A stretch of DNA of 64,000 nt from Patescibacteria group bacterium (GTDB lineage Bacteria > Patescibacteriota > Minisyncoccia > UBA6257 > Colwellbacteraceae). The stretch is from positions 14,902 through 78,901 of the forward strand of contig JAMCQZ010000005.1 in NCBI GenBank assembly GCA_023380305.1, in the 5' to 3' direction. Positions 1-64,000 of this stretch are shown here, one piece after another. How positions within the stretch are numbered: the first letter of the stretch is position 1; each line of letters opens with the position of its first letter. The notes beneath the pieces were generated by a model. It was not told the DNA's origin and searched no databases. It saw nothing but the letters and a program-made list of their open reading frames with translations. The position numbers and the translations under genes are program-made.

Positions 1-180
1 CGCCGTTCCATATTCGATGTTCGGAAAACGCTTGACGATCGCGAGCACGAGAAGAATGTTCGTTTCCGCCAGTCTGCGTTTAGCCGTTTCATCGAATGGC
101 CGCGCCAGAAGCGAAGCCAGCTCCTCGGAAGTCAACCGCAAAGGCAAGTTGGGAAGAAACGGATCCGCCGCGCCTTGCAT
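1..180 (-). CDS. RNA polymerase sigma-70 family factor, N-terminal fragment; the gene continues beyond the window start
   Basis: Minus-strand translation from the ATG at 180 gives MQGAADPFLPNLPLRLTSEELASLLARPFDETAKRRLAETNILLVLAIVKRFPNIEYGTA. The AKRRLAE-N-LVL-I-KRF stretch matches sigma-70 region 2.1/2.2 (compare AKRRLAEANLRLVVSIAKRY in SigA). An AAAGGAG Shine-Dalgarno lies 8 nt upstream. The + ORF at 17-286 on the opposite strand is low-complexity and was rejected. Confidence 0.5.
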   Translation of the reverse strand, partial: MQGAADPFLPNLPLRLTSEELASLLARPFDETAKRRLAETNILLVLAIVKRFPNIEYGTA

Positions 181-368
181 AACCCGATCTCCTTTCACAA
201 AGACCGATTTCAGCCGAACCCCGCTCCGAGCGGAGTTTCAAACATTAAACCCGGACCGGAACGATAAATCAAGCCTTCTTCAATAAACCGCTTTTTTCCG
301 CTATCTGCGACAGCGGCTCCGCTCCATAAGCGTCTATATAATATATAATCGGACGCTTTGAAAGCGCG

Positions 369-1772
369 TCAGCCTTTGATGACGGCTACCGGCTTCATCC
401 TCGCGATTTTCGCGGCGATTCCGGACCGGCTGATAACATCAACCACCTGGTCGACATCCTTATAGGCTTCGGGCGCTTCTTCCGCAAGTCCGGAAATCGA
501 ACCGGCGTTTATGGAGACCCCTTCGGCCGAAAGCTTCTGTTTTAATTCGCCGCCACGGATTTTTCTTCGCGCTTCGGTCCGGGACATCCTGCGACCGGCG
601 CCATGGCAGCTCGAACCGAAACTCTCTTTCATGGCGGCGCTTTCACCCATAAGAAGATAAGACCTTGTCCCCATGCTCCCAGGGACGAGAACCGGCTGGC
701 CGGGGAAAGACCTTGTCGCACCTTTCCGATGGATCACCAGTTTTTTATTTGCTCCGGAGACGGCATATTCCTCGATCTTGGCGATGTTGTGCGCCACGTC
801 GTAAAGAAGCTCCAGTTCCCCGGCTCCGTCGCCCAGGATCCCCCTCCAGGCCCGTCTGACTTCCCAGGATATGAGTTCACGGTTTCCCCAGGCGAAATTG
901 GCGGCGCCGGCCATCGCCTGGAAATAATTCCGGCCCTCATCCGAATCGAACGGCACGCAGGCCAGCTCCCTGTCTTTCAAAAAGATGCCGTGCCTGGGCA
1001 TGGCCCTCATCATCTCCCTGATGTAATCGGTAGCCACCTGGTGACCAAGTCCGCGTGAACCCGTATGTATTAAAATAACGACCTGGCCCGGGAACAGTCC
1101 GAATTTGTCAGCCGCGTCCTTATCAAAAATTTCCTCGATCGTTTCCACCTCCACAAAATGGTTCCCGGCGCCGATCGTGCCCAATTGGTCGCGACCACGG
1201 TCCTTGGCGCGGACAGAAACCATCCGCGGATCGGCTCCGGCCAGACATCCCTGCTCTTCGCAATTTTTAAGATCTGCCGGATCGCCGTATCCGATTTCCG
1301 TCATCCGGCCGGCCCCCCTCCTCAAAACTTCATCCAATTCCGTATCGGTCAATTTCAACCGTCCGGCTTGGCCGACTCCCGATGGAATCTCCCGATATAA
1401 AGCCCTCCCCAGTTCCGGAATAACGGACCGGATCGCGGAGACATCGATATTAGAACGCAGAAGCCTCACTCCGCAGTTGATGTCGTAACCGATGCCGCCG
1501 GGGGAAATAATCCCCTCTTTGAGGTCAAAGGCCGCCACCCCGCCTACCGGAAACCCGTAACCCTCGTGGATGTCGGGCATGGCGATCGCATAATCGACGA
1601 TTCCCGGGAGGCCAGCGACGTTTACAAGCTGATCCAAGGAACGATCGCCGATGATCTCATCGAGCATTTCTTCTGTCGCATAGACTCGCGCCGGGACCCT
1701 CATATCCGAGCGATAGGTTTTCGGTATCTCCCAAAGCCAATCATTTATTCTTCGCAAAGCCGATCTTTCCAT
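369..1772 (-). CDS. rtcB: RNA-splicing/repair ligase RtcB
   Basis: The 467-aa protein has the typical RtcB length and family-wide similarity, including the GYDINCG and GAGNHF...HTGSRGLGHQ stretches and the C-terminal CHGAGR metal/GMP-histidine region. Confidence 0.9.
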   Translation of the reverse strand: MERSALRRINDWLWEIPKTYRSDMRVPARVYATEEMLDEIIGDRSLDQLVNVAGLPGIVDYAIAMPDIHEGYGFPVGGVAAFDLKEGIISPGGIGYDINCGVRLLRSNIDVSAIRSVIPELGRALYREIPSGVGQAGRLKLTDTELDEVLRRGAGRMTEIGYGDPADLKNCEEQGCLAGADPRMVSVRAKDRGRDQLGTIGAGNHFVEVETIEEIFDKDAADKFGLFPGQVVILIHTGSRGLGHQVATDYIREMMRAMPRHGIFLKDRELACVPFDSDEGRNYFQAMAGAANFAWGNRELISWEVRRAWRGILGDGAGELELLYDVAHNIAKIEEYAVSGANKKLVIHRKGATRSFPGQPVLVPGSMGTRSYLLMGESAAMKESFGSSCHGAGRRMSRTEARRKIRGGELKQKLSAEGVSINAGSISGLAEEAPEAYKDVDQVVDVISRSGIAAKIARMKPVAVIKG

Positions 1773-1775
1773 GGA

Positions 1776-2225
1776 TTAGATATCAAAAATTATGGTTGTC
1801 GCGAGAACCCCGTTTTCATTCTCAACGATATCGGCTTCGTGATAAGTGACGGCTTTAATGTCCCGTTCAAACCGGACTGCCGGACGCGCTTTTAAAATCG
1901 CTCGCATTCCGGTCGGCGAAAGCTTTTCAAACTCGATGTCGCGGTAAAACTCGAAATTTTTTTCCATGCCGAAAAGGACTTCATTCAAGAAGTCGACAAG
2001 CAGCGCCGTCCGGTCGGCGGCTGATAATTTTATTTTCCGGTTGGTCTCTTTAAGATCGTCCGATTCCCGCGGGCCGGCGATAAAAACCATTCCTTTCAGA
2101 GCGTCCCTAAACAATTCTTCCAGATCTTTCCCCTCGACAGACAACCGGATATCGGCTGTATGTCCCAAGATCCTGTAGGGCATCCCGTGTCTCCAGTATA
2201 ACAAAAAACTTGCCGGAACTGCCAA
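1776..2225 (-). CDS. Archease, the RtcB activator
   Basis: The 149-aa protein carries the N-terminal GHTADI motif characteristic of archease. It lies immediately upstream of rtcB and is co-oriented with a 3-nt gap. Confidence 0.8.
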   Translation of the reverse strand: MAVPASFLLYWRHGMPYRILGHTADIRLSVEGKDLEELFRDALKGMVFIAGPRESDDLKETNRKIKLSAADRTALLVDFLNEVLFGMEKNFEFYRDIEFEKLSPTGMRAILKARPAVRFERDIKAVTYHEADIVENENGVLATTIIFDI

Positions 2226-2264
2226 CGACCGGACCCATTTCTTTTTTCTCCGCGGAAATATAAA

Positions 2265-2549
2265 TTAATCCTCCAAGGCCCTGCGGATATAATCGAGCGT
2301 CTCGTCGTCCGGAATGGCATCGCCGAACCGATCTTTAAAATCGTTGATATCTTCGCTATAAAGACCGCGGAGCTGTTGGCTAATAATCCCGTCTCCGGAA
2401 CCGAGCTCATCCATGAGCGTCGTCCATTTTTCCGCGAGGACGACCACTTCCGGATCTTGGGGATCGATTTCCTTGGCCATCGACAATTTAATAGCCTCAA
2501 TCGTCTTCGATCGCTCCGTTTCGTTTTGAATCTGCAAAGATTCGTCCAT
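2265..2549 (-). CDS. Hypothetical small acidic protein
   Basis: The 94-aa ORF is co-oriented with its neighbours and I recognise no domain. Confidence 0.4.
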   Translation of the reverse strand: MDESLQIQNETERSKTIEAIKLSMAKEIDPQDPEVVVLAEKWTTLMDELGSGDGIISQQLRGLYSEDINDFKDRFGDAIPDDETLDYIRRALED

Positions 2550-2564
2550 GATATTGCGCGTCCT

Positions 2565-3101
2565 TTACTGTATGTAAAAAGGAAGGACCGAGATAAGCGT
2601 GTTGTTGATATAGGTCTTCAGCTCGTATTCTCCGGGGCCGAATTGCAGGTTTTCGCAACCGACGCTGTTTCCCGGACCCAAAGCCCGTGGAAATCCGGCG
2701 GATCGCGGACTGGCATAAGTCGCCAAAGCCCTGTCGTAAATCGCGGTGCTCAAAACTTTCGCCGGAATTTGACTTTTCATATCCATGATCACACAAAACT
2801 GCTCTCCGGCGGTGAAATACTTGGTTTTAATCACTTTTGCCGGATCGAAGACAACGCCCGCCTCCAGTTTACCGAGATAGATACGCGTGAAATAATTGGA
2901 AAAAGTCGACTTGTCCGGCTCTTCTGAGAGCGGCTCGGTGTTCTCTTCTGTTTTCCCGCCCGCTTCCGCTCCCGGGGCGGAAAGATCGCGACGGCTCATA
3001 CCGAATATCACAGCGGCGATAATGACAACTAAAATTAAAATAATATATAAGCCCTTTCTATTGTTCATATCGACTGATGATAAAAAACGACCTTGAAACA
3101 A
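2565..3101 (-). CDS. Membrane-anchored hypothetical protein
   Basis: The N-terminal segment LYIILILVVIIAAVIFG is a transmembrane helix. The start is more likely Met12 (near 3068) than 3101. Confidence 0.5.
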   Translation of the reverse strand: MFQGRFLSSVDMNNRKGLYIILILVVIIAAVIFGMSRRDLSAPGAEAGGKTEENTEPLSEEPDKSTFSNYFTRIYLGKLEAGVVFDPAKVIKTKYFTAGEQFCVIMDMKSQIPAKVLSTAIYDRALATYASPRSAGFPRALGPGNSVGCENLQFGPGEYELKTYINNTLISVLPFYIQ

Positions 3102-3143
3102 TTATAACACAGAATTCCTCCGTCGATTCGAAAGGGATGTGCT

Positions 3144-3710
3144 ATGATGTATTTTGTGATGAGGACCGTTATTTTTATTCATGGATATAACGCTTCTCCG
3201 GAAATCAACTGGTATCCGGAAATGCGTCGCGAGCTCGATAAACTTCGCGTCCCTTACCGGATGCCCGCGCTCCCGGGCGGCGACAACCCGAAAAGCAGGG
3301 AGTGGCTCCGGATCATCGACGAAACCGTCAAATCCGTAAAAGGAGACGTCGTTTTGGTCGGCCACAGCCTCGGGACCAGAGCGGCCCTCTTATATTTGGA
3401 CCAATCGAAAAAACCGGTAAAAGGCGTTCTGCTGGTCGCGCCGTTTGACAACAACATCGCAAACGCCGGCCGCCGCGGCTTCGGATACTCGGATTTTTTC
3501 GAATATCCCTTGAATATCGGAGAAATCAAAAAACTTTCTCCGAAATTCGTCGTCATGCACTCGCACGACGACCAAAGGATCCCCTTTGGCCAGGGCAAAA
3601 GAATCGCCAAGGAGCTCGGGGCGGATTTCGTCGCTTATGACGGCAAACACCATTTTGCGAGGCCGGAGAGCTTTGCCGACGTGTTCGCCCAACTAAAAAA
3701 ATTTTTGTAA
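3144..3710 (+). CDS. Alpha/beta serine hydrolase, YdeN/RBBP9-like
   Basis: The protein has the GHSLG nucleophile-elbow motif and a C-terminal HDDxR...H arrangement. Its ~185-aa size is typical of the family. Confidence 0.65.
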   Translation: MMYFVMRTVIFIHGYNASPEINWYPEMRRELDKLRVPYRMPALPGGDNPKSREWLRIIDETVKSVKGDVVLVGHSLGTRAALLYLDQSKKPVKGVLLVAPFDNNIANAGRRGFGYSDFFEYPLNIGEIKKLSPKFVVMHSHDDQRIPFGQGKRIAKELGADFVAYDGKHHFARPESFADVFAQLKKFL

Positions 3711-3766
3711 TCCACGCCGTCTGTCGCCCTCGGAAAAAAATTTAGAGAAATAACATCACGGGACGC

Positions 3767-4159
3767 ATGAATATTGAATCGGCTGAAAAACTGTTCGACG
3801 ATAACGAAAAACAGATTTTGCGCATCTTTAAAAAAATCCAGATGCTCGAATTTTGGCTGAAGACGAAGATTGCCGACAAAAAAAGCCGTTCGGCCGAAGA
3901 CTTCGAGATTTACGAGAAGTGGCTTGAGGACAAAACCTGGAATTTCGTCATCGACGAGTTTCTGGTTCTCTATCCAGAAAAGGAAAACCTGCGGTTCGAA
4001 CTGAAACGCGCCATGGCCGGCCGCAACAAATTTATGCATGCCGTCTACACCTGGGCTATGGTTTCGAGTAAAACCCGCGTCGAGGAAGAAGGCAAAGCCA
4101 TGCTCGACGATATCGAGGAAGACATCGCCCGGGTCTTAAAAGCGCTGCTTGCGGACTAG
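3767..4159 (+). CDS. Hypothetical protein
   Basis: 130-aa ORF with no recognisable domain. Confidence 0.4.
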   Translation: MNIESAEKLFDDNEKQILRIFKKIQMLEFWLKTKIADKKSRSAEDFEIYEKWLEDKTWNFVIDEFLVLYPEKENLRFELKRAMAGRNKFMHAVYTWAMVSSKTRVEEEGKAMLDDIEEDIARVLKALLAD

Positions 4160-4223
4160 GCGCGACTAAAGCTTGCCAAAGCATTGAAAAAATGCCGATT
4201 TTGGCGTATCCTTTACAAGTTTT

Positions 4224-5681
4224 ATGGCCAAAAATGAAGTTATTTTGCGGTTCGACGAGGTATCCTTCGGATATTCGCCCACAAAGCCTATTCTCGACGA
4301 GGCGGGTTTTTCCGTGCGCCAAGGAGCCAAAATCACCCTGATGGGGCAAAACGGCGCCGGAAAGACAAGTATTTTCGAACTGATAAACGGCGGCCTCAAA
4401 CCGGAAGCGGGAACGATTTCCATAAGCCAAGGAGCAACCATCGGCTTGAGCCGGCAGGTCGTCCGCCGGTCAGAGCTCGACCTCGACGTCCGCGAATTTT
4501 TCGAAAAAGCCTTCGCCGAAAAAATATACGACATTGATCCGCGCATCGCGAAAGTGCTCAAGGTGGTTAATCTCGACGCGCCTCTCGACCGGAAGATCGG
4601 CAGCTTCTCCGGCGGACAGCAAGCCAGACTGCTTTTAGCTTTCGCCCTCATCCAAAATCCGGATATCCTGCTTCTCGACGAGCCGACGAATAACCTCGAT
4701 AAGGAAGGGATCGATCATCTTAAAAAATTCATCATCGAATATCCGAAAACCTGTATCGTCATTTCCCACGATGCCGGCTTTTTAAACTCCTTTACCGAAG
4801 GCGTGCTTTATCTCGATGTCTTTACAAACAAAGTGGAGCAATATGCCGGAAATTATCTCGATGTCGTCGAAGAAATATCGAAACGAATCGAACGCGAGAG
4901 GATGCAGAACGTCCGTCTGGAAAAAGACATCGAAAATCGCAAAGAACAAGCCAATTTTTTCAGCCAAAAGGGCGGGCATATGCGCGACGTCGCCGCCAAA
5001 ATGAGAAATAGGATAGAAGAGCTTGAAACAAGCAAAGTGGAAATACGACGAGACGACCGGACCATTAGAAGCTTCGCCATTCCGATGCAGGAGAACATTT
5101 CCGGAGACATTATCAAAATTTCGGCGGTAGCGAGTGTTAAGGACGGGAAAACCGCCGTGAAAAAAATCGCGCCGATCGCCCTGAAGAAAAAAGACCGGTT
5201 GCTGCTGACCGGACCGAACGGCATCGGCAAGACCACCTTTCTCGAGGCCATCGCTTCTGGACGCGCTAAAGGCATTGAACTCGCTCCGGACGTGAAAATA
5301 GGTTATTACCGCCAGGATTTCTCGACGCTCGATTTCGACGAAACCGCCTATGAGAATCTGGCCGAAGTGATGACCCAAGGAGGAGAAGAAGAACTCCGTT
5401 CGGCCGCCGCGGGATTTTTAATAGACGCGGACACTTTAAGAAAGAAGGTTGGAGACCTTTCGGAAGGACAAAAGGGCCTTCTCTCCTTCTGCCGCCTGAT
5501 GCTTCAAAAGCCGGGGCTTCTAATCCTCGACGAGCCGACAAATCATATCAATTTCCGGCATATTCCGGTGATCGCCGACGCCATAAACCGCTACGAAGGT
5601 CCGGCGATCCTCGTCAGCCATATGGCCGATTTCGTGAATAAAATCAAAATCACAGCCTCGGTCGACCTTGGAGGGATTTAA
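4224..5681 (+). CDS. ABC-F family ATPase with two ABC domains and no transmembrane domain
   Basis: There are two Walker A sites (GQNGAGKT and GPNGIGKT), two LSGGQ-like signature motifs (FSGGQQ and LSEGQK), and a charged linker between the two ABC domains. Confidence 0.85.
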   Translation: MAKNEVILRFDEVSFGYSPTKPILDEAGFSVRQGAKITLMGQNGAGKTSIFELINGGLKPEAGTISISQGATIGLSRQVVRRSELDLDVREFFEKAFAEKIYDIDPRIAKVLKVVNLDAPLDRKIGSFSGGQQARLLLAFALIQNPDILLLDEPTNNLDKEGIDHLKKFIIEYPKTCIVISHDAGFLNSFTEGVLYLDVFTNKVEQYAGNYLDVVEEISKRIERERMQNVRLEKDIENRKEQANFFSQKGGHMRDVAAKMRNRIEELETSKVEIRRDDRTIRSFAIPMQENISGDIIKISAVASVKDGKTAVKKIAPIALKKKDRLLLTGPNGIGKTTFLEAIASGRAKGIELAPDVKIGYYRQDFSTLDFDETAYENLAEVMTQGGEEELRSAAAGFLIDADTLRKKVGDLSEGQKGLLSFCRLMLQKPGLLILDEPTNHINFRHIPVIADAINRYEGPAILVSHMADFVNKIKITASVDLGGI

Positions 5682-5827
5682 TCGACGAATTTGTGATAAA
5701 ATAATCTACAAATCGGCCGAAGCTGTGATCTTTACTGCCACCGACTCGGCACGCGGCTGATCCGCAAGGAACGCTTGGTTTGAACAGGCGCATGATGCAT
5801 AATAAATCAAGGTTCTGACTGACGCAT

Positions 5828-6361
5828 ATGAAAATCGATTTTTGGAGAAAGTTTTTAAGGAAGAAAAAAATCGTGGGCTTCACCTGCGGCGCTTTCGACC
5901 TCTGCCACGCGGGACACGTGCGCATGTTTAAAGAATGCAAAAAGCATTGCGATTATTTAATCGTCGGCGTCCAGGGAGATCCGAGCATCGATCGGCCGGC
6001 GAAAAATATTCCCATTCAATCCCACGCCGAACGCTTAGAAATCATGAGTTCCATCCGGTTTATCGACGAAGTCATTCCCTATAACACGGAGGAGGATTTA
6101 TATCGGCTGCTTAAAGGATTAAAAGAGCAGAACCGCGTGGATATCCGGTTTCTGGACGAAGATTGGCGAGATAAACAATTTACCGGCTGGGATCTTGATT
6201 TTAAACTATATTTCAACGATCGTTCCCACGGATTTTCGACTAGCGAACTCCGACGACGCATTTATCTGGTGGAAAAGAATAAAATGCTTATGCAAGAATC
6301 CGCGAATGATCCTGAAAATTTATCCGCCGAAACCGCTGACATAAACCATGCTTATCGATGA
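5828..6361 (+). CDS. Cytidylyltransferase-family protein, glycerol-3-phosphate cytidylyltransferase (TagD)-like
   Basis: The GAFDLCHAGH sequence matches the (H/T)xGH nucleotidyltransferase motif. Overall layout resembles TagD. Confidence 0.6.
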   Translation: MKIDFWRKFLRKKKIVGFTCGAFDLCHAGHVRMFKECKKHCDYLIVGVQGDPSIDRPAKNIPIQSHAERLEIMSSIRFIDEVIPYNTEEDLYRLLKGLKEQNRVDIRFLDEDWRDKQFTGWDLDFKLYFNDRSHGFSTSELRRRIYLVEKNKMLMQESANDPENLSAETADINHAYR

Positions 6362-7310
6362 CGTTACTATTAGGGTTTCCGGCGGCGACGGCGGCCGAGG
6401 CGGAATGTATTTCAGCAACATCAAAATGCAGCTCGGTCCGACCGGCGGGAGCGGCGGCAAAGGCGGCAGTGTCTTTCTGGAGGGAGTTTCCGATCTAAAC
6501 AGCCTGACTGTTTTCCGCTACAAAAAAGAGTTCCGGGCGCAGGACGGAGACAACGGCCGGCAAAGATGCAGCGACGGCCGCGGCGGAGACGATGTTGTTC
6601 TCAAAGTGCCTGTCGGCACCGTCATTACCGACCTCGACACTGGCGAGACAAAAGAAATCCTGCGGACCGGCCAGAAGCTGCTGGCGGCTTCCGGAGGGAA
6701 CGGAGGAAAGGGTAATTTTCTTTTCCGGTCTTCGAAAAACACCAGTCCGACCCAATTTCAAGAAGGCCGGCCCGGAGAAACCAAGCGACTGCGGCTGGAA
6801 TTAAAGCTGATCGCCGACGTGGGGCTCGTTGGACTGCCGAACGCGGGAAAATCAAGCCTCCTAAACGAGCTTACGAACGCTTCGGCCAAAGTGGCCAACT
6901 ATCCCTTCACCACCCTCGAACCAAACCTCGGGGTTTATTATGAGCTCATCCTGGCCGATATCCCGGGGCTGATCGCCGGAGCCTCGGCCGGCAAGGGTCT
7001 CGGCATAAAATTCTTGAGACACATTGAACGGACGAGGATTGTCTTCCATCTGGTTTCGGCCGAATCCACGACACCGGTCAAAGACTACCGCACGGTGAGG
7101 TCGGAACTCAAAAAATACAATCCTCTGCTTCTTAAAAAACCCGAATATCTCTTTTTATCGAAAAGCGACCTGATTAAAGAAAAAGACCTGAAGAAAAAAC
7201 TCGACGCCCTTAAAAAGATAAACCCGAAGACCATCACCGTTTCCATCCACGATTGGGACAGCCTGGAAAAGGTAAAAAAGATATTGAATAAAATCAAGGC
7301 GGCCAAATAG
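6348..7310 (+). CDS. obg: GTPase Obg
   Basis: The N-terminal Gly-rich Obg fold (GGDGGRGG, GGSGGKGG, GGNGGKGN) is followed by a G domain with GLVGLPNAGKSSLL and DIPGLI. Confidence 0.9.
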   Translation: MLIDDVTIRVSGGDGGRGGMYFSNIKMQLGPTGGSGGKGGSVFLEGVSDLNSLTVFRYKKEFRAQDGDNGRQRCSDGRGGDDVVLKVPVGTVITDLDTGETKEILRTGQKLLAASGGNGGKGNFLFRSSKNTSPTQFQEGRPGETKRLRLELKLIADVGLVGLPNAGKSSLLNELTNASAKVANYPFTTLEPNLGVYYELILADIPGLIAGASAGKGLGIKFLRHIERTRIVFHLVSAESTTPVKDYRTVRSELKKYNPLLLKKPEYLFLSKSDLIKEKDLKKKLDALKKINPKTITVSIHDWDSLEKVKKILNKIKAAK

Positions 7311-7357
7311 AATCCCCGCTTGACGGCAAAAAATTAATATTGAATACTGATTGAGCT

Positions 7358-7570
7358 ATGAAAACAAAAAAGGACATCTTAAACGAACTCATCGGCGAAG
7401 CCAAGGAAACCCTGCTTCGCATCGAGATAACCACCCACTACGTTGAGGCCAAACAGGCCGAGACGCAGAAAGACCGATATCTGCAGGAGCTCGCCAAACT
7501 CAAAGCCAACAAGGACGAAAACGAGGATTGGCTAAAGTTTCTCGAAGAAGAATTGAAGAAAGAAAAATAA
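7358..7570 (+). CDS. Hypothetical small coiled-coil protein
   Basis: 70-aa charged ORF that is followed directly by an intrinsic terminator. Confidence 0.45.
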   Translation: MKTKKDILNELIGEAKETLLRIEITTHYVEAKQAETQKDRYLQELAKLKANKDENEDWLKFLEEELKKEK

Positions 7571-7596
7571 CAACCGCGCTTTCTCCAATATCGAAT

Positions 7597-7634
7597 AAAA
7601 ATCCCCGCCTGACTAACCGACGGGGATTTTTGAC
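7597..7634. terminator. Rho-independent terminator, usable in both directions
   Basis: The hairpin ATCCCCG-N13-CGGGGAT is flanked by A5 upstream and T5 downstream. Confidence 0.7.
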
Positions 7635-7993
7635 GCTTCTGTTCCAAAAGCGCCTGCTTCGGCCACCGAAGGAGCTCGCTCATTCATAAAACCGGCGAAT
7701 TCTTTCGGGTCAGTGGTAAAGAGCAAAACGCGCGTCCGCAGATCGACAGCCATTAACAACGGATCTGGACCATCCACAAACCGCCGAAGAGATGACGGAA
7801 CGCTCAAGCCGTAAAGCGGGACCACAGCACCAAAAGCCCGGAGGCCAACACAACGTATCGCCGCCTCGACGTCGAACGCCGGATCGCGCTTCAGAACGAT
7901 TCTCCTGCCAAGCACGACTTCGAACGGTCCAACAATGTTCAAGATACACCTCCTCATCCAATTTGAGACCATTTGAAAATAAATCCTGCACAT
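7613..7993 (-). CDS. Hypothetical protein; GC-rich ORF of doubtful reality
   Basis: The 126-aa ORF has a possible TTG start with an AGGAGG Shine-Dalgarno near 7945. Its 3' end runs into the terminator hairpin, and I recognise no motifs. Confidence 0.25.
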   Translation of the reverse strand: MCRIYFQMVSNWMRRCILNIVGPFEVVLGRRIVLKRDPAFDVEAAIRCVGLRAFGAVVPLYGLSVPSSLRRFVDGPDPLLMAVDLRTRVLLFTTDPKEFAGFMNERAPSVAEAGAFGTEASKIPVG

Positions 7994-7997
7994 TATT

Positions 7998-8630
7998 GTG
8001 TCAATGATCGCGCCGAAAAGTTATAATAAAAAGGTGAAACTGAAAATTTCCACAAAAATCTTTTGCGCCATTTTGATCGCGGCCGCCGCTTTTCTGGTTG
8101 ATCCAAAATTCATCACGCCGGGCGCCGATAAACACGCTCCGGCCGATATCGTCCGCCGCCTTCTCGCTTGGGGAAACCTGGCTTCGGAAAAGCCGCGAGA
8201 AATCGACACCATCGTCATTCACACTTCCTACAATGCCTGGGGCAAAGATCCGTTCGACGTCGACGGCATCATCAAGCAATACAAGCATTACGACGTAGCT
8301 CCCCATTTCCTTATAGACAGGCAGGGCCGGATTCATGAGCTCGCGCCCGTCGAAAACGTCGCCGACCACGCCGGCAAAGCCCAGATGCCCGACGGTCGGG
8401 CAAACGTCAACGATTTTTCCATCGGCATCGAACTCGTCAACAAACCCGATACCTTCATGACAATAGTCCAGTATGAGGCTTTGGCCGGACTCATCAAGGA
8501 TCTCGGTCAAAAGCATCCGATCGACAACGTCGTCGGACACAGCGCCATCACCACCATCGATAAAACCGATCCCTGGAATTTTGAATGGGAAAGACTGAAC
8601 TATCTTCTTTATTTCGACGGCCTCCGTTAG
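7998..8630 (+). CDS. N-acetylmuramoyl-L-alanine amidase (Amidase_2/PGRP fold), membrane-anchored
   Basis: An N-terminal transmembrane helix precedes IVIHTS...HYDVAPHFLIDRQGRI...DHAG...GIEL, which is the Amidase_2 zinc-site pattern. Confidence 0.75.
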   Translation: MSMIAPKSYNKKVKLKISTKIFCAILIAAAAFLVDPKFITPGADKHAPADIVRRLLAWGNLASEKPREIDTIVIHTSYNAWGKDPFDVDGIIKQYKHYDVAPHFLIDRQGRIHELAPVENVADHAGKAQMPDGRANVNDFSIGIELVNKPDTFMTIVQYEALAGLIKDLGQKHPIDNVVGHSAITTIDKTDPWNFEWERLNYLLYFDGLR

Positions 8631-8636
8631 GCGCGG

Positions 8637-11609
8637 CTAAGACATCATCTGCCTTAAAGCGCAATAAGGGCAATCCTTGTCCTCGCATTTTCTATCCCAA
8701 AAGTCGAGGTTGAGGATTTCGTCGGCAGTCCGGAGCACGAGTCCTTTGAGATTTTCCGTATCCTCGTCGCCAATCGTAAATCTCTCCCGGCGGTAAACTC
8801 CCTTCTGGTCCGGCTCGACAAAATCGACGTCGGCGTATTCCAGGCGGTATTTGGCGCTTTTAAAATTGTCTAAAAGTAGCTTATAAAAGACGAGTTGGCG
8901 CTTGATGTCTCCCCGCGAATCTTTGGTCGTCCCCTCGATCTGCCCCCGCGTTTTCGGACGGCCGGTCTTGAAATCAACGACGCCCACTCCGGCGCCGGAA
9001 CCGATCATGTCCATCCGGTCTATCTTGCCGTTGATTTTCACGTCTTTCGCGAGCTCGATGCCTTTAATATTGAACTCCAAAAGAGAGTTTCTCGGCCAGG
9101 TTCCCGCATACTTGTCGTAATATCCTTCCAGTGATTTTCTACCTTTCTCCAGACTCGCCTCGAAATCCTTTTCGCTCAAGGGTTCTTTTTTCAGATGATA
9201 GACAAATCTGTCGATAAAGAAATCCTTGTCCGCCGGATTCTCGCGCATGGCGCTGAAAAAATCCCGAAGCGCTCCGTGAACGGCTGTTCCGTACATCTGG
9301 TGTTTGGTTTTTGCTTTGGGAATTCGGAAAAGATTGGTGTAAAAATATTCCCAAGGACAGGCTAAATAGTTGTTCAAAGCCGTTACCGAAAGACCGTTCC
9401 TCAAAAAAAGCTCCCGGATAAAATCCTTGTCTTTGACACTTATTTTCGGCCAAGAAGATTTTTCGAAGATCAGCTCGCGATGGCTATCAAAATGGTTTTC
9501 AAATTCCTTGACGTCGAGTTTGTCGACAAGCGCCGGATCGATTTCAGTAACGAACTGCGACGGCAGCTGTTCGCGGCCGTCGGCGCCGGTCTTCGAATAT
9601 GAAATCATCGCCTCTTTCTTGGCCCGAGTAAGCGCCACGTAGAAAAGCCGGCGTTCGTCATCCAAGCTGTCCGCGGCGCCGAGGTCGCGGCTCAAAAGCG
9701 AGAATATCCTCGGCGGTAATGGTAGATAATTCGGCTTGCGCTTGTTTCCCCAATGGCCGTCGCGGGCGTCGATAATATAGACGCAGTCGAACTCCTGTCC
9801 TTTGGATTTATGGGCGGTCATTAGTCTTACGCCCTTGGCGAGCCTGGCCATGTTCCCTTTTTTTAGGAGCACGTTGTGTTCAGCGAGCATCTCAAGGTAT
9901 TCCAAAAAATCCCGGAGTCTGGCCGATTTATGCTTTTCCAAAAACTCCTTCATCTCCCGGAAAAGTCCGGAAACCTTGTCCATCTCTTCGATGACGTTGT
10001 CTCCCTGAAGCACAGCCGAAAGAAAACCCGATTCCCTGGCGACGGTTTCAAAAAGCTCGGTTAAATACTTGTTCCGACTCAAGGTAAACCAGCGCGACAT
10101 TTTTCCGAAAAAATCAAGGACGATTTCCGGAGAGACAAGACCGATCGACTCAAGCGCTTCCGCGTCGCGGCTCAAATCGAAAACCGATATCTTGTTCCGG
10201 TTCGCGTGTTCGATCAATTTGTAAACGTCGATGGGCGGAATCCGCAAAAAATCGATGTGCATCGCCTCGATGAATTTTTCCTGATCGCCGAACCGGTCGA
10301 CGGCCTGGAGCAGCAGAACGATCTTCCGGATATCGAGATCGGATAAAATGTCCTGGTCGGATTCGATGATATAGGGAACGCCGGCCTTGTCCAAGGCCTC
10401 GGCTACCGGAAAGGCATCCTTGTTTTCCCTGTAGAGCACGGCGATTTCGTTCGGCGCGGCGCCGGCATCCATCTTCTTCTTTATTTCTTCGGCCACGAAC
10501 CGGTTTTCTGTCTCGGGTTTTATGAATTCGCAAAGGCTTATTTTCTTTTCCGGATGCCCGGCTTTCGCCTGGAGTTTCTTTTCCCCGGCGATCAAGCTTT
10601 CGGCGCTCGACAATATCGACTGGGTGGAACGATAGTTTTCTTCGAGCGTTACCAGCCTGGCCCCGGGATACAACGACTTGAAATATAAGAAATTTTCGAT
10701 GCTCGCGCCCTGGAAACGGAAAATCGCCTGCTTTTCGTCGCCGACTACAAAGATGTTTGGATTTTCATGAAAATTGCAAAGCAGTTCCAAAATCCTGTTC
10801 TGGCTGTTGTTGGTGTCCTGGTGTTCGTCGACCAAAACGTACTGGTATTCTTCCTGAAGCCGGAGCAACAAATCGCTATTTTTTTCGAGCGTCCGCAAAA
10901 CTTCCATAATCATATCGCTGTAATCGTAGAGCTTGTCTTTGCGCAACCGCTCCTCATATTTTCCGTAGAAAAGCACCAGATCCTTGTTCTTGCTTATCCG
11001 CCGCGACAAGTCCTGGTATTTTCCTTTCATTTTTCCCTTGTGCGGACCCTTCTCGTAAATCAAGTCGTCGATTTTTTCGAAATTCGCGGCTTCTTCGGCA
11101 ACGGCTTCCTCAAATTTTTCGACGGTTACCCCTTCGCGCTTCAGCTCATTCAAAGCGGCGATGATAGGTCGAAGATAATAGAAAACGTCGCCGAACGGCT
11201 TCAGCTCTCGAAGCGGCAGGCTATCGATGAGCTCTTCGACGATCTTGATCTGGTCGACTTCGTTGATGTTTTTCGAACCGATAATCATCGAAAACTCCTC
11301 CGGATAATCTTTGATGATGTCGTTGCAGAATCCGTGAAAGGTTTTGATATAGACCCCGTAAGCCGGGCTGCCGACAAACTCGATTAGGCGTTTACGCATC
11401 GAGGCCACACCCGCTTCGGTGAAAGTGAGAGCCAGGACGTTCTCCGGTTCGGTGTCGGTCCGGCGCAAAATGTTGGCTATTCTCAAGGTTAAAATCTGGG
11501 TCTTTCCCGTGCCAGGGCCAGCTATTACCATTACCGGACCCTCAATCGCGTCTACGGCCTGTTTTTGGGCCAAATTAAGGCATTTATAAGCGGTTTCGAA
11601 GCTCGTCAT
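8637..11609 (-). CDS. UvrD/PcrA-family helicase fused to a C-terminal Cas4/AddB-like PD-(D/E)XK nuclease domain
   Basis: N-terminal helicase motif I (AGPGTGKT) and helicase motifs follow. The C-terminal ~250 aa carry a Cys cluster (C-x-W near NYLACPWEY, and CEDKDCPYC at the C-terminus) typical of Fe-S RecB-family nucleases. Confidence 0.8.
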   Translation of the reverse strand: MTSFETAYKCLNLAQKQAVDAIEGPVMVIAGPGTGKTQILTLRIANILRRTDTEPENVLALTFTEAGVASMRKRLIEFVGSPAYGVYIKTFHGFCNDIIKDYPEEFSMIIGSKNINEVDQIKIVEELIDSLPLRELKPFGDVFYYLRPIIAALNELKREGVTVEKFEEAVAEEAANFEKIDDLIYEKGPHKGKMKGKYQDLSRRISKNKDLVLFYGKYEERLRKDKLYDYSDMIMEVLRTLEKNSDLLLRLQEEYQYVLVDEHQDTNNSQNRILELLCNFHENPNIFVVGDEKQAIFRFQGASIENFLYFKSLYPGARLVTLEENYRSTQSILSSAESLIAGEKKLQAKAGHPEKKISLCEFIKPETENRFVAEEIKKKMDAGAAPNEIAVLYRENKDAFPVAEALDKAGVPYIIESDQDILSDLDIRKIVLLLQAVDRFGDQEKFIEAMHIDFLRIPPIDVYKLIEHANRNKISVFDLSRDAEALESIGLVSPEIVLDFFGKMSRWFTLSRNKYLTELFETVARESGFLSAVLQGDNVIEEMDKVSGLFREMKEFLEKHKSARLRDFLEYLEMLAEHNVLLKKGNMARLAKGVRLMTAHKSKGQEFDCVYIIDARDGHWGNKRKPNYLPLPPRIFSLLSRDLGAADSLDDERRLFYVALTRAKKEAMISYSKTGADGREQLPSQFVTEIDPALVDKLDVKEFENHFDSHRELIFEKSSWPKISVKDKDFIRELFLRNGLSVTALNNYLACPWEYFYTNLFRIPKAKTKHQMYGTAVHGALRDFFSAMRENPADKDFFIDRFVYHLKKEPLSEKDFEASLEKGRKSLEGYYDKYAGTWPRNSLLEFNIKGIELAKDVKINGKIDRMDMIGSGAGVGVVDFKTGRPKTRGQIEGTTKDSRGDIKRQLVFYKLLLDNFKSAKYRLEYADVDFVEPDQKGVYRRERFTIGDEDTENLKGLVLRTADEILNLDFWDRKCEDKDCPYCALRQMMS

Positions 11610-11667
11610 TGTCTTAAATATAACCCAAAAAAGCGGCTTCCGGAAGCCGCTTTTCGGAGGTCTTCGA

Positions 11668-13497
11668 TTAGCCCTGGTCGAGCTTCTGCTTTTCCTCCCT
11701 TTCCGCCTTGCGGCGATCGTTTTCAGTCAGATATTTTTTCCTGATCCTCACGCTTTTCGGAGTGATCTCCACGAGCTCATCGTCATGAATATAATCCAGG
11801 GCGTCTTCCAGGGTGAGCTTCAAGGGAACCTCGAGCTGATCCTGCAACCCCTCGTTCTTGGCGCGGAAATTAGTGAGTTCCCTCTGCCGGCAGACGTTCA
11901 CCAGTTCGTCCCGGGATTTGGCGTTTTCGCCGATAACCATGCCTTCATAGACCTCGACCCCCGCTCCCATGAAAAGTTTTCCCCTTCCCTGGGCGCTCAC
12001 CAAACCGTAATTGTTGGTGGTGCCGGTTTCGGTCGTGATGATCGAACCGTGGGGATTTTCCGGAAGATCCCCTTTATAAGGTTCGTAACCGGAAAAAAGG
12101 GTGTTCATGATACCCAACCCCTTGGTGTTCGTCATAAATTCGTTCCTGACGCCGATGAGGCCCCTTGTCGGGATTTCAAAATCCATTTTGGTCGTATGGT
12201 TATCGACACCCATGTCTTTCATCTTTCCGAGACGCTTTCCCATCATCTCGATGACCACTCCTGCAAATTCCTCAGGGACCTCGACTGAGACAAGCTCGAT
12301 CGGTTCGGTAAGTCCGGCTTCGCTTTCTTTAAAAATAACCTGGGGTTTGGAAACTTCGAGCTCGTATCCCTCGCGCCGCATTTTTTCGATAAGAATGGCA
12401 AGGTGCAGTTCGCCCCGACCGGAAACGATCCAACGATCGGTTTTATCCGTGTCCTCCACCTTCAAAGCGACATCTGTTTCAAGCTCCTTCGTCAGCCTTT
12501 CCTTGATATTTCGCGAAGTGGTGTACTCCCCTTCCAGGCCAGCAAAGGGCGAAGTATTCACTCCAAAAGTCATCTTGATAGTCGGCTCGTCGATATGGAT
12601 GACGGCTAGAGCTTTCGGATTTTCCAGGGCGGCGATGGTCTCGCCGATCGAGATTTCCGGAATGCCGGAAACGGCGACGATCTCTCCAGCGTCGGCTTCG
12701 GGAACGTCGATCCGGTTAAGGCCGTCAAAAAGCATAACATTCCCAATCTGGGCTTTTTTGATTTCGCCTCGGCGGTTGATATGGCTGACCCACATGCCTT
12801 TTTTCAAGACGCCGGAATAAAGCCGGCCGACAGCGATGCGGCCGCGATAATTGTCGTATTGAAGGTTGACCGTAAGCATCTGGAGCGGCTCGTTTTTTTC
12901 CGCCTTGGGAGCAGGGATGTATTCCATAATCGCCTCGAAGAGAGGTTCGACGTTTTTCATGACGCTCAAATCCGGCTCGGTCCCGGCTTTGCCAGCGACC
13001 GCCGAAGCGTAAATCACGGGGAAATCGATCTGTTCGTCGGTCGCTCCGAGCTCGATGAAAAGATCGTAGGTGGCATTCAGCGCCCAATTTGACCTCGCGT
13101 CCGGCTTGTCTATCTTATTGATGACGACGATGATCTTGTGTCCAGCCTCGATCGCCTTCCGCAAAACGAACTTGGTTTGCGGCATCGGACCCTCTTTGGC
13201 GTCGATCAATAAAATGGCGCCATCGACCATCCTCATGATGCGTTCCACCTCCCCGCCGAAATCGGCGTGTCCGGGAGTATCCACGATGTTGATCTTCGCC
13301 TCTTTGTACCTGATCGAGGCGTTTTTGGAAAAAATGGTGATGCCCCTTTCCCGCTCGAGTTCGTTCGAATCCATGATGAGATCCGTCGGGTTGTCGGTTT
13401 TAATCTTGAAGTTTTCGGATTGCTTTAATAAGGCATCGACCAAAGTGGTCTTGCCGTGATCAACGTGAGCAATAATGGCGATGTTTCTTAAATCCAT
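11668..13497 (-). CDS. typA: Translational GTPase TypA/BipA
   Basis: 609 aa with AHVDHGKTTL, DTPGHADF and NKIDK motifs, and similarity to BipA along the whole length. Confidence 0.9.
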   Translation of the reverse strand: MDLRNIAIIAHVDHGKTTLVDALLKQSENFKIKTDNPTDLIMDSNELERERGITIFSKNASIRYKEAKINIVDTPGHADFGGEVERIMRMVDGAILLIDAKEGPMPQTKFVLRKAIEAGHKIIVVINKIDKPDARSNWALNATYDLFIELGATDEQIDFPVIYASAVAGKAGTEPDLSVMKNVEPLFEAIMEYIPAPKAEKNEPLQMLTVNLQYDNYRGRIAVGRLYSGVLKKGMWVSHINRRGEIKKAQIGNVMLFDGLNRIDVPEADAGEIVAVSGIPEISIGETIAALENPKALAVIHIDEPTIKMTFGVNTSPFAGLEGEYTTSRNIKERLTKELETDVALKVEDTDKTDRWIVSGRGELHLAILIEKMRREGYELEVSKPQVIFKESEAGLTEPIELVSVEVPEEFAGVVIEMMGKRLGKMKDMGVDNHTTKMDFEIPTRGLIGVRNEFMTNTKGLGIMNTLFSGYEPYKGDLPENPHGSIITTETGTTNNYGLVSAQGRGKLFMGAGVEVYEGMVIGENAKSRDELVNVCRQRELTNFRAKNEGLQDQLEVPLKLTLEDALDYIHDDELVEITPKSVRIRKKYLTENDRRKAEREEKQKLDQG

Positions 13498-13508
13498 GGT
13501 TCAAAATA

Positions 13509-13546
13509 ATAAAAAAGGCCTCTTTTGGTCGATCAGTGGCCTTTTT
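13509..13546 (-). promoter_or_regulatory. Leader hairpin plus U-tract between the predicted promoter and the typA start; possible attenuator
   Basis: On the minus strand, AAAAAGGCC, a 17-nt loop, then GGCCTTTTTTATTATTTTGAACC-ATG. Confidence 0.3.
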
Positions 13547-13557
13547 GACGCTTTTAA

Positions 13558-13586
13558 ATAATACAATATTTTTGACGAAATTGCAA
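13558..13586 (-). promoter_or_regulatory. Sigma-70-like promoter for typA
   Basis: Minus strand: TTGCAA, a 17-nt spacer, then TATTAT, about 55 nt upstream of the typA ATG. Confidence 0.45.
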
Positions 13587-13610
13587 GCCGGAAGCGGATA
13601 TGGCCGCTAA

Positions 13611-13640
13611 AAAATCGCCCCCTCACAAGGCGATTTTCTA
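13611..13640. terminator. Rho-independent terminator after ftsX
   Basis: AAAATCGCC, loop CCCTCACAA, GGCGATTTT; T-tracts lie on both strands. Confidence 0.6.
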
Positions 13641-13715
13641 GTTTTTTATTACTCCGCTCATTATAACAGATCTCTCGCGTTGAGAAAACCCGTACAGCGG
13701 TATTTATCCACAGGC

Positions 13716-14624
13716 CTAAACCTCAAGATATTTTCGGATGACGATGACGCTCGAGATGACGCCGATGCCGACTCCAAAAAGAAGGTTGTATCCCAGGAGT
13801 TTAAAGAACGATCCCATAAAGAATCCCCAAAGGCTCATCCCCGGGATGAAGACGGCCACATAGGGCGAAGCCGCGTAGATGAAAGGCGCCGACAAGATCA
13901 TGGCGAGAAGGACGGCGATGATCCCGTAGATGACGCCGACGATAATGTACGGTCCCCTGATAAAAGCGTTCGAAGCGCCGACCAGACGCATGATGCCGAT
14001 TTCCTCCTTATTGGAATAAATGGCAAGCAGAATAGTGTTGAAAGAAATGATGATGGCGACAATGGCAAAAGCCAGGGTGAGCACCGCGGCCGTCCGGCGA
14101 CCGAGGCTCAAAATCTTGGCGAGCCGGTCGATAACCACTTGGTTTTGGCTGTAACTCACTTCTTGGATAACGCTTTTCGAAGAGTCGTTCTCAAGGAAGG
14201 AAGCGATAAGCGAATATTGGTTCGGATTTTTAGCTTTGATGTTCAAGGAAGCGCGCAAAGGATTTTCTTCAAGTTCGCCGATCGCCTGGGAAATAGTCGG
14301 ATCGTCGGCGTGCCGCTCTTTGAAAAGCTCCAGGGCCTCGTCTTTGGAGATATAATCCACCGACTTTACCTCGGATAACGTAAGCAGGGCCTCTTTCAGT
14401 TTCAATATCTCATCTTCCGGAGCGTTCGAAACGAAATAAACGCTGATGTCTATCTTGTCCTGGACGGCGTTGATGGCCTGCTTGCCGATCTCGCCGAAAA
14501 TAACCATCCCCTGGAAGACGACAACCGCGAGAAGGAGCACGAGGATGGTGGCGAAAGAAACCAGGTTGTTCCTCCAGAAATTTTGAAAGCCGTATTTTAT
14601 GATGCGAGCAAGAGTGGTGAACAT
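13716..14624 (-). CDS. ftsX: Cell-division ABC permease FtsX
   Basis: It has four transmembrane helices with a large periplasmic loop and lies directly downstream of ftsE. Confidence 0.8.
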   Translation of the reverse strand: MFTTLARIIKYGFQNFWRNNLVSFATILVLLLAVVVFQGMVIFGEIGKQAINAVQDKIDISVYFVSNAPEDEILKLKEALLTLSEVKSVDYISKDEALELFKERHADDPTISQAIGELEENPLRASLNIKAKNPNQYSLIASFLENDSSKSVIQEVSYSQNQVVIDRLAKILSLGRRTAAVLTLAFAIVAIIISFNTILLAIYSNKEEIGIMRLVGASNAFIRGPYIIVGVIYGIIAVLLAMILSAPFIYAASPYVAVFIPGMSLWGFFMGSFFKLLGYNLLFGVGIGVISSVIVIRKYLEV

Positions 14625-14640
14625 TTGAAATATTCTGAAA

Positions 14641-15321
14641 TTAAGTAAGGATGTATTTCCCTTTGTCTTCGTCGCGGATGATCATACCGTCGTCCAGGCT
14701 GATCACCCGACGCTCGAGCTGGTTGACGATGTCTTTGTTATGGGTGGCGAGAAGCACCGTGGTGCCGAGCTCGTTTATTTTAAGAAGAAGGTTGATGATG
14801 CCCCAGGTGTTTACCGGATCAAGGTTGCCGGTCGGTTCGTCGGCGATGATGACATCCGGCTGGTTAACCATCGCCCGAGCGATGGCCACCCTTTGGCGCT
14901 CGCCGCCGGAAAGCTCGTGAACGTAGTTGCTCATCTTCTTGCCGAGGCCGACAAGCTCGAGGGCTTGGGGCGCAGCTTCCTCGATATCCTCTTCGGACCG
15001 GCCGGCCACTTCCATGGCAAAAACCACGTTCTCGTACGCGGTTTTTCTCGGCAACAATTTGAAATCCTGGAAAATAATGCCCATATGCCGCCTCACCGCA
15101 GGCAGCTCCTGGCTTTGAAGCTTGTTGATTTCGTAGGGCCCGAAAACGATCCTGCCCTTGTCCGGTTTGTCTTCGCCAATCAAAAGCCTGACCAAAGTCG
15201 ATTTGCCGGCTCCGGAACGACCAACCAAAGAGACGAATTCTTTCGGCTCTATCTTGAAACTGACATCTCTCAAGACCTCATGGTGATTGTAGGTCTTTGA
15301 AACATTGCTGAAGGTAATCAC
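14641..15321 (-). CDS. ftsE: Cell-division ABC ATPase FtsE
   Basis: Motifs GRSGAGKST, LSGGERQR and IIADEPTGNLD, with a length of about 226 aa. Confidence 0.85.
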   Translation of the reverse strand: MITFSNVSKTYNHHEVLRDVSFKIEPKEFVSLVGRSGAGKSTLVRLLIGEDKPDKGRIVFGPYEINKLQSQELPAVRRHMGIIFQDFKLLPRKTAYENVVFAMEVAGRSEEDIEEAAPQALELVGLGKKMSNYVHELSGGERQRVAIARAMVNQPDVIIADEPTGNLDPVNTWGIINLLLKINELGTTVLLATHNKDIVNQLERRVISLDDGMIIRDEDKGKYILT

Positions 15322-15326
15322 TTTTT

Positions 15327-16046
15327 TTAGCTTTGACTTAATTTTAACTCGGCTTCGATAAACGTATCAAGATCGCCCTCGAGCACTTCGTCCGCCCGTC
15401 TTGACTCCGCCTTCGTCCTGTGATCCTTGACCAATTTGTACGGATGAAGAGTATAGGACCGGATTTGTCTGCTCCACTCGGGGACAACCTTGACCCGCAA
15501 GTTGTCGAGAGTGGTTTCCCGACGATCTTCCATTAATTTGGCCAATTTAGATTTTAAAAGAATCAAAGCCCGTTCTTTGTTTTGAACCTGGGAGCGCTCG
15601 GCTTGAGAAACGGCCACGAGTCCGGTCGGCAGATGGACCAACCGCACGGCGGTCTCCACTTTGTTGACGTTCTGACCGCCGGGACCGGAAGAACGGAAAA
15701 ACTCCGTCTTTAAATCGCTTTCCGGAATTCTTATTTTGTCCGCTTCGAATTTTTTAAGCTCAGGTAAGACTTCGACGAGCGCGAAAGAAGTGTGCCTCAA
15801 TTTTTTGGCGTCGTAGGGAGAAATGCGCACCAGCCGGTGCACTCCGGACTCGTTTTTCAACGTGTTGTAAGCTCCCGATCCCTCGATCTCGATGACGTTG
15901 TCGTGCAGCTCCCTCGACTTCCAGCCGCGTCTTTTGACGTAGCCTTCATACATCTTGATGAGCATCCGCGCCCAATCCTTGGCGTCGTCTCCTCCGACTC
16001 CAGGAAGAGCGGAAATGGTGATTGTCTGGTTTGGTAATGAATCCAT
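15327..16046 (-). CDS. prfB: RF2-type peptide chain release factor lacking domain 1 (domains 2-4 only)
   Basis: The 239-aa protein aligns to RF2 from about residue 126 onward. The SPF tripeptide-anticodon motif appears as SPY within GVHRLVRISPYDAKKLRHTSFALVEV. GGQ is at SGPGGQNVNKVETAVRL and the C-terminal SWSRQIRSY-like domain 4 is present. The tRNA-Thr gene lies 26 nt upstream, which leaves no room for a domain-1 exon or frameshift segment. Confidence 0.75.
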   Translation of the reverse strand: MDSLPNQTITISALPGVGGDDAKDWARMLIKMYEGYVKRRGWKSRELHDNVIEIEGSGAYNTLKNESGVHRLVRISPYDAKKLRHTSFALVEVLPELKKFEADKIRIPESDLKTEFFRSSGPGGQNVNKVETAVRLVHLPTGLVAVSQAERSQVQNKERALILLKSKLAKLMEDRRETTLDNLRVKVVPEWSRQIRSYTLHPYKLVKDHRTKAESRRADEVLEGDLDTFIEAELKLSQS

Positions 16047-16071
16047 GATAAAACGGTTATTCTGCCCTCTG

Positions 16072-16143
16072 AGCCGAAGGTGAGATTTGAACTCACGACC
16101 TTTGCTTTACGAAAGCACTGCTCTACCACTGAGCTACTCCGGC
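16072..16143 (-). tRNA. tRNA-Thr(CGU)
   Basis: A hand-folded cloverleaf: acceptor GCCGGAG/CTTCGGC, D-arm GCTC-AGTGGTA-GAGC, anticodon loop TTCGTAA (U33, anticodon CGU, A37), T-arm GTGAG-TTCAAAT-CTCAC, and discriminator U. Confidence 0.8.
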
Positions 16144-16219
16144 TCGGAAGGAGGAATAACGGATAAAATCGCTTTAATTAATTCCAATATAGAGTAATAT
16201 AAATGTATTATAGCATCAA

Positions 16220-16924
16220 ATGCCAGACATCCTCGAAGTCAAGAATTTGTCCGTCGCTTTCGGACAGATAAAGATTCTCTCTCATCTGAGCTTTTCCGTC
16301 AAAGAAGCGAGTACGCTCGCGGTCATCGGCCCGAACGGCGCCGGTAAAACCCTTCTTTTTCGAGCCCTGATTGGCGCTGAAAGGCATTCCGGCGAGGTGG
16401 TCTGGAAACCGGGTATCAAAATCGGCTACATCCCCCAGAAACTCGATCTCGAGAGGGATCTTCCGGTAACGGCCCTCGAGCTTTTAATGGCCAAGGCGGC
16501 CATTGTGAAGCTCGGCGCGAAACACGTCGACGAATCCCTGAAACTTGTCGATCTTCCGATAAAGGACGCCCGGCAGCCGATCGGCAATCTCTCCGGCGGC
16601 CAATTCCAACGGGCGCTCATCGCTTTCGCGCTCATCGGCGAACCCGAAGTCCTGCTCTTCGACGAACCGACTGCCGGTGTTGACGCGCCCGGCCAGGAGA
16701 AAATCTACGAGCTTACGAACCGCCTTAAAAAAGAAAAACACCTGACGGTCATCATTATTTCCCACGATTTGAGCCTAGTTTACGAATACGCCGACGAAGT
16801 GCTTTGCCTGAATCGCGAGAAGATTTGTTTTGGTAAACCCCAAGAGGTCTTGGAACCCCAAGCCCTGGAAAAACTCTACGGTTCGCCGCACAAGTATTAT
16901 ATCCATAATGACCATCGAAACTAG
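16220..16924 (+). CDS. Metal (Zn/Mn) ABC transporter ATP-binding protein, ZnuC/TroB-like
   Basis: Motifs GPNGAGKT, LSGGQFQR and LLFDEP. The ~234-aa size is typical of cluster-9 ABC ATPases. Confidence 0.75.
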   Translation: MPDILEVKNLSVAFGQIKILSHLSFSVKEASTLAVIGPNGAGKTLLFRALIGAERHSGEVVWKPGIKIGYIPQKLDLERDLPVTALELLMAKAAIVKLGAKHVDESLKLVDLPIKDARQPIGNLSGGQFQRALIAFALIGEPEVLLFDEPTAGVDAPGQEKIYELTNRLKKEKHLTVIIISHDLSLVYEYADEVLCLNREKICFGKPQEVLEPQALEKLYGSPHKYYIHNDHRN

Positions 16925-17675
16925 CTATCTTTTGCTTTCCGTTTTTATCGCCGCCGCCGCCGGCTTGGTCGGCTGCTTCGCGCTTATGAAAAAAATGACC
17001 TTGGCTTCGGACGCCTTCAGCCACATCGCCCTGCCTGGACTCGGCATCGCCATTCTTTTGAAAATAAATCCGCTTATCGGCGGCGCCGCCGCTCTGATGA
17101 TCGGCGGATTGCTTGTCTGGCTCATCGAAAATCGCACTAGGATTTCCTCCGAAGCGGTCATCGGCGTCATTTTCTCGGCGAGCCTCGCCGTCGGCAGCTT
17201 AATCACCCCGAGGGAAGATTTGATCGAAGCGCTCTTCGGCGGACTTCAAGCGATCAACCCGCTCGAGTTTGTCATTGCCGCCCTCATCAGCTTGGCGATC
17301 ATCGCTTTTATTCTCAAAAACAAGGAAAGGCTGGTCGTCTCCCTGATTTCCCGAGACCTGGCCGCCACCTCGGGCATCAGCACCGAAAGACTGAACTTCT
17401 ATTTTCTCCTTTTTTTCAGCCTGACCATCATCCTCGGCCTTCGATATTCGGGTGTGCTCCTTATGGGATCGCTCATCATCGTTCCGGCGGCGGCAGCCAA
17501 ATACCTGAGCCGCAGCTTGAAGGGCATGCTCGCCACCTCCACTGTTATCTCCGTCGTTTCCACCATCTCCGGACTTTTGCTCGCCTCCAAATTCAATCTG
17601 ACGGCCGGACCGATCATCGTCATCATCGCCGCTGCCGCCTTTTTCGCCGGATTGGTTTTAAAACCAAAAGACTGA
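16908..17675 (+). CDS. Metal ABC transporter permease (ABC-3 family, ZnuB-like)
   Basis: Polytopic membrane protein with 7-9 transmembrane helices. Its start overlaps the stop of the ATPase gene. Confidence 0.7.
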   Translation: MTIETSYLLLSVFIAAAAGLVGCFALMKKMTLASDAFSHIALPGLGIAILLKINPLIGGAAALMIGGLLVWLIENRTRISSEAVIGVIFSASLAVGSLITPREDLIEALFGGLQAINPLEFVIAALISLAIIAFILKNKERLVVSLISRDLAATSGISTERLNFYFLLFFSLTIILGLRYSGVLLMGSLIIVPAAAAKYLSRSLKGMLATSTVISVVSTISGLLLASKFNLTAGPIIVIIAAAAFFAGLVLKPKD

Positions 17676-17702
17676 CGGATCCGCCAGACAGCCGGTGGTT
17701 TT

Positions 17703-19364
17703 TTATTTGCCCATTTTTCCTTGGCGGGTTTTCGAGGCCGCCACAAAAGCCGCGAAAAGCGGATGGGGTTCCATGAACCGGCTTTTGAATTCCGGATGCG
17801 CCTGGGTGGCCACAAAAAACGGATGGGATTTTTGAGGAAGCTCTATGAATTCCACAAGCTCGCGGTTCGGGGAAAGGCCGCTGAAGACCATTCCCTTCGC
17901 GAAAATGTCCCGATGATATTTCGGATTAACCTCGAAACGATGTCTGTGCCTTTCTTCGATCGATCCCCTTCCTTTATGCCAGGGTTTATAGATCCTCCAG
18001 ACCAGGCTGCCTTTTAGGAGTTCGGCCGGATAAGCGCCGAGCCTCTGGGTGCCGCCCATTTTCTGCAAATCCTTCTGGGAGTCGAGGATGTCGATCACCG
18101 GATGATCGGTTTTTAATCCGAATTCCGAACTCGCGGCGTCTTTCCAACCAAGCATATTCTGGCACCACTCGACGATGGCGATTTGAAGTCCGTAACAAAG
18201 CCCCAAAAACGGGATTTTGTTTTCTCTCGAAAATCTGATGGCTTTGATAATGCCCGGCACTCCGCGATAGCCGTAACCTCCGGGAACGACGATAGCGTCC
18301 ACTTTCTTCAACCTCGCCGCCAGATCGGTTCTTTCGGAATCGATGGGAACGATCTTAACAGAAACGTTGTTCGCGGCGGCGGCGTGATGCAGAGCTTCGT
18401 TTACCGAAATATAAGCGTCCGGATGGTTATGGTATTTGCCGACCATACCGATGACGACTCTTTTTTTGGAAAGCGTTTTTTTGTATTGCTTCGCCCACGC
18501 GTCCAACCTGCATTTCTTGTTGGTCTTCATCCCGACGGCGCCGAGGACCGCCTTCAAAAGACCTTTCTCTTCCAGAGCGAGCGGAATCTCATAGATATTG
18601 ACGGCGTCGAGCGCTTCCACCACTCGATTCCGCGGAATGCTGCAAAAGAGGGATATCTTTTGGAGATTTTCTTCTTCGATCGGTCGCTTGGCCCTCACCA
18701 CCAGCACGTCCGGCTGGAGGCCTAACGACAACATGGCGCGCACCGAATGCTGAATCGGCTTGGTCTTCGCTTCGTCCGAAGGAAAGACGTAATCTATCTT
18801 CACCACGTGGATGTTTAAGAAACGGTTCTCCGATTTGAATTTCAAGGCCATCTGCCTCATTGCCTCGGCGAACGGCTGGATCTCAATGTCCGCGCCCATG
18901 GTGCCTCCGATTTCCACCAGTAAAAAATCCGGCCTGTCCTTTTCCGCCGCTTCTAAAATGCGACGCTGGATTTCATCGGTGATATGGGGAACGAACTGAA
19001 TAGTCTTGCCGAGGAATGACCCGTTCCGTTCCTTGTCAAGCACGGCCCTGAAAACCGAGCCGCTCGTGAAGTTGGATTTTTTGGTCAGAGAAACCGAAGT
19101 GAACCGCTCGTAATGCCCAAGATCGAGGTCTGTCTCGGCGCCATCGTCAGTAACAAAAACCTCGCCGTGTTGGAACGGATTCATCGTGCCCGCATCCTCG
19201 TTCAGATACGGATCGATTTTTACCTGCCTGATCGAATACCCGCAGGAGATCAAGAGCCTCCCCAGGCTCGAAGCGACGATTCCCTTTCCGATTCCGGAGA
19301 TGACTCCCCCGGTAATAAAAATAAATTTGGTTTTGTTGTTTCTGTTTCCGGAGGTCATCTTCAA
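17703..19364 (-). CDS. pyrG: CTP synthase
   Basis: 553 aa; N-terminal synthetase domain FITGGVISGIGKG and a C-terminal glutamine amidotransferase with the GLCYGLQ catalytic Cys. Confidence 0.9.
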   Translation of the reverse strand: MKMTSGNRNNKTKFIFITGGVISGIGKGIVASSLGRLLISCGYSIRQVKIDPYLNEDAGTMNPFQHGEVFVTDDGAETDLDLGHYERFTSVSLTKKSNFTSGSVFRAVLDKERNGSFLGKTIQFVPHITDEIQRRILEAAEKDRPDFLLVEIGGTMGADIEIQPFAEAMRQMALKFKSENRFLNIHVVKIDYVFPSDEAKTKPIQHSVRAMLSLGLQPDVLVVRAKRPIEEENLQKISLFCSIPRNRVVEALDAVNIYEIPLALEEKGLLKAVLGAVGMKTNKKCRLDAWAKQYKKTLSKKRVVIGMVGKYHNHPDAYISVNEALHHAAAANNVSVKIVPIDSERTDLAARLKKVDAIVVPGGYGYRGVPGIIKAIRFSRENKIPFLGLCYGLQIAIVEWCQNMLGWKDAASSEFGLKTDHPVIDILDSQKDLQKMGGTQRLGAYPAELLKGSLVWRIYKPWHKGRGSIEERHRHRFEVNPKYHRDIFAKGMVFSGLSPNRELVEFIELPQKSHPFFVATQAHPEFKSRFMEPHPLFAAFVAASKTRQGKMGK

Positions 19365-19367
19365 TCG

Positions 19368-19541
19368 CTATCTTTTCGTCTCTTCTAAATTAACGCTTCC
19401 GCCGTTTTCCCATGATCTTTCCGCTAAGCCGATCCTGCCGTAAATCCAGGCGAGGAAAAAACCCAACGTGGTCAAATAAGCGATCAAGGCGATCTTTAAA
19501 AGCCTAAAAAACGACTCTGGATTGAAATGGCTTTTTTTCAT
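19368..19541 (-). CDS. Small hydrophobic protein of 57 aa; not in the supplied ORF track
   Basis: Manual translation gives MKKSHFNPESFFRLLKIALIAYLTTLGFFLAWIYGRIGLAERSWENGGSVNLEETKR, which has one transmembrane helix. It sits between pyrG and tRNA-Gly. Confidence 0.25.
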   Translation of the reverse strand: MKKSHFNPESFFRLLKIALIAYLTTLGFFLAWIYGRIGLAERSWENGGSVNLEETKR

Positions 19542-19674
19542 ATGACGGGTCTAAAACTTTCTATATTATATATCGGGGGCAAACCAAAGCAAAAACCAGA
19601 AACTGTGATTAATTTAAAACGTCAAAAAAGCCGGATTTTAAAGGCCTAAACCCTCGATAAGGGAGCCTTTGTCT

Positions 19675-19748
19675 TGGAGCGGGATACGGGAATCGAACCC
19701 GCGTCTCAACCTTGGGAAGGTCGTATATTGCCACTATACTAATCCCGC
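19675..19748 (-). tRNA. tRNA-Gly(CCC), with the CCA end encoded
   Basis: Cloverleaf: acceptor GCGGGAT/ATCCCGC, D-arm GTAT-AGTGGCA-ATAT, anticodon stem CGACC/GGTTG, loop TTCCCAA (anticodon CCC), T-arm GCGGG-TTCGATT-CCCGT, discriminator U, then CCA. Confidence 0.75.
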
Positions 19749-20024
19749 TTATTCTCCTTGTTTGGGAACAACAATGATCGATCTTTCTCCCGGAAACTTG
19801 TAATTGAATCTCTCCCTTAAAGCCTTCAGGAGATTTTCGGGGATGCTTAAATAACCCACTTCCGCCTCCAGTTCCTTGTTTTCCGCTCTCAAGCCCTCGG
19901 CTTTGACTTTTAATTCGTTGTAATTGTCCGTCGCCGCAAGATAGGCGCCGTAAATTCCGTAGAGTTCGAATCCCGCAGCCAAAAGCAGGGTGCCGAGAAC
20001 CAAAGTGAGCGCAAGCTTCCACAT
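19749..20024 (-). CDS. Septum-formation initiator family protein (FtsB/DivIC-like)
   Basis: 91 aa; an N-terminal transmembrane helix is followed by a coiled coil (LKVKAEGLRAENKELEAEV). Confidence 0.5.
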   Translation of the reverse strand: MWKLALTLVLGTLLLAAGFELYGIYGAYLAATDNYNELKVKAEGLRAENKELEAEVGYLSIPENLLKALRERFNYKFPGERSIIVVPKQGE

Positions 20025-20047
20025 GCCGATTGTATTCTAACCGAGAA

Positions 20048-21802
20048 TTATTTTTTCAACAATTCTTTGAAAATCTCCGGCGAAATAGTAACTCTGGCCG
20101 AAGCCTGCAGCCTCTTCTTACCGGCCTGCTGTTTTTTCCAAAGCTTCATCTTGCGGGTGCGGTCTCCGCCCGTCTTCCCGAAATTACCCAGTTCCTTCCT
20201 CATCGCCGGAATGGTTTCGCGCGCCACGATTTTGCCGCCGACCGCCGCCTGGATCGGCTGGCTGAAGAGCTGTTTTGGCAAAAGGTTTTTCAGCTCCTCG
20301 ACGGTGGTCCTCGCCACGTGGTCAAGCTCGTCTTTATAGACGATTCTCGTAAGACCCGGAACTGTTTCGTTCGCCACCATAATCCGCATTTTTTCCACCC
20401 GGGCATCCTGCCAGCCGGCGATCTCGTAACTGAACGAGGCGTATCCTAACGAAACCGATTTCAGGCGGTCGTCGAAATCGGAGATGAGCTCGGATAGGGG
20501 CATCTTGGCGGAAATAACAATCCTGTCGTCGATAACTTCGGTTTCAACGATTTCCATTCTGAAAATGTCCTTCAGCCCCAGGACTTTCCCAAGATAGTTT
20601 TGCGGCACGATGATTTTCAGACTGACGATCGGCTCCTCCGCTCCTAAGTTCTCATCGGGAAAATCTTTAGGGCTTTCCACCATTTTCACGCCGGTTTTTG
20701 TTTTGACGCGGTAGGCCACTGACGGGAAGCTCGTGACGACCGGCAGGTTAAATTCGCGGTTCAACCGCTCGGTCGCGATTTCAAAGTGAAGTCTTCCTAA
20801 AAATCCTGTTTTGAATCCTCTGCCCAAAATCTCGCTGTAATCTGGTTCGACGGAGATGGACGAATCAACCAACCGCAATTTATTCAAAGCGGCCTTCAAG
20901 TCGTCATACTTATCGCCTTCGTCCGGATATAAGGAGACGAAAACGACGGGTTTCGGAGGGTTGTAGCCTTCAAGTGGAATCGTGCCGATGGTGTCGCCGA
21001 TGCGGAGCACGCCCGGGTCCTTGATGCCGGTCGCGATATAGCCGATTTCCCCCGGAGTTAATTTCACTGTCGGCTTAAATTCCGGATTAAAAATTCCCAC
21101 TTCCTTGATACCAAAACCGCGGTCGGCCGCGACAAGCCTCGTTTCCTTCCGGCCCGCAAACTCGCCGGAAAAAACGCGGACGTACGCGATGATCCCCTTG
21201 TGGTCGTTGTAAACAGAATCGAAAATCAAAGCCTGCTCGCCGTTGTCGGGCGTCGGCGCCGGAACCTCGTCGGCGATACCCCGCAAAAGCTCGGCGACGC
21301 CAGCACCGGTTTTGCCGGAAACACGATAGATTCTTTCCGGCGGTTCTCCTAAAAGCTTGGCCACTTCTCCGATCTTTTTTTCGAGATCCGGCGGATTCAA
21401 ATCAATCTTATTGACGCAACCGATGATCTTCAGACCGGCTTTCCGAGCCGCCTCGAAATTAGCGAGGGTCTGCGCCTGGACGCCCTGAGTGGCGTCAACT
21501 AAAAGAACGGCACCCTCGACCGCTTTTAAGGCACGGGAGACCTCGTAGCCGAAATCGCTGTGTCCCGGCGTGTCTATGAGGTTAAAGATGTATTCGCTTC
21601 CCTGGCCCGGACAATAGATCATCCTTACCGGCGTCATTTTGATGGTGATGCCCCGTTCGCGTTCGAGCTCCATCTGATCGAGATACTGGGGCCGCATCAG
21701 CCTTTTTGGCACGGTGCCGGTGATTTCAAGCATGCGGTCGGCCAAGGTCGATTTTCCGTGGTCGATATGGGCGATAATGACGAAATTGCGAATATTTTCC
21801 AT
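20048..21802 (-). CDS. lepA: Elongation factor 4 (LepA)
   Basis: 584 aa with IIAHIDHGKSTL and DTPGHSDF motifs and the LepA-specific C-terminal domain. Confidence 0.9.
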   Translation of the reverse strand: MENIRNFVIIAHIDHGKSTLADRMLEITGTVPKRLMRPQYLDQMELERERGITIKMTPVRMIYCPGQGSEYIFNLIDTPGHSDFGYEVSRALKAVEGAVLLVDATQGVQAQTLANFEAARKAGLKIIGCVNKIDLNPPDLEKKIGEVAKLLGEPPERIYRVSGKTGAGVAELLRGIADEVPAPTPDNGEQALIFDSVYNDHKGIIAYVRVFSGEFAGRKETRLVAADRGFGIKEVGIFNPEFKPTVKLTPGEIGYIATGIKDPGVLRIGDTIGTIPLEGYNPPKPVVFVSLYPDEGDKYDDLKAALNKLRLVDSSISVEPDYSEILGRGFKTGFLGRLHFEIATERLNREFNLPVVTSFPSVAYRVKTKTGVKMVESPKDFPDENLGAEEPIVSLKIIVPQNYLGKVLGLKDIFRMEIVETEVIDDRIVISAKMPLSELISDFDDRLKSVSLGYASFSYEIAGWQDARVEKMRIMVANETVPGLTRIVYKDELDHVARTTVEELKNLLPKQLFSQPIQAAVGGKIVARETIPAMRKELGNFGKTGGDRTRKMKLWKKQQAGKKRLQASARVTISPEIFKELLKK

Positions 21803-23757
21803 TAAATCTGTTTTAAATTGAGATCGATGATGAGGCGTTTCGGCGGATCGTCGCTTTCGTAGGAAAAGGCCGAAATCCCGGTTTCTTTAAAGATAAATCC
21901 AGGCGGAGCCGAAATTTCGTACTTGAACGAAGATTCGACGCCGGATTGCTTTTCGTAAACGAAACGGAAATGATCCCGGATCATCGACGGCTGCTCGTAG
22001 GAAACCGCGAGTTTCCCGGTTTTGCCGGGTCTCACGTCCAACCAGTATCCTAAGACTTTTTTAGCCGATTGGAAACCGGATTCGAAGAGCTCCACGTCCG
22101 GATCCCGGCTATATCCCGCCTTCGCGTAATTCACTTTCGGCGTTACCGTCCGGCTGGTGTTCCCGGTCGCTTTCAGGGCCTTGGCTTCTTTCGGAGCGAG
22201 GATTTGGATGTAATCCTGATTGGTCGCCCGGTAAAAACTCAATTTCTGGTTTTGGCCGGTATGCGTCCTTACGATCTCCAAATTGTTTTTGATCGTTCCG
22301 TCGGACAGGAGTTCGCTCTTTAAAGAAATCTTCTGTTTCATAAAGACATCTGTTTTCCCGCCGTTGATGTTCGCATTCGCCACCGCCAGATAATCGGCAT
22401 AATCGCCGTCAGCCGATTTATAAATCGATCCAGTCATACCCAAGGATTCGGCCGCGGTCTCCAGCCTCCTATTTTTAAAATAAACTCGGATGTCTTTCCG
22501 ATTGAACGACTCAAAGATGGAAGCGAACAGCCTCTCTTTTTGGGTGTCGTCGGACTGCTGTATTCTTTCCACAATCTTCGGCGCCAGGACTTTCAATATC
22601 TGCTTGCGCGCCGGCCCCTTGGAAGCGGAATTCAGAGAAACCTCTTCCTGTATCTCCGTCAGAAAATTATCTTTGGTTAGAGTCAGCTTGTATTCGGGGA
22701 GATCGATCGGTCCGCAGATATCGAGAATGCGCTCGACCGCCCGGCTGTTGATGGCAACCACCCCTTGAAATTCCACGGCTTTGTCCTTGTAGGCGGATGA
22801 GCCGTTTAAAAAAGAGAGTGTTTTCTCCGCGGAAGACGGAAAATCAAAAAACCAGTTGGCGTCCCGAGCTCCCCATGATTTAGCGATAACCTGCAACGGT
22901 TTCGGCGGAACAACATTCTCTTCAAAATACTGATCCGGATAAAAAATATCGTTTACCGTCAAAGTCTCAATCTTGCCGAATTTGACGGCCGCATCGGCGT
23001 AACTGCCGTTAAAACCGCCGGCTGGCCGGATTTCGGAAACGTTCTCGAAAATAAACGCGATATGGCTATTCCCGGCAAGGACCTCCTGAAGGCCGGCGAG
23101 GCCGTCTTTGATCGTATAAAGGCCGGATTGGAGATTTAGATAAGCCGGGGAAATTTTGCCGGCGAAACCGAATTTTGAAGCGACGTTCCGCAGCAAAGCC
23201 GCTTTGTCGTTAATCGAAGAAACGGTCTTCTCAAGCCGCTCCAGGCTCGCGACAAGCGCTTCCCCGTCTTCGAAAAGCCAGTTGAGACCGCTTTGTTTTA
23301 GGGAAGCCATCTCTGATTCGGCGGCGTCGATATCTTTGTTAAAAGCGATAAGATACTCCGGGAAGCGCCCTCCTTCGCTCCAAAAATCAAATGCCTGAAG
23401 AATGGACGAATCCCCCGGCGTCCAGTCGAGCGGCTCCACCCCGGAACCGGCGTTGTCCCCGGAAATATCGGACCGGTCGATAAAAGACACGATTCTCATA
23501 AAGCTCTGCTGCAATTCCGCCACCGAACGCATAGTCTGGTTCCGATAATGGATGAACATTCCGAAAGCCAATCCTGCAATTACGATCGCCGCCCCGAAAA
23601 CAACCGCCTTCGAGGAAAATCGATTGGTCTTCGGACCAAAAGAATCATCGCCCCTGCCCCTGAAAAGGCCGTTAAAAGTCTTCTCTTCGAATTCCCCGCC
23701 GGGATTTTTAATATCCTTAACGACGGACGTTTTTTTGAGAGGTTTATTATCGGACAT
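21802..23757 (-). CDS. DUF4012-domain membrane-anchored protein
   Basis: One N-terminal transmembrane helix. The central IAFIFENVSEIRPAGGFNGSYA stretch matches the DUF4012 signature (NxxExRPxGGFxGSY) as I recall it. Confidence 0.6.
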   Translation of the reverse strand: MSDNKPLKKTSVVKDIKNPGGEFEEKTFNGLFRGRGDDSFGPKTNRFSSKAVVFGAAIVIAGLAFGMFIHYRNQTMRSVAELQQSFMRIVSFIDRSDISGDNAGSGVEPLDWTPGDSSILQAFDFWSEGGRFPEYLIAFNKDIDAAESEMASLKQSGLNWLFEDGEALVASLERLEKTVSSINDKAALLRNVASKFGFAGKISPAYLNLQSGLYTIKDGLAGLQEVLAGNSHIAFIFENVSEIRPAGGFNGSYADAAVKFGKIETLTVNDIFYPDQYFEENVVPPKPLQVIAKSWGARDANWFFDFPSSAEKTLSFLNGSSAYKDKAVEFQGVVAINSRAVERILDICGPIDLPEYKLTLTKDNFLTEIQEEVSLNSASKGPARKQILKVLAPKIVERIQQSDDTQKERLFASIFESFNRKDIRVYFKNRRLETAAESLGMTGSIYKSADGDYADYLAVANANINGGKTDVFMKQKISLKSELLSDGTIKNNLEIVRTHTGQNQKLSFYRATNQDYIQILAPKEAKALKATGNTSRTVTPKVNYAKAGYSRDPDVELFESGFQSAKKVLGYWLDVRPGKTGKLAVSYEQPSMIRDHFRFVYEKQSGVESSFKYEISAPPGFIFKETGISAFSYESDDPPKRLIIDLNLKQI

Positions 23758-24175
23758 GTTTTGCTATGAAAAAACGCAAATCTTCGGCTGTTTTATCGGT
23801 TAAATCATACCCGAAAACCCTTTTAAGCGGTATCCAATCGAAATCGGCCCCTTCGCCGAGACGCATGGATGACTTCGGCAACTCGGTTTCCACGAAAAAA
23901 ACGCATCGATATTTTCGCAAATCTTCGTTGAAATAATCAGCGAGAGGAACGATGTCTTTGCCTTTAAGATCGACTCCGAGCTCTTCTCTTATCTCCCGTT
24001 TAAAAGTTTGGCAAGGCGTCTCGCCGCCTTCGGCCGATCCTCCGAAAAAGGCCCACTTGTCGGGGTTTGTTTCGGCCGAAGAATCGCGTTTGTGCAGCAA
24101 AACCGATTTTGCCGTCGGATTGTAAAAAAATCCGCCGGCGTAAAAACCATTTTCCGCGACGGTTTCTTTGTTCAT
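23747..24175 (-). CDS. NUDIX hydrolase
   Basis: Nudix box GGSAEGGETPCQTFKREIREELG. Confidence 0.8.
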   Translation of the reverse strand: MNKETVAENGFYAGGFFYNPTAKSVLLHKRDSSAETNPDKWAFFGGSAEGGETPCQTFKREIREELGVDLKGKDIVPLADYFNEDLRKYRCVFFVETELPKSSMRLGEGADFDWIPLKRVFGYDLTDKTAEDLRFFIAKHVR

Positions 24176-24187
24176 GGTCCTTTTAAA

Positions 24188-24490
24188 TTATGATTCTTCC
24201 AAAATGATTTTTTTCTTGAACACTCCGCGGTTTTCGGCTTTGTCCGACCTGACCGCCTCAAGCTCGTCCGCGCCGAAACCCTTGTAGTCGGCTATGGCGC
24301 TCACCACCTCCTGGATGTCGGCCAATTCCTCGATGGTCTCGTTCTCGAAAAATTCCTTGATTTCTTCAAGCAGCTTCTCTTTCAGCTTGGCCCAATATTC
24401 GGCGTCATCGGCGACGTGCGTTACCGGCGTCCCTCCCCGGCTAACGATATATTCCGGGATTTTATCCCTCACCAATTTGTTGTATTTCAT
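24188..24490 (-). CDS. MazG-like nucleotide pyrophosphohydrolase (HisE/MazG all-alpha NTP-PPase fold)
   Basis: 100 aa. The KLVRDKIPEYI...EE..E...EELADIQEVV pattern fits small MazG-type NTP pyrophosphatases. Confidence 0.5.
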   Translation of the reverse strand: MKYNKLVRDKIPEYIVSRGGTPVTHVADDAEYWAKLKEKLLEEIKEFFENETIEELADIQEVVSAIADYKGFGADELEAVRSDKAENRGVFKKKIILEES

Positions 24491-24531
24491 GCGTTGATCG
24501 TCGATTCTATTTCCCGTGGCAATGTTTGTAT

Positions 24532-25011
24532 TTATTTCTGCGATTGTATAAACCCTTTTCGACCGTTTTCGACATATTGTTCAGCAAATTCTTCTTTTTC
24601 AACAGATAAAAATCTATGATGATAGCTAAAAAAATCTTCGATTAATTTTCTTTCTGTTTCAGGAATATCTTTCCATTCTCGAATATCCTCTCGAGAGACA
24701 TCGACAGCGACCACCTTATCATCCCCGTCCGCCCGCCTAATTAAGGCTATCGGTTTTACACATATTTCTTCGCCGACCGTCGACTCTCTGTCTGATAAAA
24801 CCAAAATATCAATTTCGTCTCCTTCTTTCTCGTTTAAGGTTTCTGGAATAAACCCATAATGAATCGGCATAACGCCATCATTAATGGGAATAATATCTTT
24901 TGTTGGTCCGAGATCAATAAATCCCGTTTTATCAAATTTAAAATGACGCCGTCTGTCGTCGCCCTTCGGAATTTCAATAATCGCTTTCATATTCATATCT
25001 TTTTTAATCAA
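24532..25011 (-). CDS. ppa: Inorganic pyrophosphatase, family I
   Basis: Motifs IEIPKG, YGFIPETL and DGDEIDILVL (metal-binding Asp cluster). The start is probably at MNMKAI. Confidence 0.8.
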   Translation of the reverse strand: MIKKDMNMKAIIEIPKGDDRRRHFKFDKTGFIDLGPTKDIIPINDGVMPIHYGFIPETLNEKEGDEIDILVLSDRESTVGEEICVKPIALIRRADGDDKVVAVDVSREDIREWKDIPETERKLIEDFFSYHHRFLSVEKEEFAEQYVENGRKGFIQSQK

Positions 25012-25035
25012 CGGCGCACTATTTATATGCGAGAA

Positions 25036-27480
25036 CTACACATTTTCCCCATGGCAATGTTTGTATTTTATCGGCCGGCCGTCCGGGTGCTTCGCTCCGC
25101 ACGGACAAGGATCGTTCCGGCCGACCTCCTTGCCGAAATTCCGGCTGTCCGGTTTCGGCGCCTCTTCGACCACGGCTTCGCTAGCGCCAAACTGCAATTT
25201 GAAAACGTTGTCCGCGATCCACTGGCTGAAATTTCGCAGCATGGCGTTGAACATCGCGTGGCTGTCGCGCCGGTATTCCACCAAAGGGTCGCGATGGCCG
25301 TAAGCGCGAATACGTACGGATTCGATCAAGGCCTCGATATCCTCAAGGTGGTTCATCCAAAACATATCGAGAATCATAAGGACGATCCGGCGGATTTCCG
25401 GCAGATGATCGAGGGACTGGAGCCGGCTTTCCAGATCCGTCGGTGTTTCGACGCCGGCGTCCAGAAAAGCGGCTTCGATCATTTTTTTCGTTCCTTCGTC
25501 GTCAAGATGGAGAATGGTCTGTCGGCGATTGTAAATATTGGTCCGCTGCTTATTCAAAACATCGTCGTAATCGAGCAGATTTTTTCTGATATCGAAATTA
25601 AACCCCTCGACTTTGTTTTGGGCTTCGGCGATGGCTTTCGACACCAAACGCGCTTCTATCGGCTGGTCCTCGGGTATTTTTAGGGTCTGCATCATCGCCT
25701 TCAGACGATCTCCTCCGAAAATTCTCATCAAGTCGTCTTCGAGCGAAAGAAAGAACCTCGACGATCCGGGATCTCCTTGCCGGCCGCTCCGGCCGCGAAG
25801 CTGGTTATCGATGCGGCGGGCTTCGTGACGTTCGGTGCCGATAACATGGAGTCCTCCGGCTTCGCGCACCTTGGCGGCCGCCTCTTTATCGGGCGGATTT
25901 CCTCCCAAGATAATGTCGACGCCGCGTCCGGCCATATTGGTGGCGAGAGTAACCGCCCCCGGCCTTCCAGCCTGCGCGATGATCGCTCCTTCGCGCTCGT
26001 TATTTTTGGCGTTCAAAATTTCGTGATCAACGCCGGCCCGATGAAGATATTTGGAAAACTCCTCGTTTTTTTCAATAGAGATCGTCCCGATCAGAATCGG
26101 TTGGCCTTTTTCGCGACGGTTTCTGATATCCTCGACGATCGCCCGGTATTTTGATTCTTTGGTTTTATAAATCAAGTCGGGTAGATCCTTGCGAACCAAA
26201 GGTTTGTTTGTCGGAATACTCGTCACTTCCAATTTATAAACCTTAAAGAACTCCTCAGCCGAGGTGGCGGCCGTGCCGGTCATGCCGGAAATCTTTTGAT
26301 AAAGCCGAAAATAATTCTGGATGGTGATTTGGGCGTAGGTTTTCGATTCTTCGGCCACCTTCAGGCCCTCCTTGGCCTCGAGCGCTTGATGGAGCCCGGC
26401 GGAATACCGGCGACCGAACATCAAACGGCCCGTGAATTGATCAACGATAACCACTTCCCCGTCGCGAACGACGTAATCCCGATCGCGCAAAAAATGCCTT
26501 TCAGCCCTAAGGCAAGCCTCAAGATAGTGCACCAGCCTAAAATTAGTCGGGCCGTAAAGGTCGCTCACACCGACGATTTTTTCCACTTTGTCGATTCCGG
26601 AATCCGTGATCTCGACCGACTTTGTTTTATCGTCGGCCGTGTAATCCTCTCCCTCGACGAGCTGCTTTACCGCTCTCGCGAAAATACGGTAATAATCACT
26701 CGATGATTGGTCCGGAGCGGCGATGATGAGTGGCGTGCGTGCCTCGTCGATTAAAATGCTGTCTACCTCATCGATGATAGCGAAATAATGCGGTCTTTGG
26801 ACCTGGCCCGAAACATCATAAACCAAGTTATCCCTCAGATAATCAAATCCGAATTCGGCATTGGTGCCATAGGTAATGTCGGCAAGATATGCCTCCTTGC
26901 GCGTTATCGGCCTTAAATATTTTTCCTGGACCAAAAAACTCCCTTTAATATCCCTTTCTTCATCGACCGATTCAGCTACTTGGCTAGGCACGAAGGACGG
27001 ATCGTACAAAAAAGCATTGTCGTGGACGATGCAGGCGGTTTTCAGCCCGAGGGAATAATAAATCTGTCCCATCCATACCGCGTCCCTTTTGGCAAGGTAA
27101 TCGTTCACTGTAATGACGTGGACCCCTTTTCCAGATAGCGCGTTTAAATAAGCCGGCGCCACCGCCGCCAAGGTTTTTCCTTCACCAGTCAACATTTCCA
27201 CGATCTTGCCACGGTGGAGATGCAGTCCGCCGAGCATTTGCGTGTCAAAAGGCCTCTGACCCAGGGTTCGTTTCGACGCTTCGCGGCACAAAGCGAACAC
27301 CTCCGGAGTCGCCGCATCCAAATCTTCCCCCGAGACGATCCTCTCGCGAAGCTCGGCGCTTTTTTCTTTAATGGCTTCGTTTGTTAGCCCGGTCACGGAG
27401 CTTTCCAGACGGTTGATCTCCTCGATGATTCTTTTAGGATCAAGGTTCCGTTTATTCGCAAAAAAATTTAAAAACATCAA
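25036..27480 (-). CDS. secA: Preprotein translocase ATPase SecA
   Basis: 814 aa with DEAD-like motor motifs and a C-terminal zinc-binding CPCGAKHPDGRPIKYKHCHG tail. Confidence 0.95.
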   Translation of the reverse strand: MMFLNFFANKRNLDPKRIIEEINRLESSVTGLTNEAIKEKSAELRERIVSGEDLDAATPEVFALCREASKRTLGQRPFDTQMLGGLHLHRGKIVEMLTGEGKTLAAVAPAYLNALSGKGVHVITVNDYLAKRDAVWMGQIYYSLGLKTACIVHDNAFLYDPSFVPSQVAESVDEERDIKGSFLVQEKYLRPITRKEAYLADITYGTNAEFGFDYLRDNLVYDVSGQVQRPHYFAIIDEVDSILIDEARTPLIIAAPDQSSSDYYRIFARAVKQLVEGEDYTADDKTKSVEITDSGIDKVEKIVGVSDLYGPTNFRLVHYLEACLRAERHFLRDRDYVVRDGEVVIVDQFTGRLMFGRRYSAGLHQALEAKEGLKVAEESKTYAQITIQNYFRLYQKISGMTGTAATSAEEFFKVYKLEVTSIPTNKPLVRKDLPDLIYKTKESKYRAIVEDIRNRREKGQPILIGTISIEKNEEFSKYLHRAGVDHEILNAKNNEREGAIIAQAGRPGAVTLATNMAGRGVDIILGGNPPDKEAAAKVREAGGLHVIGTERHEARRIDNQLRGRSGRQGDPGSSRFFLSLEDDLMRIFGGDRLKAMMQTLKIPEDQPIEARLVSKAIAEAQNKVEGFNFDIRKNLLDYDDVLNKQRTNIYNRRQTILHLDDEGTKKMIEAAFLDAGVETPTDLESRLQSLDHLPEIRRIVLMILDMFWMNHLEDIEALIESVRIRAYGHRDPLVEYRRDSHAMFNAMLRNFSQWIADNVFKLQFGASEAVVEEAPKPDSRNFGKEVGRNDPCPCGAKHPDGRPIKYKHCHGENV

Positions 27481-27791
27481 CTATTCAATTCCTTATATTT
27501 TTTTACCGCCTCGGAAAGAATCTCTTTGACTTTGTCGATTGCGGCTGTCAGATCCTCTTCCGTCGCTTCGGCTCTAATCAGTTTTTTCGGAAGGTCGAGA
27601 TTGGCCTCCGCTCGGAAAACGTCTCCCTTCTGATGGTGACGGGTGGTTTTCGAGACTTCAAAATCTAATTCAATTTCGCCGTTGTCGTCAAATTTTGCCA
27701 ACAGCCTTTCGACAGCCCCAAGCTTGGCGGTTGCCGTGTCCCGGATGGCCGGCGTCAATTCGAATCCCGACGCCTTAAGATTGATATTCAT
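27477..27791 (-). CDS. hpf: Ribosome hibernation-promoting factor, short HPF/RaiA type
   Basis: 104 aa. The pattern MNINLKASGFELTPAIRDTA...E...K...H is typical of HPF/YfiA. The hpf-secA adjacency is a common arrangement. Confidence 0.8.
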   Translation of the reverse strand: MNINLKASGFELTPAIRDTATAKLGAVERLLAKFDDNGEIELDFEVSKTTRHHQKGDVFRAEANLDLPKKLIRAEATEEDLTAAIDKVKEILSEAVKKYKELNS

Positions 27792-27915
27792 GTGTATATA
27801 AAAGAAATTTATGACCTCCAGGCCCCATTATAACAGGGATTATCTGCGAGGGGAAACCAGTCGAAAAGCCTGCTATAACGCCTCCCCAAAGCTTTTCCAA
27901 AAGACTAGGAAATAC

Positions 27916-27954
27916 AAAAAATCTCCTCCCGCGAATCGCGGGAGGAGATTTTTC
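27916..27954. terminator. Strong bidirectional intrinsic terminator
   Basis: A perfect 13-bp stem ATCTCCTCCCGCG/CGCGGGAGGAGAT with a 3-nt loop, flanked by A6 and T5. Confidence 0.8.
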
Positions 27955-27959
27955 AAAGA

Positions 27960-28052
27960 CTATTTCCTCTTTTTAGCCTTCTTAGTTGTCTTCTTGGCCT
28001 TCTTCGCCGTCTTCTTCACCGTCTTTTTGGCCTTCTTAGCTTTTTTAGCCAT
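27960..28052 (-). CDS. 30-aa lysine-rich micro-protein (KKAKK repeats); not in the supplied ORF track
   Basis: Manual translation gives MAKKAKKAKKTVKKTAKKAKKTTKKAKKRK. The stop lies 6 nt before the perfect terminator hairpin and it has its own intergenic region upstream. Confidence 0.4.
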   Translation of the reverse strand: MAKKAKKAKKTVKKTAKKAKKTTKKAKKRK

Positions 28053-28251
28053 TACAGAATTTTTATTCAAGACAAGTTGATAAAAAATTGCCGACCAATC
28101 AATTTCATCAACCTTCAATATAATTTTAGAACAAATGATTTCTAAAAAACATGTGGATAATTTAAATTTTTTCCCATCGCGAAAAAAATTGTTTTTTTCC
28201 GATATATCCGTTAAAAGATCACGCGCGGCGTCGGCCTTATGGGAGCAGTCG

Positions 28252-29238
28252 TTAAATTTTTATTCCTCTACTTTCGTCGATCACCCGGATTTCTTCTTCC
28301 AATTCTATATCGAATTTTTTTCTGATCGATTCTTTGGCTAAAGCGACGAGATAAAGAACGTCTTTAGCGGACGCGTCAGCGACATTGACGATAAAATTGG
28401 GATGCTTTTCGGAAATCATCGCCCCTCCCTTGCGCGCTCCCTTAAGCCCGGCTTCGCTTAGAAGGTGAGCCACGGGCACGACGGGAAACGGATCGGTTTT
28501 GATGACGTCTTTGAAGCCATCGCGAAGCCGCGCGGGAACATCCTCCAGCCTGACGTTTTTAAAAACGCTTCCGGCGGAAGGATACTCGAGCGGCTGCCGC
28601 TCGAGACGGTAGGCAATATGTTCCCGAACGGATTTTTCTATCTCCGCCCGATCGCCCTTTTGGAGACGAACGACAACTTCCAAAATAATTTCATTTCCGG
28701 TCCGCTTAAAAATACTCGAGCGGTAGTCGAAGGCACACTGTTTGTTATCCCGGGAGATGATTTTCCGCGGATCTCGGACGTTGAGGCTCTTCACCTCGAT
28801 CACCGAATCTTTCATTTCGCCGCCGAAAGCGCCGGCGTTCCCAAAAACCGCTCCGCCGATCGTTCCCGGCAAACCGCCAGCCCATTCCAATCCCCGCAAG
28901 CTGTTACGCGCGGCAAGATCGACGACCGTGCTCATCTTTGCTCCGGCTCCGGCCCGCATTTCTCCGACCGAGATCTCCAACGAATCCAGACCAATTTTCA
29001 AAACCAATCCCGCGAAACCTTCATCTGAAAACAAAACATTGTTCCCTCCGGCCAAAACGAAAAGAGGGCATCCTTTCTGTTTCCAAAAATCGAGCGCTTC
29101 TTGAATCTCGGCGACGGTTTTGGCTTCGGCAAAATAACGGGCCGGGCCGCCGATTTTGTAGCTCGCATGATTTTTTAAAGGGATATTCTCCTGAATAACC
29201 ATTATGTATAGTGTCCAGCCGATCAACCAAAAAGTCAA
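28252..29238 (-). CDS. murB: UDP-N-acetylenolpyruvoylglucosamine reductase MurB
   Basis: An FAD-binding domain (AKIGGPA..., FVLAGGNNVLF) plus a C-terminal MurB domain. The true start is probably Met13 (about 29202). Confidence 0.85.
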   Translation of the reverse strand: MTFWLIGWTLYIMVIQENIPLKNHASYKIGGPARYFAEAKTVAEIQEALDFWKQKGCPLFVLAGGNNVLFSDEGFAGLVLKIGLDSLEISVGEMRAGAGAKMSTVVDLAARNSLRGLEWAGGLPGTIGGAVFGNAGAFGGEMKDSVIEVKSLNVRDPRKIISRDNKQCAFDYRSSIFKRTGNEIILEVVVRLQKGDRAEIEKSVREHIAYRLERQPLEYPSAGSVFKNVRLEDVPARLRDGFKDVIKTDPFPVVPVAHLLSEAGLKGARKGGAMISEKHPNFIVNVADASAKDVLYLVALAKESIRKKFDIELEEEIRVIDESRGIKI

Positions 29239-29342
29239 AATCGGGCCGACCGTTCGGATTTACAGATACGAAAAGAGCGGCAGTGGTGACCTCGTGTAAG
29301 ACTATTTGTTTTAGCGAGTGCTCGTCCTGCCGCTCCGCTCAA

Positions 29343-30014
29343 TTATAACCCAAAGCTGTGTTCCCGAAAATTTATCGTGTGGATAAACCCGATTTTATCC
29401 TTCGGCTCTTTGATCTTCATGCCCCCGAATCCGGAATCGGCAATCGTATCCATAATCTCTCGCGCTTGGTACTCACTCGGGGCCGATGATAAAATCCTGA
29501 TTTCAAAATTCGCCCCGGGCAACCGCGGTGCATGAACAACCTGAACAACCGCCCCTTCTCCAACCTCATTCACTTTGGAAAAATCTATCTTGCCAAAATC
29601 AATCCCGCGGATATCTTTATCGGACGCCGGCGTCACCGCCTTCGCCAAGGTTACGCCCGAATAATTAAAAAGCTCGTAATCCTCCACTTCCCCGCATTTG
29701 GCATCCGGCAAAATTTTTTTTAAAAACACCAGCGCTCGGTTCAGCTCGGATTTCGGGACGATCAAATAATAATTAACCTCTTTGCCAAGGTGGTGCACCG
29801 CGACCTCGACGGCGGCCCTAAAATTGATTTTCCCCATGATTTCAGCCACGGCCCTTCCGCCGTTATCAGAAACAATTTCTATCACCTTTAATTCATGGTT
29901 CTCGATGAAAAGCCGATGAAATAACACCCGGAACAACGGATACAACAACAAGGCGAAAATCAACGCCAATCCGATAATGAGCGCGATCATCGGCAACAAA
30001 GCTATAAATGCCAT
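29343..30014 (-). CDS. Membrane-anchored hypothetical protein
   Basis: Has an N-terminal transmembrane helix. A long hairpin, GAGCGGCAG...CTGCCGCTC, follows at 29284-29340. Confidence 0.45.
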   Translation of the reverse strand: MAFIALLPMIALIIGLALIFALLLYPLFRVLFHRLFIENHELKVIEIVSDNGGRAVAEIMGKINFRAAVEVAVHHLGKEVNYYLIVPKSELNRALVFLKKILPDAKCGEVEDYELFNYSGVTLAKAVTPASDKDIRGIDFGKIDFSKVNEVGEGAVVQVVHAPRLPGANFEIRILSSAPSEYQAREIMDTIADSGFGGMKIKEPKDKIGFIHTINFREHSFGL

Positions 30015-30096
30015 GATATATATTATACAACATCCGTCCGCCGATATCCGAAAAATCCGCCCATCGAGGGCGGATTCCGGAAATCTCGATATAAAA

Positions 30097-30531
30097 TTAT
30101 TCTCCGGAAGGCGCGGGCGCTTGCGTCTCTCCCGCGGTTCCGCCGGTCATCGGCTGCCTTGCGGTCGGATTTTTCAAGAAGGCGGCCACCTGTCCAGATC
30201 GGTCAAGCCTAACCGTCCAGATGACATGCTCGCGGTTCAAAATCAGTCTGTCTTCCGGCGACCAGCGCAAATCCGTGAATTTCACCACGCTATAAGGATT
30301 TTCTTGGTTTCCAGTTTGTCTCAAGTACCAAACATCTCTCAACTGGAGACACGGGAAATAACTCAATTTCCCAAAGTAAACGTCTCCGGTTTCGATAGCC
30401 ACGGCGTAGTAGTTGGCCCACGAAGTAAGCGGCCACAGCCACATGCCAAGACAAACAAAAACGACTATGACGATGGCGGCAATGATATATTTGGTTGCTT
30501 TTTTCATGCCCTTATTAGAACGACTCCTCAT
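30097..30531 (-). CDS. Membrane-anchored hypothetical protein
   Basis: 144 aa with a single N-terminal transmembrane helix. Confidence 0.45.
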   Translation of the reverse strand: MRSRSNKGMKKATKYIIAAIVIVVFVCLGMWLWPLTSWANYYAVAIETGDVYFGKLSYFPCLQLRDVWYLRQTGNQENPYSVVKFTDLRWSPEDRLILNREHVIWTVRLDRSGQVAAFLKNPTARQPMTGGTAGETQAPAPSGE

Positions 30532-30610
30532 TGTGTTTAAAATCTGTCCGACTGTTTTTTATCGACGTTATAATAATTTTAACCCTTCGGCGCAGAACGT
30601 CAAATCAAAA

Positions 30611-30844
30611 TTATTTTTTCCCCTTGGAGCCCGCGATTATAATGGCGCCGGTCGGACAAAATCTCGCGGCTTCTTCGATACAAGAGTCGTCGGTTTCCGC
30701 CGTCGCGACTTCTTTATCTTTTTTCCCGCTTTTTTTCAAAGTCGGCTCCGACGTTTTCGAACTCCATCCGAAGACGCCCGGACAGATGTTGGCGCATAAT
30801 CCGCAACGCGCGCATTTTTTATAATCCAAAGAAACTTTTTTCAT
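30611..30844 (-). CDS. porD: 4Fe-4S ferredoxin; probable delta subunit of the 2-oxoacid:ferredoxin oxidoreductase
   Basis: Two Cys clusters, CARCGLCANICP and CIEEAARFCPTGAI. It lies directly downstream of the beta subunit. Confidence 0.7.
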   Translation of the reverse strand: MKKVSLDYKKCARCGLCANICPGVFGWSSKTSEPTLKKSGKKDKEVATAETDDSCIEEAARFCPTGAIIIAGSKGKK

Positions 30845-30847
30845 AAA

Positions 30848-31621
30848 TTATCTCCGCTTTTTGGTTCCCGTCTTCAAAAGACCGAGGTTTTCTTCAAGGG
30901 TCGGCCTCGTTTTTTTTCGGAAGACGCCCGTTTTGATCTTCGACTCCGATTTTTCTCCAAAATCGGCCACCGAGACGGTTTGGCCCCGCCTTCTTTCAAT
31001 ATTCTTTCGAAGCCACTCGGCATTGTTATTATAAGACAAACACGGCTCGATTATATCCACCAAGGAAAATCCCTTGTGGTTGATAGCTGCCTTAATGGTA
31101 GATTGAAGACTCGCAAGATCAAAGGTAGTTTCTCGGCCGACGAACGACGCTTTGCTCGCCAAAGCCATGGCAATCGGGTTTAAATCCGAATTCCCGATCA
31201 GCAATCGGTTGGTTGGCGTCGCCTGACCCTTGGTTAAAGCCAAAACGCCGTTATTTAAAACGATGGCCGTGATATCAGGATTCATCCGGCCGCTGGCCGC
31301 CAAGTGGTTGACTCCTTCGCTATAGGTGCCACCGTCTCCGGCAATGGCGATGACCGTCAGTTTCGGATTACCGAGCTTGACACCGACAGCAATCGGAATG
31401 GCTCGGCCGTGCAGCCCGTAAAAAGCGTTCAGATTTAAATAATCGTACATCTTCCCGCCGCAACCAATATCGGTGACTATCACCACGTCCCGCTTGAGGA
31501 TCTTTTTCGAAGCAATCAGATCCTCGAGGGCGGACTTCAGGGCATAAAGCACGACGTTGTTCGGACACCCCGGGCACCACGTTATCGGCATTTTGGAATT
31601 CAAGCTTTCTTTCTTATTCAT
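30848..31621 (-). CDS. porB: 2-oxoacid:ferredoxin oxidoreductase beta subunit (TPP-binding)
   Basis: ITWCPGCPNN, GCGG and a GDGG TPP motif. The gene overlaps the alpha gene. Confidence 0.8.
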   Translation of the reverse strand: MNKKESLNSKMPITWCPGCPNNVVLYALKSALEDLIASKKILKRDVVIVTDIGCGGKMYDYLNLNAFYGLHGRAIPIAVGVKLGNPKLTVIAIAGDGGTYSEGVNHLAASGRMNPDITAIVLNNGVLALTKGQATPTNRLLIGNSDLNPIAMALASKASFVGRETTFDLASLQSTIKAAINHKGFSLVDIIEPCLSYNNNAEWLRKNIERRRGQTVSVADFGEKSESKIKTGVFRKKTRPTLEENLGLLKTGTKKRR

Positions 31622-33260
31622 GTCGATTTATCGCTTTCAATCTTTTTACAATTTCATCCGCCGTAAACGGCCGACCGCCGTTTTTTAATATCTTATCCCC
31701 GATTTCGATTCCCGTCTTCTCTTTGATGACCTGGCCCAAAAGCCCGGTGGAATTGTTTTCAACCAGGATTGTTTTTCTCGCTTTGCGCATGATCTTCTTC
31801 ACCTTATCAACCGGGAAAGGTGCGACATAGGTAATCTGCAAAAAAGAATAATCCGGAAGCTCTCTTAAAGCGTCGATGATCGCGCCCTTCACCGATCCCC
31901 AGCCGACAATCAAATTCTTTCCCTTGCCATAAACGCGATACGGCTGCAATTTGGCAATCTCTCCCTCCAAAAATTTTCTCTTTTTCCAACGCTTCGCGTC
32001 CATCGCCACGATGGTTTTTGGATCTTCGGTCGTCAACCCTTCTTCGTCGTGTTCGTAACTCGTAACCCGGACCACTTGGTTTTGGCCCGGCGCGAGGCGT
32101 GGACTAACGCCGTTCCGAGTCACGGCGTAGCTCTTATAGTCGGCTCCCGATGCCGTCAAAAATTTTTCCGGCCTTACCAAAAAAGGCGAGGGTTTGAAAT
32201 TGTAATAGCTTTCGGCTAAATGTTTGTCCGTCAAAATCACCACCGGCAGGCGATATTTATAAGCCAGATAAAAAGCTTCGGCTGTCCGGTTGTATGCTTC
32301 ATCCGCGTCCCCGGGCGCGACAACCACGCGCGGAAACTCTCCGTGGCCGATATTCAAAGCGAATTTCAAATCTCCCTGGCTTGTGTAGGTGGGGACGCCG
32401 GTGGAAGGGCCAAGTCGTTCGGCCCAATAAAGGACCAGCGGCAACTCGGACATAGCCGCCAAACTGAAAGATTCAGCCATCAGGGCCGCTCCCTCTCCAG
32501 AAGTAGCCACAGCGGTCATCGCTCCACCAAAAGTCGCTCCCAAGGAATTATTGATGGCGGCGATTTCGTCTTCCGGCTGATGGACGACTACCCGGTTACC
32601 CTGTCTCAACTCGTCGACAAAGCCGGTCGCCGGCGTGATCGGATAAGCAAAACAAAGCTCGAGCCCGGATTCGACCGCGGCTCGGGCCGCGGCCTGGTTT
32701 CCGGTTGATAACCGCAATTTCTGCAACCGCGGCTTGAACCAAAACCTTTTATCGTTCCACGCGCCGTAGCCTTTTTTTAAAGCCTCCCGAGCCACGACCG
32801 CGTCAAATTTAGAAAATTGTTTTGACAAGATTTTCCATCCCGAATGCCAGTCCAACCCAAAAGATTTCAAGACAGCGCCTATAAAAACATTATTGCCGAA
32901 AGAACGCTTGATATTTTTCCGGGCGGCGAACTCATCGGCCCCCACGGAGATGATATTCCCGGTCGGTTTCCGATCGCCGTTGTTTACAAAAATCAAGCCG
33001 TCCGGCTTCAAAAACTTGATGTGTTTGCGGAGCGCGACATCGTCCAGGGCGACGATCACATCGAAATTTTCTTCATGGGAAAAAACCGGATCGGAAGAAA
33101 CGGTAACCACGCTGAAATTGTGGCCTCCCTTGATAAAGGAACCGTAATCACGATAGATAAAACAATAATAGCCGCAAGAAGAGAATATCTCTCCGATCAG
33201 AGCCGCCGTCTTGTCGGTTCCCCGTCCGGCCTCTCCTCCAACCAAAACAGATCGCTTCAT
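31614..33260 (-). CDS. porA: 2-oxoacid:ferredoxin oxidoreductase fused gamma-alpha subunit
   Basis: The N-terminal ~170 aa look like the gamma subunit (GGEAGRGTDKTAALIGE...) and are followed by the alpha subunit domains. Confidence 0.75.
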   Translation of the reverse strand: MKRSVLVGGEAGRGTDKTAALIGEIFSSCGYYCFIYRDYGSFIKGGHNFSVVTVSSDPVFSHEENFDVIVALDDVALRKHIKFLKPDGLIFVNNGDRKPTGNIISVGADEFAARKNIKRSFGNNVFIGAVLKSFGLDWHSGWKILSKQFSKFDAVVAREALKKGYGAWNDKRFWFKPRLQKLRLSTGNQAAARAAVESGLELCFAYPITPATGFVDELRQGNRVVVHQPEDEIAAINNSLGATFGGAMTAVATSGEGAALMAESFSLAAMSELPLVLYWAERLGPSTGVPTYTSQGDLKFALNIGHGEFPRVVVAPGDADEAYNRTAEAFYLAYKYRLPVVILTDKHLAESYYNFKPSPFLVRPEKFLTASGADYKSYAVTRNGVSPRLAPGQNQVVRVTSYEHDEEGLTTEDPKTIVAMDAKRWKKRKFLEGEIAKLQPYRVYGKGKNLIVGWGSVKGAIIDALRELPDYSFLQITYVAPFPVDKVKKIMRKARKTILVENNSTGLLGQVIKEKTGIEIGDKILKNGGRPFTADEIVKRLKAINRHE

Positions 33261-33295
33261 GATTGTCTAAAGCTAACAGAAATATTGGATTAGGT

Positions 33296-33865
33296 CTACC
33301 GGGCGGGGAGGCTCGGTGTAGGAATCATAAACCTTATCTTATGGATCAGACAGCTGGCCCCCTCTAAAATTGACAAATTATTATTGACTGTCAGATCAGC
33401 CACCACTTGATCATTGACTTTTAGATCCGCGAAAACAATCGATTTTTCTTTATTAGTGGCCGGATCAAAAGCAGCGATGACGGCGTCTTTCTCTAAATCG
33501 CAAGTGACATCGACGCTTTCTGTCTTGGGATTGACAAAGATGCTCGCCAATTTGATAGCTATGGTGATTTTCGTCGGTAATTTTTCGCCGGCGATGTTTT
33601 TAATCGGTCCCTCGATCAAATACGGCGAATAAGTGGCAACTAATTTCTGACCGGATGAGGAAAAAATAGGAACAGTTGTTGTCGTAGGAACCGGTGTCTT
33701 AAGATCCGGAAGCTTTATTTTAAAACTGTCCAGGACGAAAAAGGTGATCCCGGTCGCGACGATAACCAATAAAACAATTAATAAAATCGTGGAATTTTTA
33801 GGCATACGCATATGATTAAAATCCTTAGTTCTTTTATATTTTGACCTTGTTTTAATTATACACAA
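33296..33865 (-). CDS. Membrane-anchored hypothetical protein; last gene of the rSAM block
   Basis: Transmembrane helix ILLIVLLVIVATGITFFVL. The start is probably MRMPKNS at about 33811; TATAAT and AAGGA elements lie upstream. Confidence 0.45.
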   Translation of the reverse strand: MCIIKTRSKYKRTKDFNHMRMPKNSTILLIVLLVIVATGITFFVLDSFKIKLPDLKTPVPTTTTVPIFSSSGQKLVATYSPYLIEGPIKNIAGEKLPTKITIAIKLASIFVNPKTESVDVTCDLEKDAVIAAFDPATNKEKSIVFADLKVNDQVVADLTVNNNLSILEGASCLIHKIRFMIPTPSLPAR

Positions 33866-35014
33866 TTACCCCAAAAATTGCATTAAAAGGGCTATCAAAG
33901 AACTGCGCGTCGACATGCAGATTAGAGCGGCTAAAAGCATATAGGGAGCAAAGGGGAAAGTTTTATAAATCTGTACTGTTATTTCCGGCTCTCCCGTGGG
34001 TATGGCGGCCAACGCCGTCACCTCGGCAGCGCTCAGCCCTTCCGGACCCCACGATCCCGAATTATCGCCCTGGTTAACGGCTGATAATTTTTCCTTGATA
34101 AGTGGTTCGGCAGAGGGACAAGGCATATCGCCCCTTTTAAGACACCTTAGCGGAACCGTCGAAATTTCTCTAGTCTGTATATAAAAAGCGATAGCCTGTT
34201 TGATAACCCTAAAGACAATCCACATAATCAATACCATCTGCACGAAGGAGAAGACTATCCCCCACTTGCCGAGCCAACCATAGTAGCCGATATAAACCAA
34301 GGGAATGGCGACGATCATCTTATCCAACCACTTGTTTTTTTTCAGATAATCCATCGCTTTTCTGAACAAAATCGCCATAGAGAAAAAAATGAATAGCGGG
34401 TTGGAAAATAGGGACTCAAATACTGTACCACTAAACGCTTTGGAAATTATTTGAAAAAAGGCGAACATCATAAAAAACATCATCAAAGAACTACCCAACT
34501 CTTTCAGTCGAAAAATGCGGGTCTTTCTTTTCTCCTCCAGAGATGATTTTTCATCAACGCGATGGTCAATCCGACGGAATCTTGTAAAATCTTGAAAATA
34601 AATAATCCCCGCTTTTAATACCAAAATGGCCAAAAGGGGAATAAAAAGATTGATCAATAGATTTATCGAAGGAAAAAATTTTATAAAACTGGCCGAATAA
34701 AATTTAAGGGGCATCAAAGCGGCGTAAACCATAAACAGCTTGGCGTCCCCTGCGGACCATAATTTTTTATCCCATAAAACGTAACCTACGACAATCGCCA
34801 AAGCGGCGTTTGATAAAACTTCAGACACATAATGGCTATTTTCCGGAAGACCGATAAAAAAATAGTTGTACAAAAAGACGAATATATAAGAAATCATCGC
34901 GCAACCTAATCCCGCGATAATTATCTTGTTAGGAATTCTGTTGTATCTGATATCCGTGTAAGCGCAGACGAGGCCTATTAAAAACATCAGCGCTATAAAA
35001 AACGCGTCTATCAT
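33866..35014 (-). CDS. A24-family (prepilin-peptidase-like) polytopic aspartic membrane protease homolog
   Basis: The first Asp motif is in YTDIRYNRIPNKIII and the second is in WSAGDAKLFMVYAAL, which resembles the GGDxKL motif. There are more than 8 transmembrane helices and a C-terminal extension. The gene overlaps rSAM-1 by 4 nt. Confidence 0.55.
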   Translation of the reverse strand: MIDAFFIALMFLIGLVCAYTDIRYNRIPNKIIIAGLGCAMISYIFVFLYNYFFIGLPENSHYVSEVLSNAALAIVVGYVLWDKKLWSAGDAKLFMVYAALMPLKFYSASFIKFFPSINLLINLFIPLLAILVLKAGIIYFQDFTRFRRIDHRVDEKSSLEEKRKTRIFRLKELGSSLMMFFMMFAFFQIISKAFSGTVFESLFSNPLFIFFSMAILFRKAMDYLKKNKWLDKMIVAIPLVYIGYYGWLGKWGIVFSFVQMVLIMWIVFRVIKQAIAFYIQTREISTVPLRCLKRGDMPCPSAEPLIKEKLSAVNQGDNSGSWGPEGLSAAEVTALAAIPTGEPEITVQIYKTFPFAPYMLLAALICMSTRSSLIALLMQFLG

Positions 35015-35958
35015 GATTTGGATGTGTTTTTGACGGCGACGATCGGATGATAAATAAAATCTTGGCCTCGGCTCATTTTAAAAGCGCCCATCGACGACCT
35101 GATCGGCTCAAACTCTTTATCTCCGATAAGTCGAAGATAATCATTATGAATCCCCATGCAATATTTCTTGTATAAACAGGTGGAACATTTTTTAGGAAAA
35201 GAGACTTCTGTAGCCGGTAAGGTCCGCCAGGCATGTGGCCAAAGATCCGACGGCAAGGCGCAAAGAGGAAAATGGTACAATCGAAGATCGTTGATTTTGA
35301 CGGCCCACTTGCGGATGCTTTTGGCCACCTCGGACTCGACATCCTGATAGGTTATCCCCACCCGCTTCAGATGATCCCCACACTGGCCCTCTAATTCATG
35401 AAAAATTAACACGACCGCGTTCAATCCCCTGAAACTCTTATAGATAAATTCCAATAAACCATCAAGTTTTTTGTAATTTTGTTTAATAATGACCGTCCTT
35501 GTCTCCACAAAATGACTATCGTTTCTGAAGCGCAAAATATTTTTCAATCCTTGAACAGCCTGGGGAAAACCACCTTTAACGCCGGTTATCTCGTCGTACA
35601 GTGCCGGCGTGTGACCGTGCATGGCGATTTCCAACTTTAAGTTTTCGACGGCTAAAACTTTTTTAGCAAAATCATCGTATGCGAACATCCGGCCGTTGGA
35701 AACGCAAACGATTTCGTTATCCGGAAATTCTTTCCTAATCCAATTTAAAAGTTGGACAAACTGCGGAACAATCGTCGGTTCTCCGCCGGTCAAATTAATT
35801 GATTCTCTGCTTTTAAAAAGTCGATCCGCGCAGTCTTCGATGCGCTTGATTAATTGATTATAACCGTAAGCGCGGCTATCTCGCGGATTATTGAACTCGG
35901 CGGGATTGGAGCACATTACGCACCGGTTGTTGCATCGATTCGTTATGCAAAACTCCAT
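35011..35958 (-). CDS. Radical SAM enzyme with a C-terminal SPASM/twitch-like Cys cluster (rSAM-1)
   Basis: CITNRCNNRCVMC matches the CxxxCxxC radical-SAM motif. The C-terminal Cys cluster is CALPSD...CSTCLYKKYCMG. Confidence 0.8.
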   Translation of the reverse strand: MEFCITNRCNNRCVMCSNPAEFNNPRDSRAYGYNQLIKRIEDCADRLFKSRESINLTGGEPTIVPQFVQLLNWIRKEFPDNEIVCVSNGRMFAYDDFAKKVLAVENLKLEIAMHGHTPALYDEITGVKGGFPQAVQGLKNILRFRNDSHFVETRTVIIKQNYKKLDGLLEFIYKSFRGLNAVVLIFHELEGQCGDHLKRVGITYQDVESEVAKSIRKWAVKINDLRLYHFPLCALPSDLWPHAWRTLPATEVSFPKKCSTCLYKKYCMGIHNDYLRLIGDKEFEPIRSSMGAFKMSRGQDFIYHPIVAVKNTSKS

Positions 35959-35970
35959 CTTACCGGATGA

Positions 35971-36213
35971 TTAAAAATTTACTTCTGAGGCGTCCTTATA
36001 TTCGGCTATCTCGGCCAAAGTGACTTCATAACGACGGGCTTGATCTAAAAGTTCTTCCCGAGCCTTGCGTTTGGCTTCCGCTATGTTGTCCGCCCACACC
36101 CAACCGACCACCTCGAAATGCTCTTTGCTTCTATAAGTGACGATATAAGTTTTTTCTCCTTTGTTTTTATTTTTTTTAGCGTTCATGCTTACGGTTTGTA
36201 TTATAAGCATCAA
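35971..36213 (-). CDS. Small hypothetical protein nested between rSAM-1 and rSAM-2
   Basis: The 80-aa ORF has a probable start at MNAKKNKNK near 36186. Confidence 0.35.
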   Translation of the reverse strand: MMLIIQTVSMNAKKNKNKGEKTYIVTYRSKEHFEVVGWVWADNIAEAKRKAREELLDQARRYEVTLAEIAEYKDASEVNF

Positions 36214-37180
36214 GCATCTTTTTTTGCTCGACGCTGATTTTTTTAACGGGCGACAATTCTTGATCGCCGTAATGCTTTAGATATTCGACCCATATACCCT
36301 CGCAGGCATTATACAATGCGCACCCGCCACAACGCAAAGTCTTTTTCCGAGCCCACTTTTTCCTCGATTCCAAAGCATCAAAATCAACAAAATCTTGGGC
36401 GATGTGTTCGGTATTGAAGGTTTTTGTTTCGTGCAACTCGCTGATTCGATTCAAATAATCAGGAAAATGGCAAAGCGGCACGTATCTTATATCCCAATGG
36501 AGCACATCCTTTTTCCCCCCGAGATCGAGGCATTTTCGGATATAAGGCGCCGCTTCGGATATTTTGGGAACCAGTTCCTCGAAATAACGTTTGGCTCCGC
36601 CTTCGTTGCAATCGACAAAAATGAATTCGGAATCAACGATGCCGTGGTTTAAAATAAATTTCCCTATCTGGGGCAGATAACGATAATTCTGTTTGACAAT
36701 AGTCGTGTTCGAACCGAAATGAAAATTAATTTGTTTCCGCTTAATAATTTCTTGAAGATTCGTCAACCCTTTTTTGAGCTGTTCGAAACTCCCCGGGGCT
36801 TGTGTCAGATAATCATGAATCTCCGGCTTGTGCCCGTGAATAGAAAAAACGACGCTGTTAAGACCGGCTTCCACAAGTTTTTTGGCGACCGATTTATAGG
36901 AAAACATCCGGCCGTTGGTCGCGATCATAATCGTATGAAAACCGATTTTTTTCGCAAAACCGACGATGTCGGGAAAGTCCGGTCTCATCGTCGTTTCCCC
37001 GCCGATGAGTTCGAGATAAACCGTGCCCCTCTTTTTGGCGGCGAATATTTCTTTTTTGATTTCATGCGTCGGTCTGACGGGCATACTCCTTTTGTCCTGT
37101 TCCATGCAAAACCGGCAATGATTATTGCAGGCATAACCCACGAAGATGACGCTTTTGGAGATTTTGCTTTCTTTCCTCAT
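36176..37180 (-). CDS. Radical SAM/SPASM-like enzyme (rSAM-2)
   Basis: GYACNNHCRFC, and C-terminal CGGCALYNACEGIW. The track ORF extends to 37342, and the start was trimmed to MRKESK to limit overlap with the upstream gene. Confidence 0.75.
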   Translation of the reverse strand: MRKESKISKSVIFVGYACNNHCRFCMEQDKRSMPVRPTHEIKKEIFAAKKRGTVYLELIGGETTMRPDFPDIVGFAKKIGFHTIMIATNGRMFSYKSVAKKLVEAGLNSVVFSIHGHKPEIHDYLTQAPGSFEQLKKGLTNLQEIIKRKQINFHFGSNTTIVKQNYRYLPQIGKFILNHGIVDSEFIFVDCNEGGAKRYFEELVPKISEAAPYIRKCLDLGGKKDVLHWDIRYVPLCHFPDYLNRISELHETKTFNTEHIAQDFVDFDALESRKKWARKKTLRCGGCALYNACEGIWVEYLKHYGDQELSPVKKISVEQKKMLDAYNTNRKHER

Positions 37181-37220
37181 TTTGATTCTATAAAAAGCCT
37201 GGGTGTCGACTATATTCCGG

Positions 37221-38117
37221 TCATATCTGCAATCCTTTCTCGCCGTATAAATCAAGGTAGTCCTGTAATATGCCATCGCATGAAGATTTGTAGGGACACT
37301 CGGCACACAAATTAATGCGTACTTTATTGGAGTTCTTTTCAAGACATGGAAAAAACAAATCTCTGGCGGTTTTCGGCAAGCTGCACGGTAAAAATTCGAC
37401 TAGAAGGAACTTAACCGGCGATTTTTGATATTTGTTTTTTTGGAGTACTCCGGCGACGTAACGGCTGAGAGTCGGCATATGACAGACGACACCTTTATCG
37501 CGGGATCGCTTACTCAAAGGCGCCACCCATAAAATGTTTATTTCCTTGACCCCCAAACGAATCAATAAATCGAGCGTCAACTCAAGGGTCGGATAATTAT
37601 GACGCGTGAGCGGAACATTAACGAGGATGCTCAAACCTGGTTTTCTCAAAGCCATCAAATTTTTGATCCCCTGAACCGTTTGCTTGAAACTGCCCGGAAC
37701 TTGAGTCATCAAATCATGCGTTTTCTCGTCGGCGCTGTTGAAAGAAATCCCCACCTGGTTGACGCCGCAAGCGATCATTCTTTTTGCAAAAGCCGGATAA
37801 GAAAGCAGGCGGCCGTTGGTGGCGACGCTCACCTGCCTGAATTTCAAAGTTTTTACAAAAGCCAGAAGCTTAAAGAAATCCGGCCGCAAAGTCGGCTCCC
37901 TACCCATTAGGCTTATAAAATCGTAATGGGCCCTGACTTGTTTAACCTCATCCTTTAACTCCTCCAAGCTTTTGTTCCGGAGATTTTTCAGATATTCATC
38001 GGCTTCGCTGCAAAATGAACAGTTATTGTTACAGGCGTAACCGCCGTAAATGTACGGACTGACATATTCGTGGCCTCGATCCGGCCACCTTTTTTTATCA
38101 TTCAAGCGTTTAGCCAT
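37221..38117 (-). CDS. Radical SAM/SPASM-like enzyme (rSAM-3)
   Basis: GGYACNNNCSFC, and C-terminal CAECPYKSSCDGI. The track ORF extends to 38162; the MAKRLNDKK start at 38117 leaves a 2-nt gap after the upstream stop. Confidence 0.75.
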   Translation of the reverse strand: MAKRLNDKKRWPDRGHEYVSPYIYGGYACNNNCSFCSEADEYLKNLRNKSLEELKDEVKQVRAHYDFISLMGREPTLRPDFFKLLAFVKTLKFRQVSVATNGRLLSYPAFAKRMIACGVNQVGISFNSADEKTHDLMTQVPGSFKQTVQGIKNLMALRKPGLSILVNVPLTRHNYPTLELTLDLLIRLGVKEINILWVAPLSKRSRDKGVVCHMPTLSRYVAGVLQKNKYQKSPVKFLLVEFLPCSLPKTARDLFFPCLEKNSNKVRINLCAECPYKSSCDGILQDYLDLYGEKGLQI

Positions 38118-39081
38118 GGCGTTTTTTCGGACGAATCTTATTAACGATCTTTCGAGGATCATCGTGTCGCGGCTTAAAATCAGAAACTCCGTAAAGGACT
38201 TTCAGGCGCGGGTAAAACCCTCCGCAGATCTCGTTCATCGAACACTCGACGCATTGAGGAGCCTTGTTCGCCACCGTGTGATCGGGTTTTTTAAAATCGA
38301 GTATCCTCTGGCCGCTATAATAATCATCCAATATTTTCAATCCCGTGAATCGAAAGTTGGTCGACACGGCATGCGTTTCGAATCCTTTCACGTGGCATAA
38401 AGGCACTATTTCTGAAATATCAAAATTAATTTTATATTCTTCGCACTTACGACAAGCCTTCCGGAGATAAGGACCGATGTCGGCCATTCTGGGAATAATC
38501 CATTTGTTCTCCCAAGCCCAACCGTCCGGCACGACGATGCTCAAATTGAGATAGAATCGCCCGCTTCGAATGTCCAAATCATGAACAAAATCGATCATCG
38601 CCGGCATGTCTTTATAATTGACCGAGTTGATCACGTGAATCAAGTGAAGTTCAAATCCCAACTGGCTAGCGCTTTTAATATTGTCTACGATAGTCTTGGA
38701 CCCGTAATTAATGCCTCGCAACTTATTGCTGATTTCCTCTCTATGACTATGAAAGGCAAAATTGATGATATCTAAACCCGCCTTCCGCCAAGCCATAAGC
38801 TCTTTAACACCGAACATCGTGCCGTTGGTTTGGATCTCTACGATAAATCCCCGCTTCTTCGCCTCCATGATGATACCGGATAATTTTGGATGGAGCGTCG
38901 GTTCTCCTCCGGTTAAAATAACGCGATGGGTTATATTCTCTCTTTTAAGCCTGTCGAGCTCTTCCTTGATTTTTGAAAACGGATAATCATCCGACTCGAA
39001 GCCGACCGGAGGACGGTTGCAAAAAACGCACTTCTGATTGCATCTTGAATTTATCTGCAGATAAGTATGGGTTTCCGCCAT
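38110..39081 (-). CDS. Radical SAM/SPASM-like enzyme (rSAM-4)
   Basis: NSRCNQKCVFC, and C-terminal CVECSMNEICGGFY. Confidence 0.8.
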   Translation of the reverse strand: MAETHTYLQINSRCNQKCVFCNRPPVGFESDDYPFSKIKEELDRLKRENITHRVILTGGEPTLHPKLSGIIMEAKKRGFIVEIQTNGTMFGVKELMAWRKAGLDIINFAFHSHREEISNKLRGINYGSKTIVDNIKSASQLGFELHLIHVINSVNYKDMPAMIDFVHDLDIRSGRFYLNLSIVVPDGWAWENKWIIPRMADIGPYLRKACRKCEEYKINFDISEIVPLCHVKGFETHAVSTNFRFTGLKILDDYYSGQRILDFKKPDHTVANKAPQCVECSMNEICGGFYPRLKVLYGVSDFKPRHDDPRKIVNKIRPKKRHG

Positions 39082-40299
39082 TTATGGATTATCGTTTTTT
39101 ACGATCACGGCCATTATTTTCTTTTCTCGCAACGAATGCGCTAACGGCTGCAAATATCGCTCTATATAATCCGTTAATATAATCGCATTTAATTTGCCGT
39201 CCGCCAATCTTGATATTATCGCCTCGACATCGCCCGCATTTCTCAAACTGGCCCTGATTTTATTGCCCTTGAAGCTACGGGCGGTAACCGGCTTTAATCC
39301 GTCAAAACCGAATAATTCAATATACTCTCTCCAAAAACCCTGGCAGTAACCGGAAAGGATGCATCGCAAACAGTCCCTGTGTTTGTTTTTATAGAAATCT
39401 ACCGCTTCTTTTGACGACCATTCAAATTCATGAAAAACATCTTGACCGACCGCGCCAGCTACTTTTTCTTCTCCAAAAGACAATGATTGGAGAACCTTCT
39501 CTTCAAACCCCGGAATAATGCATAAAGGAAACTGGCCGCAAGCGGCTATACTCGTTTCATAATGATTTTGATTCAAAAAAATCAGAGCTTTCGTCAAAAA
39601 CGGTTTTAACAAACTAAACGGCACATAGATCCATTTATTTAAAACGGCATTTCCTTGAGGAAATGGGTAAGCTAAGGTGACGCTATGCACCGCCGGGAAA
39701 TTAGCGGAGATAAATGAACAAAACCTGGGCAAATAGCGAAAATTATCATTGGTAATCACGTGGTATACCGACATTCGGCGCTTGCTTTTAACGATAGCTT
39801 GCATGCCCTTGAACGTTTTCGAGTATGCTCCCGATAATCCGGTGATACGGTCGGAAATAACAGCGTTGTCGGCGTGCAACGAGACGCTAAAGACCAACTT
39901 GTGTTTAGTGTCCGCCTTAAAAACTTCTCCGGCGTAATGTTTATCGGCCATTCTGACAGCGTTGGTTAAAACCGAAATCGTCCTCAACCCTTTTTGCTTT
40001 TCCGCATAATCAATAATCTCGGGCAGATCATCGCGCAAGGTCGGCTCTCCGCCGGTTAACATAATTTCCTCTCCTCCGACTTCTGAAAAATCCTTAATAA
40101 CCCTTTTAACTTCTTTAAGATCCATCAAAGGAAAATTATGCTCGTTGCCTTTGATAAGGCAAAAATTGCAATTCTCATTGCATTGAGCGCCCAGGTTAAT
40201 ATAGAGGACTTCCGGAACGGCATCACCAGATCGTTCGAAAAACGTCTTTTTCTTGCCGGCGATCACTTTTTCAATTTTTTGAAGGGTGTTTTTTTTCAT
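39082..40299 (-). CDS. Radical SAM/SPASM-like enzyme with a C-terminal extension (rSAM-5)
   Basis: GAQCNENCNFC, then CLRCILSGYCQGFW, plus about 70 extra C-terminal residues. Confidence 0.8.
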   Translation of the reverse strand: MKKNTLQKIEKVIAGKKKTFFERSGDAVPEVLYINLGAQCNENCNFCLIKGNEHNFPLMDLKEVKRVIKDFSEVGGEEIMLTGGEPTLRDDLPEIIDYAEKQKGLRTISVLTNAVRMADKHYAGEVFKADTKHKLVFSVSLHADNAVISDRITGLSGAYSKTFKGMQAIVKSKRRMSVYHVITNDNFRYLPRFCSFISANFPAVHSVTLAYPFPQGNAVLNKWIYVPFSLLKPFLTKALIFLNQNHYETSIAACGQFPLCIIPGFEEKVLQSLSFGEEKVAGAVGQDVFHEFEWSSKEAVDFYKNKHRDCLRCILSGYCQGFWREYIELFGFDGLKPVTARSFKGNKIRASLRNAGDVEAIISRLADGKLNAIILTDYIERYLQPLAHSLREKKIMAVIVKNDNP

Positions 40300-41258
40300 T
40301 TTTCCGAGCCCAATAAATCAGCAATACAAGACCCGATATCTTTCTCCACCGCAGCCAAACCAAAAATCTGGGGGTACGGCTTCCAAATCCCGGCGCAACG
40401 TTTTTTCATAGAACAATCGGCGCAAACGCCGAGTCTTGTCTTATGGATATCCTCGTAAAGATCGCCTTTATTGCTAAAGCGTTGCGGATTATAACCGACC
40501 TGCTTGAACTCGTCCACGCGGCCTTGAGCGTCAAAAACCGTAATGTGTTGATCTTTAATAAGCCTTTTTCCGAGAACGCATACCGGAAAATCGAAAAACT
40601 CGACTTGGTCGAACCGATCGATGATCCCCGCCAGTCGGCGAATATTTAAAGAAAGCGTTTTGATATCAACGGCCAATTTATCATAAAATTGCTCGGCGTT
40701 ACCGAAAGGTATCAAATCGAGCAAGCCCCAAACGCGCACACCCAAATTCGAAAGAAATTCCCCCGTTTCCAAAAGATAGCCACAATTCAAACGACAGACG
40801 ACAGTATTGACGCTTAAGGTGACGTCTTTACGCGCCAAAATATTTTTGATGCCGGCGACGGTCTGTTTAAACGAATCCGGAGTCCTCGCAATGGCATTAT
40901 GTGTTTTAGCGTTCGGTCCGTAAAGCGTCAAAGTGATGCGGTTTAACCCTGCATCCGCAGCTTTATTTAAAAAACGTTCGTAACCGAACATCCGGCCGTT
41001 GGTGCTCATGGCAATTTCCGTAAAACCGCTCTTTTTAGCCGCGGCGATTAAAGCAAAAATATCCGGCCGGATGGTCGGCTCTCCGCCGGTGAATTCCACG
41101 CGCGCGTAACCGGATCGTCGTCCCTCGTCAATCAGTTTTAAGATATCCCGCGTATTTTTGTCCTTGTTCAACTTCGCTTGCGGCCGCAAAGAACAAAGCA
41201 AGCAATTATTATTGCAAGAGAATCCCGTCATAATTAGCCACAACTTACTTGTGTCCAT
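40296..41258 (-). CDS. Radical SAM/SPASM-like enzyme (rSAM-6)
   Basis: GFSCNNNCLLC, and C-terminal CADCSMKKRCAGIW. Confidence 0.8.
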   Translation of the reverse strand: MDTSKLWLIMTGFSCNNNCLLCSLRPQAKLNKDKNTRDILKLIDEGRRSGYARVEFTGGEPTIRPDIFALIAAAKKSGFTEIAMSTNGRMFGYERFLNKAADAGLNRITLTLYGPNAKTHNAIARTPDSFKQTVAGIKNILARKDVTLSVNTVVCRLNCGYLLETGEFLSNLGVRVWGLLDLIPFGNAEQFYDKLAVDIKTLSLNIRRLAGIIDRFDQVEFFDFPVCVLGKRLIKDQHITVFDAQGRVDEFKQVGYNPQRFSNKGDLYEDIHKTRLGVCADCSMKKRCAGIWKPYPQIFGLAAVEKDIGSCIADLLGSEK

Positions 41259-42264
41259 TTTCTCTTTTTATACTTTGAGTTTTTTCTAGGTCGCTGCTTT
41301 TAACTAAAATCGGTATATAGGGATGATCCTTCTTTTTCTTAATAAGACTCTTTCCGTCCTTATAGACCTCGAAGAAATCAGGCGTCATCGTCAAACGATT
41401 TCCCTCGACAATCTTTTTCTGGACCATCCGCAATTCTGCCAGATAAGAGCTGTCATTGTCTTGATAAAACTCGGCAGAAGTTATTCGCGGCTCCATTTTT
41501 TTATAGGCGATTTCGGAGTGCAGGAAATCGTCGCTTTGAAAATCGCCTTTTAATAAAATCCTGTCGGCACAATTCCAATAAAGCGCAGCATAATTCTTAA
41601 GCTGGTCTTCGGTTTCAGCGACAAAATCGGGCGCGACGTCTCTCATGGCGTCTAAAATAGCATCGACGTATTTTTTGCTCGGAGAACAATCCAGGCTACA
41701 AGGAAAATGAGGTATCAGAGACAATATAAAAACATTCAACTGCCAAGCTACTTTTTTCGATCTTTTCAACGATTCAACGGCCGGATTTCGAAAACCGAAA
41801 TTATCCGGGTTCGCATCGTTATTATTAAGATAATTTCCGAATTCGAGGCAACAGTCGGGATATCCCATGAGTTTCCCAAAACTTTTTCCATAACGGCTGT
41901 CGAGCATTTTCCAGTGATAATGAGCGACGGCGCTCAAAGCCTTTTTCCGGTCTTTAGAGATACCGATGATCAGGTTCCCGTCGCGAGGATCATCAAGACT
42001 GACTTCTTGGAAGATACCCCTCGGACTGTTGATAATGTATTTTCGACGGGAAAAAGCCATTTTTAACCCCAATTCCGAGCACAACTCTCCCAGTTTTTTT
42101 AATCTCGCGGGCGTGGAGACGTCATAGACACCGGTGTTAGCCTCGGCCATGGCCGGCTTGATGTCGTACACCACGCCAAGAAGCTCAAGCGACGACAAAT
42201 AAAATAACTGACCGATTTCCAAAACCTTATTGTAAACCTCTGTTTTATTTGTCGTTTTTGGCAT
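41245..42264 (-). CDS. Hypothetical protein with conserved Cys motifs, embedded in the rSAM array; not a radical SAM enzyme
   Basis: It has no CxxxCxxC motif but carries MGYPDCCLEFG and LIPHFPCSLDC. The track ORF extends to 42444, and the start was trimmed to MPKTTNK. Confidence 0.5.
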   Translation of the reverse strand: MPKTTNKTEVYNKVLEIGQLFYLSSLELLGVVYDIKPAMAEANTGVYDVSTPARLKKLGELCSELGLKMAFSRRKYIINSPRGIFQEVSLDDPRDGNLIIGISKDRKKALSAVAHYHWKMLDSRYGKSFGKLMGYPDCCLEFGNYLNNNDANPDNFGFRNPAVESLKRSKKVAWQLNVFILSLIPHFPCSLDCSPSKKYVDAILDAMRDVAPDFVAETEDQLKNYAALYWNCADRILLKGDFQSDDFLHSEIAYKKMEPRITSAEFYQDNDSSYLAELRMVQKKIVEGNRLTMTPDFFEVYKDGKSLIKKKKDHPYIPILVKSSDLEKTQSIKRENGHK

Positions 42265-43180
42265 GTCGGCGCGTTTTGACGACCGGTCGGAATTCTCCCC
42301 ATCCGAAAATATCTGGATATTCTCTCCACGGTCCTTCGCATATCTTATTATGCTTGCATTTAATACACAAAGAGCCCTTGGCTTTCCCGCGTTCGCGCCG
42401 ATACGTGGCATAATCTTTAATATCGATATTGGCGTCGAACACATGGGCGTCCGGTATAATCTGTTCGGCGATATAAGTCTCGTAACCGGCCATCAAACAG
42501 TATGGTATAGCTTCGGTCATGCAATTAACGCCCGCTTTCTTGCCTATATCTAAAGCTTCCTTGACGTACGGCATCACATCGGTCACTCGCGGAACGATTT
42601 CTTCTATCTGGCACAGATCGTGGGCGATCAAATTGTTGATGTGGATAAAAGCGCATTGGAATTGGTCAACGCCGAGCCGCACTAAAAGCCTGGCGATGTT
42701 CGGTAAATCTTTATAATTAATTTTGGTGATGACCGTATTCGTCATCACCCGCTTGCGAAGTCCAACAAGGTTTTTGATGCCCTGGACGGTCTGATCGAAG
42801 CTTCCTGGAGAACGCGTCAATTTGTCATGGATAGCCGCGGTCGAACCATGCAATGCCGGGCTGAAATCATCGGCTCCGGCGCGAATTATTTCTTTACAAT
42901 AATCAAGATAGGCGAACACCCGGCCGTTTGTCTGGATCTGAATGGGTTTATAACCCAACTTGTGGGCATAGGCCACTGCCTCCAAAAGCAACTCTTTTCT
43001 CAAGGTTGGCTCTCCTCCGGTGAAGACGACCTCGTCGCATCCTTCTTTCCAGCTCTGTTTCAAAATGGACTTTATCTCCTCGATCGGACGATTCGGATAA
43101 TGATATCTTTTATCTCCCTGAACGCAGAAAACACAATGATTATTGCACTGAAAACCCATTTTTAAATCCAACCTTTTCAT
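42245..43180 (-). CDS. Radical SAM/SPASM-like enzyme (rSAM-7)
   Basis: GFQCNNHCVFC, and C-terminal CIKCKHNKICEGPW. Confidence 0.8.
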   Translation of the reverse strand: MKRLDLKMGFQCNNHCVFCVQGDKRYHYPNRPIEEIKSILKQSWKEGCDEVVFTGGEPTLRKELLLEAVAYAHKLGYKPIQIQTNGRVFAYLDYCKEIIRAGADDFSPALHGSTAAIHDKLTRSPGSFDQTVQGIKNLVGLRKRVMTNTVITKINYKDLPNIARLLVRLGVDQFQCAFIHINNLIAHDLCQIEEIVPRVTDVMPYVKEALDIGKKAGVNCMTEAIPYCLMAGYETYIAEQIIPDAHVFDANIDIKDYATYRRERGKAKGSLCIKCKHNKICEGPWREYPDIFGWGEFRPVVKTRRHAKNDK

Positions 43181-45147
43181 AACGCTGTCTTATTAATCGA
43201 TTTTATCTTTGAAATTTGACAAAAATCCCGATAAATCTCTTCTCTATCCGCATACGCCTTAAAATTTTTGCGGCCCGTTTTTCCCGCCGCGAAGCGCACT
43301 TTGTCGTCCGCAACGCGATACAGTTCAAGACATTCCTTATAGGTTTGGGGCAATTCTAATTCCGCACAAAAGGACGCGTAGTTTTCCGGCCACAATCCTT
43401 TGGGAAGAGGCTCTGTTATTTTAAAATAGACCCGGTTTTTGCGTAAGGCCCTTAAAAATTGAAGGATTTTCTTGCCATTTTGAGGATTGATATCTTTAAG
43501 TTTTAGTTGAAAATTCAAAAGCACCGCCGTCAGTTCCTCTCGGCTGTTTTTATATTCGATTATCTTTTTTTTCAAGTCCTGAAGACGGTCTAATCGGTCG
43601 ACGATAATATAGGGATTTTTGGCAAGGTCTTCGCCGTTTTTACTCATTCGCAGTTCAAAATCTGTATACAACATAGAATAGAATAGTTTGCTCCCTCTGT
43701 ACGCCAAACAGGGTTTTTTATTAATCAAATAACGCTCGGCCAGATAGGCGAAGGCGTAAACAAGACCGTTTTTTTGATCGGCGTCGCAGCTGCGTTTCTC
43801 GGGGTCAATGCTTCCGTATTTCATGCCCAAGGCATACAAACAAATCGGCGAACAGGGAGACACTAAAGAGCACGAATCGCAGTGATTTATCGCAAACTGG
43901 TGATCAATCACATCTACCAATCGGTTAAGTTTCTTGAAATCCATTTTAATTCGTTTCGTCCCGCGATCATAACGCCCGATAAGAAAATCCTTCATAAAAG
44001 GATACTGTGTAAAATCCCAAGAGCTCGTATGCCGTGAACAGGACGACACATAGCCGTCAGGGTCAACAATAAAATAATTTTTGGTATAGATGCCGCAAGT
44101 CAACGTGTTACCCAGGGCACCGAAATTAGCCCCTCGTACGTTCATCCGCAACTCATCTTGAAGCTCCATAAACTTTTGAGCCTCTTTGAAATAAATCGTG
44201 GGGCGCTGGAAAGCTTGATAGGCTATCGATCCTTTCTTATCATCGGCCGTCTTATAAAGCTGTTCCGCAATGCCGCTGAAATTAAGCGAGCTGATATCCA
44301 ACGTCCTTACGCCCAATTGCCAAAAATAATTAATCACCCTCAAATCATTTTCATAAAATTCGTCAACAGCGGTGGTTCTCACCCTGAAGGGCGCCTTTTT
44401 TTTGACAAAATATTTGATTGTCTTTTCGACAAATTTACTACTCGCCCTACCGTTAGCCAACGGCCTATATTTGTCTTGGATAAAAGCCGGCCCATCGCAG
44501 GAAATCTGCGGAAAACCGGCATTATTAATCAGCCAATCCGCCACCGACCGAGAGATCACTCCGTTGGTCGAAATGGGCTGGATGACTACTTTGGGGATTC
44601 TTTTTTTTGCATAATCCAATATTTTTTTCAACAATTCAAACTCCAGGGTGTTCTCCCCTCCTCCTATCAACTTAAGGTTTAATTCGCCGCCGCAATATTT
44701 GGAGACGAAATCGATAGCAGCTTTCGCTATCGAAAACGGCATTATCTTGTTCTTTTCCCTCCGACCCGCTGACGCGTAACAATAACGGCACCTCAAATTG
44801 CAGTTCAGAGTTAAGTTCAATCCCAAATCTCTAAAATAATACGGCGGCTTATATATCCGCGGTCGATCGGTTTTAGGAACAATAATATTGAGATCTAAAA
44901 GTAGCTGGGGAATGGGTTCTGTCTCTGAAAAATGCCTGATATATTTGTCATAGTCTTCTAATGAAAATCTAAATATCTTGGCCAAGACAAAAGAAAAGAT
45001 GATAATTCCATCTCTCAAGGTCCATAAAGGAGTCAGATTCGGATTAATCTCAAACCTAATATTTTGAGGCAAGTTGAGTATCCTCCCGCCCTCTGCGCTT
45101 TCTACATGATAGAAACTTTTCTTTAAATCTATAATTTTTACCAACAT
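43177..45147 (-). CDS. Large radical SAM/SPASM enzyme (rSAM-8, 656 aa) with N- and C-terminal extensions; candidate HxsB/HxsC-type maturase
   Basis: LTLNCNLRCRYCYASAG, a SPASM-like cluster CGIY...CSRH...CDSCSLVSPCSPIC, and an extra ~100-aa N-terminal domain that could be a peptide-binding region. It lies immediately downstream of the precursor. Confidence 0.8.
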   Translation of the reverse strand: MLVKIIDLKKSFYHVESAEGGRILNLPQNIRFEINPNLTPLWTLRDGIIIFSFVLAKIFRFSLEDYDKYIRHFSETEPIPQLLLDLNIIVPKTDRPRIYKPPYYFRDLGLNLTLNCNLRCRYCYASAGRREKNKIMPFSIAKAAIDFVSKYCGGELNLKLIGGGENTLEFELLKKILDYAKKRIPKVVIQPISTNGVISRSVADWLINNAGFPQISCDGPAFIQDKYRPLANGRASSKFVEKTIKYFVKKKAPFRVRTTAVDEFYENDLRVINYFWQLGVRTLDISSLNFSGIAEQLYKTADDKKGSIAYQAFQRPTIYFKEAQKFMELQDELRMNVRGANFGALGNTLTCGIYTKNYFIVDPDGYVSSCSRHTSSWDFTQYPFMKDFLIGRYDRGTKRIKMDFKKLNRLVDVIDHQFAINHCDSCSLVSPCSPICLYALGMKYGSIDPEKRSCDADQKNGLVYAFAYLAERYLINKKPCLAYRGSKLFYSMLYTDFELRMSKNGEDLAKNPYIIVDRLDRLQDLKKKIIEYKNSREELTAVLLNFQLKLKDINPQNGKKILQFLRALRKNRVYFKITEPLPKGLWPENYASFCAELELPQTYKECLELYRVADDKVRFAAGKTGRKNFKAYADREEIYRDFCQISKIKSINKTAL

Positions 45148-45217
45148 AAAATTTTTTAGAATAGAGACATTCTAACGCGTAGAAAATGATCCGCAAGTTC
45201 CATCCAAAATTTTATTT

Positions 45218-45994
45218 TTATGGATAGAACTCGTATATGCCGCTATTGTGGCAACAAGACGAATAGTGGGCGGAATGGGATCCATGGGAAGAATGGGAGC
45301 CATGGGAAACATGGGAGCCATGGGAAACATGGGAACCGTGAGAAGAATGGGAAGAATGAGAAGAGTGGGAGCCATGGGAAGAGTGGGAGCCATGGGAAGA
45401 GTGGGAGCCATGGGAAGAGTGGGAGCCATGGGAGCCATGGGAAGAGTGGGAGCTGTGGGAGGAATGGGAGCCATGGGATCCATGGGAAGAGTGGGAGCCA
45501 TGGGAAGAGTGGGAGCCATGGGAAGAGTGGGAGCCATGGGAAGAGTGGGAGCCATGGGAAGAGTGGGAGCCATGGGAAGAGTGGGAGCCATGGGAAGAGT
45601 GGGAGCCATGGGAGGAGTGGGAGCCATGGGATCCGTGGGAAGAGTGGGAGCTGTGGGAGGAGTGGGAGCCATGGGAAACATGGGAACCGTGGGAAGTATG
45701 CGAAGAATGGGATGTATGTTGTCCTTTGCCGGCGACATTTTCAAACTGGCTTGTGTGGTTGGCCGCAGTCGGCGGCGCCGGAATAACCGTCTCATCTCCG
45801 GACTGATGCTGGGCGCCTCCGGTGATGTTTTGAAAATAACTCCGATGAGCGGCGGAGGCCACTTTCGTCAGCATCAAACCGAGCATCGCCAAACCGGCGC
45901 CCAACTCCAGGACGTTCTTTTTACTGATCCTGCCTTCTTCGCTGTTTAGAAAACACTCGATCTTCTTTTTAAATATCGGCAAGTTATTTTTCAT
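45218..45994 (-). CDS. His-Xaa-Ser repeat precursor-like protein (HxsA-like): signal-peptide-like N-terminus plus ~50 tandem H-x-S triplets
   Basis: 258 aa. The N-terminus KKNVLELGAGLAMLGLMLTKVASAA resembles a signal peptide. The C-terminal ~150 aa are almost purely (S-H-G-S-H-S)n with occasional T or V, and the protein ends AHYSSCCHNSGIYEFYP. It is co-oriented with the rSAM genes and tightly spaced between them. Confidence 0.7.
   Translation of the reverse strand: MKNNLPIFKKKIECFLNSEEGRISKKNVLELGAGLAMLGLMLTKVASAAHRSYFQNITGGAQHQSGDETVIPAPPTAANHTSQFENVAGKGQHTSHSSHTSHGSHVSHGSHSSHSSHSSHGSHGSHSSHGSHSSHGSHSSHGSHSSHGSHSSHGSHSSHGSHSSHGSHSSHGSHGSHSSHSSHSSHGSHGSHSSHGSHSSHGSHSSHGSHSSHSSHSSHGSHVSHGSHVSHGSHSSHGSHSAHYSSCCHNSGIYEFYP
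45268..45718. repeat. Tandem 18-nt (2 x 9-nt) DNA repeat of about 24 copies that encodes the His-Xaa-Ser repeats
   Basis: The unit GGGAGCCATGGGAAGAGT recurs with minor variants. All four frames are open, and the minus frame gives SSHGSH. Confidence 0.9.
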
Positions 45995-46000
45995 GAAGAG

Positions 46001-47464
46001 CTATTGAATGTTCAGCCACCGATAAAAGACTCCCGCAGCCTTTTTATTTTTCAGTTTTTTAAACAGATAATCGAACGTCGCCGAATGCAGTTTACACCAA
46101 TCGTTCGACGGTCCGGCCGGAAATAGATCTCCGTAGATCATGTAGTTCATTACCGGACAAATACCGCAATAGGGCTTGTAAGCGCAATAATCACACTGGG
46201 TGTTATCGAGCGTCGAACACGCGAGTAAAGTCTTCGTTTTTTGGCTGTTAATGATCTTCTGGTAATATTTGGCGGACGTCATGCCTTTCTTCTGAAGATC
46301 GGCCAGATCGCCCACGGCAAAAGTATCGTCGCCGCACATTCTGCCCTCGTCGCAGGAATAAATTTTGCCATCATAATTATACAATATTTGCCCGGTAACG
46401 GCTCCGCATGGAGACCTGAGTTCGGTAAAACCCGGGTCGACTTCCTGCATGATTTTCTGCAGCATGATCCGGCTTCCGCGCTCGTAAAATTGCTTTCCTT
46501 GAAGGTTTAAATCGATGATATAATCGAGAGATTTTTTCCAAAATTTCAAAAATTCTTCTACAGAATAACCGATGCGGTTTTTCGCTTCGCCAGCCGCTCC
46601 AAGATAACTGAGCCTTCTCAGATGGACCCCTTCGAATCCCCATTTCAAATATTCATCCACGATCTCCTTGGGATATTTCAAAGATTCTTTTGAAATGGTC
46701 ACGAGAGCGGACAAATGATAGATATCCCTGCCGGACGCCTGTCTCTCGCCCTCTATTTTTTTAATCTTATCGATCCAATCGGAAGTCACTTTATAGCTGC
46801 TTTTGCCGGGAAACGGCCGGTTGAGATTGTGAACTTCTTCCGGGCCGTCCAAGGAAGTGCAAACCGAAACCCGATTGTCGGCCAAAAAATCGAATTTTTC
46901 CTTGTCCATCAAGCTCAAGTTGGTAACGAGACTGATAAGCAAGATTTTCCGGATCTTTTCGTTCTTTTTGCGGCTGTATTCGACGATGAATTTGACCACG
47001 GGCCAGTTTACTAAAGGCTCCCCTCCCTGAAATTCAATGGTGATAACCTGGCTCGGTGATTCAAAAATCATATCCACCGCCCGCTTGGCGGTTTTAAGAT
47101 TCATGTCGTAGCCTTTCGACGTCAAGTCCCGAGAGCTCGCCTGGCAATACACGCATTTATAATTGCACCTCAAGGTGGTAACGATAATATGCAAAGACGG
47201 CCCTTGAAACAGAAAAGCCGATCTATTTTGATATCGCGTGATTGATTTTGTTAAATCCCAATCGTCTTTTAAAAAACCCTTGGCCCTCAATTGGTCATAT
47301 AAATTGGTATCTGGCTTTATCTTCCCCCGAGTAAAACTGGAAAATTCGTCCGGGGACAAAAAAAGATGATGTCCTGTATCGTTGGTAATCAGATAATCTT
47401 TATCGATTTTTTTGAATCGAAAAAAATTCGGTTTATCGGGATTTAATTTTAATGGTTTGGGCAT
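46001..47464 (-). CDS. Radical SAM/SPASM enzyme (rSAM-9, 487 aa) with an N-terminal extension; candidate HxsB/HxsC-type maturase
   Basis: TTLRCNYKCVYC, and C-terminal CGAV...CDEGRMCGDD...CSTLDNTQCDYCAYKPYCGICP. Its stop is 6 nt upstream of the precursor start. Confidence 0.8.
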   Translation of the reverse strand: MPKPLKLNPDKPNFFRFKKIDKDYLITNDTGHHLFLSPDEFSSFTRGKIKPDTNLYDQLRAKGFLKDDWDLTKSITRYQNRSAFLFQGPSLHIIVTTLRCNYKCVYCQASSRDLTSKGYDMNLKTAKRAVDMIFESPSQVITIEFQGGEPLVNWPVVKFIVEYSRKKNEKIRKILLISLVTNLSLMDKEKFDFLADNRVSVCTSLDGPEEVHNLNRPFPGKSSYKVTSDWIDKIKKIEGERQASGRDIYHLSALVTISKESLKYPKEIVDEYLKWGFEGVHLRRLSYLGAAGEAKNRIGYSVEEFLKFWKKSLDYIIDLNLQGKQFYERGSRIMLQKIMQEVDPGFTELRSPCGAVTGQILYNYDGKIYSCDEGRMCGDDTFAVGDLADLQKKGMTSAKYYQKIINSQKTKTLLACSTLDNTQCDYCAYKPYCGICPVMNYMIYGDLFPAGPSNDWCKLHSATFDYLFKKLKNKKAAGVFYRWLNIQ

Positions 47465-47465
47465 T

Positions 47466-47717
47466 CTATAAAATGGCTTTCATTTCCGCCAAGGCGCGAT
47501 TTGCTATTTCATCGGCGATCAGGCTGGCGTCAAACGGCTTCTTGTCCTTTACAAAGACACTCACGTTGATCGACGCTCTGGCGTCGTCGATCTCCAAACG
47601 AGCCAGGCCCTTAAATTGTCTGGCTGCTTTTGCCACGGATTCACGATTATAAAACTTTTTGTTGAAACGGATCAATCTCCCCGGCTGGACCCTTGAAGCA
47701 GTTGATTTGAGCGTCAT
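47466..47717 (-). CDS. Small hypothetical protein of 83 aa
   Basis: Co-oriented, with a 1-nt gap to rSAM-9. Confidence 0.4.
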   Translation of the reverse strand: MTLKSTASRVQPGRLIRFNKKFYNRESVAKAARQFKGLARLEIDDARASINVSVFVKDKKPFDASLIADEIANRALAEMKAIL

Positions 47718-47720
47718 CGG

Positions 47721-48287
47721 TTATTTTTTCGCTTTCTGCGTTTTTTTCTTCTCCGCCGTTTCCGCGTTTGAGACAGAAGCGGAATCGGCCGCGTATTTTT
47801 CCTCCCAAGGAACGGCAATCTGCATCGGGTCTTCTTCCCAGGCCTCGGACTGGTCCGCTGCCGCTACCCCGGCCTCGTCCTCCACAACCGGCAATTCTTC
47901 GGGGTTAATGTCTTCATCTTCCTCCGTCTCTGTTACCGGAAATACGTTTATCTCTCCCGAAGCCCCGAGAAGGGCGGCGCCGACGATATATTCCCTCAAC
48001 TTAGCGTTTCTTTTTACGATCTGCTGACGGAGACTGTAATTAACGAGCTCATTTAAAAATTCTGATTTTATTTCCCGACTATCGCCGAAGCTCGCCTCAT
48101 CCTTGCTTTTTAAGCTAACAATGATCTTCTTGTCCGGATCGCCGTCCAAAAAAACATAAGCCCTGTCCAGAAAAACATAAGCGGCGCCGTAAATCGCTTC
48201 CAACGGATAAATCTTAGGATTGACGACAACTTTAATTTCTTTGTTTTCGGGTTGAGATTTTTTAACCGTATTCTTCCGTTTTGTCAT
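47721..48287 (-). CDS. Hypothetical protein with an acidic C-terminal half; possible HxsD-like component
   Basis: It contains FLNELVNYSLRQQ, which resembles the LLNDYxLRE motif I recall as the TIGRFAMs label for HxsD. This needs an HMM check. Confidence 0.4.
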   Translation of the reverse strand: MTKRKNTVKKSQPENKEIKVVVNPKIYPLEAIYGAAYVFLDRAYVFLDGDPDKKIIVSLKSKDEASFGDSREIKSEFLNELVNYSLRQQIVKRNAKLREYIVGAALLGASGEINVFPVTETEEDEDINPEELPVVEDEAGVAAADQSEAWEEDPMQIAVPWEEKYAADSASVSNAETAEKKKTQKAKK

Positions 48288-48298
48288 AAGAATAGAAA

Positions 48299-49459
48299 TT
48301 AGATCGGATTACTGACTTTACAACAAAGCATATACCCGGAAGTCAATGCTACACCAGACCAGGTGTAAAAACCAGAGGGACAGGAGGTAGTGCCGCCGCC
48401 GCTCGTGTAAGCGACTAAATTACAAATGTTGGCGTTCCCGGTAACCGTCAAGGTGCCGTCGATCGAGGCGTTATTGTCTCCGGGGTCGGTGTCTCCGCCG
48501 ACATGCAAACCGCCGTTAATAGCAAGTTTGGCCACCGGATTGGTCGTGCCAACGCCGACGTTTCCGTTAGTCAATACCAGGATGTTGCTGAATTGGTCGG
48601 CGCCGGTGCTTTTATTTATATATGACCAAATTAATGAGCCGCTAGTCACGGCGGTTCCCACGGTATGTAATTTGTAAGAATAAGTGGTGTCCTGATCAAA
48701 CAACACACCTCCTGCGCCAGCCACGGAAGTGCTATTCTGAAAACGAGCGGTATAGCTGGTCGCCGTATTCCCCGCAGAAGCAACCTGCAGTTTTGCTCCG
48801 GGAGCGGACGTCCCGATGCCGATGTTACCGCCGCTAGGCGCAATTATAATGTCGCCTTTCGTGGCATTTGTGGTGGAATCTAAAGTAAGCTTCCCAGAAG
48901 CGTCATTGCTGCCGAAAACACTTAAACTATTGCCCGTGCCGAAAGCGTTGATTTGGGAATTTGTCGCGCTTCCGGAAAGAATTAATCCGTTAGTACCGGA
49001 AGCTCCATAAATTCTAAGATTCTGATCATTAACGGCTCCATTATATATAATCAAGGTGTTGTTCTGAGGTTGAATATGCGTATATGAAGCGCTCGTGGAA
49101 TCAGAAATACGCTTATTGCCATTCAACATAATATCGTTGCCACCGATATTTAAGTCGCCCGCCGTTGTCACCGAATAACTGGTCGATGGCGCCACGCCTA
49201 CCCCCAGGTAAGTGCCGATTTTTGCGTTACCATTAACATCCAGATTATATCCTGGAGTCGCCGTTCCAATGCCAACAGTTCCGTCAGCTTTGATGTAGAT
49301 TACGTTCGCTGGCGCCCCAGACTCGATCACAAAACTGCCTCCACCCGCAGGCGGCAAAGCCGTCGGATCCTGCCAAGCCAAGGCCACGGGTTGAGCCGCC
49401 AGCCCAAAAATCGACCCGATGCTCAAAAAAACGACAGCAACGATGATTTTCTTATTCAT
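48299..49459 (-). CDS. Secreted Gly/Thr/Asn-rich beta-helix-like repeat protein with a Cys-containing C-terminus
   Basis: A signal peptide, then recurring GN(I/V)GIGT(T/S)xPxAKLxV-type repeats, and a C-terminus ...CNLVAYTSGGGTTSCPSGFYTW...MLCCKVSNPI. Confidence 0.5.
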   Translation of the reverse strand: MNKKIIVAVVFLSIGSIFGLAAQPVALAWQDPTALPPAGGGSFVIESGAPANVIYIKADGTVGIGTATPGYNLDVNGNAKIGTYLGVGVAPSTSYSVTTAGDLNIGGNDIMLNGNKRISDSTSASYTHIQPQNNTLIIYNGAVNDQNLRIYGASGTNGLILSGSATNSQINAFGTGNSLSVFGSNDASGKLTLDSTTNATKGDIIIAPSGGNIGIGTSAPGAKLQVASAGNTATSYTARFQNSTSVAGAGGVLFDQDTTYSYKLHTVGTAVTSGSLIWSYINKSTGADQFSNILVLTNGNVGVGTTNPVAKLAINGGLHVGGDTDPGDNNASIDGTLTVTGNANICNLVAYTSGGGTTSCPSGFYTWSGVALTSGYMLCCKVSNPI

Positions 49460-49505
49460 ATCTTTATGTATATAAAGACGGATCTCTTTAATAAATTATA
49501 CATCA

Positions 49506-49522
49506 AAAACCCCGAAAAGCGT
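49506..49522 (-). terminator. Possible weak intrinsic terminator after rnc
   Basis: On the minus strand, CCCCACGCTTTTCGGGG is followed by TTTTTG. Confidence 0.35.
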
Positions 49523-49619
49523 GGGGATAACCCTATTTGCTGCGATAAAAAGGAGCGCAAAATCCGAAATCCCAAATCTGAAAGATGAAGATGAGACTCA
49601 AAGCCTTATAAAATGGAAT

Positions 49620-50306
49620 CTATTTCATTTTTTGCAGCGCTTCCTTGGCCGCTGCTATTTCCGCTTCTTGTTTGGAAGCGCCCGTGCCTTCGCCTTTCAG
49701 CTCGTCTCCAAAATAGACTCCGACCGAAAATACCCTCGCATGATCCGGACCAGACTCGGACAGAAGCTTATAGACCGGAGTCAATTTCAATTCGGCCTGG
49801 CTTATCTCTTGCAGCAGGCTTTTCGGATCTTTATAAAGCTGCTTCTTTTCTATTTCCTCGAGGTGAGAAAGCACGAACCGCAAGACGAATTTGTCAGCGG
49901 CTTCGAATCCCTGATCGACATAGACTGCGCCGGTCAGGGCCTCAAAGGCATCGGCTAAAATAGTCTCCATGGCCCGACCCGCCATCTGGGCCTCGCCCCT
50001 TGAAACCAAAAGATGATCACGGAGGCCGACTTCCTCTTCCGCGATTTTTGAAAGCATCTTCGTATTTACCAGGGCGGCCCGAAGCAAGGTAAGCAATCCC
50101 TCCTCGAATCTTGGTCGAGTCTTCCAAAGGTATTCGGTCGTGATAAGTTCCAAAACGGCGTCGCCCAAAAATTCCAGACGTTCGTTTTGAGGCAATTTCC
50201 AAGAAGGATTTTCGTTTAAATACGAACGATGGGTCAGCGCTTCCTTGAGAAGGTTTTCGTTTTTAAAATAAACGCCGATCTTATTTTCCAAAGAAACGAT
50301 ATCCAT
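49620..50306 (-). CDS. rnc: Ribonuclease III
   Basis: ERLEFLGDAVLEL catalytic signature plus a C-terminal dsRBD. Confidence 0.9.
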   Translation of the reverse strand: MDIVSLENKIGVYFKNENLLKEALTHRSYLNENPSWKLPQNERLEFLGDAVLELITTEYLWKTRPRFEEGLLTLLRAALVNTKMLSKIAEEEVGLRDHLLVSRGEAQMAGRAMETILADAFEALTGAVYVDQGFEAADKFVLRFVLSHLEEIEKKQLYKDPKSLLQEISQAELKLTPVYKLLSESGPDHARVFSVGVYFGDELKGEGTGASKQEAEIAAAKEALQKMK

Positions 50307-50333
50307 GTTGTTAAGCCGATGTTAAAATCCGGT

Positions 50334-50825
50334 TTATTCCGCCCCCGCGGCGTTTTTACCGCCGGCCGCGGCTTCGCGCTCTTTTTTGGTCGGTTCGCCC
50401 TTGTCCGGCTCGCCGATCTCCCGATAGATCGTTCCCAAAACCCCGTTGATGAATTTTCCGGAGTTGGGACCGCCGTAAGCCTTGGCGAGTTCGATCGCTT
50501 CGTTGATAGCCACCCTCGGCGGCACCTCGTTCCGATCGGCAAAAAGAAGCTCGTAAAGTCCGACCCGTAAAACGTTCCGGTCGATGGGAGCAATTTGATT
50601 GATTGGCCATTCAGGAGCGGCCTTGACGATGATGGCGTCGAGATCCGGCATCTTTTGAATCACGCCGGATGAAAGTTTTTTAATAAAGTCCCTTTCGTCG
50701 GTGTCCGGAAAAAATTCCTTGATGTTTCTTTCAAGGATAGCATCGAGATTCCCCCTCTGGCCGCCGAAATCCCATTCGTAAAGCGACTGTAGAACGATTG
50801 ATCTTCCTATTTGGCGAGCGGACAC
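50334..50825 (-). CDS. nusB: Transcription antitermination factor NusB
   Basis: Similarity to the NusB family in the first 140 aa (R..RE.A.Q.LY), plus a short Ala-rich tail. Confidence 0.8.
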
Positions 50826-50863
50826 GTTGGTGGCTTAAAAGTTAAAAAACAAAGATTGGTCGA

Positions 50864-51013
50864 TTATTTGTAAAATCCGCAATTGGGGCAAGCGCGATGG
50901 GGAGCGACCGGAGCGCCGCATTTCTTGCAAACCCCGACGGTCGCCTTGGTCTTCGCGAGATGCGAGCGCCGGCGTCCGACTTTCGATTTCGAGTGGTGTT
51001 TTACTGGAGGCAT
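50864..51013 (-). CDS. rpmF: 50S ribosomal protein L32; not in the supplied ORF track
   Basis: Manual translation gives MPPVKHHSKSKVGRRRSHLAKTKATVGVCKKCGAPVAPHRACPNCGFYK, which has a basic N-terminus and the CxxC...CxxC zinc ribbon typical of L32. Confidence 0.8.
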   Translation of the reverse strand: MPPVKHHSKSKVGRRRSHLAKTKATVGVCKKCGAPVAPHRACPNCGFYK

Positions 51014-51055
51014 TTTGTGATTATCTTTTATTAATCGGCCCGAATCTGGGCCCTC

Positions 51056-51739
51056 TTATTTAGGCTTTATATTATTGCAATTTTCCAAAAACGTCAATCG
51101 GTGAATCGGACTCGGACCGTGCCGCCGGATGGCTTCGATATGCTCTTTCGTGCCGTAACCCTTGTGTCTTATAAAATTGTACGCCGGATAGTCTTTGTGT
51201 TTAAGATCCATATAGCAGTCCCGCGAAACTTTGGCGACGATCGAGGCCAGTTTTATGGCGACGAATCTTTCATCGCCGGAGACGACCGTCTTTACGGATC
51301 TTATCAAAACCTTTTTAAAATCGCGGCCGGCGACGGTCTCCTGCCAATGCCTGCTTTTCAAATAAAGTCCGCCGTCCAAATAAATTCTCACTTCCGATGT
51401 TTGCCGCGATTTCGAAAGCTCGCTACAGATTTTCCGACACGACTTATAAGCGGCGGCGTTTGCCGCGTTCGCAATATTCATCTTGTCGATCTTCCGGGGA
51501 TAAATCCGGCTTGTCGCGTAAACGATCCGAAGGCGGGAAGACGACGGACGATGAACGGCTTGATATTCCAACCATTTTTTCCACTTTTTCCTTTCTCCGG
51601 CCGAAAGCCGCTTCGAGTCTTTAAGCTTCAAGGGCCCGGCTTTCGGCTTGAATCCGGCCGGCAAAAGACAGGCGCCGACGCAGACTGGCCCGGCCAAGGG
51701 ACCGCGGCCGACTTCGTCAACGCCAAGGATGTATTTCAT
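51056..51739 (-). CDS. rnhB: Ribonuclease HII
   Basis: GVDEVGRGPLAGPV catalytic motif, with the start taken at MKYILGVDE. The longer track ORF to 51925 overlaps the divergent dnaE. Confidence 0.8.
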   Translation of the reverse strand: MKYILGVDEVGRGPLAGPVCVGACLLPAGFKPKAGPLKLKDSKRLSAGERKKWKKWLEYQAVHRPSSSRLRIVYATSRIYPRKIDKMNIANAANAAAYKSCRKICSELSKSRQTSEVRIYLDGGLYLKSRHWQETVAGRDFKKVLIRSVKTVVSGDERFVAIKLASIVAKVSRDCYMDLKHKDYPAYNFIRHKGYGTKEHIEAIRRHGPSPIHRLTFLENCNNIKPK

Positions 51740-51802
51740 AAAATAATGCGGCCGATGATCGCCGGTTTGGAACCCGCAAAAAGTCGCTCTATAATTATAC
51801 CA

Positions 51803-54800
51803 ATGAAATTCGTCCATCTGCATACCCACAGCCATTATTCTCTCCTCGACGGATTGTCGAAGATAGACGACCTTGTTAATTACGCCAAAGAACTGGGAAT
51901 GGATGCTCTGGCCGTCACCGATCACGGCAACATGTATGCCGCCGTGGAGTTTTACAAAAAAGCCAAAGCCGCGGGACTAAAGCCAGTCATCGGCGCGGAG
52001 CTTTATGTCGCTTTCGGATCGCGATTTTCCAAAAACGCCAAAGTGGACAATATCCGCTATCACCTGACACTGCTCGTTAAGAACGAAACCGGCTACAAAA
52101 ATCTCGTCAAATTGGTCACGGCAGCGAATCTTGAAGGTTTTTATTACAAACCGCGCATCGACCACGAACTCATCGAAAAACACCACGAAGGATTGATCTG
52201 CCTTTCCGGATGCTTCACCGGAGAGATCTCGAGGCTGCTCGAATTTGGCAAGACCGAAGAAGCCAAAGAAGTCGCCCTGTTTTATAAAAACCTTTTTGCC
52301 GACGATTTTTACATCGAAATCCAACAGCATTCCGGAGAGACTCGGCCGAAGCTCATCAAGCTCGCGAACGAGCTCCAAATACCCCTGGTCGCCACCCAGG
52401 ATTCCCATTATCTGCGACCGGAAGACAAAGCCACCCACGAAGTGCTTCTCGCCATCCAGACCCAAAACCAGTTCGACGACGAGAAAAGGCTGACGATGAA
52501 AGACTTCGACCTTTCGCTCACTTCACCCGAAAGGATGGCCGAGCTTTTTTCAGACGTTCCCGAAGCCCTGGAGAACACCATAAAAATAGCCGACAAATGC
52601 AATTTCGAATTCGAGCTTGGTAAAAACAAACTGCCGGCCTATCCAATCCCCGAAGGAGAAACTCCCCTCTCTTATTTGAAGAAGCTGATCGACGAACGGA
52701 TCAAGGAACGTTTTTCGGAAATCACGCCGGAAATCAAAGAAAGGCTAGAATATGAGCTTTCCGTCATCGAGCAGACGGGGTTTGCCAGCTATTTGTTGAT
52801 CGTCCAGGATTTCGTCCGCTGGGCTAAAAGCCACGGCATCGTCGTCGGCCCGGGCAGGGGCTCGGCCGCTTCAAGCATCATCGTTTATATCCTCGGCATC
52901 ACCGAGGTCAACCCCCTTCCCTACGGGTTGCTTTTCGAAAGATTTTTGAATCCGGCGAGAATTCAGATGCCCGATATCGACATGGATTTTGCTGATACGA
53001 GACGGGAAGAAGTCATCGGCTATGTCAAAGAAAAATACGGCGAAGACCGCGTCGCCCAAATCATCACTTTCGGAACCTTGGCCGCCCGCGCCGCCATCAG
53101 GGACGCCGGACGGGCTCTCGGATATCCCTATTCTTTTGTCGATCACATCGCCAAGCTCATTCCCTTCGAACCGAACCAAGGTAAATCCGACCACCAACTC
53201 GAGGAGCTCCTGGAGTCGAACGCCGAATTCCGCAAGGAATACGAAACCGATCCGGATATCAAAAAGATCGTCGACGCCGCCTCGAAACTCGAAGGAGTGG
53301 CGAGGCACGCTTCGGTTCACGCCGCGGGCGTCGTCATCACCGACAAACCGATCACCGAATACGCGCCTCTCCAGCGGTCGCCGCAAGATGAGACCGCTTC
53401 AATCACCCAATTCGAAATGCACGCCGTCGAAGACATGGGCCTCCTAAAAATGGATTTTTTGGGGCTCCGCAACCTGACCATCATCGAGGGCTGCCTCCGG
53501 TTGGTCAAGGAAAAAGGAGAATCCATTGAAATCAACAATCTCCCGTTGGACGATAGAGGCACCTTCGCCCTGCTCCAGGCCGGAGACAACGTCGGCGTGT
53601 TCCAATTCGAAGGCGCCGGCATGACGCGCTGGCTCATGGCCATGAAGGCCGACCGCTTCGAAGACCTGGTGGCCATGGTCGCCCTATTCCGCCCGGGCCC
53701 GATGGAACTTATTCCCTCCTACATCGCAAGAAAACAAGGACGCGAACCGATCACCTATCTTCATACGAAACTCCAACCGATCCTCGGCGGCACCTATGGC
53801 ATCATGATCTACCAGGAGCAGCTTCTGATGATCGCCCGCGAAATGGCGGGCTTCACCTACGGCGAAGCCGACGTTCTCCGCAAAGCCGTCGGTAAAAAGA
53901 TCAAATCCCTGCTCGACCAGCAAGCGGAAAAATTCATCTCCGGCGTCGAAAAGACTTTGGGCGACAAAAAACTCGGCGAGGATCTTTGGAAGCTGGCCGA
54001 GCCCTTCGCCCGATACGGATTCAACAAAGCCCACTCCGTCTGCTACGCCCTGATCGGCTATCAAACGGCTTACCTCAAGGCCCATTACCCGCAAGAGTTT
54101 ATGACGAGTCTTTTAAACAACGACTCTTCGGATGTGGAGCGCATCGCCGTTCTCGTCGCCGACTGCCGCCGCATGAAAATTCAAGTCTTATCCCCGGACG
54201 TCAATAAAAGCTACCCCGACTTTGTTCCGGAAGACCAAAACATCCGTTTCGGATTGTCGGCTATCAAAAATGTCGGCGTGGCCATCACCCAGGCTATCGT
54301 CGACGAACGGCTCCGCGGCGGACCGTTTTTAAACCTCGAAGATTTTATTTCAAGAATCAACCACAAAGATTTGAATAAGAAATCCCTGGAGAGCCTGATC
54401 AAGTGCGGAGCCATGGATTCTTTGGGCGTCGAAAGGAAAACCCTGCTTATGAATTTGGATGATATCATCAAGACCTTGAGCGCTTATCGCCGAAGCCTAA
54501 CTGCGAGCCAGACGAGCCTTTTCGGAGGCGCGCCGAAAATGACGATCAAGCTGACGCCGGTCGCCCCGGCGACGAATATGGAAAAACTCAATTGGGAAAA
54601 GGAACTTCTGGGACTCTTTGTCTCAGACCATCCTTTAAACGGATTCCAACACAACAACGACGGAGCGACGCCTTTGACCGAGATCAAGAATATCCGCGAT
54701 GGTTGGAGCGTCACTGTAACGGGCCTCGTTACCAAGATCCAAAAAATTAATACCAAAAACGGACAACCGATGTTGTTTGTAAAACTGGAGGATTTGAGCA

Positions 54801-54946
54801 ATAATGTGGAAATATTGGTCTTCAACGACACCCTCCAAAAAAAGCCCGATATCTGGAGAGAAAATGCAATTTTGGAGGTCAAAGGACGAGTTTCAAGAAA
54901 AAACGGAGAACCAAAAATAATATGCGAAACAGCAAAAATAATATAA
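51803..54946 (+). CDS. dnaE: DNA polymerase III alpha subunit
   Basis: Start at MKFVHLHTHSHYSLLDG (PHP domain), followed by a polymerase core and a C-terminal OB fold. The track ORF starts spuriously at 51101. Confidence 0.9.
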   Translation: MKFVHLHTHSHYSLLDGLSKIDDLVNYAKELGMDALAVTDHGNMYAAVEFYKKAKAAGLKPVIGAELYVAFGSRFSKNAKVDNIRYHLTLLVKNETGYKNLVKLVTAANLEGFYYKPRIDHELIEKHHEGLICLSGCFTGEISRLLEFGKTEEAKEVALFYKNLFADDFYIEIQQHSGETRPKLIKLANELQIPLVATQDSHYLRPEDKATHEVLLAIQTQNQFDDEKRLTMKDFDLSLTSPERMAELFSDVPEALENTIKIADKCNFEFELGKNKLPAYPIPEGETPLSYLKKLIDERIKERFSEITPEIKERLEYELSVIEQTGFASYLLIVQDFVRWAKSHGIVVGPGRGSAASSIIVYILGITEVNPLPYGLLFERFLNPARIQMPDIDMDFADTRREEVIGYVKEKYGEDRVAQIITFGTLAARAAIRDAGRALGYPYSFVDHIAKLIPFEPNQGKSDHQLEELLESNAEFRKEYETDPDIKKIVDAASKLEGVARHASVHAAGVVITDKPITEYAPLQRSPQDETASITQFEMHAVEDMGLLKMDFLGLRNLTIIEGCLRLVKEKGESIEINNLPLDDRGTFALLQAGDNVGVFQFEGAGMTRWLMAMKADRFEDLVAMVALFRPGPMELIPSYIARKQGREPITYLHTKLQPILGGTYGIMIYQEQLLMIAREMAGFTYGEADVLRKAVGKKIKSLLDQQAEKFISGVEKTLGDKKLGEDLWKLAEPFARYGFNKAHSVCYALIGYQTAYLKAHYPQEFMTSLLNNDSSDVERIAVLVADCRRMKIQVLSPDVNKSYPDFVPEDQNIRFGLSAIKNVGVAITQAIVDERLRGGPFLNLEDFISRINHKDLNKKSLESLIKCGAMDSLGVERKTLLMNLDDIIKTLSAYRRSLTASQTSLFGGAPKMTIKLTPVAPATNMEKLNWEKELLGLFVSDHPLNGFQHNNDGATPLTEIKNIRDGWSVTVTGLVTKIQKINTKNGQPMLFVKLEDLSNNVEILVFNDTLQKKPDIWRENAILEVKGRVSRKNGEPKIICETAKII

Positions 54947-56745
54947 AGAAGCCGGCTGGTCGGAAGAAGGGTCTGGCGCCAGCCGAAGGACCGAACGTAG
55001 ATAGTATCCGGCACTCCATTTCCCACATCGTCGCCCTGGCGACCATGGAGAAATTCCCAAAAGCCAAGCTCGGCATCGGTCCGACGATCGAAAACGGATT
55101 CTACTATGATTTCGGCCTCAAGGAAATCACCGATGAAAATCTGAAATCCATCGAAGGCCGCAGTCGAGAGCTCCTTAAGCAGGGGCTAAAATTCAAAAAA
55201 GAAATCGTCACTCCGGCTGAAGCAAAAAAGATCTTTAAAGACCAGCCGTTCAAGTTGGAATTGATCGACGAGTTGAAGAAGCAAAAAAAGACGATCAGTA
55301 TCTATAAGACCTACGACAAAAGCCCGAAGGATCCCCTTTTTATCGATCTTTGCGCCGGACCCCACGTCAAATCGACCTCGGAGATCGATCCCGAAGCCTT
55401 TAAGCTAACTTCGATCGCCGGAGCCTATTGGAAAGGAGACGAAAAAAATCCGATGCTCCAACGCATATACGGGTTGGCCTTCGCCTCGAAGAAAGCGCTC
55501 AACGATTATCTTGTTGTCCAAGCCGAAGCCGAAAAGCGAGACCACCGCAAACTCGGCGCCGAATTGGAGCTTTTTATGATTTCCGACGAAGTCGGACAGG
55601 GTCTTCCCCTTTTCCTGCCGAAAGGCAGCCGGTTGAGGCACGAGATCATGACTTTTGCCTTGAACACCTACCTGAAGAACGGCTACGAAATGGTAACCAC
55701 GCCCCACATCGGATCCCAAAAACTTTGGGACAGATCGGGACACACCGGATTCTACAAAGACAGCATGTACGCTCCCTTCGGCATCGAAGGCGAAAACTAC
55801 CTTTTGAAGCCGATGAACTGCCCATTGCACATCCAGCTTTACAAGAGCAAACCGCGCTCCTACCGCGACTTGCCGATCAGATGGACGGAAATGGGCACTG
55901 TTTACCGCTATGAACGCTCCGGCACCCTCCACGGGCTGACTCGCGTTCGCGGTTTTACCCAGGACGACGCGCACATCTTTTGTACTCCGGAGCAAATCGA
56001 AGACGAGGTGAAAAAAGCTCTTAAGCTCACTATTTACATCCTCGGAACTTTCGGATTCAGAGATCTCGAGATGAACCTGAGTGTCCGCGATCCCAAAAAG
56101 AAGGGGGATTTCATCGGAGGCGATAAAGACTGGGCCATGGCCGAGAAGGCTTTGAGGCTCGCCATGGAAGAAATGAGATTCAAGGATTTCGCTTACGATG
56201 TCGGCGGCGCCGCTTTCTACGGTCCGAAAATAGACATCAAAGTGAGCGACGCCATCGGCCGCAAATGGCAGCTTTCGACCATCCAATTCGATTTCAACGA
56301 ACCGGCCAGGTTCGATATGGCCTACACCGACGATAAAGGCAAAGAGAAGCGGCCTCTGATGGTGCACCGGGCGCTTTTGGGATCGCTCGAACGGTTTATG
56401 GGCGTCTACATCGAGCACGTGGCCGGAGCTTTCCCGGTTTGGATCGCACCTGTTCAGGCAGCTATCATTCCGATCTCCGAGAAATTCAACCGCTATGCCA
56501 AAGACCTTGAAGAAAAACTGATGGCCGAAGATATTCGGACCGAGCTCTATTCGAGCGCCGAGACCCTGGGGCGCCGCATCCGCGCCGCGGAGATGCAGAA
56601 AATCCCCTACATTCTCATCGTCGGAGAAGCGGAGATGAAATCGAACACCGTCTCGGTGAGAAAACGCGGCGAAGGCGATCTCGGGGCCAAACCCGTCGAT
56701 GCCTTTCTACAAAATCTGAAGCAGGAAATCAAAAACAGAAAATAG
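54922..56745 (+). CDS. thrS: Threonyl-tRNA synthetase
   Basis: N2 editing-domain motif RHSISHIVA, the class II core and a C-terminal anticodon-binding domain. The N-terminal TGS domain seems to be absent. The gene overlaps the end of dnaE. Confidence 0.85.
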   Translation: MRNSKNNIKKPAGRKKGLAPAEGPNVDSIRHSISHIVALATMEKFPKAKLGIGPTIENGFYYDFGLKEITDENLKSIEGRSRELLKQGLKFKKEIVTPAEAKKIFKDQPFKLELIDELKKQKKTISIYKTYDKSPKDPLFIDLCAGPHVKSTSEIDPEAFKLTSIAGAYWKGDEKNPMLQRIYGLAFASKKALNDYLVVQAEAEKRDHRKLGAELELFMISDEVGQGLPLFLPKGSRLRHEIMTFALNTYLKNGYEMVTTPHIGSQKLWDRSGHTGFYKDSMYAPFGIEGENYLLKPMNCPLHIQLYKSKPRSYRDLPIRWTEMGTVYRYERSGTLHGLTRVRGFTQDDAHIFCTPEQIEDEVKKALKLTIYILGTFGFRDLEMNLSVRDPKKKGDFIGGDKDWAMAEKALRLAMEEMRFKDFAYDVGGAAFYGPKIDIKVSDAIGRKWQLSTIQFDFNEPARFDMAYTDDKGKEKRPLMVHRALLGSLERFMGVYIEHVAGAFPVWIAPVQAAIIPISEKFNRYAKDLEEKLMAEDIRTELYSSAETLGRRIRAAEMQKIPYILIVGEAEMKSNTVSVRKRGEGDLGAKPVDAFLQNLKQEIKNRK

Positions 56746-56754
56746 CCAAGAAAT

Positions 56755-56780
56755 AAAACCCCTTCCTCTGAAGGGGTTTT
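56755..56780 (+). terminator. Rho-independent terminator after thrS
   Basis: AAAACCCCTT, loop CCTCTG, AAGGGGTTTT. Confidence 0.75.
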
Positions 56781-56808
56781 ATCGCGGCCGAAATTCGTAT
56801 AGATTGAA

Positions 56809-57735
56809 ATGATGACTGCCTTGAAACCGAAACTGATCGTCATTCTCGGACCGAACGCCTCGGGCAAGACCGGGCTTTCGATCAAGCTCGCGAAATTTAT
56901 CGAATCGAAAAAACTTGGATACCGCGGCGCCGAAATCATCTCGGCCGATTCCCGGCAGGTTTACAAGGGACTGGATTTGGGAACGGGTAAAATCACCAAA
57001 AAAGAAATGTCCGGGATTCCCCACCATCTTTTGGACATCGCCTCTCCAAAAAGGACTCTCTCGGTGGCGGATTACCAAAAGCTCGGAGAAAAAGCCGTTC
57101 GCGAGATATTGTTCCGAGGTAAACTTCCCGTCATCTGCGGCGGCACCGGGCTTTACATCGACAGCTTGATCTATGATTTTCAGCTTCCGGAAGTGGCGCC
57201 CGATCCGGCTTTGAGAAAAAAACTGGAGAAAAAAACCACCGAAGCGCTTTTTAGAGATCTCCAAAAAATTGATCCCAGACGCGGCGCGGTCATCGACTCT
57301 CATAATCGGCGGCGGCTCATCCGGGCGCTCGAAATTATCATCAAATCCGGAAAACCTGTTCCGGCGCTCCAAAAGCGACCGGCCTATAATGTTTTGAAAA
57401 TCGGCCTTATCCGGTCGAAAGATGATCTCCGCGACCGCATCTTAAAAAGACTCGATGAACGTTTAAGCCAGGGCATGATCAAGGAAGCGAAAAAACTCCA
57501 CGACCGCGGATTATCCTGGAAACGCATGGAGGAATTGGGACTTGAATACCGATATTTGAGCCGTTATCTCCGCGGCCGGATCAGTCTGGAAGAAATGAAG
57601 TCCGAGCTTTCGCGGGAAATCGTCAATTACGCCAAACGCCAAATGACTTGGTTTAAGAAAGACAAAAACATCCGCTGGGTTAAAACCGAAAAAGAAGCCG
57701 AACGCCTCTTAAAACGGTTCTTGAAGAACGGTTAA
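56809..57735 (+). CDS. miaA: tRNA dimethylallyltransferase
   Basis: P-loop GPNASGKT and ISADSRQVYKGLDLGTGK. Confidence 0.85.
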   Translation: MMTALKPKLIVILGPNASGKTGLSIKLAKFIESKKLGYRGAEIISADSRQVYKGLDLGTGKITKKEMSGIPHHLLDIASPKRTLSVADYQKLGEKAVREILFRGKLPVICGGTGLYIDSLIYDFQLPEVAPDPALRKKLEKKTTEALFRDLQKIDPRRGAVIDSHNRRRLIRALEIIIKSGKPVPALQKRPAYNVLKIGLIRSKDDLRDRILKRLDERLSQGMIKEAKKLHDRGLSWKRMEELGLEYRYLSRYLRGRISLEEMKSELSREIVNYAKRQMTWFKKDKNIRWVKTEKEAERLLKRFLKNG

Positions 57736-59231
57736 AGCTGTTTTTCGAGCTTCTCGCCGATTTTCCCAGGATGGCCCTTGCCTTTGAGCTCGGCCATGGT
57801 CTTGCCTATCAAAAACTGCAAGGCTGTTTTCTTGCCAGCTTTGTAATCCGCCACCGCTCCCGGATTTTCGGCGACCACTTTATTGACTGCCTGCTCGATG
57901 ATTTCTTCGTCTGATACTTGTTCCAATCCCTTTTCTTTGACGATCTGCCTCGGATCCAAACCTGTTTTTTGCATTTCCGGAATCAAATCCTTGGCGACGC
58001 GGCTCGTTATCTCGCCATTAAAAATCAAATCCGCCAGATCGGCGAGGTTCTCCGGACTGATTTTTAATTCCTCGAAGCCGATGCCCTGGCTGTTCATAAA
58101 TCCTTTAAGATCACTTGTCAGATAATTGAAGGCGAGTTCGGTAAACCGCTGTTTTTCGGACGAATCGATGTCGTCGTCCCCTTCCGCTTCCGAAATAGTC
58201 TCTTCGAAGAAATCCGCCAGATCTCCGTCTTCGATCATTAAATCCGCCTGGACCTCGACAAGACCGTACTCCTTCATCAGACGGGATTTCTTTTCCAAAG
58301 GCAGCTCGGGAATGGCTCGCCGCAATTCTTCCAAATTAATAAGCGAGGTTTCTTGCAGGTCGATCGACGGAATGTCCGGCTCCGGGAAATAACGGTAATC
58401 CTTGGCCTCCTCTTTGCTCCTCTGGCTGAAAGTGGCTTTTTTGTTTTGATCCCAACCGCGAGTTTCTTGAAAAACTTTGCCGCCGGATTCCAAAGCCTCG
58501 GTCTGCCTTCGGATCTCGAAATTAACGGCGTCTCCGACCGATTTGAAAGAATTCAAGTTTTTCACCTCAACTTTGGTGCCAAACTCGTCTTGGCCTTCCG
58601 GCCGGACAGAAATATTGGCTTCGACTCGCATCTGGCCTTTTTCCATATCGGCGTCAGAGATGCGAAGATAGCGAAGAATAAGCCGCAACATCTTGGCGAA
58701 AGCGACCGCCTGCTCCCCGCTTTTAATATCCGGTTCAGTGACGAGTTCCATAAGAGGGACGCCAGCGCGATTGAAGTCGACATAAGTCGCTTTATCCGAC
58801 GTCTTTAGGCGTTCGTCGTCTTTTGCCCCGTGAGAACGAGACAAAGCCGGAATTTCGTGGAGCAACCGGCCGACATCTTCTTCCAGATGAATCCTTTTGA
58901 CGCGAACCCCCAGAAGCTCGCCGTTTCTCACCAAAGGTTCGTCGTATTGGGAAATCTGATAGCCCTTAGGAAGATCTGGATAGAAATAACTTTTCCGGTC
59001 GAATTTCGATTTTTCGGCCAAGTCGGCTTGAAGCGCCAACCCGAGTTTTAGAACCGATTTAACGGCCTCGATATTCGGCACCGGCAAAGTGCCCGGATGG
59101 CCGAGACAGATCGGACAGACGTTTGTGTTCGGCTTCGTCTCCAAGCTGTCGTTTTTACAGCCGCAGAACATCTTCGTCTTCGTCTTCAGCTCGACGTGGA
59201 TTTCCAAACCGATAGTAGGCAGATATTTCAT
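57732..59231 (-). CDS. gatB: Asp-tRNA(Asn)/Glu-tRNA(Gln) amidotransferase subunit B
   Basis: MKYLPTIGLEIHVEL...FCGC at the N-terminus and a C-terminal GatB/YqeY domain. The track ORF starts at 59267; Met13 was chosen so the upstream terminator is not overlapped. Confidence 0.85.
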   Translation of the reverse strand: MKYLPTIGLEIHVELKTKTKMFCGCKNDSLETKPNTNVCPICLGHPGTLPVPNIEAVKSVLKLGLALQADLAEKSKFDRKSYFYPDLPKGYQISQYDEPLVRNGELLGVRVKRIHLEEDVGRLLHEIPALSRSHGAKDDERLKTSDKATYVDFNRAGVPLMELVTEPDIKSGEQAVAFAKMLRLILRYLRISDADMEKGQMRVEANISVRPEGQDEFGTKVEVKNLNSFKSVGDAVNFEIRRQTEALESGGKVFQETRGWDQNKKATFSQRSKEEAKDYRYFPEPDIPSIDLQETSLINLEELRRAIPELPLEKKSRLMKEYGLVEVQADLMIEDGDLADFFEETISEAEGDDDIDSSEKQRFTELAFNYLTSDLKGFMNSQGIGFEELKISPENLADLADLIFNGEITSRVAKDLIPEMQKTGLDPRQIVKEKGLEQVSDEEIIEQAVNKVVAENPGAVADYKAGKKTALQFLIGKTMAELKGKGHPGKIGEKLEKQL

Positions 59232-59270
59232 CAGATTTAAGCTTATTCTAACAGGTTTTCGGAACAAGAA

Positions 59271-59293
59271 AAAAGCCCTCTTCCGAGGGCTTA
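59271..59293 (-). terminator. Intrinsic terminator after tmk
   Basis: AAGCCCTC, loop TTCC, GAGGGCTT, with a T-tract on the minus strand. Confidence 0.65.
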
Positions 59294-59297
59294 AAAC

Positions 59298-60014
59298 TTA
59301 ATCTTTTTTGTTTCGGTCAAGCTTAGCCTGGAGACTTGTCTTTAAAACAGCCTCCACTTTGGCGTCCACTTGTTCGTGGGACAGGTTTTCTCCACGATCG
59401 TCACAACACTCGACAAGAACAAACCCGGGGTAGTTTTCGGTAAGCCAGCGATAGGCTCGACCGGCGTTAATCAGATGCTGCGGATCGATTTCGTGGCCCT
59501 TTGGATTGCCCCGACCGGCGATCCTCTGCTCCACCAGCTCTGGCGGCAGCCAAAGGATGATGTTTATATCCGGCTTCGGGATTCCGTAAAACCCGTATTC
59601 CCGGTCGAAAAGCCAGTCGACGAATTCTTTGCGCTTTTCGGGATCGCTGATTTTGCCACCTTGATGGCCGGCGTTCGATTCGACATAACGATCACAGATG
59701 ACCACTTTTCCCTCGGCGAGCGCCTGCCTAATTTCGAAACTCGCGTCGTAGCGGTCAAGAGCGTAAAACTCCGAGGCAATTTTCGGAGCGACGTCGTTCG
59801 GCGGACCGTAACGCGGCGGCGCGTTATCGGGCAGTTTGCCAAGATAGGCGGCCACGAAATATCCAGCCGGCGATCCGTAACGAGGAAAGGCGAACTTGGC
59901 GACCGAATACCCCTGGTCGGCAAACCATTTTTCGGCGAACTGCGATTCGGTGTTTTTACCGGTGCCGTCGGTACCGCCGAAAACGATCATCAATCCACCT
60001 GGTATTTGACGCAT
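59298..60014 (-). CDS. tmk: Thymidylate kinase
   Basis: P-loop FGGTDGTGKNTE and the DRY motif CDRYVESNAGHQG. The start is possibly Met9 (59990). Confidence 0.65.
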   Translation of the reverse strand: MRQIPGGLMIVFGGTDGTGKNTESQFAEKWFADQGYSVAKFAFPRYGSPAGYFVAAYLGKLPDNAPPRYGPPNDVAPKIASEFYALDRYDASFEIRQALAEGKVVICDRYVESNAGHQGGKISDPEKRKEFVDWLFDREYGFYGIPKPDINIILWLPPELVEQRIAGRGNPKGHEIDPQHLINAGRAYRWLTENYPGFVLVECCDDRGENLSHEQVDAKVEAVLKTSLQAKLDRNKKD

Positions 60015-60020
60015 GATTAT

Positions 60021-60584
60021 TTATAGCTTGTCAAAAAGATTCTGCGGATTGGCCGCGGTTGGACCTTTTTGTTTGTTATACAATGATTTTTTTCTGAGAT
60101 TATAGGGTTTTTCAGCCGGGCTCGAAAGATATTCCACGGCCACCTGGCAAATATACATGCCCGGATAAAGCTTTACTGGCAGATCAGATTGATTGCTAAT
60201 CTCCAAGGTGATGGATCCCTCGAATCCCGGATCGACAAAGCCGGCCGTGTGGACCAGAATGCCCATCCGCGCCAGAGTGCTCTTACCCTCCACTCGGAGC
60301 ACCATATCGTCCGGAACCTTCATATATTCGGCTGTGCTTGCCAAAATAAATTTTCCCGGATGCAAAATAAACGACTCGCGATGGTCGTATTTTTTCATAA
60401 CGTCGAGCGGGATGCCTTTTTTCGTATCGAGCAAGCTCGTCTCGCTGATGTGAAAAACCTTGAATTGCGGGCCGAGTTTGAGATCAATCGAAGCTGGACC
60501 GATCTGGTCCGGAGAAATTTTAGGAAGAAAAACCAATCTTTTCTGCTTGATGACTTTTTTGATATCTCTATCGGAAAGAATCAT
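60021..60584 (-). CDS. dcd: dCTP deaminase
   Basis: MILSDRDI...ASIDLKLG and the VDPGFEG motif; 187 aa. Confidence 0.85.
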   Translation of the reverse strand: MILSDRDIKKVIKQKRLVFLPKISPDQIGPASIDLKLGPQFKVFHISETSLLDTKKGIPLDVMKKYDHRESFILHPGKFILASTAEYMKVPDDMVLRVEGKSTLARMGILVHTAGFVDPGFEGSITLEISNQSDLPVKLYPGMYICQVAVEYLSSPAEKPYNLRKKSLYNKQKGPTAANPQNLFDKL

Positions 60585-60601
60585 GAAGCCTGGTGATCGG
60601 A

Positions 60602-61024
60602 CTATTTGATTTCGATACCCATCGATCGGGCGGTCCCAGCGATTATTTTTTCGGCGGCTTCGACGTCGTTCGCGTTCAAATCCACCATTTTCTTCTCGGC
60701 GATTTTGCGCAGATCCTCCTTGCTCACCGTTCCCACTTTATTTTTGTTCGGAACAGCCGAACCCTTCTCGATGCCGGCGGCCTTGCGGAGCAGATCCGAA
60801 GCCGGCGGAGTCTTTAACTTAAAAGTGAAGCTTCTGTCCTCGTAAACGGTGATTTCAGCCGGAATAATGTCGCTGCCCATATCCTTGGTGGCGTCGTTAA
60901 ACTGCTTGCAGAAATCCTGGATATTGATTCCGTGCTGTCCCAACGCCGGACCCACCGGAGGAGCCGGGTTAGCAGCGCCGGCCTTAATCTGAAGTTTTAA
61001 TATTGTTTTGATTGGTTTAGCCAT
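60602..61024 (-). CDS. rplK: 50S ribosomal protein L11
   Basis: [26 protein letters not shown]. Confidence 0.95.
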
Positions 61025-61044
61025 ATTAGCGAAAATATCTTAAA

Positions 61045-61599
61045 CTAAATTTTCTTCACTTGCAAAGCGTCGATCTCTACGGCTGTGTCGCGGCCGAAAA
61101 TGGAGACCAGGACCTTGACCCGGCCCCTTGTCTCGTCCACTTCCGAAATCTTGGCGTCGGCGTCTTTGAACGGACCGTCGGTGATACGGACAAGATCGCC
61201 CGGCTTGTAATCAATTCTGAAACTCGGCTCCTCGCCGGTCATCTTGGCCATCAAAGAGTCGACTTCGGCCTTGGAAAGAGGCGTCGGGGTGGTGGTGTCG
61301 GCGCCGACAAAACCGGTAACGCGCGGGGTGTTCCGGACGATATACCAAGTGTCCGGCCCCATGACCATGTCGACGAGCACGTAGCCCGGATAGATTTTCT
61401 CTTCGACGACCGTCCGGCGGCCGTTCTTGATCTTCACTTTTTTCTCTTTCGGAACGATAACATTAAAAATCTTATCCTCGACAGCCAAAGATTCGATGCG
61501 CTGTTTTAAATAGCGACTGACGGCGTCCTCGTAGCCCGAATAAGTGTGCACCGCATACCAGTGCCGAATTCCAGTTTGTTCTGATGTGGTTTTGTCCAT
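61045..61599 (-). CDS. nusG: Transcription termination/antitermination factor NusG
   Basis: WYAVHTYSGYE NGN domain and a C-terminal KOW domain (GDLVRITDGPFKD). Confidence 0.9.
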   Translation of the reverse strand: MDKTTSEQTGIRHWYAVHTYSGYEDAVSRYLKQRIESLAVEDKIFNVIVPKEKKVKIKNGRRTVVEEKIYPGYVLVDMVMGPDTWYIVRNTPRVTGFVGADTTTPTPLSKAEVDSLMAKMTGEEPSFRIDYKPGDLVRITDGPFKDADAKISEVDETRGRVKVLVSIFGRDTAVEIDALQVKKI

Positions 61600-61605
61600 G
61601 AAGCG

Positions 61606-61791
61606 TTAAATCTTAAGGATTAATCTCTTCAAGAGAAACGTGAAAAAAGAATCGCTTGTAGAAAGCAAGATAGCCACCGCCGCCGAGAAAAGGACGACGA
61701 TGAGCACCATCCGCAAAGTCTCCCGCCTGCTCGGCCAGTTGACTTTGCGAAGCTCTTCGTAAGAATTTTTGATGAATTTATTCAGCGCCAT
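61606..61791 (-). CDS. secE: Preprotein translocase subunit SecE
   Basis: 61 aa with a single transmembrane helix. The conserved secE-nusG-rplK order supports the call. Confidence 0.8.
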   Translation of the reverse strand: MALNKFIKNSYEELRKVNWPSRRETLRMVLIVVLFSAAVAILLSTSDSFFTFLLKRLILKI

Positions 61792-61821
61792 ATAAGCTTT
61801 GTAAGGTTATAATTTTTGAGG

Positions 61822-63789
61822 CTAGATGTCAAGATTTTTAACCGAAGCCCCGTGAATCTGGATGTATCTTTTTCTCGGTTCAACCTCGCTGCCCATGAAA
61901 ATATCGAAAAGATGGTCCGCTTCCTTGGCGTCGGTGATCGTCACCACTTTCATCAGTCTCGTCTCCGGATCCATGGTCGTTTCCCAAAGCTGTTCCGGGT
62001 TCATTTCTCCCAAGCCTTTGTAGCGGCTGACCACGGCAGCCTCGCCCATTTTTTTGATCAGATCGTCTTTCTCGGCATCGGTGTAGCAATAATGGAATTC
62101 CTTGCCCTTCTGAACTTTATAGAGCGGCGGTTGGGCGATAAAAATATGTCCGGCTTCAATCAGCCGCGGGAAATAGCGGTAAAAAAGAGTAAGGAGCAAA
62201 GTCCGGATATGGGCGCCATCGACATCGGCATCGGTCATGATGATCACCTTGCCGTATCTTAATTTTTCCAAATTGAAGTCCTCGCCGAAAGCCGTTCCCA
62301 AAGCGACGATCAAAGATTTGATTTCGTTATTGGCGAGCATCCGGTGGATCTGGGCTTTCTCGACGTTTAAAATTTTCCCCCTCAAGGGCAGAATGGCCTG
62401 GAAGCGGCGATCCCGGCCCTGTTTGGCCGAGCCGCCGGCGGATTCTCCCTCGACGATGAACATCTCGGCTTCCTCACTTTTCCTCGTCTGACAATCAGCC
62501 AGTTTTCCCGGTAAAGTCAGGCCCTCCAGGGCGCCTTTGCGCAAAACAGTGTCCTTGGCCGCCTTGGCCGCCTTTCTCGCTTTGGCCGCCAAAACGCATT
62601 TTTCAACCATCCTCCGGCCATCGGCGCCGTGCTTTTCCAAAAATTCTTTAAGCGCTTCCGAAACAACGGCGTCAACCGTGCTCCTTGCTTCCGGATTGCC
62701 AAGCCTGGCTTTGGTCTGGCCCTCGAACTGGGGATCTTTGAGCTTCACCGAAACAACGGCGATCAATCCCTCCCTCACGTCTTCGCCCGTCAGATTGTCT
62801 TCGCCTTCCTTGAGATAGCCCGAAGAACGGCTGAAATCGTTTAAAGTCCTCGTGAGCGCCGTCCTCAAACCGGTCAGATGCATGCCACCGTCCGAAGTAT
62901 GAATGTTGTTCGCGAAGCTGTATTCCTCGGCTTCGAAGCCATCGGTATAAGCCAGGGCCGCTTCGATATCCATTCCGCCGTATTCCTTGTTCACATAGAA
63001 AACCTCCTCTTGGATGATGCGGTCTCCATCCTCGTTTAAATAATCGATGAACGATCTAAGTCCTCCGTCGAATTGGAAAGCATAATAGAAAGGAGTCTCT
63101 TCCCTGTAGTCGGTAAAGATAATCCTCAAGCCCTTGGTGAGATACGCCTGTTCCCGGAGATGATCCAGAATCCTTTTTTTGTCGAAAACCATTTCGGAAA
63201 ATATCAACCTGTCGGGATAAAAAGTGGACGTGGTGCCGTGGCCCTCGGATTTGCCGATTTTCTTCGCGGCGTATTTCGGCTTTCCGCGCTCGTACTCCTG
63301 GACATAAAGATAGCCGCCCTGGCGGACCTCCACCTTCATCCATTCGGACAGGGCGTTCACCACCGAAGCGCCGACTCCGTGCAAACCGCCGGAAACCTTG
63401 TATCCGCCTCCGCCGAACTTGCCGCCGGCGTGCAACACGGTCATGACGGTTTCGAGCGCAGACTTTTTGGTGACGCTGTGAACGTCAACCGGAATGCCTC
63501 GGCCATCGTCCTGAACGGTAATGCTGCCATCCTTGTTTATCTCCACGCGGATGTTTTTGGCGTAACCGCCCATGGCCTCGTCGACCGAGTTGTCGACGAT
63601 CTCCCAAATCAGGTGGTGCAAGCCGTCGACGCCGGTCGAGCCGATATACATGCCCGGACGCTTTCTCACCGGCTCCAGGCCCTCCAAAACTTCAATATCT
63701 TTGGCGCTGTACGATTGTTCTTTTTTAACGGGTTTTTCCTCGCTTTTTTTAACCATTTTAGATGTTTCCAAATTAAATCCAGCCCTCAA
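61822..63789 (-). CDS. gyrB: DNA gyrase subunit B
   Basis: GHKL ATPase, TOPRIM (EGDSAGG) and the C-terminal domain. The start is possibly Met12 (63756). Confidence 0.9.
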
Positions 63790-63849
63790 AAAGGCTTATT
63801 TATTCTACCAAAAAACCGGCCCGAAAACAACCCTCAAAACCCCCGTAAA

Positions 63850-64000
63850 TCAACGGATTTGGGCATTGAAATTGGCCGTTAAAACGTTCTCGATTTTGGC
63901 TGTCGCGCGGTTCGCTTCCTCGTCCGACAAGGTCCTTTTCATGGACTGGAAAACCAAACGCAGGGTCAGACCGATCAAGCCTTCGCCCGCCGCCTCCGGC
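63850..64000 (-). CDS. pheT: Phenylalanyl-tRNA synthetase beta subunit, C-terminal fragment; the gene starts beyond the window
   Basis: The ...LTLRLVFQSMKRTLSDEEANRATAKIENVLTANFNAQIR* ending matches the PheT FDX-ACB C-terminal domain. The stop codon is TGA. Confidence 0.6.
   Translation of the reverse strand, partial: PEAAGEGLIGLTLRLVFQSMKRTLSDEEANRATAKIENVLTANFNAQIR

Follow-up and report, generated by a model that had tools for sequence, protein, structure and literature searches.

A probable natural release factor 2 without domain 1, encoded directly downstream of a tRNA-Thr gene in Paceibacteria (Parcubacteria)

Truncation experiments have led to the view that class-I release factors can do without domain 1, which is nevertheless retained nearly universally, and a programmed +1 frameshift site is a common, but not universal, feature of prfB, the gene for release factor 2 (RF2). 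Domain 1 touches the L11 N-terminal domain and RF3 (PMC3677378). Engineered release factors without the N-terminal domain kept stop recognition and peptide release and lost the interaction with RF3 alone, with a cost in growth rate, according to the summary of Mora et al. (2003) given in PMC1586002. Termination can be completed by release factors without RF3, and many lineages have no RF3 (PMC6742477). Two further groups of the superfamily are reduced in size: PrfH (RFH, TIGR03072), the partner of RtcB2, which has three domains, a GGQ motif and no domain 1 (PMC1586002), and ArfB/ICT1/C12orf65, which consist of the GGQ-bearing domain 3 and a C-terminal tail only and act independently of the codon; the tail of ArfB is basic, and the whole protein has about 140 residues. 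A full-text literature search gave no account, for CPR bacteria, of a natural RF2 that lacks domain 1.

The stretch of DNA analysed here (the window, 64,000 nucleotides) has a GC content of 49%, is about 91% coding, uses the standard code and belongs to a Patescibacteria/Parcubacteria-type genome. A short form of prfB lies on its minus strand (15327..16046; ATG at 16046, TAA at 15327-15329) and encodes a protein of 239 amino acid residues composed of domains 2, 3 and 4 only, in agreement with the initial annotation, which had described an RF2 homologue with SPY, GGQ and domain 4 and without domain 1. The Pfam PCRF profile is matched only over positions 101-194 of 194 and RF-1 (PF00472) over positions 4-116 of 116 (119.5 bits), while the NCBIfam prfB model (TIGR00020) gives 285.6 bits over positions 120-353 of 353; the missing part is domain 1 of RF2, the three-helix bundle that contacts L11 and RF3. 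The prfB score stays under the curated cutoff of 370 bits because a third of the protein is absent, and the rival NCBIfam models score lower (prfA 186 bits, PrfH 88.9 bits and ArfB 53.1 bits). Among PDB sequences the best matches came from B. subtilis RF2, aligned over residues 125-358 of its 362, from E. coli RF2, aligned over residues 134-363 of its 365, and from T. thermophilus RF2. Identity amounts to about 41% with E. coli RF2 (39% in the structural alignment to 1gqe) and to about 41% with B. subtilis RF2 in structural alignments to 9fy1/6szs. Modelled with AlphaFold2 on the basis of 43 short homologues (pLDDT 83.8, pTM 0.81), the protein resembled compact free RF2, with 1gqe as the best match (TM 0.79), followed by 2ihr (TM 0.72); this model and alignments A1 and A2 cover residues 2-239, and position numbers in them are those of the full protein minus one.

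The decoding superdomain (domains 2/4) is complete in the short protein (GxGG..A.DW, SPY, RHTSF and W..QIRSY), and E. coli RF2 has counterparts in the alignment to SPY, RHTSF, GGQ and the switch-loop region W..QIRSY. S76-P77-Y78 (15813..15821, minus strand), the 'tripeptide anticodon' of the RF2 type SP[F/Y] and not of the RF1 type PxT, is aligned to E. coli SPF, and G123-G124-Q125 (15672..15680, minus strand), the catalytic GGQ of domain 3, is invariant in 43 short-form homologues. SPY had at first been considered unusual, a view that we do not share: the RF2 motif is written SP(F/Y) (PMC1586002), SPY is present in 73 of 122 aligned sequences, and both SPY and SPF are found in long (domain 1-containing) and short forms. 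Compared with canonical RF2 (TIGR00020), the short form therefore has in common domains 2-4, SP(F/Y), GGQ, RHTSF, W..QIRSY and an orthologous locus upstream of ftsE-ftsX, and differs in the absence of domain 1 (about 120 residues in E. coli) and of the +1 frameshift site CUU UGA C, as well as in a 10-residue deletion in domain 2. This deletion affects a domain-2 hairpin (residues 48-52, window positions around 15890-15905), relative to both E. coli (SEGEVAGIKS) and B. subtilis RF2, and is common to long and short Parcubacteria homologues, which places this trimming of the clade's RF2 before the loss of domain 1. Domain 1 of the long forms is itself only about 88 residues long, against about 120 in E. 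coli.

The initial annotation had also considered a PrfH-like ribosome rescue factor, which would be the partner of an RtcB/archease RNA-repair system. An archease-RtcB RNA-ligase operon is indeed encoded in the window (369..2183, minus strand; RtcB at 369-1772), and PrfH likewise has three domains with GGQ and no domain 1 (PMC1586002), but this architecture is a shared trait, insufficient for membership. PrfH is further characterized by a remodelled decoding region, by rescue of damaged or stalled ribosomes instead of stop reading and by translational coupling to rtcB, none of which is true of the short prfB. Its decoding loop is of the canonical RF2 type (SPY...RHTSF) and not the altered loop of PrfH, the TIGR03072 score of 88.9 bits is far from the cutoff of 166.65 bits, against 285.6 bits with the prfB model, and in the comparison with solved structures RF2 came out best, whereas PrfH chains aligned to the GGQ domain only (50-57 bits). 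In addition, prfH is always located directly downstream of its rtcB partner (PMC1586002), while here a sigma-70 family gene comes after the archease-RtcB operon, which has no prfH partner, the distance between RtcB and prfB is 13.5 kb, with a dozen genes of either strand in between, and the synteny around the short gene is that of prfB. We thus regard a PrfH-like function as highly improbable. Membership in the ArfB family was rejected as well: the NF006718 model, with its cutoff of 100 bits, reached 53.1 bits on 35 residues, and the resemblance is that of two reduced RF-1 superfamily members with GGQ, whereas domains 2 and 4 are present in full and the decoding superdomain is intact in the short prfB.

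A tRNA-Thr(CGU) gene with CCA not encoded (16071/16072..16143, minus strand; ARAGORN; Rfam RF00005, 68.6 bits) precedes prfB on the same strand. Its 3' end is separated from the prfB ATG by a spacer of 24 nt (16047..16070, minus strand; 24-25 nt depending on the call of the tRNA end), so that the tRNA neighbour reported initially was confirmed, with a trivial correction of the reported distance of 26 nt. This spacer is too short to hold domain 1, a frameshift ORF or a terminator, and a search for a terminator-like site within it gave none. Its sole G-rich run, GAGGG, is separated from the ATG by about 18 nt, more than a standard Shine-Dalgarno site would allow. In the prfB frame a stop codon is found 20 codons upstream of the ATG, inside the tRNA gene, and no alternative start codon occurs as far as this stop, in line with the earlier view that no upstream start restores domain 1. 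Beyond the tRNA gene there are 76 nt before a divergent ABC-ATPase gene; this AT-rich divergent intergenic region (16144..16219) is the putative promoter region for tRNA-Thr-prfB-ftsEX, and a consensus scan of it gave no strong -35/-10 match upstream of the tRNA gene. On the other side, ftsE (14641..15321, minus strand; ABC ATPase, Pfam ABC_tran) begins 5 nt past the prfB stop and is followed by ftsX (13716..14624, minus strand; Pfam FtsX_ECD and FtsX, and synteny), both being conserved downstream neighbours, and by the gene for the translational GTPase TypA/BipA (11668..13497, minus strand; Pfam GTP_EFTU and BipA_C), at the end of the conserved block.

In the rest of the window, nusG and rplK (the latter encoding L11 with both domains) are followed by genes for a dCTP deaminase and a thymidylate kinase (60602-61599, minus strand), L11 with its N-terminal domain being still encoded at 60602-61024. 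The usual rplA-rplJ-rplL genes do not come after this nusG-rplK pair, L1 being away from its normal place. At least six radical-SAM genes (35011-35958, 36176-37342, 38110-39081, 39082-40299, 43177-45147 and 46001-47464) are found on one strand between 35011 and 47464 (minus strand), interspersed with ORFs without a Pfam match and adjoining an A24-type peptidase-like gene (33866-35014); this stretch may be a peptide-modification or cofactor cluster.

For comparison we took 82 related loci, each classified independently of its annotation: two metagenome loci and the 80 nearest ones in species-representative genomes, which include Colwell-, Harrison-, Lipton-, Jorgensen- and Kaiserbacteria along with further Paceibacterota. 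A locus was assigned to the short class if there was no in-frame room for domain 1 and no domain-1 HMM match in any frame within 3 kb. By this definition, 37 loci are short and 45 long (counts that include L002, L003 and L005), and the short form is present in about 35 of the 80 nearest species-level relatives, belonging to Colwell-, Harrison- and Jorgensenbacteria, among others (L078, which lies at a contig edge, is only tentatively counted among these). In at least 22 of the 45 loci with domain 1, CTT TGA C is present in the correct register, which identifies the family as bona fide prfB. The order tRNA-Thr(CGU)-prfB-ftsE-ftsX-typA is maintained around the short forms of L002 (a 241-residue orthologue, 84% identical) and L003/L004 (L003: 230 residues, 66% identical, on a 585-kb contig) and also around L005, whose product of 317 residues retains the N-terminal domain; the position of ftsE after prfB is kept in L001-L005. 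Given this synteny with relatives that retain domain 1, many of them with CTT TGA C, the gene in the window is most readily understood as the orthologous prfB with domain 1 deleted.

A tRNA-Thr(CGU) gene of the same orientation precedes prfB in 30 of the 37 short loci and in 35 of the 45 long ones (65 of 82). Domain 2 is 19-194 nt away from the tRNA in 19 short loci, and no long locus has less than 268 nt between the two. As the tRNA adjoins long and short prfB alike, it is likely to be the ancestral neighbour, domain 1 having been deleted from between the tRNA and domain 2. These data also bear on a possibility raised by the initial annotation, a truncation by an insertion at the 3' end of the tRNA gene, and more generally on a recent truncation or pseudogene caused by insertion or rearrangement at this site, or an assembly artefact. 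tRNA 3' ends are common integration sites and unrelated genes did insert between tRNA-Thr and prfB in some relatives; nevertheless, the same tRNA is already directly upstream of prfB in relatives that carry domain 1 (L005, L008, L014, L051 and others), and the short form is found again and again, in about 35 independent assemblies at species level that stem from many studies, has been in the databases since the groundwater (GW2011) genomes of 2015, labelled as RF2 or 'release factor-like', and shows strong purifying selection with all functional motifs invariant. A recent accident of this kind is extremely improbable.

In single-gene neighbour-joining trees, which are not robust, most short forms make up a single large clade, which adjoins a clade of long forms, and one or two groups of short forms stand apart from it, suggesting on these sequences one to three independent losses of domain 1. 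Proteins of 264-295 residues were tried as partial domain-1 deletions and dropped: in 23 loci the prfB frame opens part-way into domain 1, and 22 of these 23 carry the frameshift site CTT TGA C. Most likely, gene callers truncated full-length genes with a frameshift and so produced the intermediate lengths.

Two further features of the related loci were observed. In full-length prfB of related Paceibacteria, a hairpin with a conserved 6-bp stem and a 5-nt loop is located 3 nt upstream of CTT TGA C (for instance CTCGCC-GCTTA-GGCGAG and CCCGCC-GGTTA-GGCGGG; L013:2755-2800, L017:2689-2734 and L029:2563-2608 in alignment A3). Four of its pairs have compensatory double changes, and pairing is seen in 81% of the cells, compared with 29-54% after sliding of the partners. 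The 3' arm of the hairpin is the Shine-Dalgarno-like AGGCG(A/G)G, at the place of the E. coli AGGGGG stimulator, and the hairpin may be a structured stimulator or an element that masks the Shine-Dalgarno sequence. The second feature concerns the junction with the tRNA, which varies in both directions. In L003 (3925-4003), L008, L014, L040, L051, L052, L056, L075 and L085, with both long and short prfB among them, the 3' end of tRNA-Thr(CGU) is 0-6 nt from the prfB start, a spacing at which tRNA 3' processing would give an essentially leaderless mRNA, similar to 'tRNA punctuation'. In L019, L036, L042, L046, L057, L063, L066, L071 and L082, on the other hand, 0.4-1.9 kb of unrelated genes, different from genome to genome, stand between tRNA-Thr and prfB, suggesting repeated insertions just downstream of the tRNA gene.

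We looked for domain 1 at some distance from the short gene, too. A tblastn search of the 64-kb window with three long-form domain-1 sequences returned nothing, and an HMM built from 39 domain-1 sequences (38 long-form relatives and E. coli RF2) revealed no hidden domain 1 at the short forms in six frames of the window, the 85 loci and a further 10 kb. Between the tRNA and the short prfB of some relatives no domain-1 remnants were found either, the sequences there being unrelated inserted genes. With the 239-residue protein as query, tblastn against the window and all related loci detected no second RF2, RF1 or ArfB nearby, and no RF domain was found among the called genes of the 10 kb beyond the window start.

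These searches are relevant to the possibility that the short protein is an accessory or partial factor, either because a full-length prfB is encoded elsewhere and the short copy is a specialised paralogue, or because RF2 is split, with a separately encoded domain 1 that acts in trans. About 74 kb of the genome was read, domain 1 is a module that is flexible and separable (PMC1586002) and a low usage of TGA would tolerate a secondary factor, all of which leaves some space for such an arrangement. We consider it unlikely, since the short gene stands where prfB was ancestrally, at a locus that holds the frameshift-bearing gene in relatives, the domain-1 HMM was empty in six frames within 3 kb on either side of 37 short-form loci as well as in the window and 10 kb more, and the genes that some relatives have between the tRNA and the short prfB are unrelated insertions. 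Moreover, the 80 best genome matches came from 80 different assemblies, although a long copy passed on by vertical descent should show 60-69% identity, a value within the reported range. The short prfB is thus probably the only RF2 of the cell.

Conservation of the short forms is consistent with a working factor. Across 43 of them (down to 61% identity), 63 positions are invariant, including GGQ, SP and RHTSF, and every functional motif is covered. Between the window gene and L002 dN is 0.10 with dS saturated, and dN/dS between L002 and L003 is 0.11; judged from these comparisons, the short prfB is under strong purifying selection and is not decaying. The 56 genes of the window end in TAA, TAG and TGA in 33, 15 and 8 cases, respectively, RtcB being among the TGA-ended genes with a Pfam match that runs to its last residue, and TGA ends 14% of 229 genes in short-form loci. 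Since TGA is in use as a stop codon, a UGA-reading factor is required. TAA/TAG/TGA usage is 59/27/14% for the short-form loci and 46/35/18% for the long-form loci with the frameshift site, and this excess of TAG over TGA suggests that termination leans on RF1 clade-wide and not just where RF2 is short. TGA is the rarest stop codon, which fits a weak or scarce RF2, yet this is equally true of the long-form relatives.

Outside this clade, the architecture seems to be rare. A library of representatives at 50% identity contained 1,146 clusters matching at E ≤ 1e-30, and the best 150 of these 1,146 almost all align from their own residue 100-130 onwards; the exceptions in the best 150 are mostly miscalled starts or fragments, although P0156 (253 residues) may be a genuine independent short form. 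Five other candidates for a short RF2 were rejected, as they look like miscalled starts or fragments: in P0158, P0159 and P0257 the first residue is the internal Met of MFSGEYD/MLSGEAD, and a non-Met start just upstream of this motif is seen in P0190 and P0250. Some of these five sequences, which belong to other lineages, have garbled C-termini.

From domain content, motifs, orthologous synteny and clade-wide conservation, we conclude that the gene in the window is probably an orthologous prfB encoding a functional class-I RF2, whose domain 1 was deleted during evolution within Paceibacteria (Parcubacteria). Among the explanations offered initially, it is the natural minimal RF2 that the comparison upholds. 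The closest parallel is provided by the engineered N-truncated RF1 and RF2 of E. coli, which, as summarized in PMC1586002 from Mora et al. (2003), have the same deletion boundary and keep domains 2-4, so that codon-specific release is predicted to be kept and RF3 coupling lost in the short form; those truncations are laboratory constructs with a growth cost, whereas the short prfB is natural, fixed and conserved across a clade. Thermus has no RF3 (PMC6742477) and domain 1 is still present there, and therefore RF3 loss alone is not a sufficient explanation for the deletion, although it may have been permissive.

We propose that the short factor would bind to the A site at UAA and UGA, where domains 2/4 would read U-A/G-A via the tip of helix α5, SPY and the His of RHTSF; the switch loop would then open the factor, and GGQ would reach the peptidyl-transferase centre and hydrolyse peptidyl-tRNA. 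Departure would occur by spontaneous dissociation, with neither docking of domain 1 to the L11 stalk nor recycling assisted by RF3. As the frameshift ORF is absent, expression cannot follow the classical scheme and would take place without the usual +1 frameshift autoregulation. Given a 24-nt spacer with no terminator, the simplest reading is that prfB is co-transcribed with the tRNA gene, a tRNA-mRNA co-transcript being probable, and that the 5' end of the mRNA is made by tRNA 3' processing. Extending this to the clade is a more tentative step, which we favour on balance: a large clade of Paceibacteria would have a three-domain RF2 as its sole reader of UGA and UAA, with no L11-stalk docking or RF3 recycling, with a tRNA-Thr-prfB co-transcript in place of frameshift autoregulation and, in some species, with a near-leaderless mRNA.

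Annotation pipelines under-score the short forms ('release factor-like'), and such genomes can appear to be without RF2. As the resident prfB of a clade, the short form would show that nature, and not just test-tube truncation, can dispense with domain 1. Full-length prfB with the frameshift, full-length prfB without it and domain-1-less prfB form a ready-made comparative series, which may be used to ask what domain 1 contributes to RF3 coupling, stalk docking, fidelity and speed, how the minimal translation systems of CPR bacteria cope, and whether stop-codon usage tracks release factor architecture.

What the first reader, a model, noticed from the sequence alone, without database searches (positions are those of the whole stretch)
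35011..47464. Nine tandem radical-SAM/SPASM-like paralogs surrounding the HxS-repeat ORF: a hyper-expanded maturase array
Nine minus-strand genes each carry a CxxxCxxC motif inside a shared CN(N/Q/E)xCxFC context: CNNRCVMC, CNNHCRFC, CNNNCSFC, CNQKCVFC, CNENCNFC, CNNNCLLC, CNNHCVFC, CNLRCRYC and CNYKCVYC. Each also has a C-terminal C-x2-C-x5-C-x-G-(I/F)-W auxiliary-cluster motif. Seven are ~315-400 aa paralogs packed with 0-4 nt gaps or overlaps. The two larger ones (487 and 656 aa) directly flank the precursor and have N-terminal extensions. The canonical Hxs system has only two rSAM enzymes. Nine co-oriented paralogs acting on one highly repetitive substrate suggests either iterative or position-specific modification of the ~50 HxS units, or combinatorial chemistry. 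I do not know of such an architecture being described, particularly in a small, otherwise biosynthesis-poor genome.
Basis: partly seen in the sequence, partly recalled or inferred. Interest (0 to 1): 0.85.

Follow-up and report, generated by a model that had tools for sequence, protein, structure and literature searches.

The report
Expanded HxS-repeat radical-SAM maturation operon
A tiny Patescibacteria genome carries a tight operon of nine radical-SAM enzymes around a secreted protein made of about 54 His-x-Ser repeats; this is a real, widespread and apparently undescribed enlargement of the four-gene HXS system that E. coli uses to block phage DNA entry.

Summary
The window has exactly nine CxxxCxxC ORFs. 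All lie on the minus strand within 35011-47464, around an ORF with 54 HxS units.

- **Components.** Curated models identify HxsB, HxsD, an HxsD-like protein and an HxsA4-type precursor. The 656-aa enzyme is a second SPASM peptide maturase. The seven small enzymes are HxsC-like, with one twitch-type auxiliary cluster. None reaches the HxsC or HxsC4 cut-off, and all lack HxsC's N-terminal domain.
- **Not a local expansion.** The seven share only 20-33% identity. Each belongs to its own orthogroup, found once per locus in other genomes.
- **Widespread.** The best-conserved paralog gave 521 confirmed matches in a one-genome-per-species collection (Patescibacteria, Elusimicrobiota, Omnitrophota). 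Well-covered loci hold a median of 8 rSAM genes and up to 12.
- **Extra conserved parts.** These are a 70-aa protein, a DUF483-like protein with no PDB fold match, and an A24-type GxGD membrane protease.
- **Weak point.** Nine of 39 well-covered loci have the small-rSAM array but no HxsA or HxsB within 10 kb. That the small enzymes act on HxsA is therefore inferred (about 0.6).

I found no paper describing this architecture. NCBIfam model names suggest curators have seen variants. Verdict: a new variant of a known kind.

The parts
48299..49459 (-). p386: a secreted Gly/Ser/Thr-rich 386-aa protein with an N-terminal hydrophobic signal. It may be the first gene of the operon, ending 11 nt upstream of hxsD.
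   Evidence: The ORF is. There is no Pfam or NCBIfam hit. Homologs lie directly upstream of hxsD in 7 related loci.
47721..48287 (-). HxsD, 188 aa. The HxsD domain covers residues 24-108 and is followed by an acidic tail of about 80 aa.
   Evidence: TIGR03976 scores 63.1 bits against a cut-off of 50. PF27806 HxsD is precomputed for the identical protein. The tail is absent from the 96-aa Aeromonas HxsD.
47466..47717 (-). HxsD-like small protein, 83 aa. It is a second HxsD-fold partner.
   Evidence: NF038315 HxsD_rel scores 48.3 bits against a cut-off of 41. hhalign between the HxsD_rel and HxsD families gives 94% probability.
46001..47464 (-). HxsB, a radical SAM/SPASM maturase of 487 aa. Its CNYKCVYC motif is at residue 100 and CDYCAYKPYCGIC at residue 424.
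   Evidence: TIGR03978 scores 492.5 bits against a cut-off of 370, aligned end to end. It is 37.7% identical to Aeromonas HxsB over 477 aa.
45218..45994 (-). HxsA-type precursor, 258 aa. In order it has a conserved leader (KKKIECFLNSEEGRISKK), a hydrophobic signal or anchor ending VASA|AH, two H(R/T)S-x-F-(Q/E)-N motifs, 54 HxS units and a tail ending ...YSSCCHNSGIYEFYP.
   Evidence: NF038313 HxsA4 scores 89.2 bits against 55. The HxsA3 N-terminal domain model scores 49.5 against 65, below its cut-off. The repeat is 18 nt in 23.9 copies. One search gives the HxS count. The leader is conserved in 20+ related loci. Public annotation calls the opposite strand here.
43177..45147 (-). L656, a second radical SAM/SPASM peptide-maturase-like enzyme of 656 aa. 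CNLRCRYC is at residue 116 and CDSCSLVSPCSPIC at 423. It has a C-terminal extension of about 200 aa.
   Evidence: The best families are PapB ranthipeptide maturase (114.6 bits against 340), nif11 maturase, CcpM and SCIFF maturase. HxsB scores only 66.3 bits, and all are below cut-off. The closest solved sequences are CteB (5wgg) and anSME. Orthologs occupy the same position in L009, L010, L011, L014 and L023.
42245..43180 (-). r7, an HxsC-like small rSAM of 311 aa (CNNHCVFC; CIKCKHNKICEG). It is the most widely conserved member of the array.
   Evidence: HxsC4 scores 166.6 against 500 and HxsC 107.7 against 267.9. Orthologs are 57-71% identical in the top 120 of 2584 hits. It gave 521 confirmed matches in species-representative genomes. 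The AF2 model has pLDDT 91.3, and the top PDB folds are BlsE, viperins, SuiB and SkfB.
41245..42264 (-). D483, a DUF483-like protein of 339 aa. The longest ORF extends to 42444. It has an invariant GYPxCC...PC...C motif and is not an rSAM.
40296..41258 (-). r6, an HxsC-like small rSAM of 320 aa (CNNNCLLC; CADCSMKKRCAG).
   Evidence: HxsC4 scores 136.3 and HxsC 112 bits, both below cut-off. Its own orthogroup has 19 members in 17 loci. It is fused to an r5-like rSAM in six loci.
39082..40299 (-). r5, an HxsC-like small rSAM of 405 aa (CNENCNFC; CLRCILSGYCQG) with a C-terminal extension of about 80 aa.
   Evidence: HxsC scores 109.4 and HxsC4 96.3 bits, both below cut-off. Its orthogroup covers 6 loci. 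An r5-like domain forms the N-terminal half of the fused double rSAMs.
38110..39081 (-). r4, a small rSAM of 323 aa (CNQKCVFC; CVECSMNEICGG). It is the least HxsC-like of the seven.
   Evidence: Its top NCBIfam hits are nearly tied: tungsten-cofactor maturase 69.4, TrsS 67.1, MoaA 67.3 and HxsC 65.9 bits. It still aligns end to end with r7 (27% over 312 aa, E 7e-26) and keeps the shared C-terminal motif.
37221..38162 (-). r3, an HxsC-like small rSAM of 298-313 aa (CNNNCSFC; CAECPYKSSCDG). Its SAM-binding motif reads GRE rather than GGE.
   Evidence: HxsC4 scores 119.7 and HxsC 92.8 bits, both below cut-off. Its orthogroup covers 16 loci.
36176..37342 (-). r2, an HxsC-like small rSAM of 366-388 aa (CNNHCRFC; CGGCALYNACEG).
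   Evidence: HxsC4 scores 165.4 and HxsC 84.9 bits, both below cut-off. Its orthogroup covers 33 loci. It is part of the conserved terminal module r2-s80-r1-A24.
35971..36213 (-). s80, a conserved small protein of 71-80 aa whose consensus is YxxxYxSxEHxEVxGxV...EAKxKA...EAxxYxVxEAEIxE. It is not a repeat peptide.
   Evidence: It aligns across 14 loci and always sits between r2 and r1. It has no Pfam or NCBIfam hit and is not HxsD-like (hhalign 3.7%).
35011..35958 (-). r1, a small rSAM of 301-315 aa (CNNRCVMC; CSTCLYKKYCMG). It is the closest of the seven to canonical HxsC.
   Evidence: TIGR03977 HxsC scores 181.9 bits against 267.9, covering profile positions 29-289 of 292. It is 24% identical to Aeromonas HxsC over 275 aa, E 9e-24. 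Its orthogroup covers 25 (+8) loci. It lies directly next to the A24-like gene in 26 loci.
33866..35014 (-). A24-family (GxGD aspartyl) polytopic membrane protease-like protein, 373-382 aa. It is the last conserved gene of the module and overlaps r1 by 4 nt.
   Evidence: Pfam Peptidase_A24 scores 33.2 bits against 26.5. Both catalytic-type Asp positions are conserved across orthologs, in YTDIRY and WSAGDAKLF. It is present in 28 of 39 well-covered loci.

Best explanation
**What it is**
The region is one co-directional operon, about 33.9-48.3 kb and perhaps 49.5 kb. It encodes an enlarged variant of the His-Xaa-Ser (HXS) protein-maturation system.

**Proposed order of events**
1. The substrate is the HxsA-type protein. 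It has a conserved leader of about 25 aa, then a Sec-like hydrophobic signal, then about 54 HxS units and a Cys-containing tail.
2. In the cytoplasm, its leader or repeat region is held by the two HxsD-fold proteins.
3. It is then modified by HxsB and by a second SPASM maturase (L656).
4. It is further modified by seven HxsC-like enzymes. Each has one SAM cluster and one twitch-type auxiliary cluster. Each is a distinct, anciently diverged orthogroup, so each probably does a different step or works on a different site. At least some probably work as physical partners.
5. The s80 and DUF483-like proteins are accessory factors of unknown chemistry.
6. The modified protein is exported, and its N-terminus is processed with the help of the A24-type GxGD membrane protease.
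7. The product is an extracytoplasmic, heavily modified His/Ser polymer. By analogy with E. coli HXS it may act at the envelope, for example against phage DNA entry, or it may bind metal.

**Shown:** gene identities, conservation, orthogroup structure and fusions.

**Inferred:** that the small rSAMs act on HxsA, the order of steps, export, the protease's role and the biological function.
For: **Identities**
- HxsB, HxsD, HxsD_rel and HxsA4 all score above curated cut-offs.
- Six of the seven small rSAMs have HxsC or HxsC4 as clear best family.
- 58 of 60 orthogroup representatives from related loci hit TIGR03977 at E <= 1e-10.
- The small enzymes share two features with a canonical Aeromonas HxsC. 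One is the CxNxCxxC context. The other is the PxC...CxxCx5C(x)G auxiliary set.
- All seven keep the cluster cysteines, and six keep GGE (r3 has GRE).

**Operon structure**
- The genes are co-oriented with junctions of 0-4 nt at several boundaries.

**Conserved synteny**
- The order HxsD-(HxsD_rel)-HxsB-HxsA-(SPASM maturase)-small rSAM array-s80-r1-A24 recurs in Nealsonbacteria, Colwellbacteria, other Patescibacteria and Elusimicrobiota.

**Non-redundancy**
- Pairwise identity among the seven is 20-33%.
- At >=45% identity, each window paralog forms its own cluster that occurs once per locus. The clusters cover 75 (r7), 33 (r2), 25 (r1), 17 (r6), 16 (r3), 6 (r4) and 6 (r5) loci.

**Physical cooperation**
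- r5-like and r6-like domains are fused into single ORFs of 630-660 aa in six loci. Each half keeps both Cys motifs.

**Precedent**
[quoted passage not shown] HxsC also binds HxsD (PMC13128918).

**Protease**
- Both Asp motifs are conserved in the A24-like protein.
Against: - In 9 of 39 loci with about 10 kb on each side, four or more small rSAMs (usually with r1-A24) occur with no HxsA, HxsB or His-rich ORF nearby.
- None of the seven reaches the HxsC or HxsC4 cut-off. r4 is no closer to HxsC than to MoaA-like families.
- All seven lack the N-terminal region of about 110 aa found in canonical HxsC.
- The r7 model's nearest solved folds include small-molecule rSAMs (BlsE, viperins) as well as peptide maturases (SuiB, SkfB).
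- Some related arrays contain glycosyltransferases.
- The closest plasmid-borne relative of r7 sits beside sugar-nucleotide genes.
- No experiment, transcript or proteomic data were available.
- The HxsA leader shows no recognisable prepilin-type cleavage site, so the protease's substrate is unknown.
Confidence: 0.6

Rival explanations
1. The small-rSAM array, with s80, DUF483 and A24, is a separate pathway. It would make or tailor a small molecule or an envelope component, such as a modified sugar or lipid-linked glycan. It is often, but not necessarily, encoded next to an ordinary HxsD/B/A module. If the two are linked, the product might be attached to HxsA serines rather than the enzymes acting on the peptide backbone.
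For: - Arrays occur without HxsA or HxsB within 10 kb in 9 of 39 loci.
- GT-C (PMT_2), GT2 and spermine-synthase-like genes sit inside the Nealsonbacteria array.
- The best structural match of r7 is BlsE, a sugar-nucleotide decarboxylase, followed by viperins.
- An r7-like enzyme on a C. perfringens plasmid lies next to a sugar-phosphate nucleotidyltransferase and DUF6365 genes.
- The small enzymes have no N-terminal peptide-binding extension.
Against: - The best sequence families are HxsC and HxsC4, not BlsE, MoaA or viperin, for six of the seven and for 58 of 60 orthogroup representatives.
- The window's cluster has no glycosyltransferase at all.
- There are translationally coupled junctions from L656 through r7 and onward.
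- The C. perfringens cluster is itself a RiPP-type cluster with an NHLP-clan precursor.
- SuiB and SkfB, both peptide maturases, score almost as well as BlsE.
Confidence: 0.27
2. The array is a recent, lineage-specific tandem amplification of one HxsC gene. Its copies would be redundant or decaying, and the high count would have no functional meaning.
For: The genes are adjacent, co-oriented and of similar length, and they share Cys motifs.
Against: - Pairwise identity is only 20-33%.
- Each copy has orthologs at >=45% identity in other genomes, one per locus. The r7 orthologs in the protein-database search are 57-71% identical.
- All cluster cysteines are intact.
- The same multi-paralog order is seen across phyla.
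Confidence: 0.02
3. This rival concerns the biological role rather than the chemistry. The cluster is a genomic island encoding an antiphage HXS-type defence. The modified poly-HxS protein would sit outside the membrane and block entry of phage DNA.
For: - E. coli HXS blocks phage DNA entry through rSAM-matured HxsA (PMC13128918).
- The cluster's GC content is 0.42-0.465, against 0.48-0.54 in the flanks.
- The flanking genes differ between genomes.
- The repeat number varies between two assemblies of the same organism.
Against: - There is no peptidoglycan-binding domain in this HxsA.
- The repeats are HSS and HGS, with almost no Arg or Lys, unlike the basic HRSHRS repeats of canonical HxsA.
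- No PADLOC model matches beyond generic rSAM similarity.
- No r7 relatives were found in viral contigs, which is a neutral result.
- r7 is very strongly conserved (57-71% identity among its top 120 orthologs), which looks more like a housekeeping or envelope function than fast-evolving defence.
Confidence: 0.25

Closest known systems
Canonical His-Xaa-Ser (HXS) system HxsD-HxsB-HxsC-HxsA. It was defined bioinformatically by Haft and Basu in 2011 (from memory; cited as ref. 22 in PMC13128918). It was shown to be an antiphage DNA-entry barrier in E. coli (PMC13128918).
   Same: - HxsB and HxsD are true family members by curated cut-offs.
- The precursor has tandem HxS units after an N-terminal signal.
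- HxsC-like rSAMs with the same auxiliary Cys motif are present.
- All genes are co-directional and tightly packed.
   Different: - There are nine rSAMs rather than two. According to the paper, more than 99.8% of canonical systems have just four proteins.
- No protein reaches the HxsC cut-off, and the N-terminal region of HxsC is absent.
- The gene order is D-D'-B-A-... rather than D-B-C-A.
- There are about 54 HxS units of HSS/HGS type, against 5 basic units.
- There is no peptidoglycan-binding domain.
- Extra conserved parts are present: a second HxsD-like protein, a second SPASM maturase, s80, a DUF483-like protein and an A24-type protease.
- The hosts are Patescibacteria, Elusimicrobiota and Omnitrophota, whereas 99.7% of canonical systems are in Pseudomonadota.
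NCBIfam variant-Hxs models: NF038313 HxsA4, NF038309 HxsA3, NF038315 HxsD_rel and NF038332 'rare' HxsC4.
   Same: - The window's precursor passes HxsA4, and the 83-aa protein passes HxsD_rel.
- HxsC4 is a 335-position model with no N-terminal domain. It aligns end to end with r2 and r7.
   Different: - No small rSAM, here or among 59 orthogroup representatives from related loci, reaches the HxsC4 cut-off of 500 bits. The best E-value is 3e-69.
- The orthogroups seen here are therefore unnamed.
- I could not read the model descriptions, and I found no paper using these names.
Multi-rSAM RiPP clusters with SPASM or twitch maturases, such as the SCIFF/CteB, PapB ranthipeptide, SuiB streptide and SkfB sporulation-killing-factor systems.
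   Same: - L656 and HxsB resemble CteB, PapB and anSME-type SPASM maturases.
- The r7 model resembles SuiB and SkfB at TM-scores of about 0.6-0.67.
- The logic of a leader-bearing precursor plus rSAM tailoring is the same.
   Different: - To my knowledge, those systems use one to three rSAMs on a short peptide.
- Here 9-15 rSAMs accompany a repeat protein of 86-560 aa with a secretion signal.
Type IV prepilin peptidase / preflagellin peptidase family (MEROPS A24, GxGD proteases).
   Same: It gives a Pfam PF01478 hit above cut-off, and both Asp motifs are conserved.
   Different: - The protein is about 380 aa, with a long extra C-terminal membrane region.
- It is a paralog distinct from the canonical PilD found in the same genomes, for example in L020.
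- It is always next to r1.
- No prepilin-type G|hydrophobic site with the usual context is evident in HxsA.

Membership tests
HXS system (Hxs D/B/C/A) | An HxsB radical SAM/SPASM maturase (TIGR03978) is present | tested here: met
   It scores 492.5 bits against a cut-off of 370, covering profile positions 2-466 of 466. It is 37.7% identical to the annotated Aeromonas HxsB.
HXS system (Hxs D/B/C/A) | An HxsC radical SAM maturase (TIGR03977) is present | tested here: not met
   The best of the seven is r1 at 181.9 bits against a cut-off of 267.9. The others score 65.9-112 bits. A control Aeromonas HxsC scores E 7.5e-119.
HXS system (Hxs D/B/C/A) | An HxsD small protein (TIGR03976) is present | tested here: met
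   It scores 63.1 bits against 50. A second HxsD-like protein scores 48.3 against 41.
HXS system (Hxs D/B/C/A) | The precursor or effector has tandem His-Xaa-Ser repeats | tested here: met
   There are 54 HxS units. NF038313 HxsA4 scores 89.2 bits against 55. No canonical HxsA model appears among the hits. The repeats are not basic and there is no peptidoglycan-binding domain.
HXS system (Hxs D/B/C/A) | [quoted passage not shown] | tested here: not met
   There are sixteen co-directional genes, in the order D-D'-B-A-L656-r7-D483-r6-r5-r4-r3-r2-s80-r1-A24. The canonical composition is taken from PMC13128918.
HXS system (Hxs D/B/C/A) | Blocks entry of phage DNA | not testable with these tools
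   Only analogy to E. coli is available. PADLOC gives nothing specific.
NCBIfam HxsC4 (NF038332) | Whole-protein score of at least 500 bits | tested here: not met
   r7 scores 166.6, r2 165.4 and r6 136.3 bits. The best among 60 representatives has E 3e-69.
Radical SAM superfamily | CxxxCxxC cluster motif, Pfam PF04055 above cut-off, and a GGE SAM motif | tested here: met
   All nine pass PF04055 and carry CxxxCxxC. A GGE motif is readable in six of the seven small enzymes; r3 reads GRE. I did not check it in HxsB or L656.
SPASM-domain rSAM | A 7-8 Cys C-terminal domain with CxxCx5Cx2-3C, matching PF13186/TIGR04085 | tested here: inconclusive
   HxsB and L656 have CxxCx5Cx2-3C, and their best families are SPASM maturases. 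Pfam SPASM did not hit any of the nine at E < 0.01, although it is recorded for orthologs in L004. The seven small enzymes have only four conserved auxiliary Cys (PxC + CxxCx5C), which is twitch-like.
A24 GxGD aspartyl peptidase | Two catalytic Asp residues in conserved motifs, and a PF01478 hit | tested here: met
   PF01478 scores 33.2 bits against 26.5. The D of YTDIRY and the GD of WSAGDAKLF are conserved in at least 80% of 24 orthologs. Activity and substrate were not tested.

The most novel reading that the evidence does not exclude
Many ultra-small bacteria (Patescibacteria, Elusimicrobiota, Omnitrophota) keep a conserved 'assembly line' of 7-13 distinct HxsC-like radical-SAM enzymes. 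Some of these are fused, and they come with two SPASM maturases, two HxsD-fold chaperones, a new-fold DUF483 protein and a dedicated GxGD protease. Together they would convert a secreted poly-(His-x-Ser) protein into a densely and repetitively modified extracellular polymer. That would be a previously unrecognised class of ribosomally made, radical-SAM-tailored protein material. The link has been hidden because gene callers read the precursor on the wrong strand. The polymer may be these organisms' equivalent of the HXS barrier against phage DNA entry.
Probability: 0.3. Interest if true: 0.85.

Novelty: new variant of a known kind. Interest (0 to 1): 0.68.

Why it matters
- **Cost to the genome.** Genomes of this group are often below about 1 Mb; related contigs of 0.59-0.69 Mb were seen. 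The operon is about 14 kb, which would be 1-2% of such a genome, and the organism otherwise has few biosynthetic genes. Its core enzyme is 57-71% identical among its closest 120 orthologs in Patescibacteria, and 52-67% in the species-genome matches that include Elusimicrobiota. Both points argue that the product matters to these organisms.
- **Link to HXS.** The canonical HXS system was given a function only in 2026, as an rSAM-matured effector that blocks phage DNA entry. Its chemistry, a +8 Da change in one HxS unit, is unsolved. A natural variant with about 54 substrate units and nine enzymes in separable orthogroups offers a rich comparative handle on that chemistry. It may also reveal new radical-SAM reactions.
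- **Annotation problem.** The precursor gene is read on the wrong strand in three of four annotated loci and is almost absent from protein databases. Protein-based genome mining will therefore miss the link between these arrays and their likely substrate.

Tried and rejected
- **Recent tandem duplication.** Rejected: identity is 20-33% and each paralog has its own orthogroup.
- **Small paralogs as members of a characterised non-RiPP family** (MoaA, AhbD, BlsE, viperin, NirJ). Rejected: all scores are far below cut-off, and for six of the seven they are below the HxsC or HxsC4 scores.
- **s80 as a third HxsD-like chaperone.** Rejected: hhalign probability is 3.7%.
- **s80 as a second precursor peptide.** Unlikely: it has a conserved globular-looking sequence and no repeats.
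- **Identity with the rSAM-rich nitrogenase-paralog loci of groundwater Elusimicrobia** (bioRxiv 10.1101/765248). Rejected: those are B12-binding or HemN-type rSAMs next to NifHDK paralogs.
- **Phage origin.** No r7 relatives were found in IMG/VR.
- **PADLOC defence models.** Only generic pVip similarity was found.
- **Promoter and terminator scan of the cluster.** Counts equal those of the shuffled controls, so it is uninformative.
- **Searching the protein database with the HxsA leader.** Only one hit was found, because the ORF is rarely called.
- **Function of the DUF483-like protein by fold.** The model is confident, but there is no meaningful PDB match.
- **Alternative His-rich or repeat precursors in the nine array-only loci.** None was found.

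Full report

ORF listing and motif searches confirm it. The window contains exactly nine ORFs with a CxxxCxxC motif. All nine pass Pfam Radical_SAM.

They surround the ORF at 45218-45994. It encodes a 258-aa protein with 54 HxS units, built from about 24 copies of an 18-nt repeat.

Four details need correcting:
- The C-terminal motif C-x2-C-x5-C-x-G is in the seven small proteins, but '(I/F)-W' follows in only three of them.
- The two large enzymes have a SPASM-type CxxCx5Cx2-3C instead.
- Two non-rSAM genes interrupt the array: a 71-80 aa gene at 35971-36213 and a 339-aa gene at 41245-42264.
- The junctions are not all 0-4 nt.

**2. What are the parts?**

The source is a Patescibacteria MAG (GCA_023480935.1 or a near-identical assembly).

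Curated NCBIfam models identify four parts above their cut-offs:

| Part | Score (bits) | Cut-off (bits) |
|---|---|---|
| HxsB | 492.5 | 370 |
| HxsD | 63.1 | 50 |
| HxsD-like protein | 48.3 | 41 |
| HxsA4-type repeat protein | 89.2 | 55 |

The 656-aa enzyme is a second SPASM peptide-maturase-like protein. Its nearest families are PapB, nif11 and SCIFF maturases, and its nearest solved sequences are CteB and anSME. It is not an HxsB.

The seven small enzymes are called r1-r7 here, numbered from the downstream end of the operon.
- Six have HxsC (TIGR03977) or HxsC4 (NF038332) as clear best family. r4 is equivocal.
- None reaches either cut-off. The best are r1 at 181.9 against 267.9 bits, and r7 at 166.6 against 500 bits.
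- I compared them with a canonical HxsC fetched from an Aeromonas plasmid. They share the CxNxCxxC context and the PxC...CxxCx5C(x)G cysteines, but lack its first ~110 residues.
- Four auxiliary cysteines are conserved in at least 90% of 60 orthogroup representatives. That fits one twitch-type auxiliary cluster.
- An AF2 model of r7 (pLDDT 91.3) most resembles BlsE, viperins, SuiB and SkfB.

Three other genes complete the set.
- **A24-like protein.** The last conserved gene is an A24-family GxGD membrane protease-like protein with both Asp motifs intact.
- **s80.** This small protein is conserved and unrelated to HxsD.
- **DUF483-like protein.** It gives a confident model (pLDDT 92.1) with no PDB fold match.

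**3. Is it peculiar to this genome?**

No. r7 has more than 2500 database homologs. The top 120 are 57-71% identical and come from Nealsonbacteria, Colwellbacteria and other Patescibacteria.

They cover many Patescibacteria lineages, Elusimicrobiota, Omnitrophota and a few DPANN-labelled MAGs. None was found in viral contigs.

Gene calls around four orthologs show the same layout: HxsD, a small HxsD-like gene, HxsB, a long run of about 300-aa rSAMs, a gene of about 67 aa, another rSAM, then the A24-like gene. One locus has 15 rSAM genes.

In 39 loci with about 10 kb on each side:
- The median is 8 rSAM genes and the maximum is 12.
- 28 have the A24-like gene.
- 25 have HxsB.
- 18 have an HxsA ORF.

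HxsA was also present, though masked by N runs, in two further loci that I inspected by hand.

**4. Are the paralogs redundant?**

No. They share 20-33% identity. I clustered 348 small rSAMs from 83 loci at >=45% identity. Each window paralog fell into its own cluster, almost always one copy per locus. The clusters cover 75 (r7), 33 (r2), 25 plus 8 (r1), 17 (r6), 16 (r3), 6 (r4) and 6 (r5) loci. There are about 90 clusters in all, so other genomes draw on further members.

The module r2-s80-r1-A24 is positionally fixed.

In six loci an r5-like and an r6-like enzyme are fused into one ORF of 630-660 aa with both sets of cysteines. This is Rosetta-stone-type evidence that these neighbours work together.

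**5. The precursor**

Its N-terminus is conserved across phyla in three stretches:
- KxPxIKKxIxxFLxSEEGKISKK.
- A hydrophobic stretch ending (V/T)SA|xH.
- One or two HTSxFENxxGxGxH motifs.

The HxS repeats follow, then Cys- or Trp-containing ends. Lengths run from 86 to 560 aa, and some long forms carry an extra C-terminal domain. This looks like a recognition leader followed by a Sec-type signal. That reading is inference.

Public annotation calls the opposite strand at this ORF in three of four annotated loci. A search of 5.8 billion proteins with the leader found one homolog.

**6. How it probably works**

[quoted passage not shown] HxsC binds HxsD, and mature HxsA acts in the periplasm against phage DNA entry (PMC13128918).

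By homology and conserved synteny, the window's operon most likely matures its HxsA in the cytoplasm. HxsB, L656 and the seven HxsC-like enzymes would each do a distinct step or act on a distinct site, with the two HxsD-fold proteins presenting the substrate. Export and A24-dependent processing would follow. I put this at about 0.6.

The main rival, at about 0.27, is that the small-rSAM array is a separable pathway acting on a small molecule or glycan. Its support:
- 9 of 39 loci have arrays with no HxsA, HxsB or His-rich ORF within 10 kb.
- Glycosyltransferases lie inside some arrays.
- The r7 fold resembles BlsE and viperins.
- An r7-like gene on a C. perfringens plasmid sits beside sugar-nucleotide genes, although that cluster also has an NHLP-clan precursor.

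The biological role is open. A defence role is possible. Against it, the repeats are not basic, there is no peptidoglycan-binding domain, and r7 is unusually conserved.

**7. Comparison and novelty**

[quoted passage not shown] It fails the HxsC equivalog test and the four-gene D-B-C-A definition that covers more than 99% of described systems.

Full-text searches found no paper describing multi-HxsC arrays or rSAM arrays in Patescibacteria. The rSAM-rich Elusimicrobia loci in the literature are a different system.

The NCBIfam models HxsA3, HxsA4, HxsC4 and HxsD_rel imply that curators noticed variant systems. Yet none of the orthogroups here reaches HxsC4.

I therefore rate it a new variant of a known kind. 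It is of real interest for three reasons: the scale (9-15 radical-SAM enzymes in minimal genomes), the conservation, and the new relevance of HXS chemistry.

Noticed in passing
window 45218-45994 (minus) versus the plus-strand ORF at 45248-45949; also L005 18105-18623 and L007 6067-6603: The HxS-repeat gene is annotated on the wrong strand in public gene calls, as a 227-aa 'MGAMG...' protein. This happens in three of four annotated loci. A protein-database search with the HxsA leader found only one homolog, so this precursor family is nearly invisible to protein-based mining.
   Followed up: yes
window about 45276-45696 versus L001 (GCA_023480935.1 contig JAMCWW010000012.1): Over 20.9 kb, the window and the public contig differ by one 18-nt (6-aa) HxS repeat unit plus a single mismatch. 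This is either repeat-number polymorphism or an assembly difference.
   Followed up: partly
[not shown]
   Followed up: partly
L028 10891-12870, L029 17005-18930, L038 6962-8893, L040 11616-13520, L069 10882-12816, L071 10890-12779: These are natural fusions of two HxsC-like rSAMs (r5-like plus r6-like) into one protein of 630-660 aa. Each half has its own CxxxCxxC and CxxCx5CxG.
   Followed up: yes
window 47721-48287 (minus), residues about 110-188: HxsD carries a strongly acidic C-terminal tail of about 80 aa that the 96-aa Aeromonas HxsD lacks. It could act as an electrostatic holder for a His-rich substrate. This is speculation.
   Followed up: no
window 48299-49459 (minus): This is a secreted Gly/Ser/Thr-rich 386-aa protein with no family match. 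It is conserved directly upstream of hxsD in 7 related loci, so it may belong to the system.
   Followed up: partly
L004 10925-12583, 16492-17160 and 6575-8098; L020 504-4953; L040 and L069 downstream of the A24-like gene: Related arrays contain GT-C (PMT_2) and GT2 glycosyltransferases and a spermine-synthase-like gene. Others are flanked by type IV pilus genes: a PilT/PilB-like ATPase, PilC, pilins and a canonical PilD that is distinct from the array's A24-like protein.
   Followed up: partly
L090 (C. perfringens plasmid NZ_CP075938.1) 5082-15175: A full-length r7-like rSAM (29% identity) lies in a cluster with several other genes. These are an NHLP-clan precursor, two DUF6365 proteins, a sugar-phosphate nucleotidyltransferase, a second rSAM, MtnK and MetK. 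It is a possible glyco-RiPP system related to the small-rSAM family.
   Followed up: no
L004 3878-5509, L016 3302-4822, L018 7025-8620, L020 7334-8863, L024 3123-4799, L065 6398-7933: These are long HxsA variants of 507-560 aa. They carry a conserved C-terminal domain of about 330 aa ending ...LKSKGYYxP(F/L). L024 has two HxsA genes in tandem.
   Followed up: no
window 34000-48000 versus the flanks: The cluster's GC content is 0.42-0.465, against 0.48-0.54 in the rest of the window. The flanking genes differ between genomes. Here they are RNase III, NusB, L32, RNase HII and DnaE on one side, and a 2-oxoacid:ferredoxin oxidoreductase on the other.
   Followed up: partly

What the first reader, a model, noticed from the sequence alone, without database searches (positions are those of the whole stretch)
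33866..35014. Prepilin-peptidase (A24)-like polytopic membrane protease encoded directly downstream of the rSAM array
The gene overlaps rSAM-1 by 4 nt, so it is translationally coupled to the array. Both catalytic-Asp motifs of A24 aspartic peptidases appear to be present: TDIRYNRIPN, and SAGDAKL which resembles GGDxKL. The precursor-like ORF has an N-terminal hydrophobic segment after a Gly (LELG-AGLAMLGLML). An A24-type enzyme could therefore be the leader or signal-processing protease of this system, which would be an unusual recruitment. Alternatively it may be an unrelated type IV pilin peptidase.
Basis: inference. Interest (0 to 1): 0.55.

Follow-up and report, generated by a model that had tools for sequence, protein, structure and literature searches.

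The report
Prepilin-peptidase-like protease dedicated to His-Xaa-Ser system
The gene encodes an enlarged relative of type IV prepilin peptidases that is almost always found inside His-Xaa-Ser radical-SAM gene clusters of ultra-small bacteria and archaea, so it is most likely the enzyme that trims the unusually long leader of the His-Ser-repeat protein these clusters mature.

Summary
ORF 33866-35014 (-) encodes a 382-aa polytopic membrane protein. It passes Pfam Peptidase_A24 and overlaps the upstream radical-SAM (rSAM) gene by ATGA. Both catalytic Asp motifs are present and near-invariant in 180 diverged relatives.

The "rSAM array" is a His-Xaa-Ser (Hxs) system: HxsD, an HxsD-like protein, HxsB, an HxsA4/A3-type repeat precursor, a SPASM rSAM and seven HxsC/HxsC4-like paralogues.

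The protease (here "A24L") is not a canonical PilD. It lacks the N-terminal PF06750 domain. It carries a ~220-aa insertion of four helices plus a small soluble domain before the last FPFAP helix.

The family has at least 620 clusters at 50% identity. In 80 genome loci from Patescibacteria, Omnitrophota, Elusimicrobia, Planctomycetes and DPANN archaea, 68 have an Hxs gene within 300 bp of A24L, although gene order varies.

The HxsA precursors of these systems share a rigid ~30-aa leader, PKIKKxIxxFLxSEEGxISKx5[LI]G. It ends in a small residue (G in 67 of 81) at the start of a hydrophobic stretch, followed by an AxA site. Canonical four-gene proteobacterial Hxs has neither the leader nor A24L.

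Canonical PilD genes lie beside related Hxs clusters, which argues against a housekeeping pilin role. Cleavage of HxsA by A24L is inferred, not shown.

The parts
33866..35014 (-). A24L: 382-aa A24-family (GxGD-type) membrane aspartyl protease-like gene, the subject of the finding
   Evidence: ORF. Pfam PF01478 at 33.2 bits, above the 26.5 cut-off. AF2 model has pLDDT 79.7 and about 10 helices. The family is conserved.
34928..34957 (-). First catalytic-Asp motif TDIRYNRIPN (D21), at the predicted cytoplasmic end of helix 1
   Evidence: D21 is present in 175 of 176 sequences. It aligns to the invariant D119 (VYDLKHYIIPD) of Patescibacterial PilD by hhalign, with weak E of 0.02-0.03. It also aligns to IDFRTQLLPD of E. 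coli GspO.
34733..34759 (-). Second catalytic-Asp motif WSAGDAKLF (D90), the GxGD-type motif
   Evidence: D90 and K92 are present in 179 of 179 sequences. It is the only such motif in the window. It matches GVGDIKL of PilD and GYGDFKL of GspO by direct reading. The D1-D2 spacing is 69 aa, against 67 in PilD and 64 in GspO.
33980..34600 (-). Family-specific insertion (about residues 139-345): a charged cytoplasmic linker, four extra helices and a small soluble alpha/beta domain (284-350)
   Evidence: AF2 secondary structure. The insertion is absent from GspO and PilD, where the D2-to-FxP distance is 46-48 aa against 265 aa here. The cytoplasmic location is inferred from the positive-inside rule.
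33944..33958 (-). C-terminal FPFAP motif at the start of the last helix, shared with prepilin peptidases (VPFGP / AFGP)
   Evidence: hhalign of A1 against A4 aligns FPFAPYML to VPFGPFLV with E=0.005. hmmsearch against GspO gives the same placement. F355 is present in 157 of 180 sequences.
45218..45994 (-). HxsA-type precursor (258 aa): leader, hydrophobic segment, AxA site, then about 45 His-Xaa-Ser repeats. This is the proposed substrate.
   Evidence: NCBIfam HxsA4 at 89 bits (cut-off 55) and HxsA3 at 49.5 bits. Leader conservation.
45899..45994 (-). Conserved leader MKNNLPIFKKKIECFLNSEEGRISKKNVLELG (residues 1-32). G32 is the proposed -1 residue of the A24L cut.
   Evidence: 81 unique leaders align without indels. 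The position 11 residues after the EEG glycine is G in 67, S in 8, A in 4 and T in 2.
45848..45898 (-). Hydrophobic segment AGLAMLGLMLTKVASAA with an ASA|AH signal-peptidase-I-like site, followed by H-x-S-Y-F
   Evidence: Read directly from the sequence. The pattern recurs in most leaders.
35011..35958 (-). Last HxsC-like rSAM gene, overlapping A24L by ATGA
   Evidence: TIGR03977 HxsC at 182 bits, below the 268 cut-off. Pfam Radical_SAM.
35971..36213 (-). Small conserved soluble protein of about 70 aa that precedes the last HxsC-like gene
   Evidence: Homologues occupy the same position in many Patescibacteria loci.
36176..43180 (-). Array of six further HxsC/HxsC4-like rSAM paralogues (36176-37342, 37221-38162, 38110-39081, 39082-40299, 40296-41258, 42245-43180), with a DUF483-like gene (41245-42444) interleaved
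   Evidence: Pfam and NCBIfam. The array is conserved in relatives.
43177..45147 (-). 656-aa rSAM/SPASM-type maturase next to hxsA
   Evidence: NCBIfam best hits are PapB and HxsB-like, all below cut-off.
46001..47464 (-). HxsB rSAM/SPASM maturase
   Evidence: TIGR03978 at 492.5 bits, above the 370 cut-off.
47466..48287 (-). HxsD-like protein (47466-47717) and HxsD (47721-48287)
   Evidence: NF038315 at 48.3 bits, above the 41 cut-off. TIGR03976 at 63.1 bits, above the 50 cut-off.
48299..49459 (-). Secreted protein with a Sec signal and a conserved C-terminal Cys motif. It is frequently found upstream of hxsD.
33296..33865 (-). Signal-anchored protein immediately downstream of A24L. It is restricted to one clade and is a possible alternative substrate.
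   Evidence: It has no Pfam or NCBIfam hit.

Best explanation
A24L is a catalytically competent intramembrane aspartyl protease of the type IV prepilin peptidase (A24, GxGD-type) superfamily. It has been recruited as a dedicated fifth component of 'leader-type' His-Xaa-Ser systems. The proposed mechanism has four steps. (1) HxsA is made with a ~30-aa conserved cytoplasmic leader, a short hydrophobic segment and an AxA site. The leader presumably docks HxsD, HxsB and the HxsC-like maturases, which modify the His-Xaa-Ser repeats in the cytoplasm. (2) The hydrophobic segment inserts into the membrane with its N-terminus inside. (3) A24L has its two Asp residues at the cytoplasmic ends of helices 1 and 4. 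Its extra cytoplasmic domain could recognise the leader. It cuts after the conserved small residue ([LI]-G, G32 in the window protein) at the boundary between leader and hydrophobic segment, as prepilin peptidases cut class III signal peptides. (4) The repeat domain is exported and released, probably by signal peptidase I at AxA. Shown here: A24 superfamily membership, conservation of the catalytic dyad, tight and phylogenetically wide linkage to Hxs genes, and the conserved leader with a small residue at the boundary. Inferred: that HxsA is the substrate, the exact cut site, the topology, and the order of events.
For: Pfam A24 scores above its cut-off, and 25 of 28 relatives also hit it. D21, D90, K92 and G89 are near-invariant in 180 representatives of a family with 620 clusters at E<=1e-30. 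The three A24 motifs are colinear with PilD and GspO, with the same Asp-Asp spacing. Of 80 genome loci, 68 have an Hxs gene within 300 bp of A24L, 73 within 3 kb and 75 somewhere in the locus. The 5 without are short or truncated. Gene order differs between lineages: after the last hxsC in Patescibacteria and Omnitrophota, before hxsD in DPANN archaea, after hxsB in L007 and L072, and after hxsA in L045, L057 and L087. This points to selection for linkage rather than inherited synteny. A24L overlaps the upstream rSAM gene by ATGA here, and the adjacent genes overlap or abut in relatives. HxsA proteins in these loci share an indel-free leader ending in G/S/A/T in 81 of 81 sequences (G in 67), directly before the hydrophobic stretch. 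The canonical hxsDBCA locus on an Aeromonas plasmid has no A24 gene, and its HxsA has only a plain ~25-aa signal. In E. coli HXS, HxsA needs a non-canonical N-terminal cleavage by an unidentified activity (PMC13128918). Dedicated or broad-substrate A24 paralogues have precedent: EppA for DUF361 pilin-like proteins, and PibD for sugar-binding proteins (PMC4343526).
Against: There is no biochemical evidence. The hydrophobic segment after the proposed cut is short, about 10-25 uncharged residues. It lacks the Glu+5 and Phe+1 of bacterial pilins, and position -2 is Leu/Ile rather than the Lys/Arg of archaeal class III signals. A good AxA signal-peptidase-I site follows, so a conventional extended signal peptide could suffice without A24L. 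In leader-anchored metagenome loci, A24L was seen in only 14 of 65. Most of those contigs are too short, but L129, L132, L134 and L143 show none within 4-10 kb although their leaders keep the Gly. Structural support is weak: Foldseek against the PDB gave no significant hit, with FlaK 3s0x at probability 0.25 and TM 0.38. Profile alignments to PilD and GspO are individually non-significant, with E of 0.005-0.03.
Confidence: 0.6

Rival explanations
1. A24L is simply the organism's housekeeping type IV prepilin peptidase, serving pili or competence pseudopili, and lies next to the rSAM array by chance or inherited synteny.
For: It belongs to the A24 superfamily and has an intact dyad. Type IV pilus operons (PilB/PilC/pilins) lie 1.5-6 kb from Hxs clusters in about 11 Patescibacteria loci. 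In L037, two canonical pilin genes directly follow A24L.
Against: Linkage to Hxs genes holds in Omnitrophota, Elusimicrobia, Planctomycetes and about 37 DPANN archaeal loci that have no pilus genes nearby, and it holds in several different gene orders. Patescibacteria have a separate, highly conserved canonical PilD of about 260 aa with PF01478+PF06750 (6592 hits at E<=1e-10). It sits in the pilus operon next to Hxs clusters in L102, L121, L128 and L145. The HxsB of L102 is 81% identical to that of a contig that does carry A24L. A24L lacks PF06750 and has a 220-aa insertion. The 64-kb window contains no canonical pilin motif.
Confidence: 0.07
2. A24L is Hxs-dedicated but acts on something other than the leader/hydrophobic boundary of intact HxsA. 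It might clear the leader-plus-signal remnant after signal peptidase I cleavage, in a signal-peptide-peptidase-like role. Or it might process another exported cluster protein: the secreted Cys-motif protein at 48299-49459, or the signal-anchored protein at 33296-33865.
For: A strong AxA site follows the hydrophobic segment in most HxsA leaders. Eukaryotic GxGD proteases (SPP) clear signal peptides (PMC4343526). The cluster encodes other proteins with N-terminal hydrophobic segments directly after short basic N-termini.
Against: The downstream signal-anchored family is confined to one Patescibacteria clade and has no conserved small residue at the boundary. The Cys-motif protein has an ordinary AxA signal and is absent from many loci. 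Only HxsA is present wherever enough sequence is visible. A dedicated enzyme merely for remnant clearance is less parsimonious.
Confidence: 0.2
3. A24L is not primarily a protease. It would act as a membrane dock or export platform that tethers the maturase complex or translocates modified HxsA, with the A24 fold retained as a scaffold.
For: About 60% of the protein (four extra helices plus a soluble domain) is outside the A24 core. The cluster encodes no transporter. The E. coli study suggests the Hxs proteins act as dedicated chaperones or accessory translocators.
Against: The near-absolute conservation of both Asp residues and the GDAKLF motif over a very diverged family argues for catalysis. 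There is no similarity to any transporter: the Foldseek hits were non-significant.
Confidence: 0.1

Closest known systems
Type IV prepilin peptidases PilD/GspO (MEROPS A24A; Pfam PF01478 with PF06750)
   Same: Same superfamily. The three motifs are colinear: D-x-[KR]-x3-I-P-[ND], G-D-x-K-L and F-[AG]-P. The Asp-Asp spacing is the same, 69 aa against 64-67 aa. By analogy the active site faces the cytoplasm and cuts after a small residue in front of a hydrophobic segment.
   Different: A24L has no N-terminal DiS_P_DiS/methyltransferase domain. It has a 220-aa insertion before the last helix. Pairwise similarity is not significant. Its genomic partners are rSAM maturases and a His-Ser repeat protein rather than pilus genes. 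The putative substrate lacks Phe+1 and Glu+5.
Archaeal A24 paralogues FlaK, PibD and EppA
   Same: FlaK also carries an extra solvent-exposed domain on a six-helix core (PMC4985597). EppA is an enlarged (9-10 TMS) paralogue dedicated to one substrate class. PibD cleaves non-pilin sugar-binding proteins and tolerates non-Gly variation in the GxGD motif (PMC4343526). FlaK is the only structurally plausible PDB match.
   Different: There is no significant sequence or fold match to FlaK. The substrates of those enzymes are pilin- or archaellin-like proteins that assemble into filaments. Nothing suggests that HxsA does so.
Canonical four-gene HXS antiphage system (hxsD-hxsB-hxsC-hxsA) of Pseudomonadota
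   Same: HxsB and HxsD pass the NCBIfam cut-offs. The HxsC-like rSAMs and a His-Xaa-Ser repeat protein are present. In E. coli, HxsA must be N-terminally processed and exported to act (PMC13128918).
   Different: The window system has seven HxsC-like paralogues, a second SPASM enzyme, an HxsD-like protein, a DUF483-like protein, a 258-aa HxsA with about 45 repeats and a long conserved leader, plus A24L. The canonical locus has none of these, and its HxsA has a plain signal peptide and a peptidoglycan-binding domain. The published census reports 99.7% of systems in Pseudomonadota and four genes.
Dedicated membrane sorting enzyme and target-signal pairs, and RiPP leader peptidases (own knowledge: exosortase/PEP-CTERM, archaeosortase/PGF-CTERM, rhombosortase/GlyGly-CTERM; PCAT C39 domains)
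   Same: The logic is the same: a polytopic membrane protease is encoded next to a precursor that carries a short, rigidly conserved sorting or leader signal adjoining a hydrophobic segment, and membrane transit is coupled to maturation.
   Different: Those systems use other protease folds and mostly C-terminal signals. No paper in the searched library links an A24 peptidase to an rSAM-modified precursor.

Membership tests
Peptidase family A24 (type IV prepilin peptidase superfamily, Pfam PF01478) | Significant match to the family profile | tested here: met
   PF01478 gives E=7.7e-8 and 33.2 bits against a 26.5 cut-off, over residues 9-120. 25 of 28 homologues match.
Peptidase family A24 (type IV prepilin peptidase superfamily, Pfam PF01478) | Two catalytic aspartates, the second in a GxGD / GxHyD-type motif followed by K-L | tested here: met
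   D21 and D90 (S-A-G-D-A-K-L) are present in 175 of 176 and 179 of 179 family representatives. D21 aligns to the invariant D119 of PilD. The second motif was matched by direct reading.
Peptidase family A24 (type IV prepilin peptidase superfamily, Pfam PF01478) | Polytopic membrane protein with the Asp residues at the cytoplasmic face | tested here: inconclusive
   The AF2 model has about 10 helices. The positive-inside rule places D21 and D90 on the cytoplasmic side, but this is an inference. The fold match to FlaK is weak.
Peptidase family A24 (type IV prepilin peptidase superfamily, Pfam PF01478) | Proteolytic removal of a class III-type leader from a substrate | not testable with these tools
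   This needs co-expression and N-terminal mapping.
Canonical bacterial PilD/GspO subfamily (A24A, bifunctional peptidase/N-methyltransferase) | N-terminal Cys-rich DiS_P_DiS domain (PF06750) | tested here: not met
   A24L and all 28 homologues hit only PF01478. Patescibacterial PilD proteins carry PF01478+PF06750.
Canonical bacterial PilD/GspO subfamily (A24A, bifunctional peptidase/N-methyltransferase) | Encoded with, and acting on, G|F-x-x-x-E pilins or pseudopilins | tested here: not met
   The window has no pilin motif. The neighbours are Hxs genes in 68 of 80 loci. Pilus genes are nearby in only a minority of Patescibacteria loci.
His-Xaa-Ser (Hxs/HXS) system | HxsB and HxsD above the curated NCBIfam cut-offs, with an adjacent His-Xaa-Ser repeat protein | tested here: met
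   HxsB scores 492.5 bits (cut-off 370), HxsD 63.1 (cut-off 50), and HxsA4 89.2 (cut-off 55).
His-Xaa-Ser (Hxs/HXS) system | An HxsC equivalog | tested here: inconclusive
   Seven paralogues hit HxsC or HxsC4 best, but all are below cut-off. The best are 182 bits against 268, and 166 against 500.
His-Xaa-Ser (Hxs/HXS) system | Canonical four-gene architecture hxsD-B-C-A without a protease | tested here: not met
   The window cluster has about 16 genes including A24L. The canonical architecture was seen on NC_009349 and is described in PMC13128918.
His-Xaa-Ser (Hxs/HXS) system | Antiphage function | not testable with these tools
   This has been shown only for the E. coli system (PMC13128918). 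PADLOC 2023 has no Hxs model.

The most novel reading that the evidence does not exclude
A24L defines a previously unrecognised five-component, leader-type HXS system that is widespread in CPR bacteria, DPANN archaea, Omnitrophota, Elusimicrobia and Planctomycetes. In it, a prepilin-peptidase-derived intramembrane protease is the dedicated leader peptidase of an rSAM-modified protein. The HxsA N-terminus would then be a new hybrid signal: a RiPP-style recognition leader fused to a class III-like cleavage site and a Sec-type segment. The family would supply the proteolytic step that remains unexplained in the E. coli HXS antiphage system.
Probability: 0.5. Interest if true: 0.75.

Novelty: new variant of a known kind. 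Interest (0 to 1): 0.62.

Why it matters
A24 peptidases are known as processors of pilins, pseudopilins and archaellins, plus a few archaeal solute-binding proteins. A large, conserved subfamily tied to radical-SAM protein maturation would extend the family's biology to the maturation of a post-translationally modified effector.

The HXS system was shown in 2026 to block phage DNA entry in E. coli. It requires an unexplained, non-canonical N-terminal cleavage of HxsA. The systems described here encode an obvious candidate protease and a sharply defined candidate cleavage motif, so that step can be tested directly.

The result also shows that Hxs systems are not essentially confined to Pseudomonadota. 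Much larger, multi-maturase versions are common in ultra-small episymbiotic bacteria and archaea, where surface and defence biology is poorly understood.

Tried and rejected
- **Sequence search of PDB chains.** A single-sequence search and a profile search both gave no hit, not even FlaK.
- **Foldseek of the AF2 model against the PDB.** Nothing was significant. FlaK was only a weak, plausible match.
- **Direct comparison with E. coli GspO.** BLASTP and hhalign against GspO gave no significant alignment. Profile-to-profile comparison with Patescibacterial PilD gave only short local matches at the first Asp motif and the FPFAP motif. Residue mapping therefore rests on motif colinearity plus the Pfam hit.
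- **Homologue search with the HxsA N-terminus.** It returned a single near-identical protein because of the word prefilter. I replaced it with a motif scan of metagenome contigs.
- **PADLOC.** It has no Hxs or A24L models, and the rSAM proteins gave only generic viperin-like rSAM hits.
- **The downstream signal-anchored protein and the upstream secreted protein as substrates.** I considered both and set them aside as universal substrates, because they are restricted to some clades and lack a conserved boundary residue.
- **Proving that a canonical PilD and A24L share one genome.** I could only show canonical PilD beside closely related Hxs clusters whose contigs break at the hxsA repeats.
Full report
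**1. Observation**

The ORF at 33866..35014 on the minus strand encodes 382 aa. Its ATG overlaps the TGA of the upstream radical-SAM gene (35011..35958) in the sequence tcATGAtag, so the 4-nt overlap is real.

Pfam scores the protein as Peptidase_A24, with E=7.7e-8 and 33.2 bits against a curated cut-off of 26.5. The match covers residues 9-120 only. NCBIfam, PADLOC and PDB sequence searches give nothing.

A third prepilin-peptidase motif, FPFAP, sits at residues 353-357.

**2. What the surrounding cluster is**

The "rSAM array" is a His-Xaa-Ser (Hxs) system. NCBIfam gives these scores:

| Gene | Window coordinates | NCBIfam result |
|---|---|---|
| HxsD | 47721-48287 | TIGR03976, 63 bits (cut-off 50) |
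| HxsD-like | 47466-47717 | NF038315, 48 bits (cut-off 41) |
| HxsB | 46001-47464 | TIGR03978, 492 bits (cut-off 370) |
| His-Xaa-Ser repeat precursor | 45218-45994 | HxsA4, 89 bits (cut-off 55); HxsA3, 49.5 bits |
| SPASM-type rSAM, 656 aa | 43177-45147 | best hits below cut-off |
| Seven HxsC/HxsC4-like paralogues | 35011-43180 | all below the equivalog cut-offs |

The remaining genes have no NCBIfam assignment:
- a DUF483-like gene,
- a conserved ~70-aa protein,
- a secreted protein upstream of HxsD,
- a signal-anchored protein downstream of A24L.

All are on the minus strand and tightly packed. They lie in a stretch of lower G+C (0.42-0.46) than the housekeeping flanks. The flanks include secA, murB, 2-oxoacid:ferredoxin oxidoreductase, RNase III, nusB and dnaE. 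The identical protein is annotated in NCBI as coming from a Patescibacteria group bacterium MAG.

**3. The protein family**

A word-indexed search found 35 full-length relatives of about 360-395 aa. An exhaustive profile search of 1.84 billion cluster representatives found 620 at E<=1e-30, 1376 at E<=1e-10 and 2068 at E<=1e-3. Nearly all are full-length matches.

In a 180-sequence alignment, conservation is as follows:
- D21 is present in 175 of 176 non-gap sequences.
- D90 is present in 179 of 179.
- K92 is present in 179 of 179.
- G89 is present in 174 of 179.
- W81, P102 and N29 are near-invariant.

Of 28 members, 25 hit PF01478 individually.

Comparison with E. coli GspO and with an alignment of canonical Patescibacterial PilD proteins shows three colinear motifs:

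| Motif | A24L | PilD | GspO |
|---|---|---|---|
| First Asp | YTDIRYNRIPN | VYDLKHYIIPD | IDFRTQLLPD |
| Second Asp | SAGDAKLF | GVGDIKLAF | GYGDFKLL |
| Last helix | FPFAP | VPFGP | AFGP |

The first-Asp match to PilD comes from hhalign at E of about 0.02-0.03. The FPFAP match comes from hhalign at E=0.005 and from hmmsearch. The second-Asp match is by direct reading.

The Asp-Asp spacing is 69 aa in A24L, 67 in PilD and 64 in GspO. The distance from the second Asp to the FxP motif is 265 aa in A24L against 46-48 aa in the others. This indicates a ~220-aa insertion.

The AF2 model has pLDDT 79.7 and pTM 0.71. It shows about ten long helices. The insertion comprises a charged linker, four helices and a small alpha/beta domain at residues 284-350. 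By the positive-inside rule, both Asp residues and the soluble domain face the cytoplasm; this is an inference.

Foldseek against the PDB gave no significant match. FlaK (3s0x) was the only plausible one, at probability 0.25, TM 0.38 and rmsd 5.8 Å over 151 columns.

So A24L is a member of the A24 superfamily with an intact dyad. It is not a PilD or GspO orthologue: it lacks PF06750, which canonical Patescibacterial PilD proteins have.

**4. Genomic association**

Six contexts fetched by exact protein look-up all place the gene in or at the end of an rSAM/Hxs cluster, even where the flanking housekeeping genes differ.

A scan of one genome per species for the motif WSAGDAKL returned 80 loci. 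They come from Patescibacteria, Omnitrophota, Elusimicrobia, Planctomycetes and about 37 DPANN-type archaeal MAGs. I annotated them with phmmer, using the window's own proteins as queries:
- 68 of 80 have an Hxs-type gene within 300 bp of A24L.
- 73 have one within 3 kb.
- 75 have one somewhere in the locus.
- The five without are 1-2 kb fragments, or contigs that end within about 2 kb of the gene.

Gene order is not constant:
- In Patescibacteria and Omnitrophota, A24L follows the last hxsC-like gene.
- In DPANN archaea the order is A24L-hxsD-hxsB-hxsA.
- In L007 and L072 it follows hxsB.
- In L045, L057 and L087 it follows hxsA.

Linkage that survives such rearrangement, across two domains, indicates a functional tie.

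One caveat applies. The scan pattern selects members with the exact WSAGDAKL motif.

**5. The candidate substrate**

HxsA proteins in these loci match NCBIfam HxsA4/HxsA3. They share an indel-free N-terminal leader, [LIF]-P-K-[IL]-K-K-x-[IL]-x-x-F-L-x-S-E-E-G-x-I-S-K-x5-[LI]-G.

A second, independent scan anchored on the leader motif EEG[KR]ISKK in metagenome contigs returned 65 loci. In those with enough flanking sequence, the leader ORF lies beside hxsB or hxsD.

Across 81 unique leaders, the residue 11 positions after the EEG glycine is G in 67, S in 8, A in 4 and T in 2. This is G32 in the window protein. It is followed by 10-25 uncharged residues and then an AxA-like site, ASA|AH in the window. 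After that, H-x-S-Y-F is common.

The canonical hxsD-B-C-A locus on an Aeromonas plasmid has no A24 gene. Its HxsA begins with an ordinary ~25-aa signal peptide and has no such leader.

So the long leader and A24L go together. The only conserved small residue sits exactly where prepilin peptidases cut: at the junction of a charged cytoplasmic leader and a hydrophobic segment.

**6. Weaknesses**

- The hydrophobic segment is short and signal-peptide-like.
- The residues flanking the proposed cut do not resemble pilin consensus.
- An AxA site could make A24L unnecessary for release.
- A24L was seen in only 14 of the 65 leader-anchored loci. Most of those contigs are short, or break at the hxsA repeats. 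However, L129, L132, L134 and L143 show none within 4-10 kb, and their leaders keep the Gly.
- Nothing here demonstrates proteolysis.

**7. The housekeeping-peptidase rival**

The window contains no G|FTLIE-type pilin and no second GDxKL motif.

Indirect evidence is as follows:
- Canonical PilD-type genes of 262-282 aa (VYDLKHYIIPD...GxGDVKL) sit in pilus operons immediately upstream of leader-type Hxs clusters in L102, L121, L128 and L145.
- That PilD type is very common, with 6592 hits at E<=1e-10. All 120 listed hits carry PF01478+PF06750, and several are named as Patescibacteria proteins.
- The HxsB of L102 is 81% identical to the HxsB on contig SDBV01000285.1, which does carry A24L.

Pilus operons are nearby in about 11 Patescibacteria loci, and pilin genes directly follow A24L in L037. 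I record this as unexplained. It is absent from the other phyla and from the archaea.

**8. Comparison with what is known**

In E. coli, HXS is an antiphage system. [quoted passage not shown] The paper does not mention a protease or peptidase. Its census reports 99.7% of systems in Pseudomonadota with four genes (PMC13128918).

Archaeal A24 paralogues give precedent for specialised or extended enzymes:
- FlaK has an extra beta domain (PMC4985597).
- EppA has 9-10 TMS and a dedicated substrate class (PMC4343526).
- PibD cleaves non-pilin sugar-binding proteins (PMC4343526).

No paper in the searched library links a prepilin peptidase to an rSAM-modified precursor. NCBIfam has models for HxsA3, HxsA4 and HxsC4 but none that matches A24L.

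**9. Verdict**

A24L is best described as a new, large subfamily of A24 aspartyl proteases that forms a conserved accessory component of leader-type His-Xaa-Ser systems. Its most likely role is to remove or process the HxsA leader at the membrane; I put confidence in that at about 0.6, and lower for the exact site.

It is a new variant of a known kind rather than a new kind of system. Its value lies in giving a concrete, testable candidate for the unexplained proteolytic step of HXS maturation, and in revealing elaborate Hxs systems in CPR bacteria and DPANN archaea.

Noticed in passing
window 33296-49459: The whole Hxs cluster has lower G+C (0.42-0.46) than the housekeeping flanks (0.48-0.54). 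This suggests a horizontally acquired island.
   Followed up: no
window 48299-49459; also L011:327-869, L047:1058-1701, L094:6367-7713, L096:6161-6619, L102:7032-7751: A secreted protein family with a Sec signal and a conserved C-terminal motif, CPxGYY...GYMLCCKVxNP, recurs immediately upstream of hxsD in many loci. It has no Pfam or NCBIfam hit.
   Followed up: partly
window 35971-36213; L001:8856-9056, L003:8837-9052, L005:8828-9046, L009:8825-9046: A conserved soluble protein of about 70 aa (YIVTYRSxEHFEVxGWVWA...AEIAEY) always precedes the last HxsC-like gene, just before A24L, in Patescibacteria. Its function is unknown.
   Followed up: partly
window 41245-42444: A DUF483-like protein (weak Pfam hit, 19 bits) is interleaved in the HxsC array. 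It is conserved in relatives from Patescibacteria, Planctomycetes and Elusimicrobia.
   Followed up: partly
window 33296-33865; L001:11194-11676, L003:11175-12207, L005:11250-11741, L098:1486-1974: A signal-anchored protein family of about 160-190 aa lies directly downstream of A24L, sometimes in 2-3 paralogues, and only in one Patescibacteria clade. Each has a short basic N-terminus followed at once by about 20 hydrophobic residues.
   Followed up: partly
L005:15312-19196, L016, L017, L023, L024, L027, L037:6341-7991, L102:1-6287, L121, L128, L145: Type IV pilus operons (PilB, PilT, PilC, pilins, and a canonical PilD in four loci) lie within 1.5-6 kb of Hxs clusters in about 11 Patescibacteria loci, on either side of the cluster. 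The cause could be shared synteny or a functional link; this is unresolved.
   Followed up: partly
L102, L104, L113, L120, L121, L145 (locus ends): Metagenome contigs frequently terminate inside the hxsA His-Xaa-Ser repeat region. Such clusters are therefore systematically split in assemblies, and co-occurrence counts are underestimated.
   Followed up: no
window 45172-45949, both strands: Several long ORFs of 188-233 aa in other frames and on the opposite strand overlap the hxsA repeat. They are artefacts of the repetitive codon structure, not genes.
   Followed up: no
L010-L089 (record titles): Hxs systems with many maturases occur in CPR bacteria, Omnitrophota, Elusimicrobia, Planctomycetes and DPANN archaea. 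This is at odds with the published census, which places 99.7% of HXS systems in Pseudomonadota (PMC13128918). Several MAG labels, such as 'Methanosarcinales', 'Bacillales' and 'Saccharibacteria', look unreliable.
   Followed up: partly
L001:6078-7874, L003:6054-7862, L009:4607-8062, L005:1-2297: Relatives carry additional large or fused rSAM proteins of 598-1151 aa inside the HxsC array, one with a methyltransferase domain. The window lacks these. The content of the array is highly variable.
   Followed up: no
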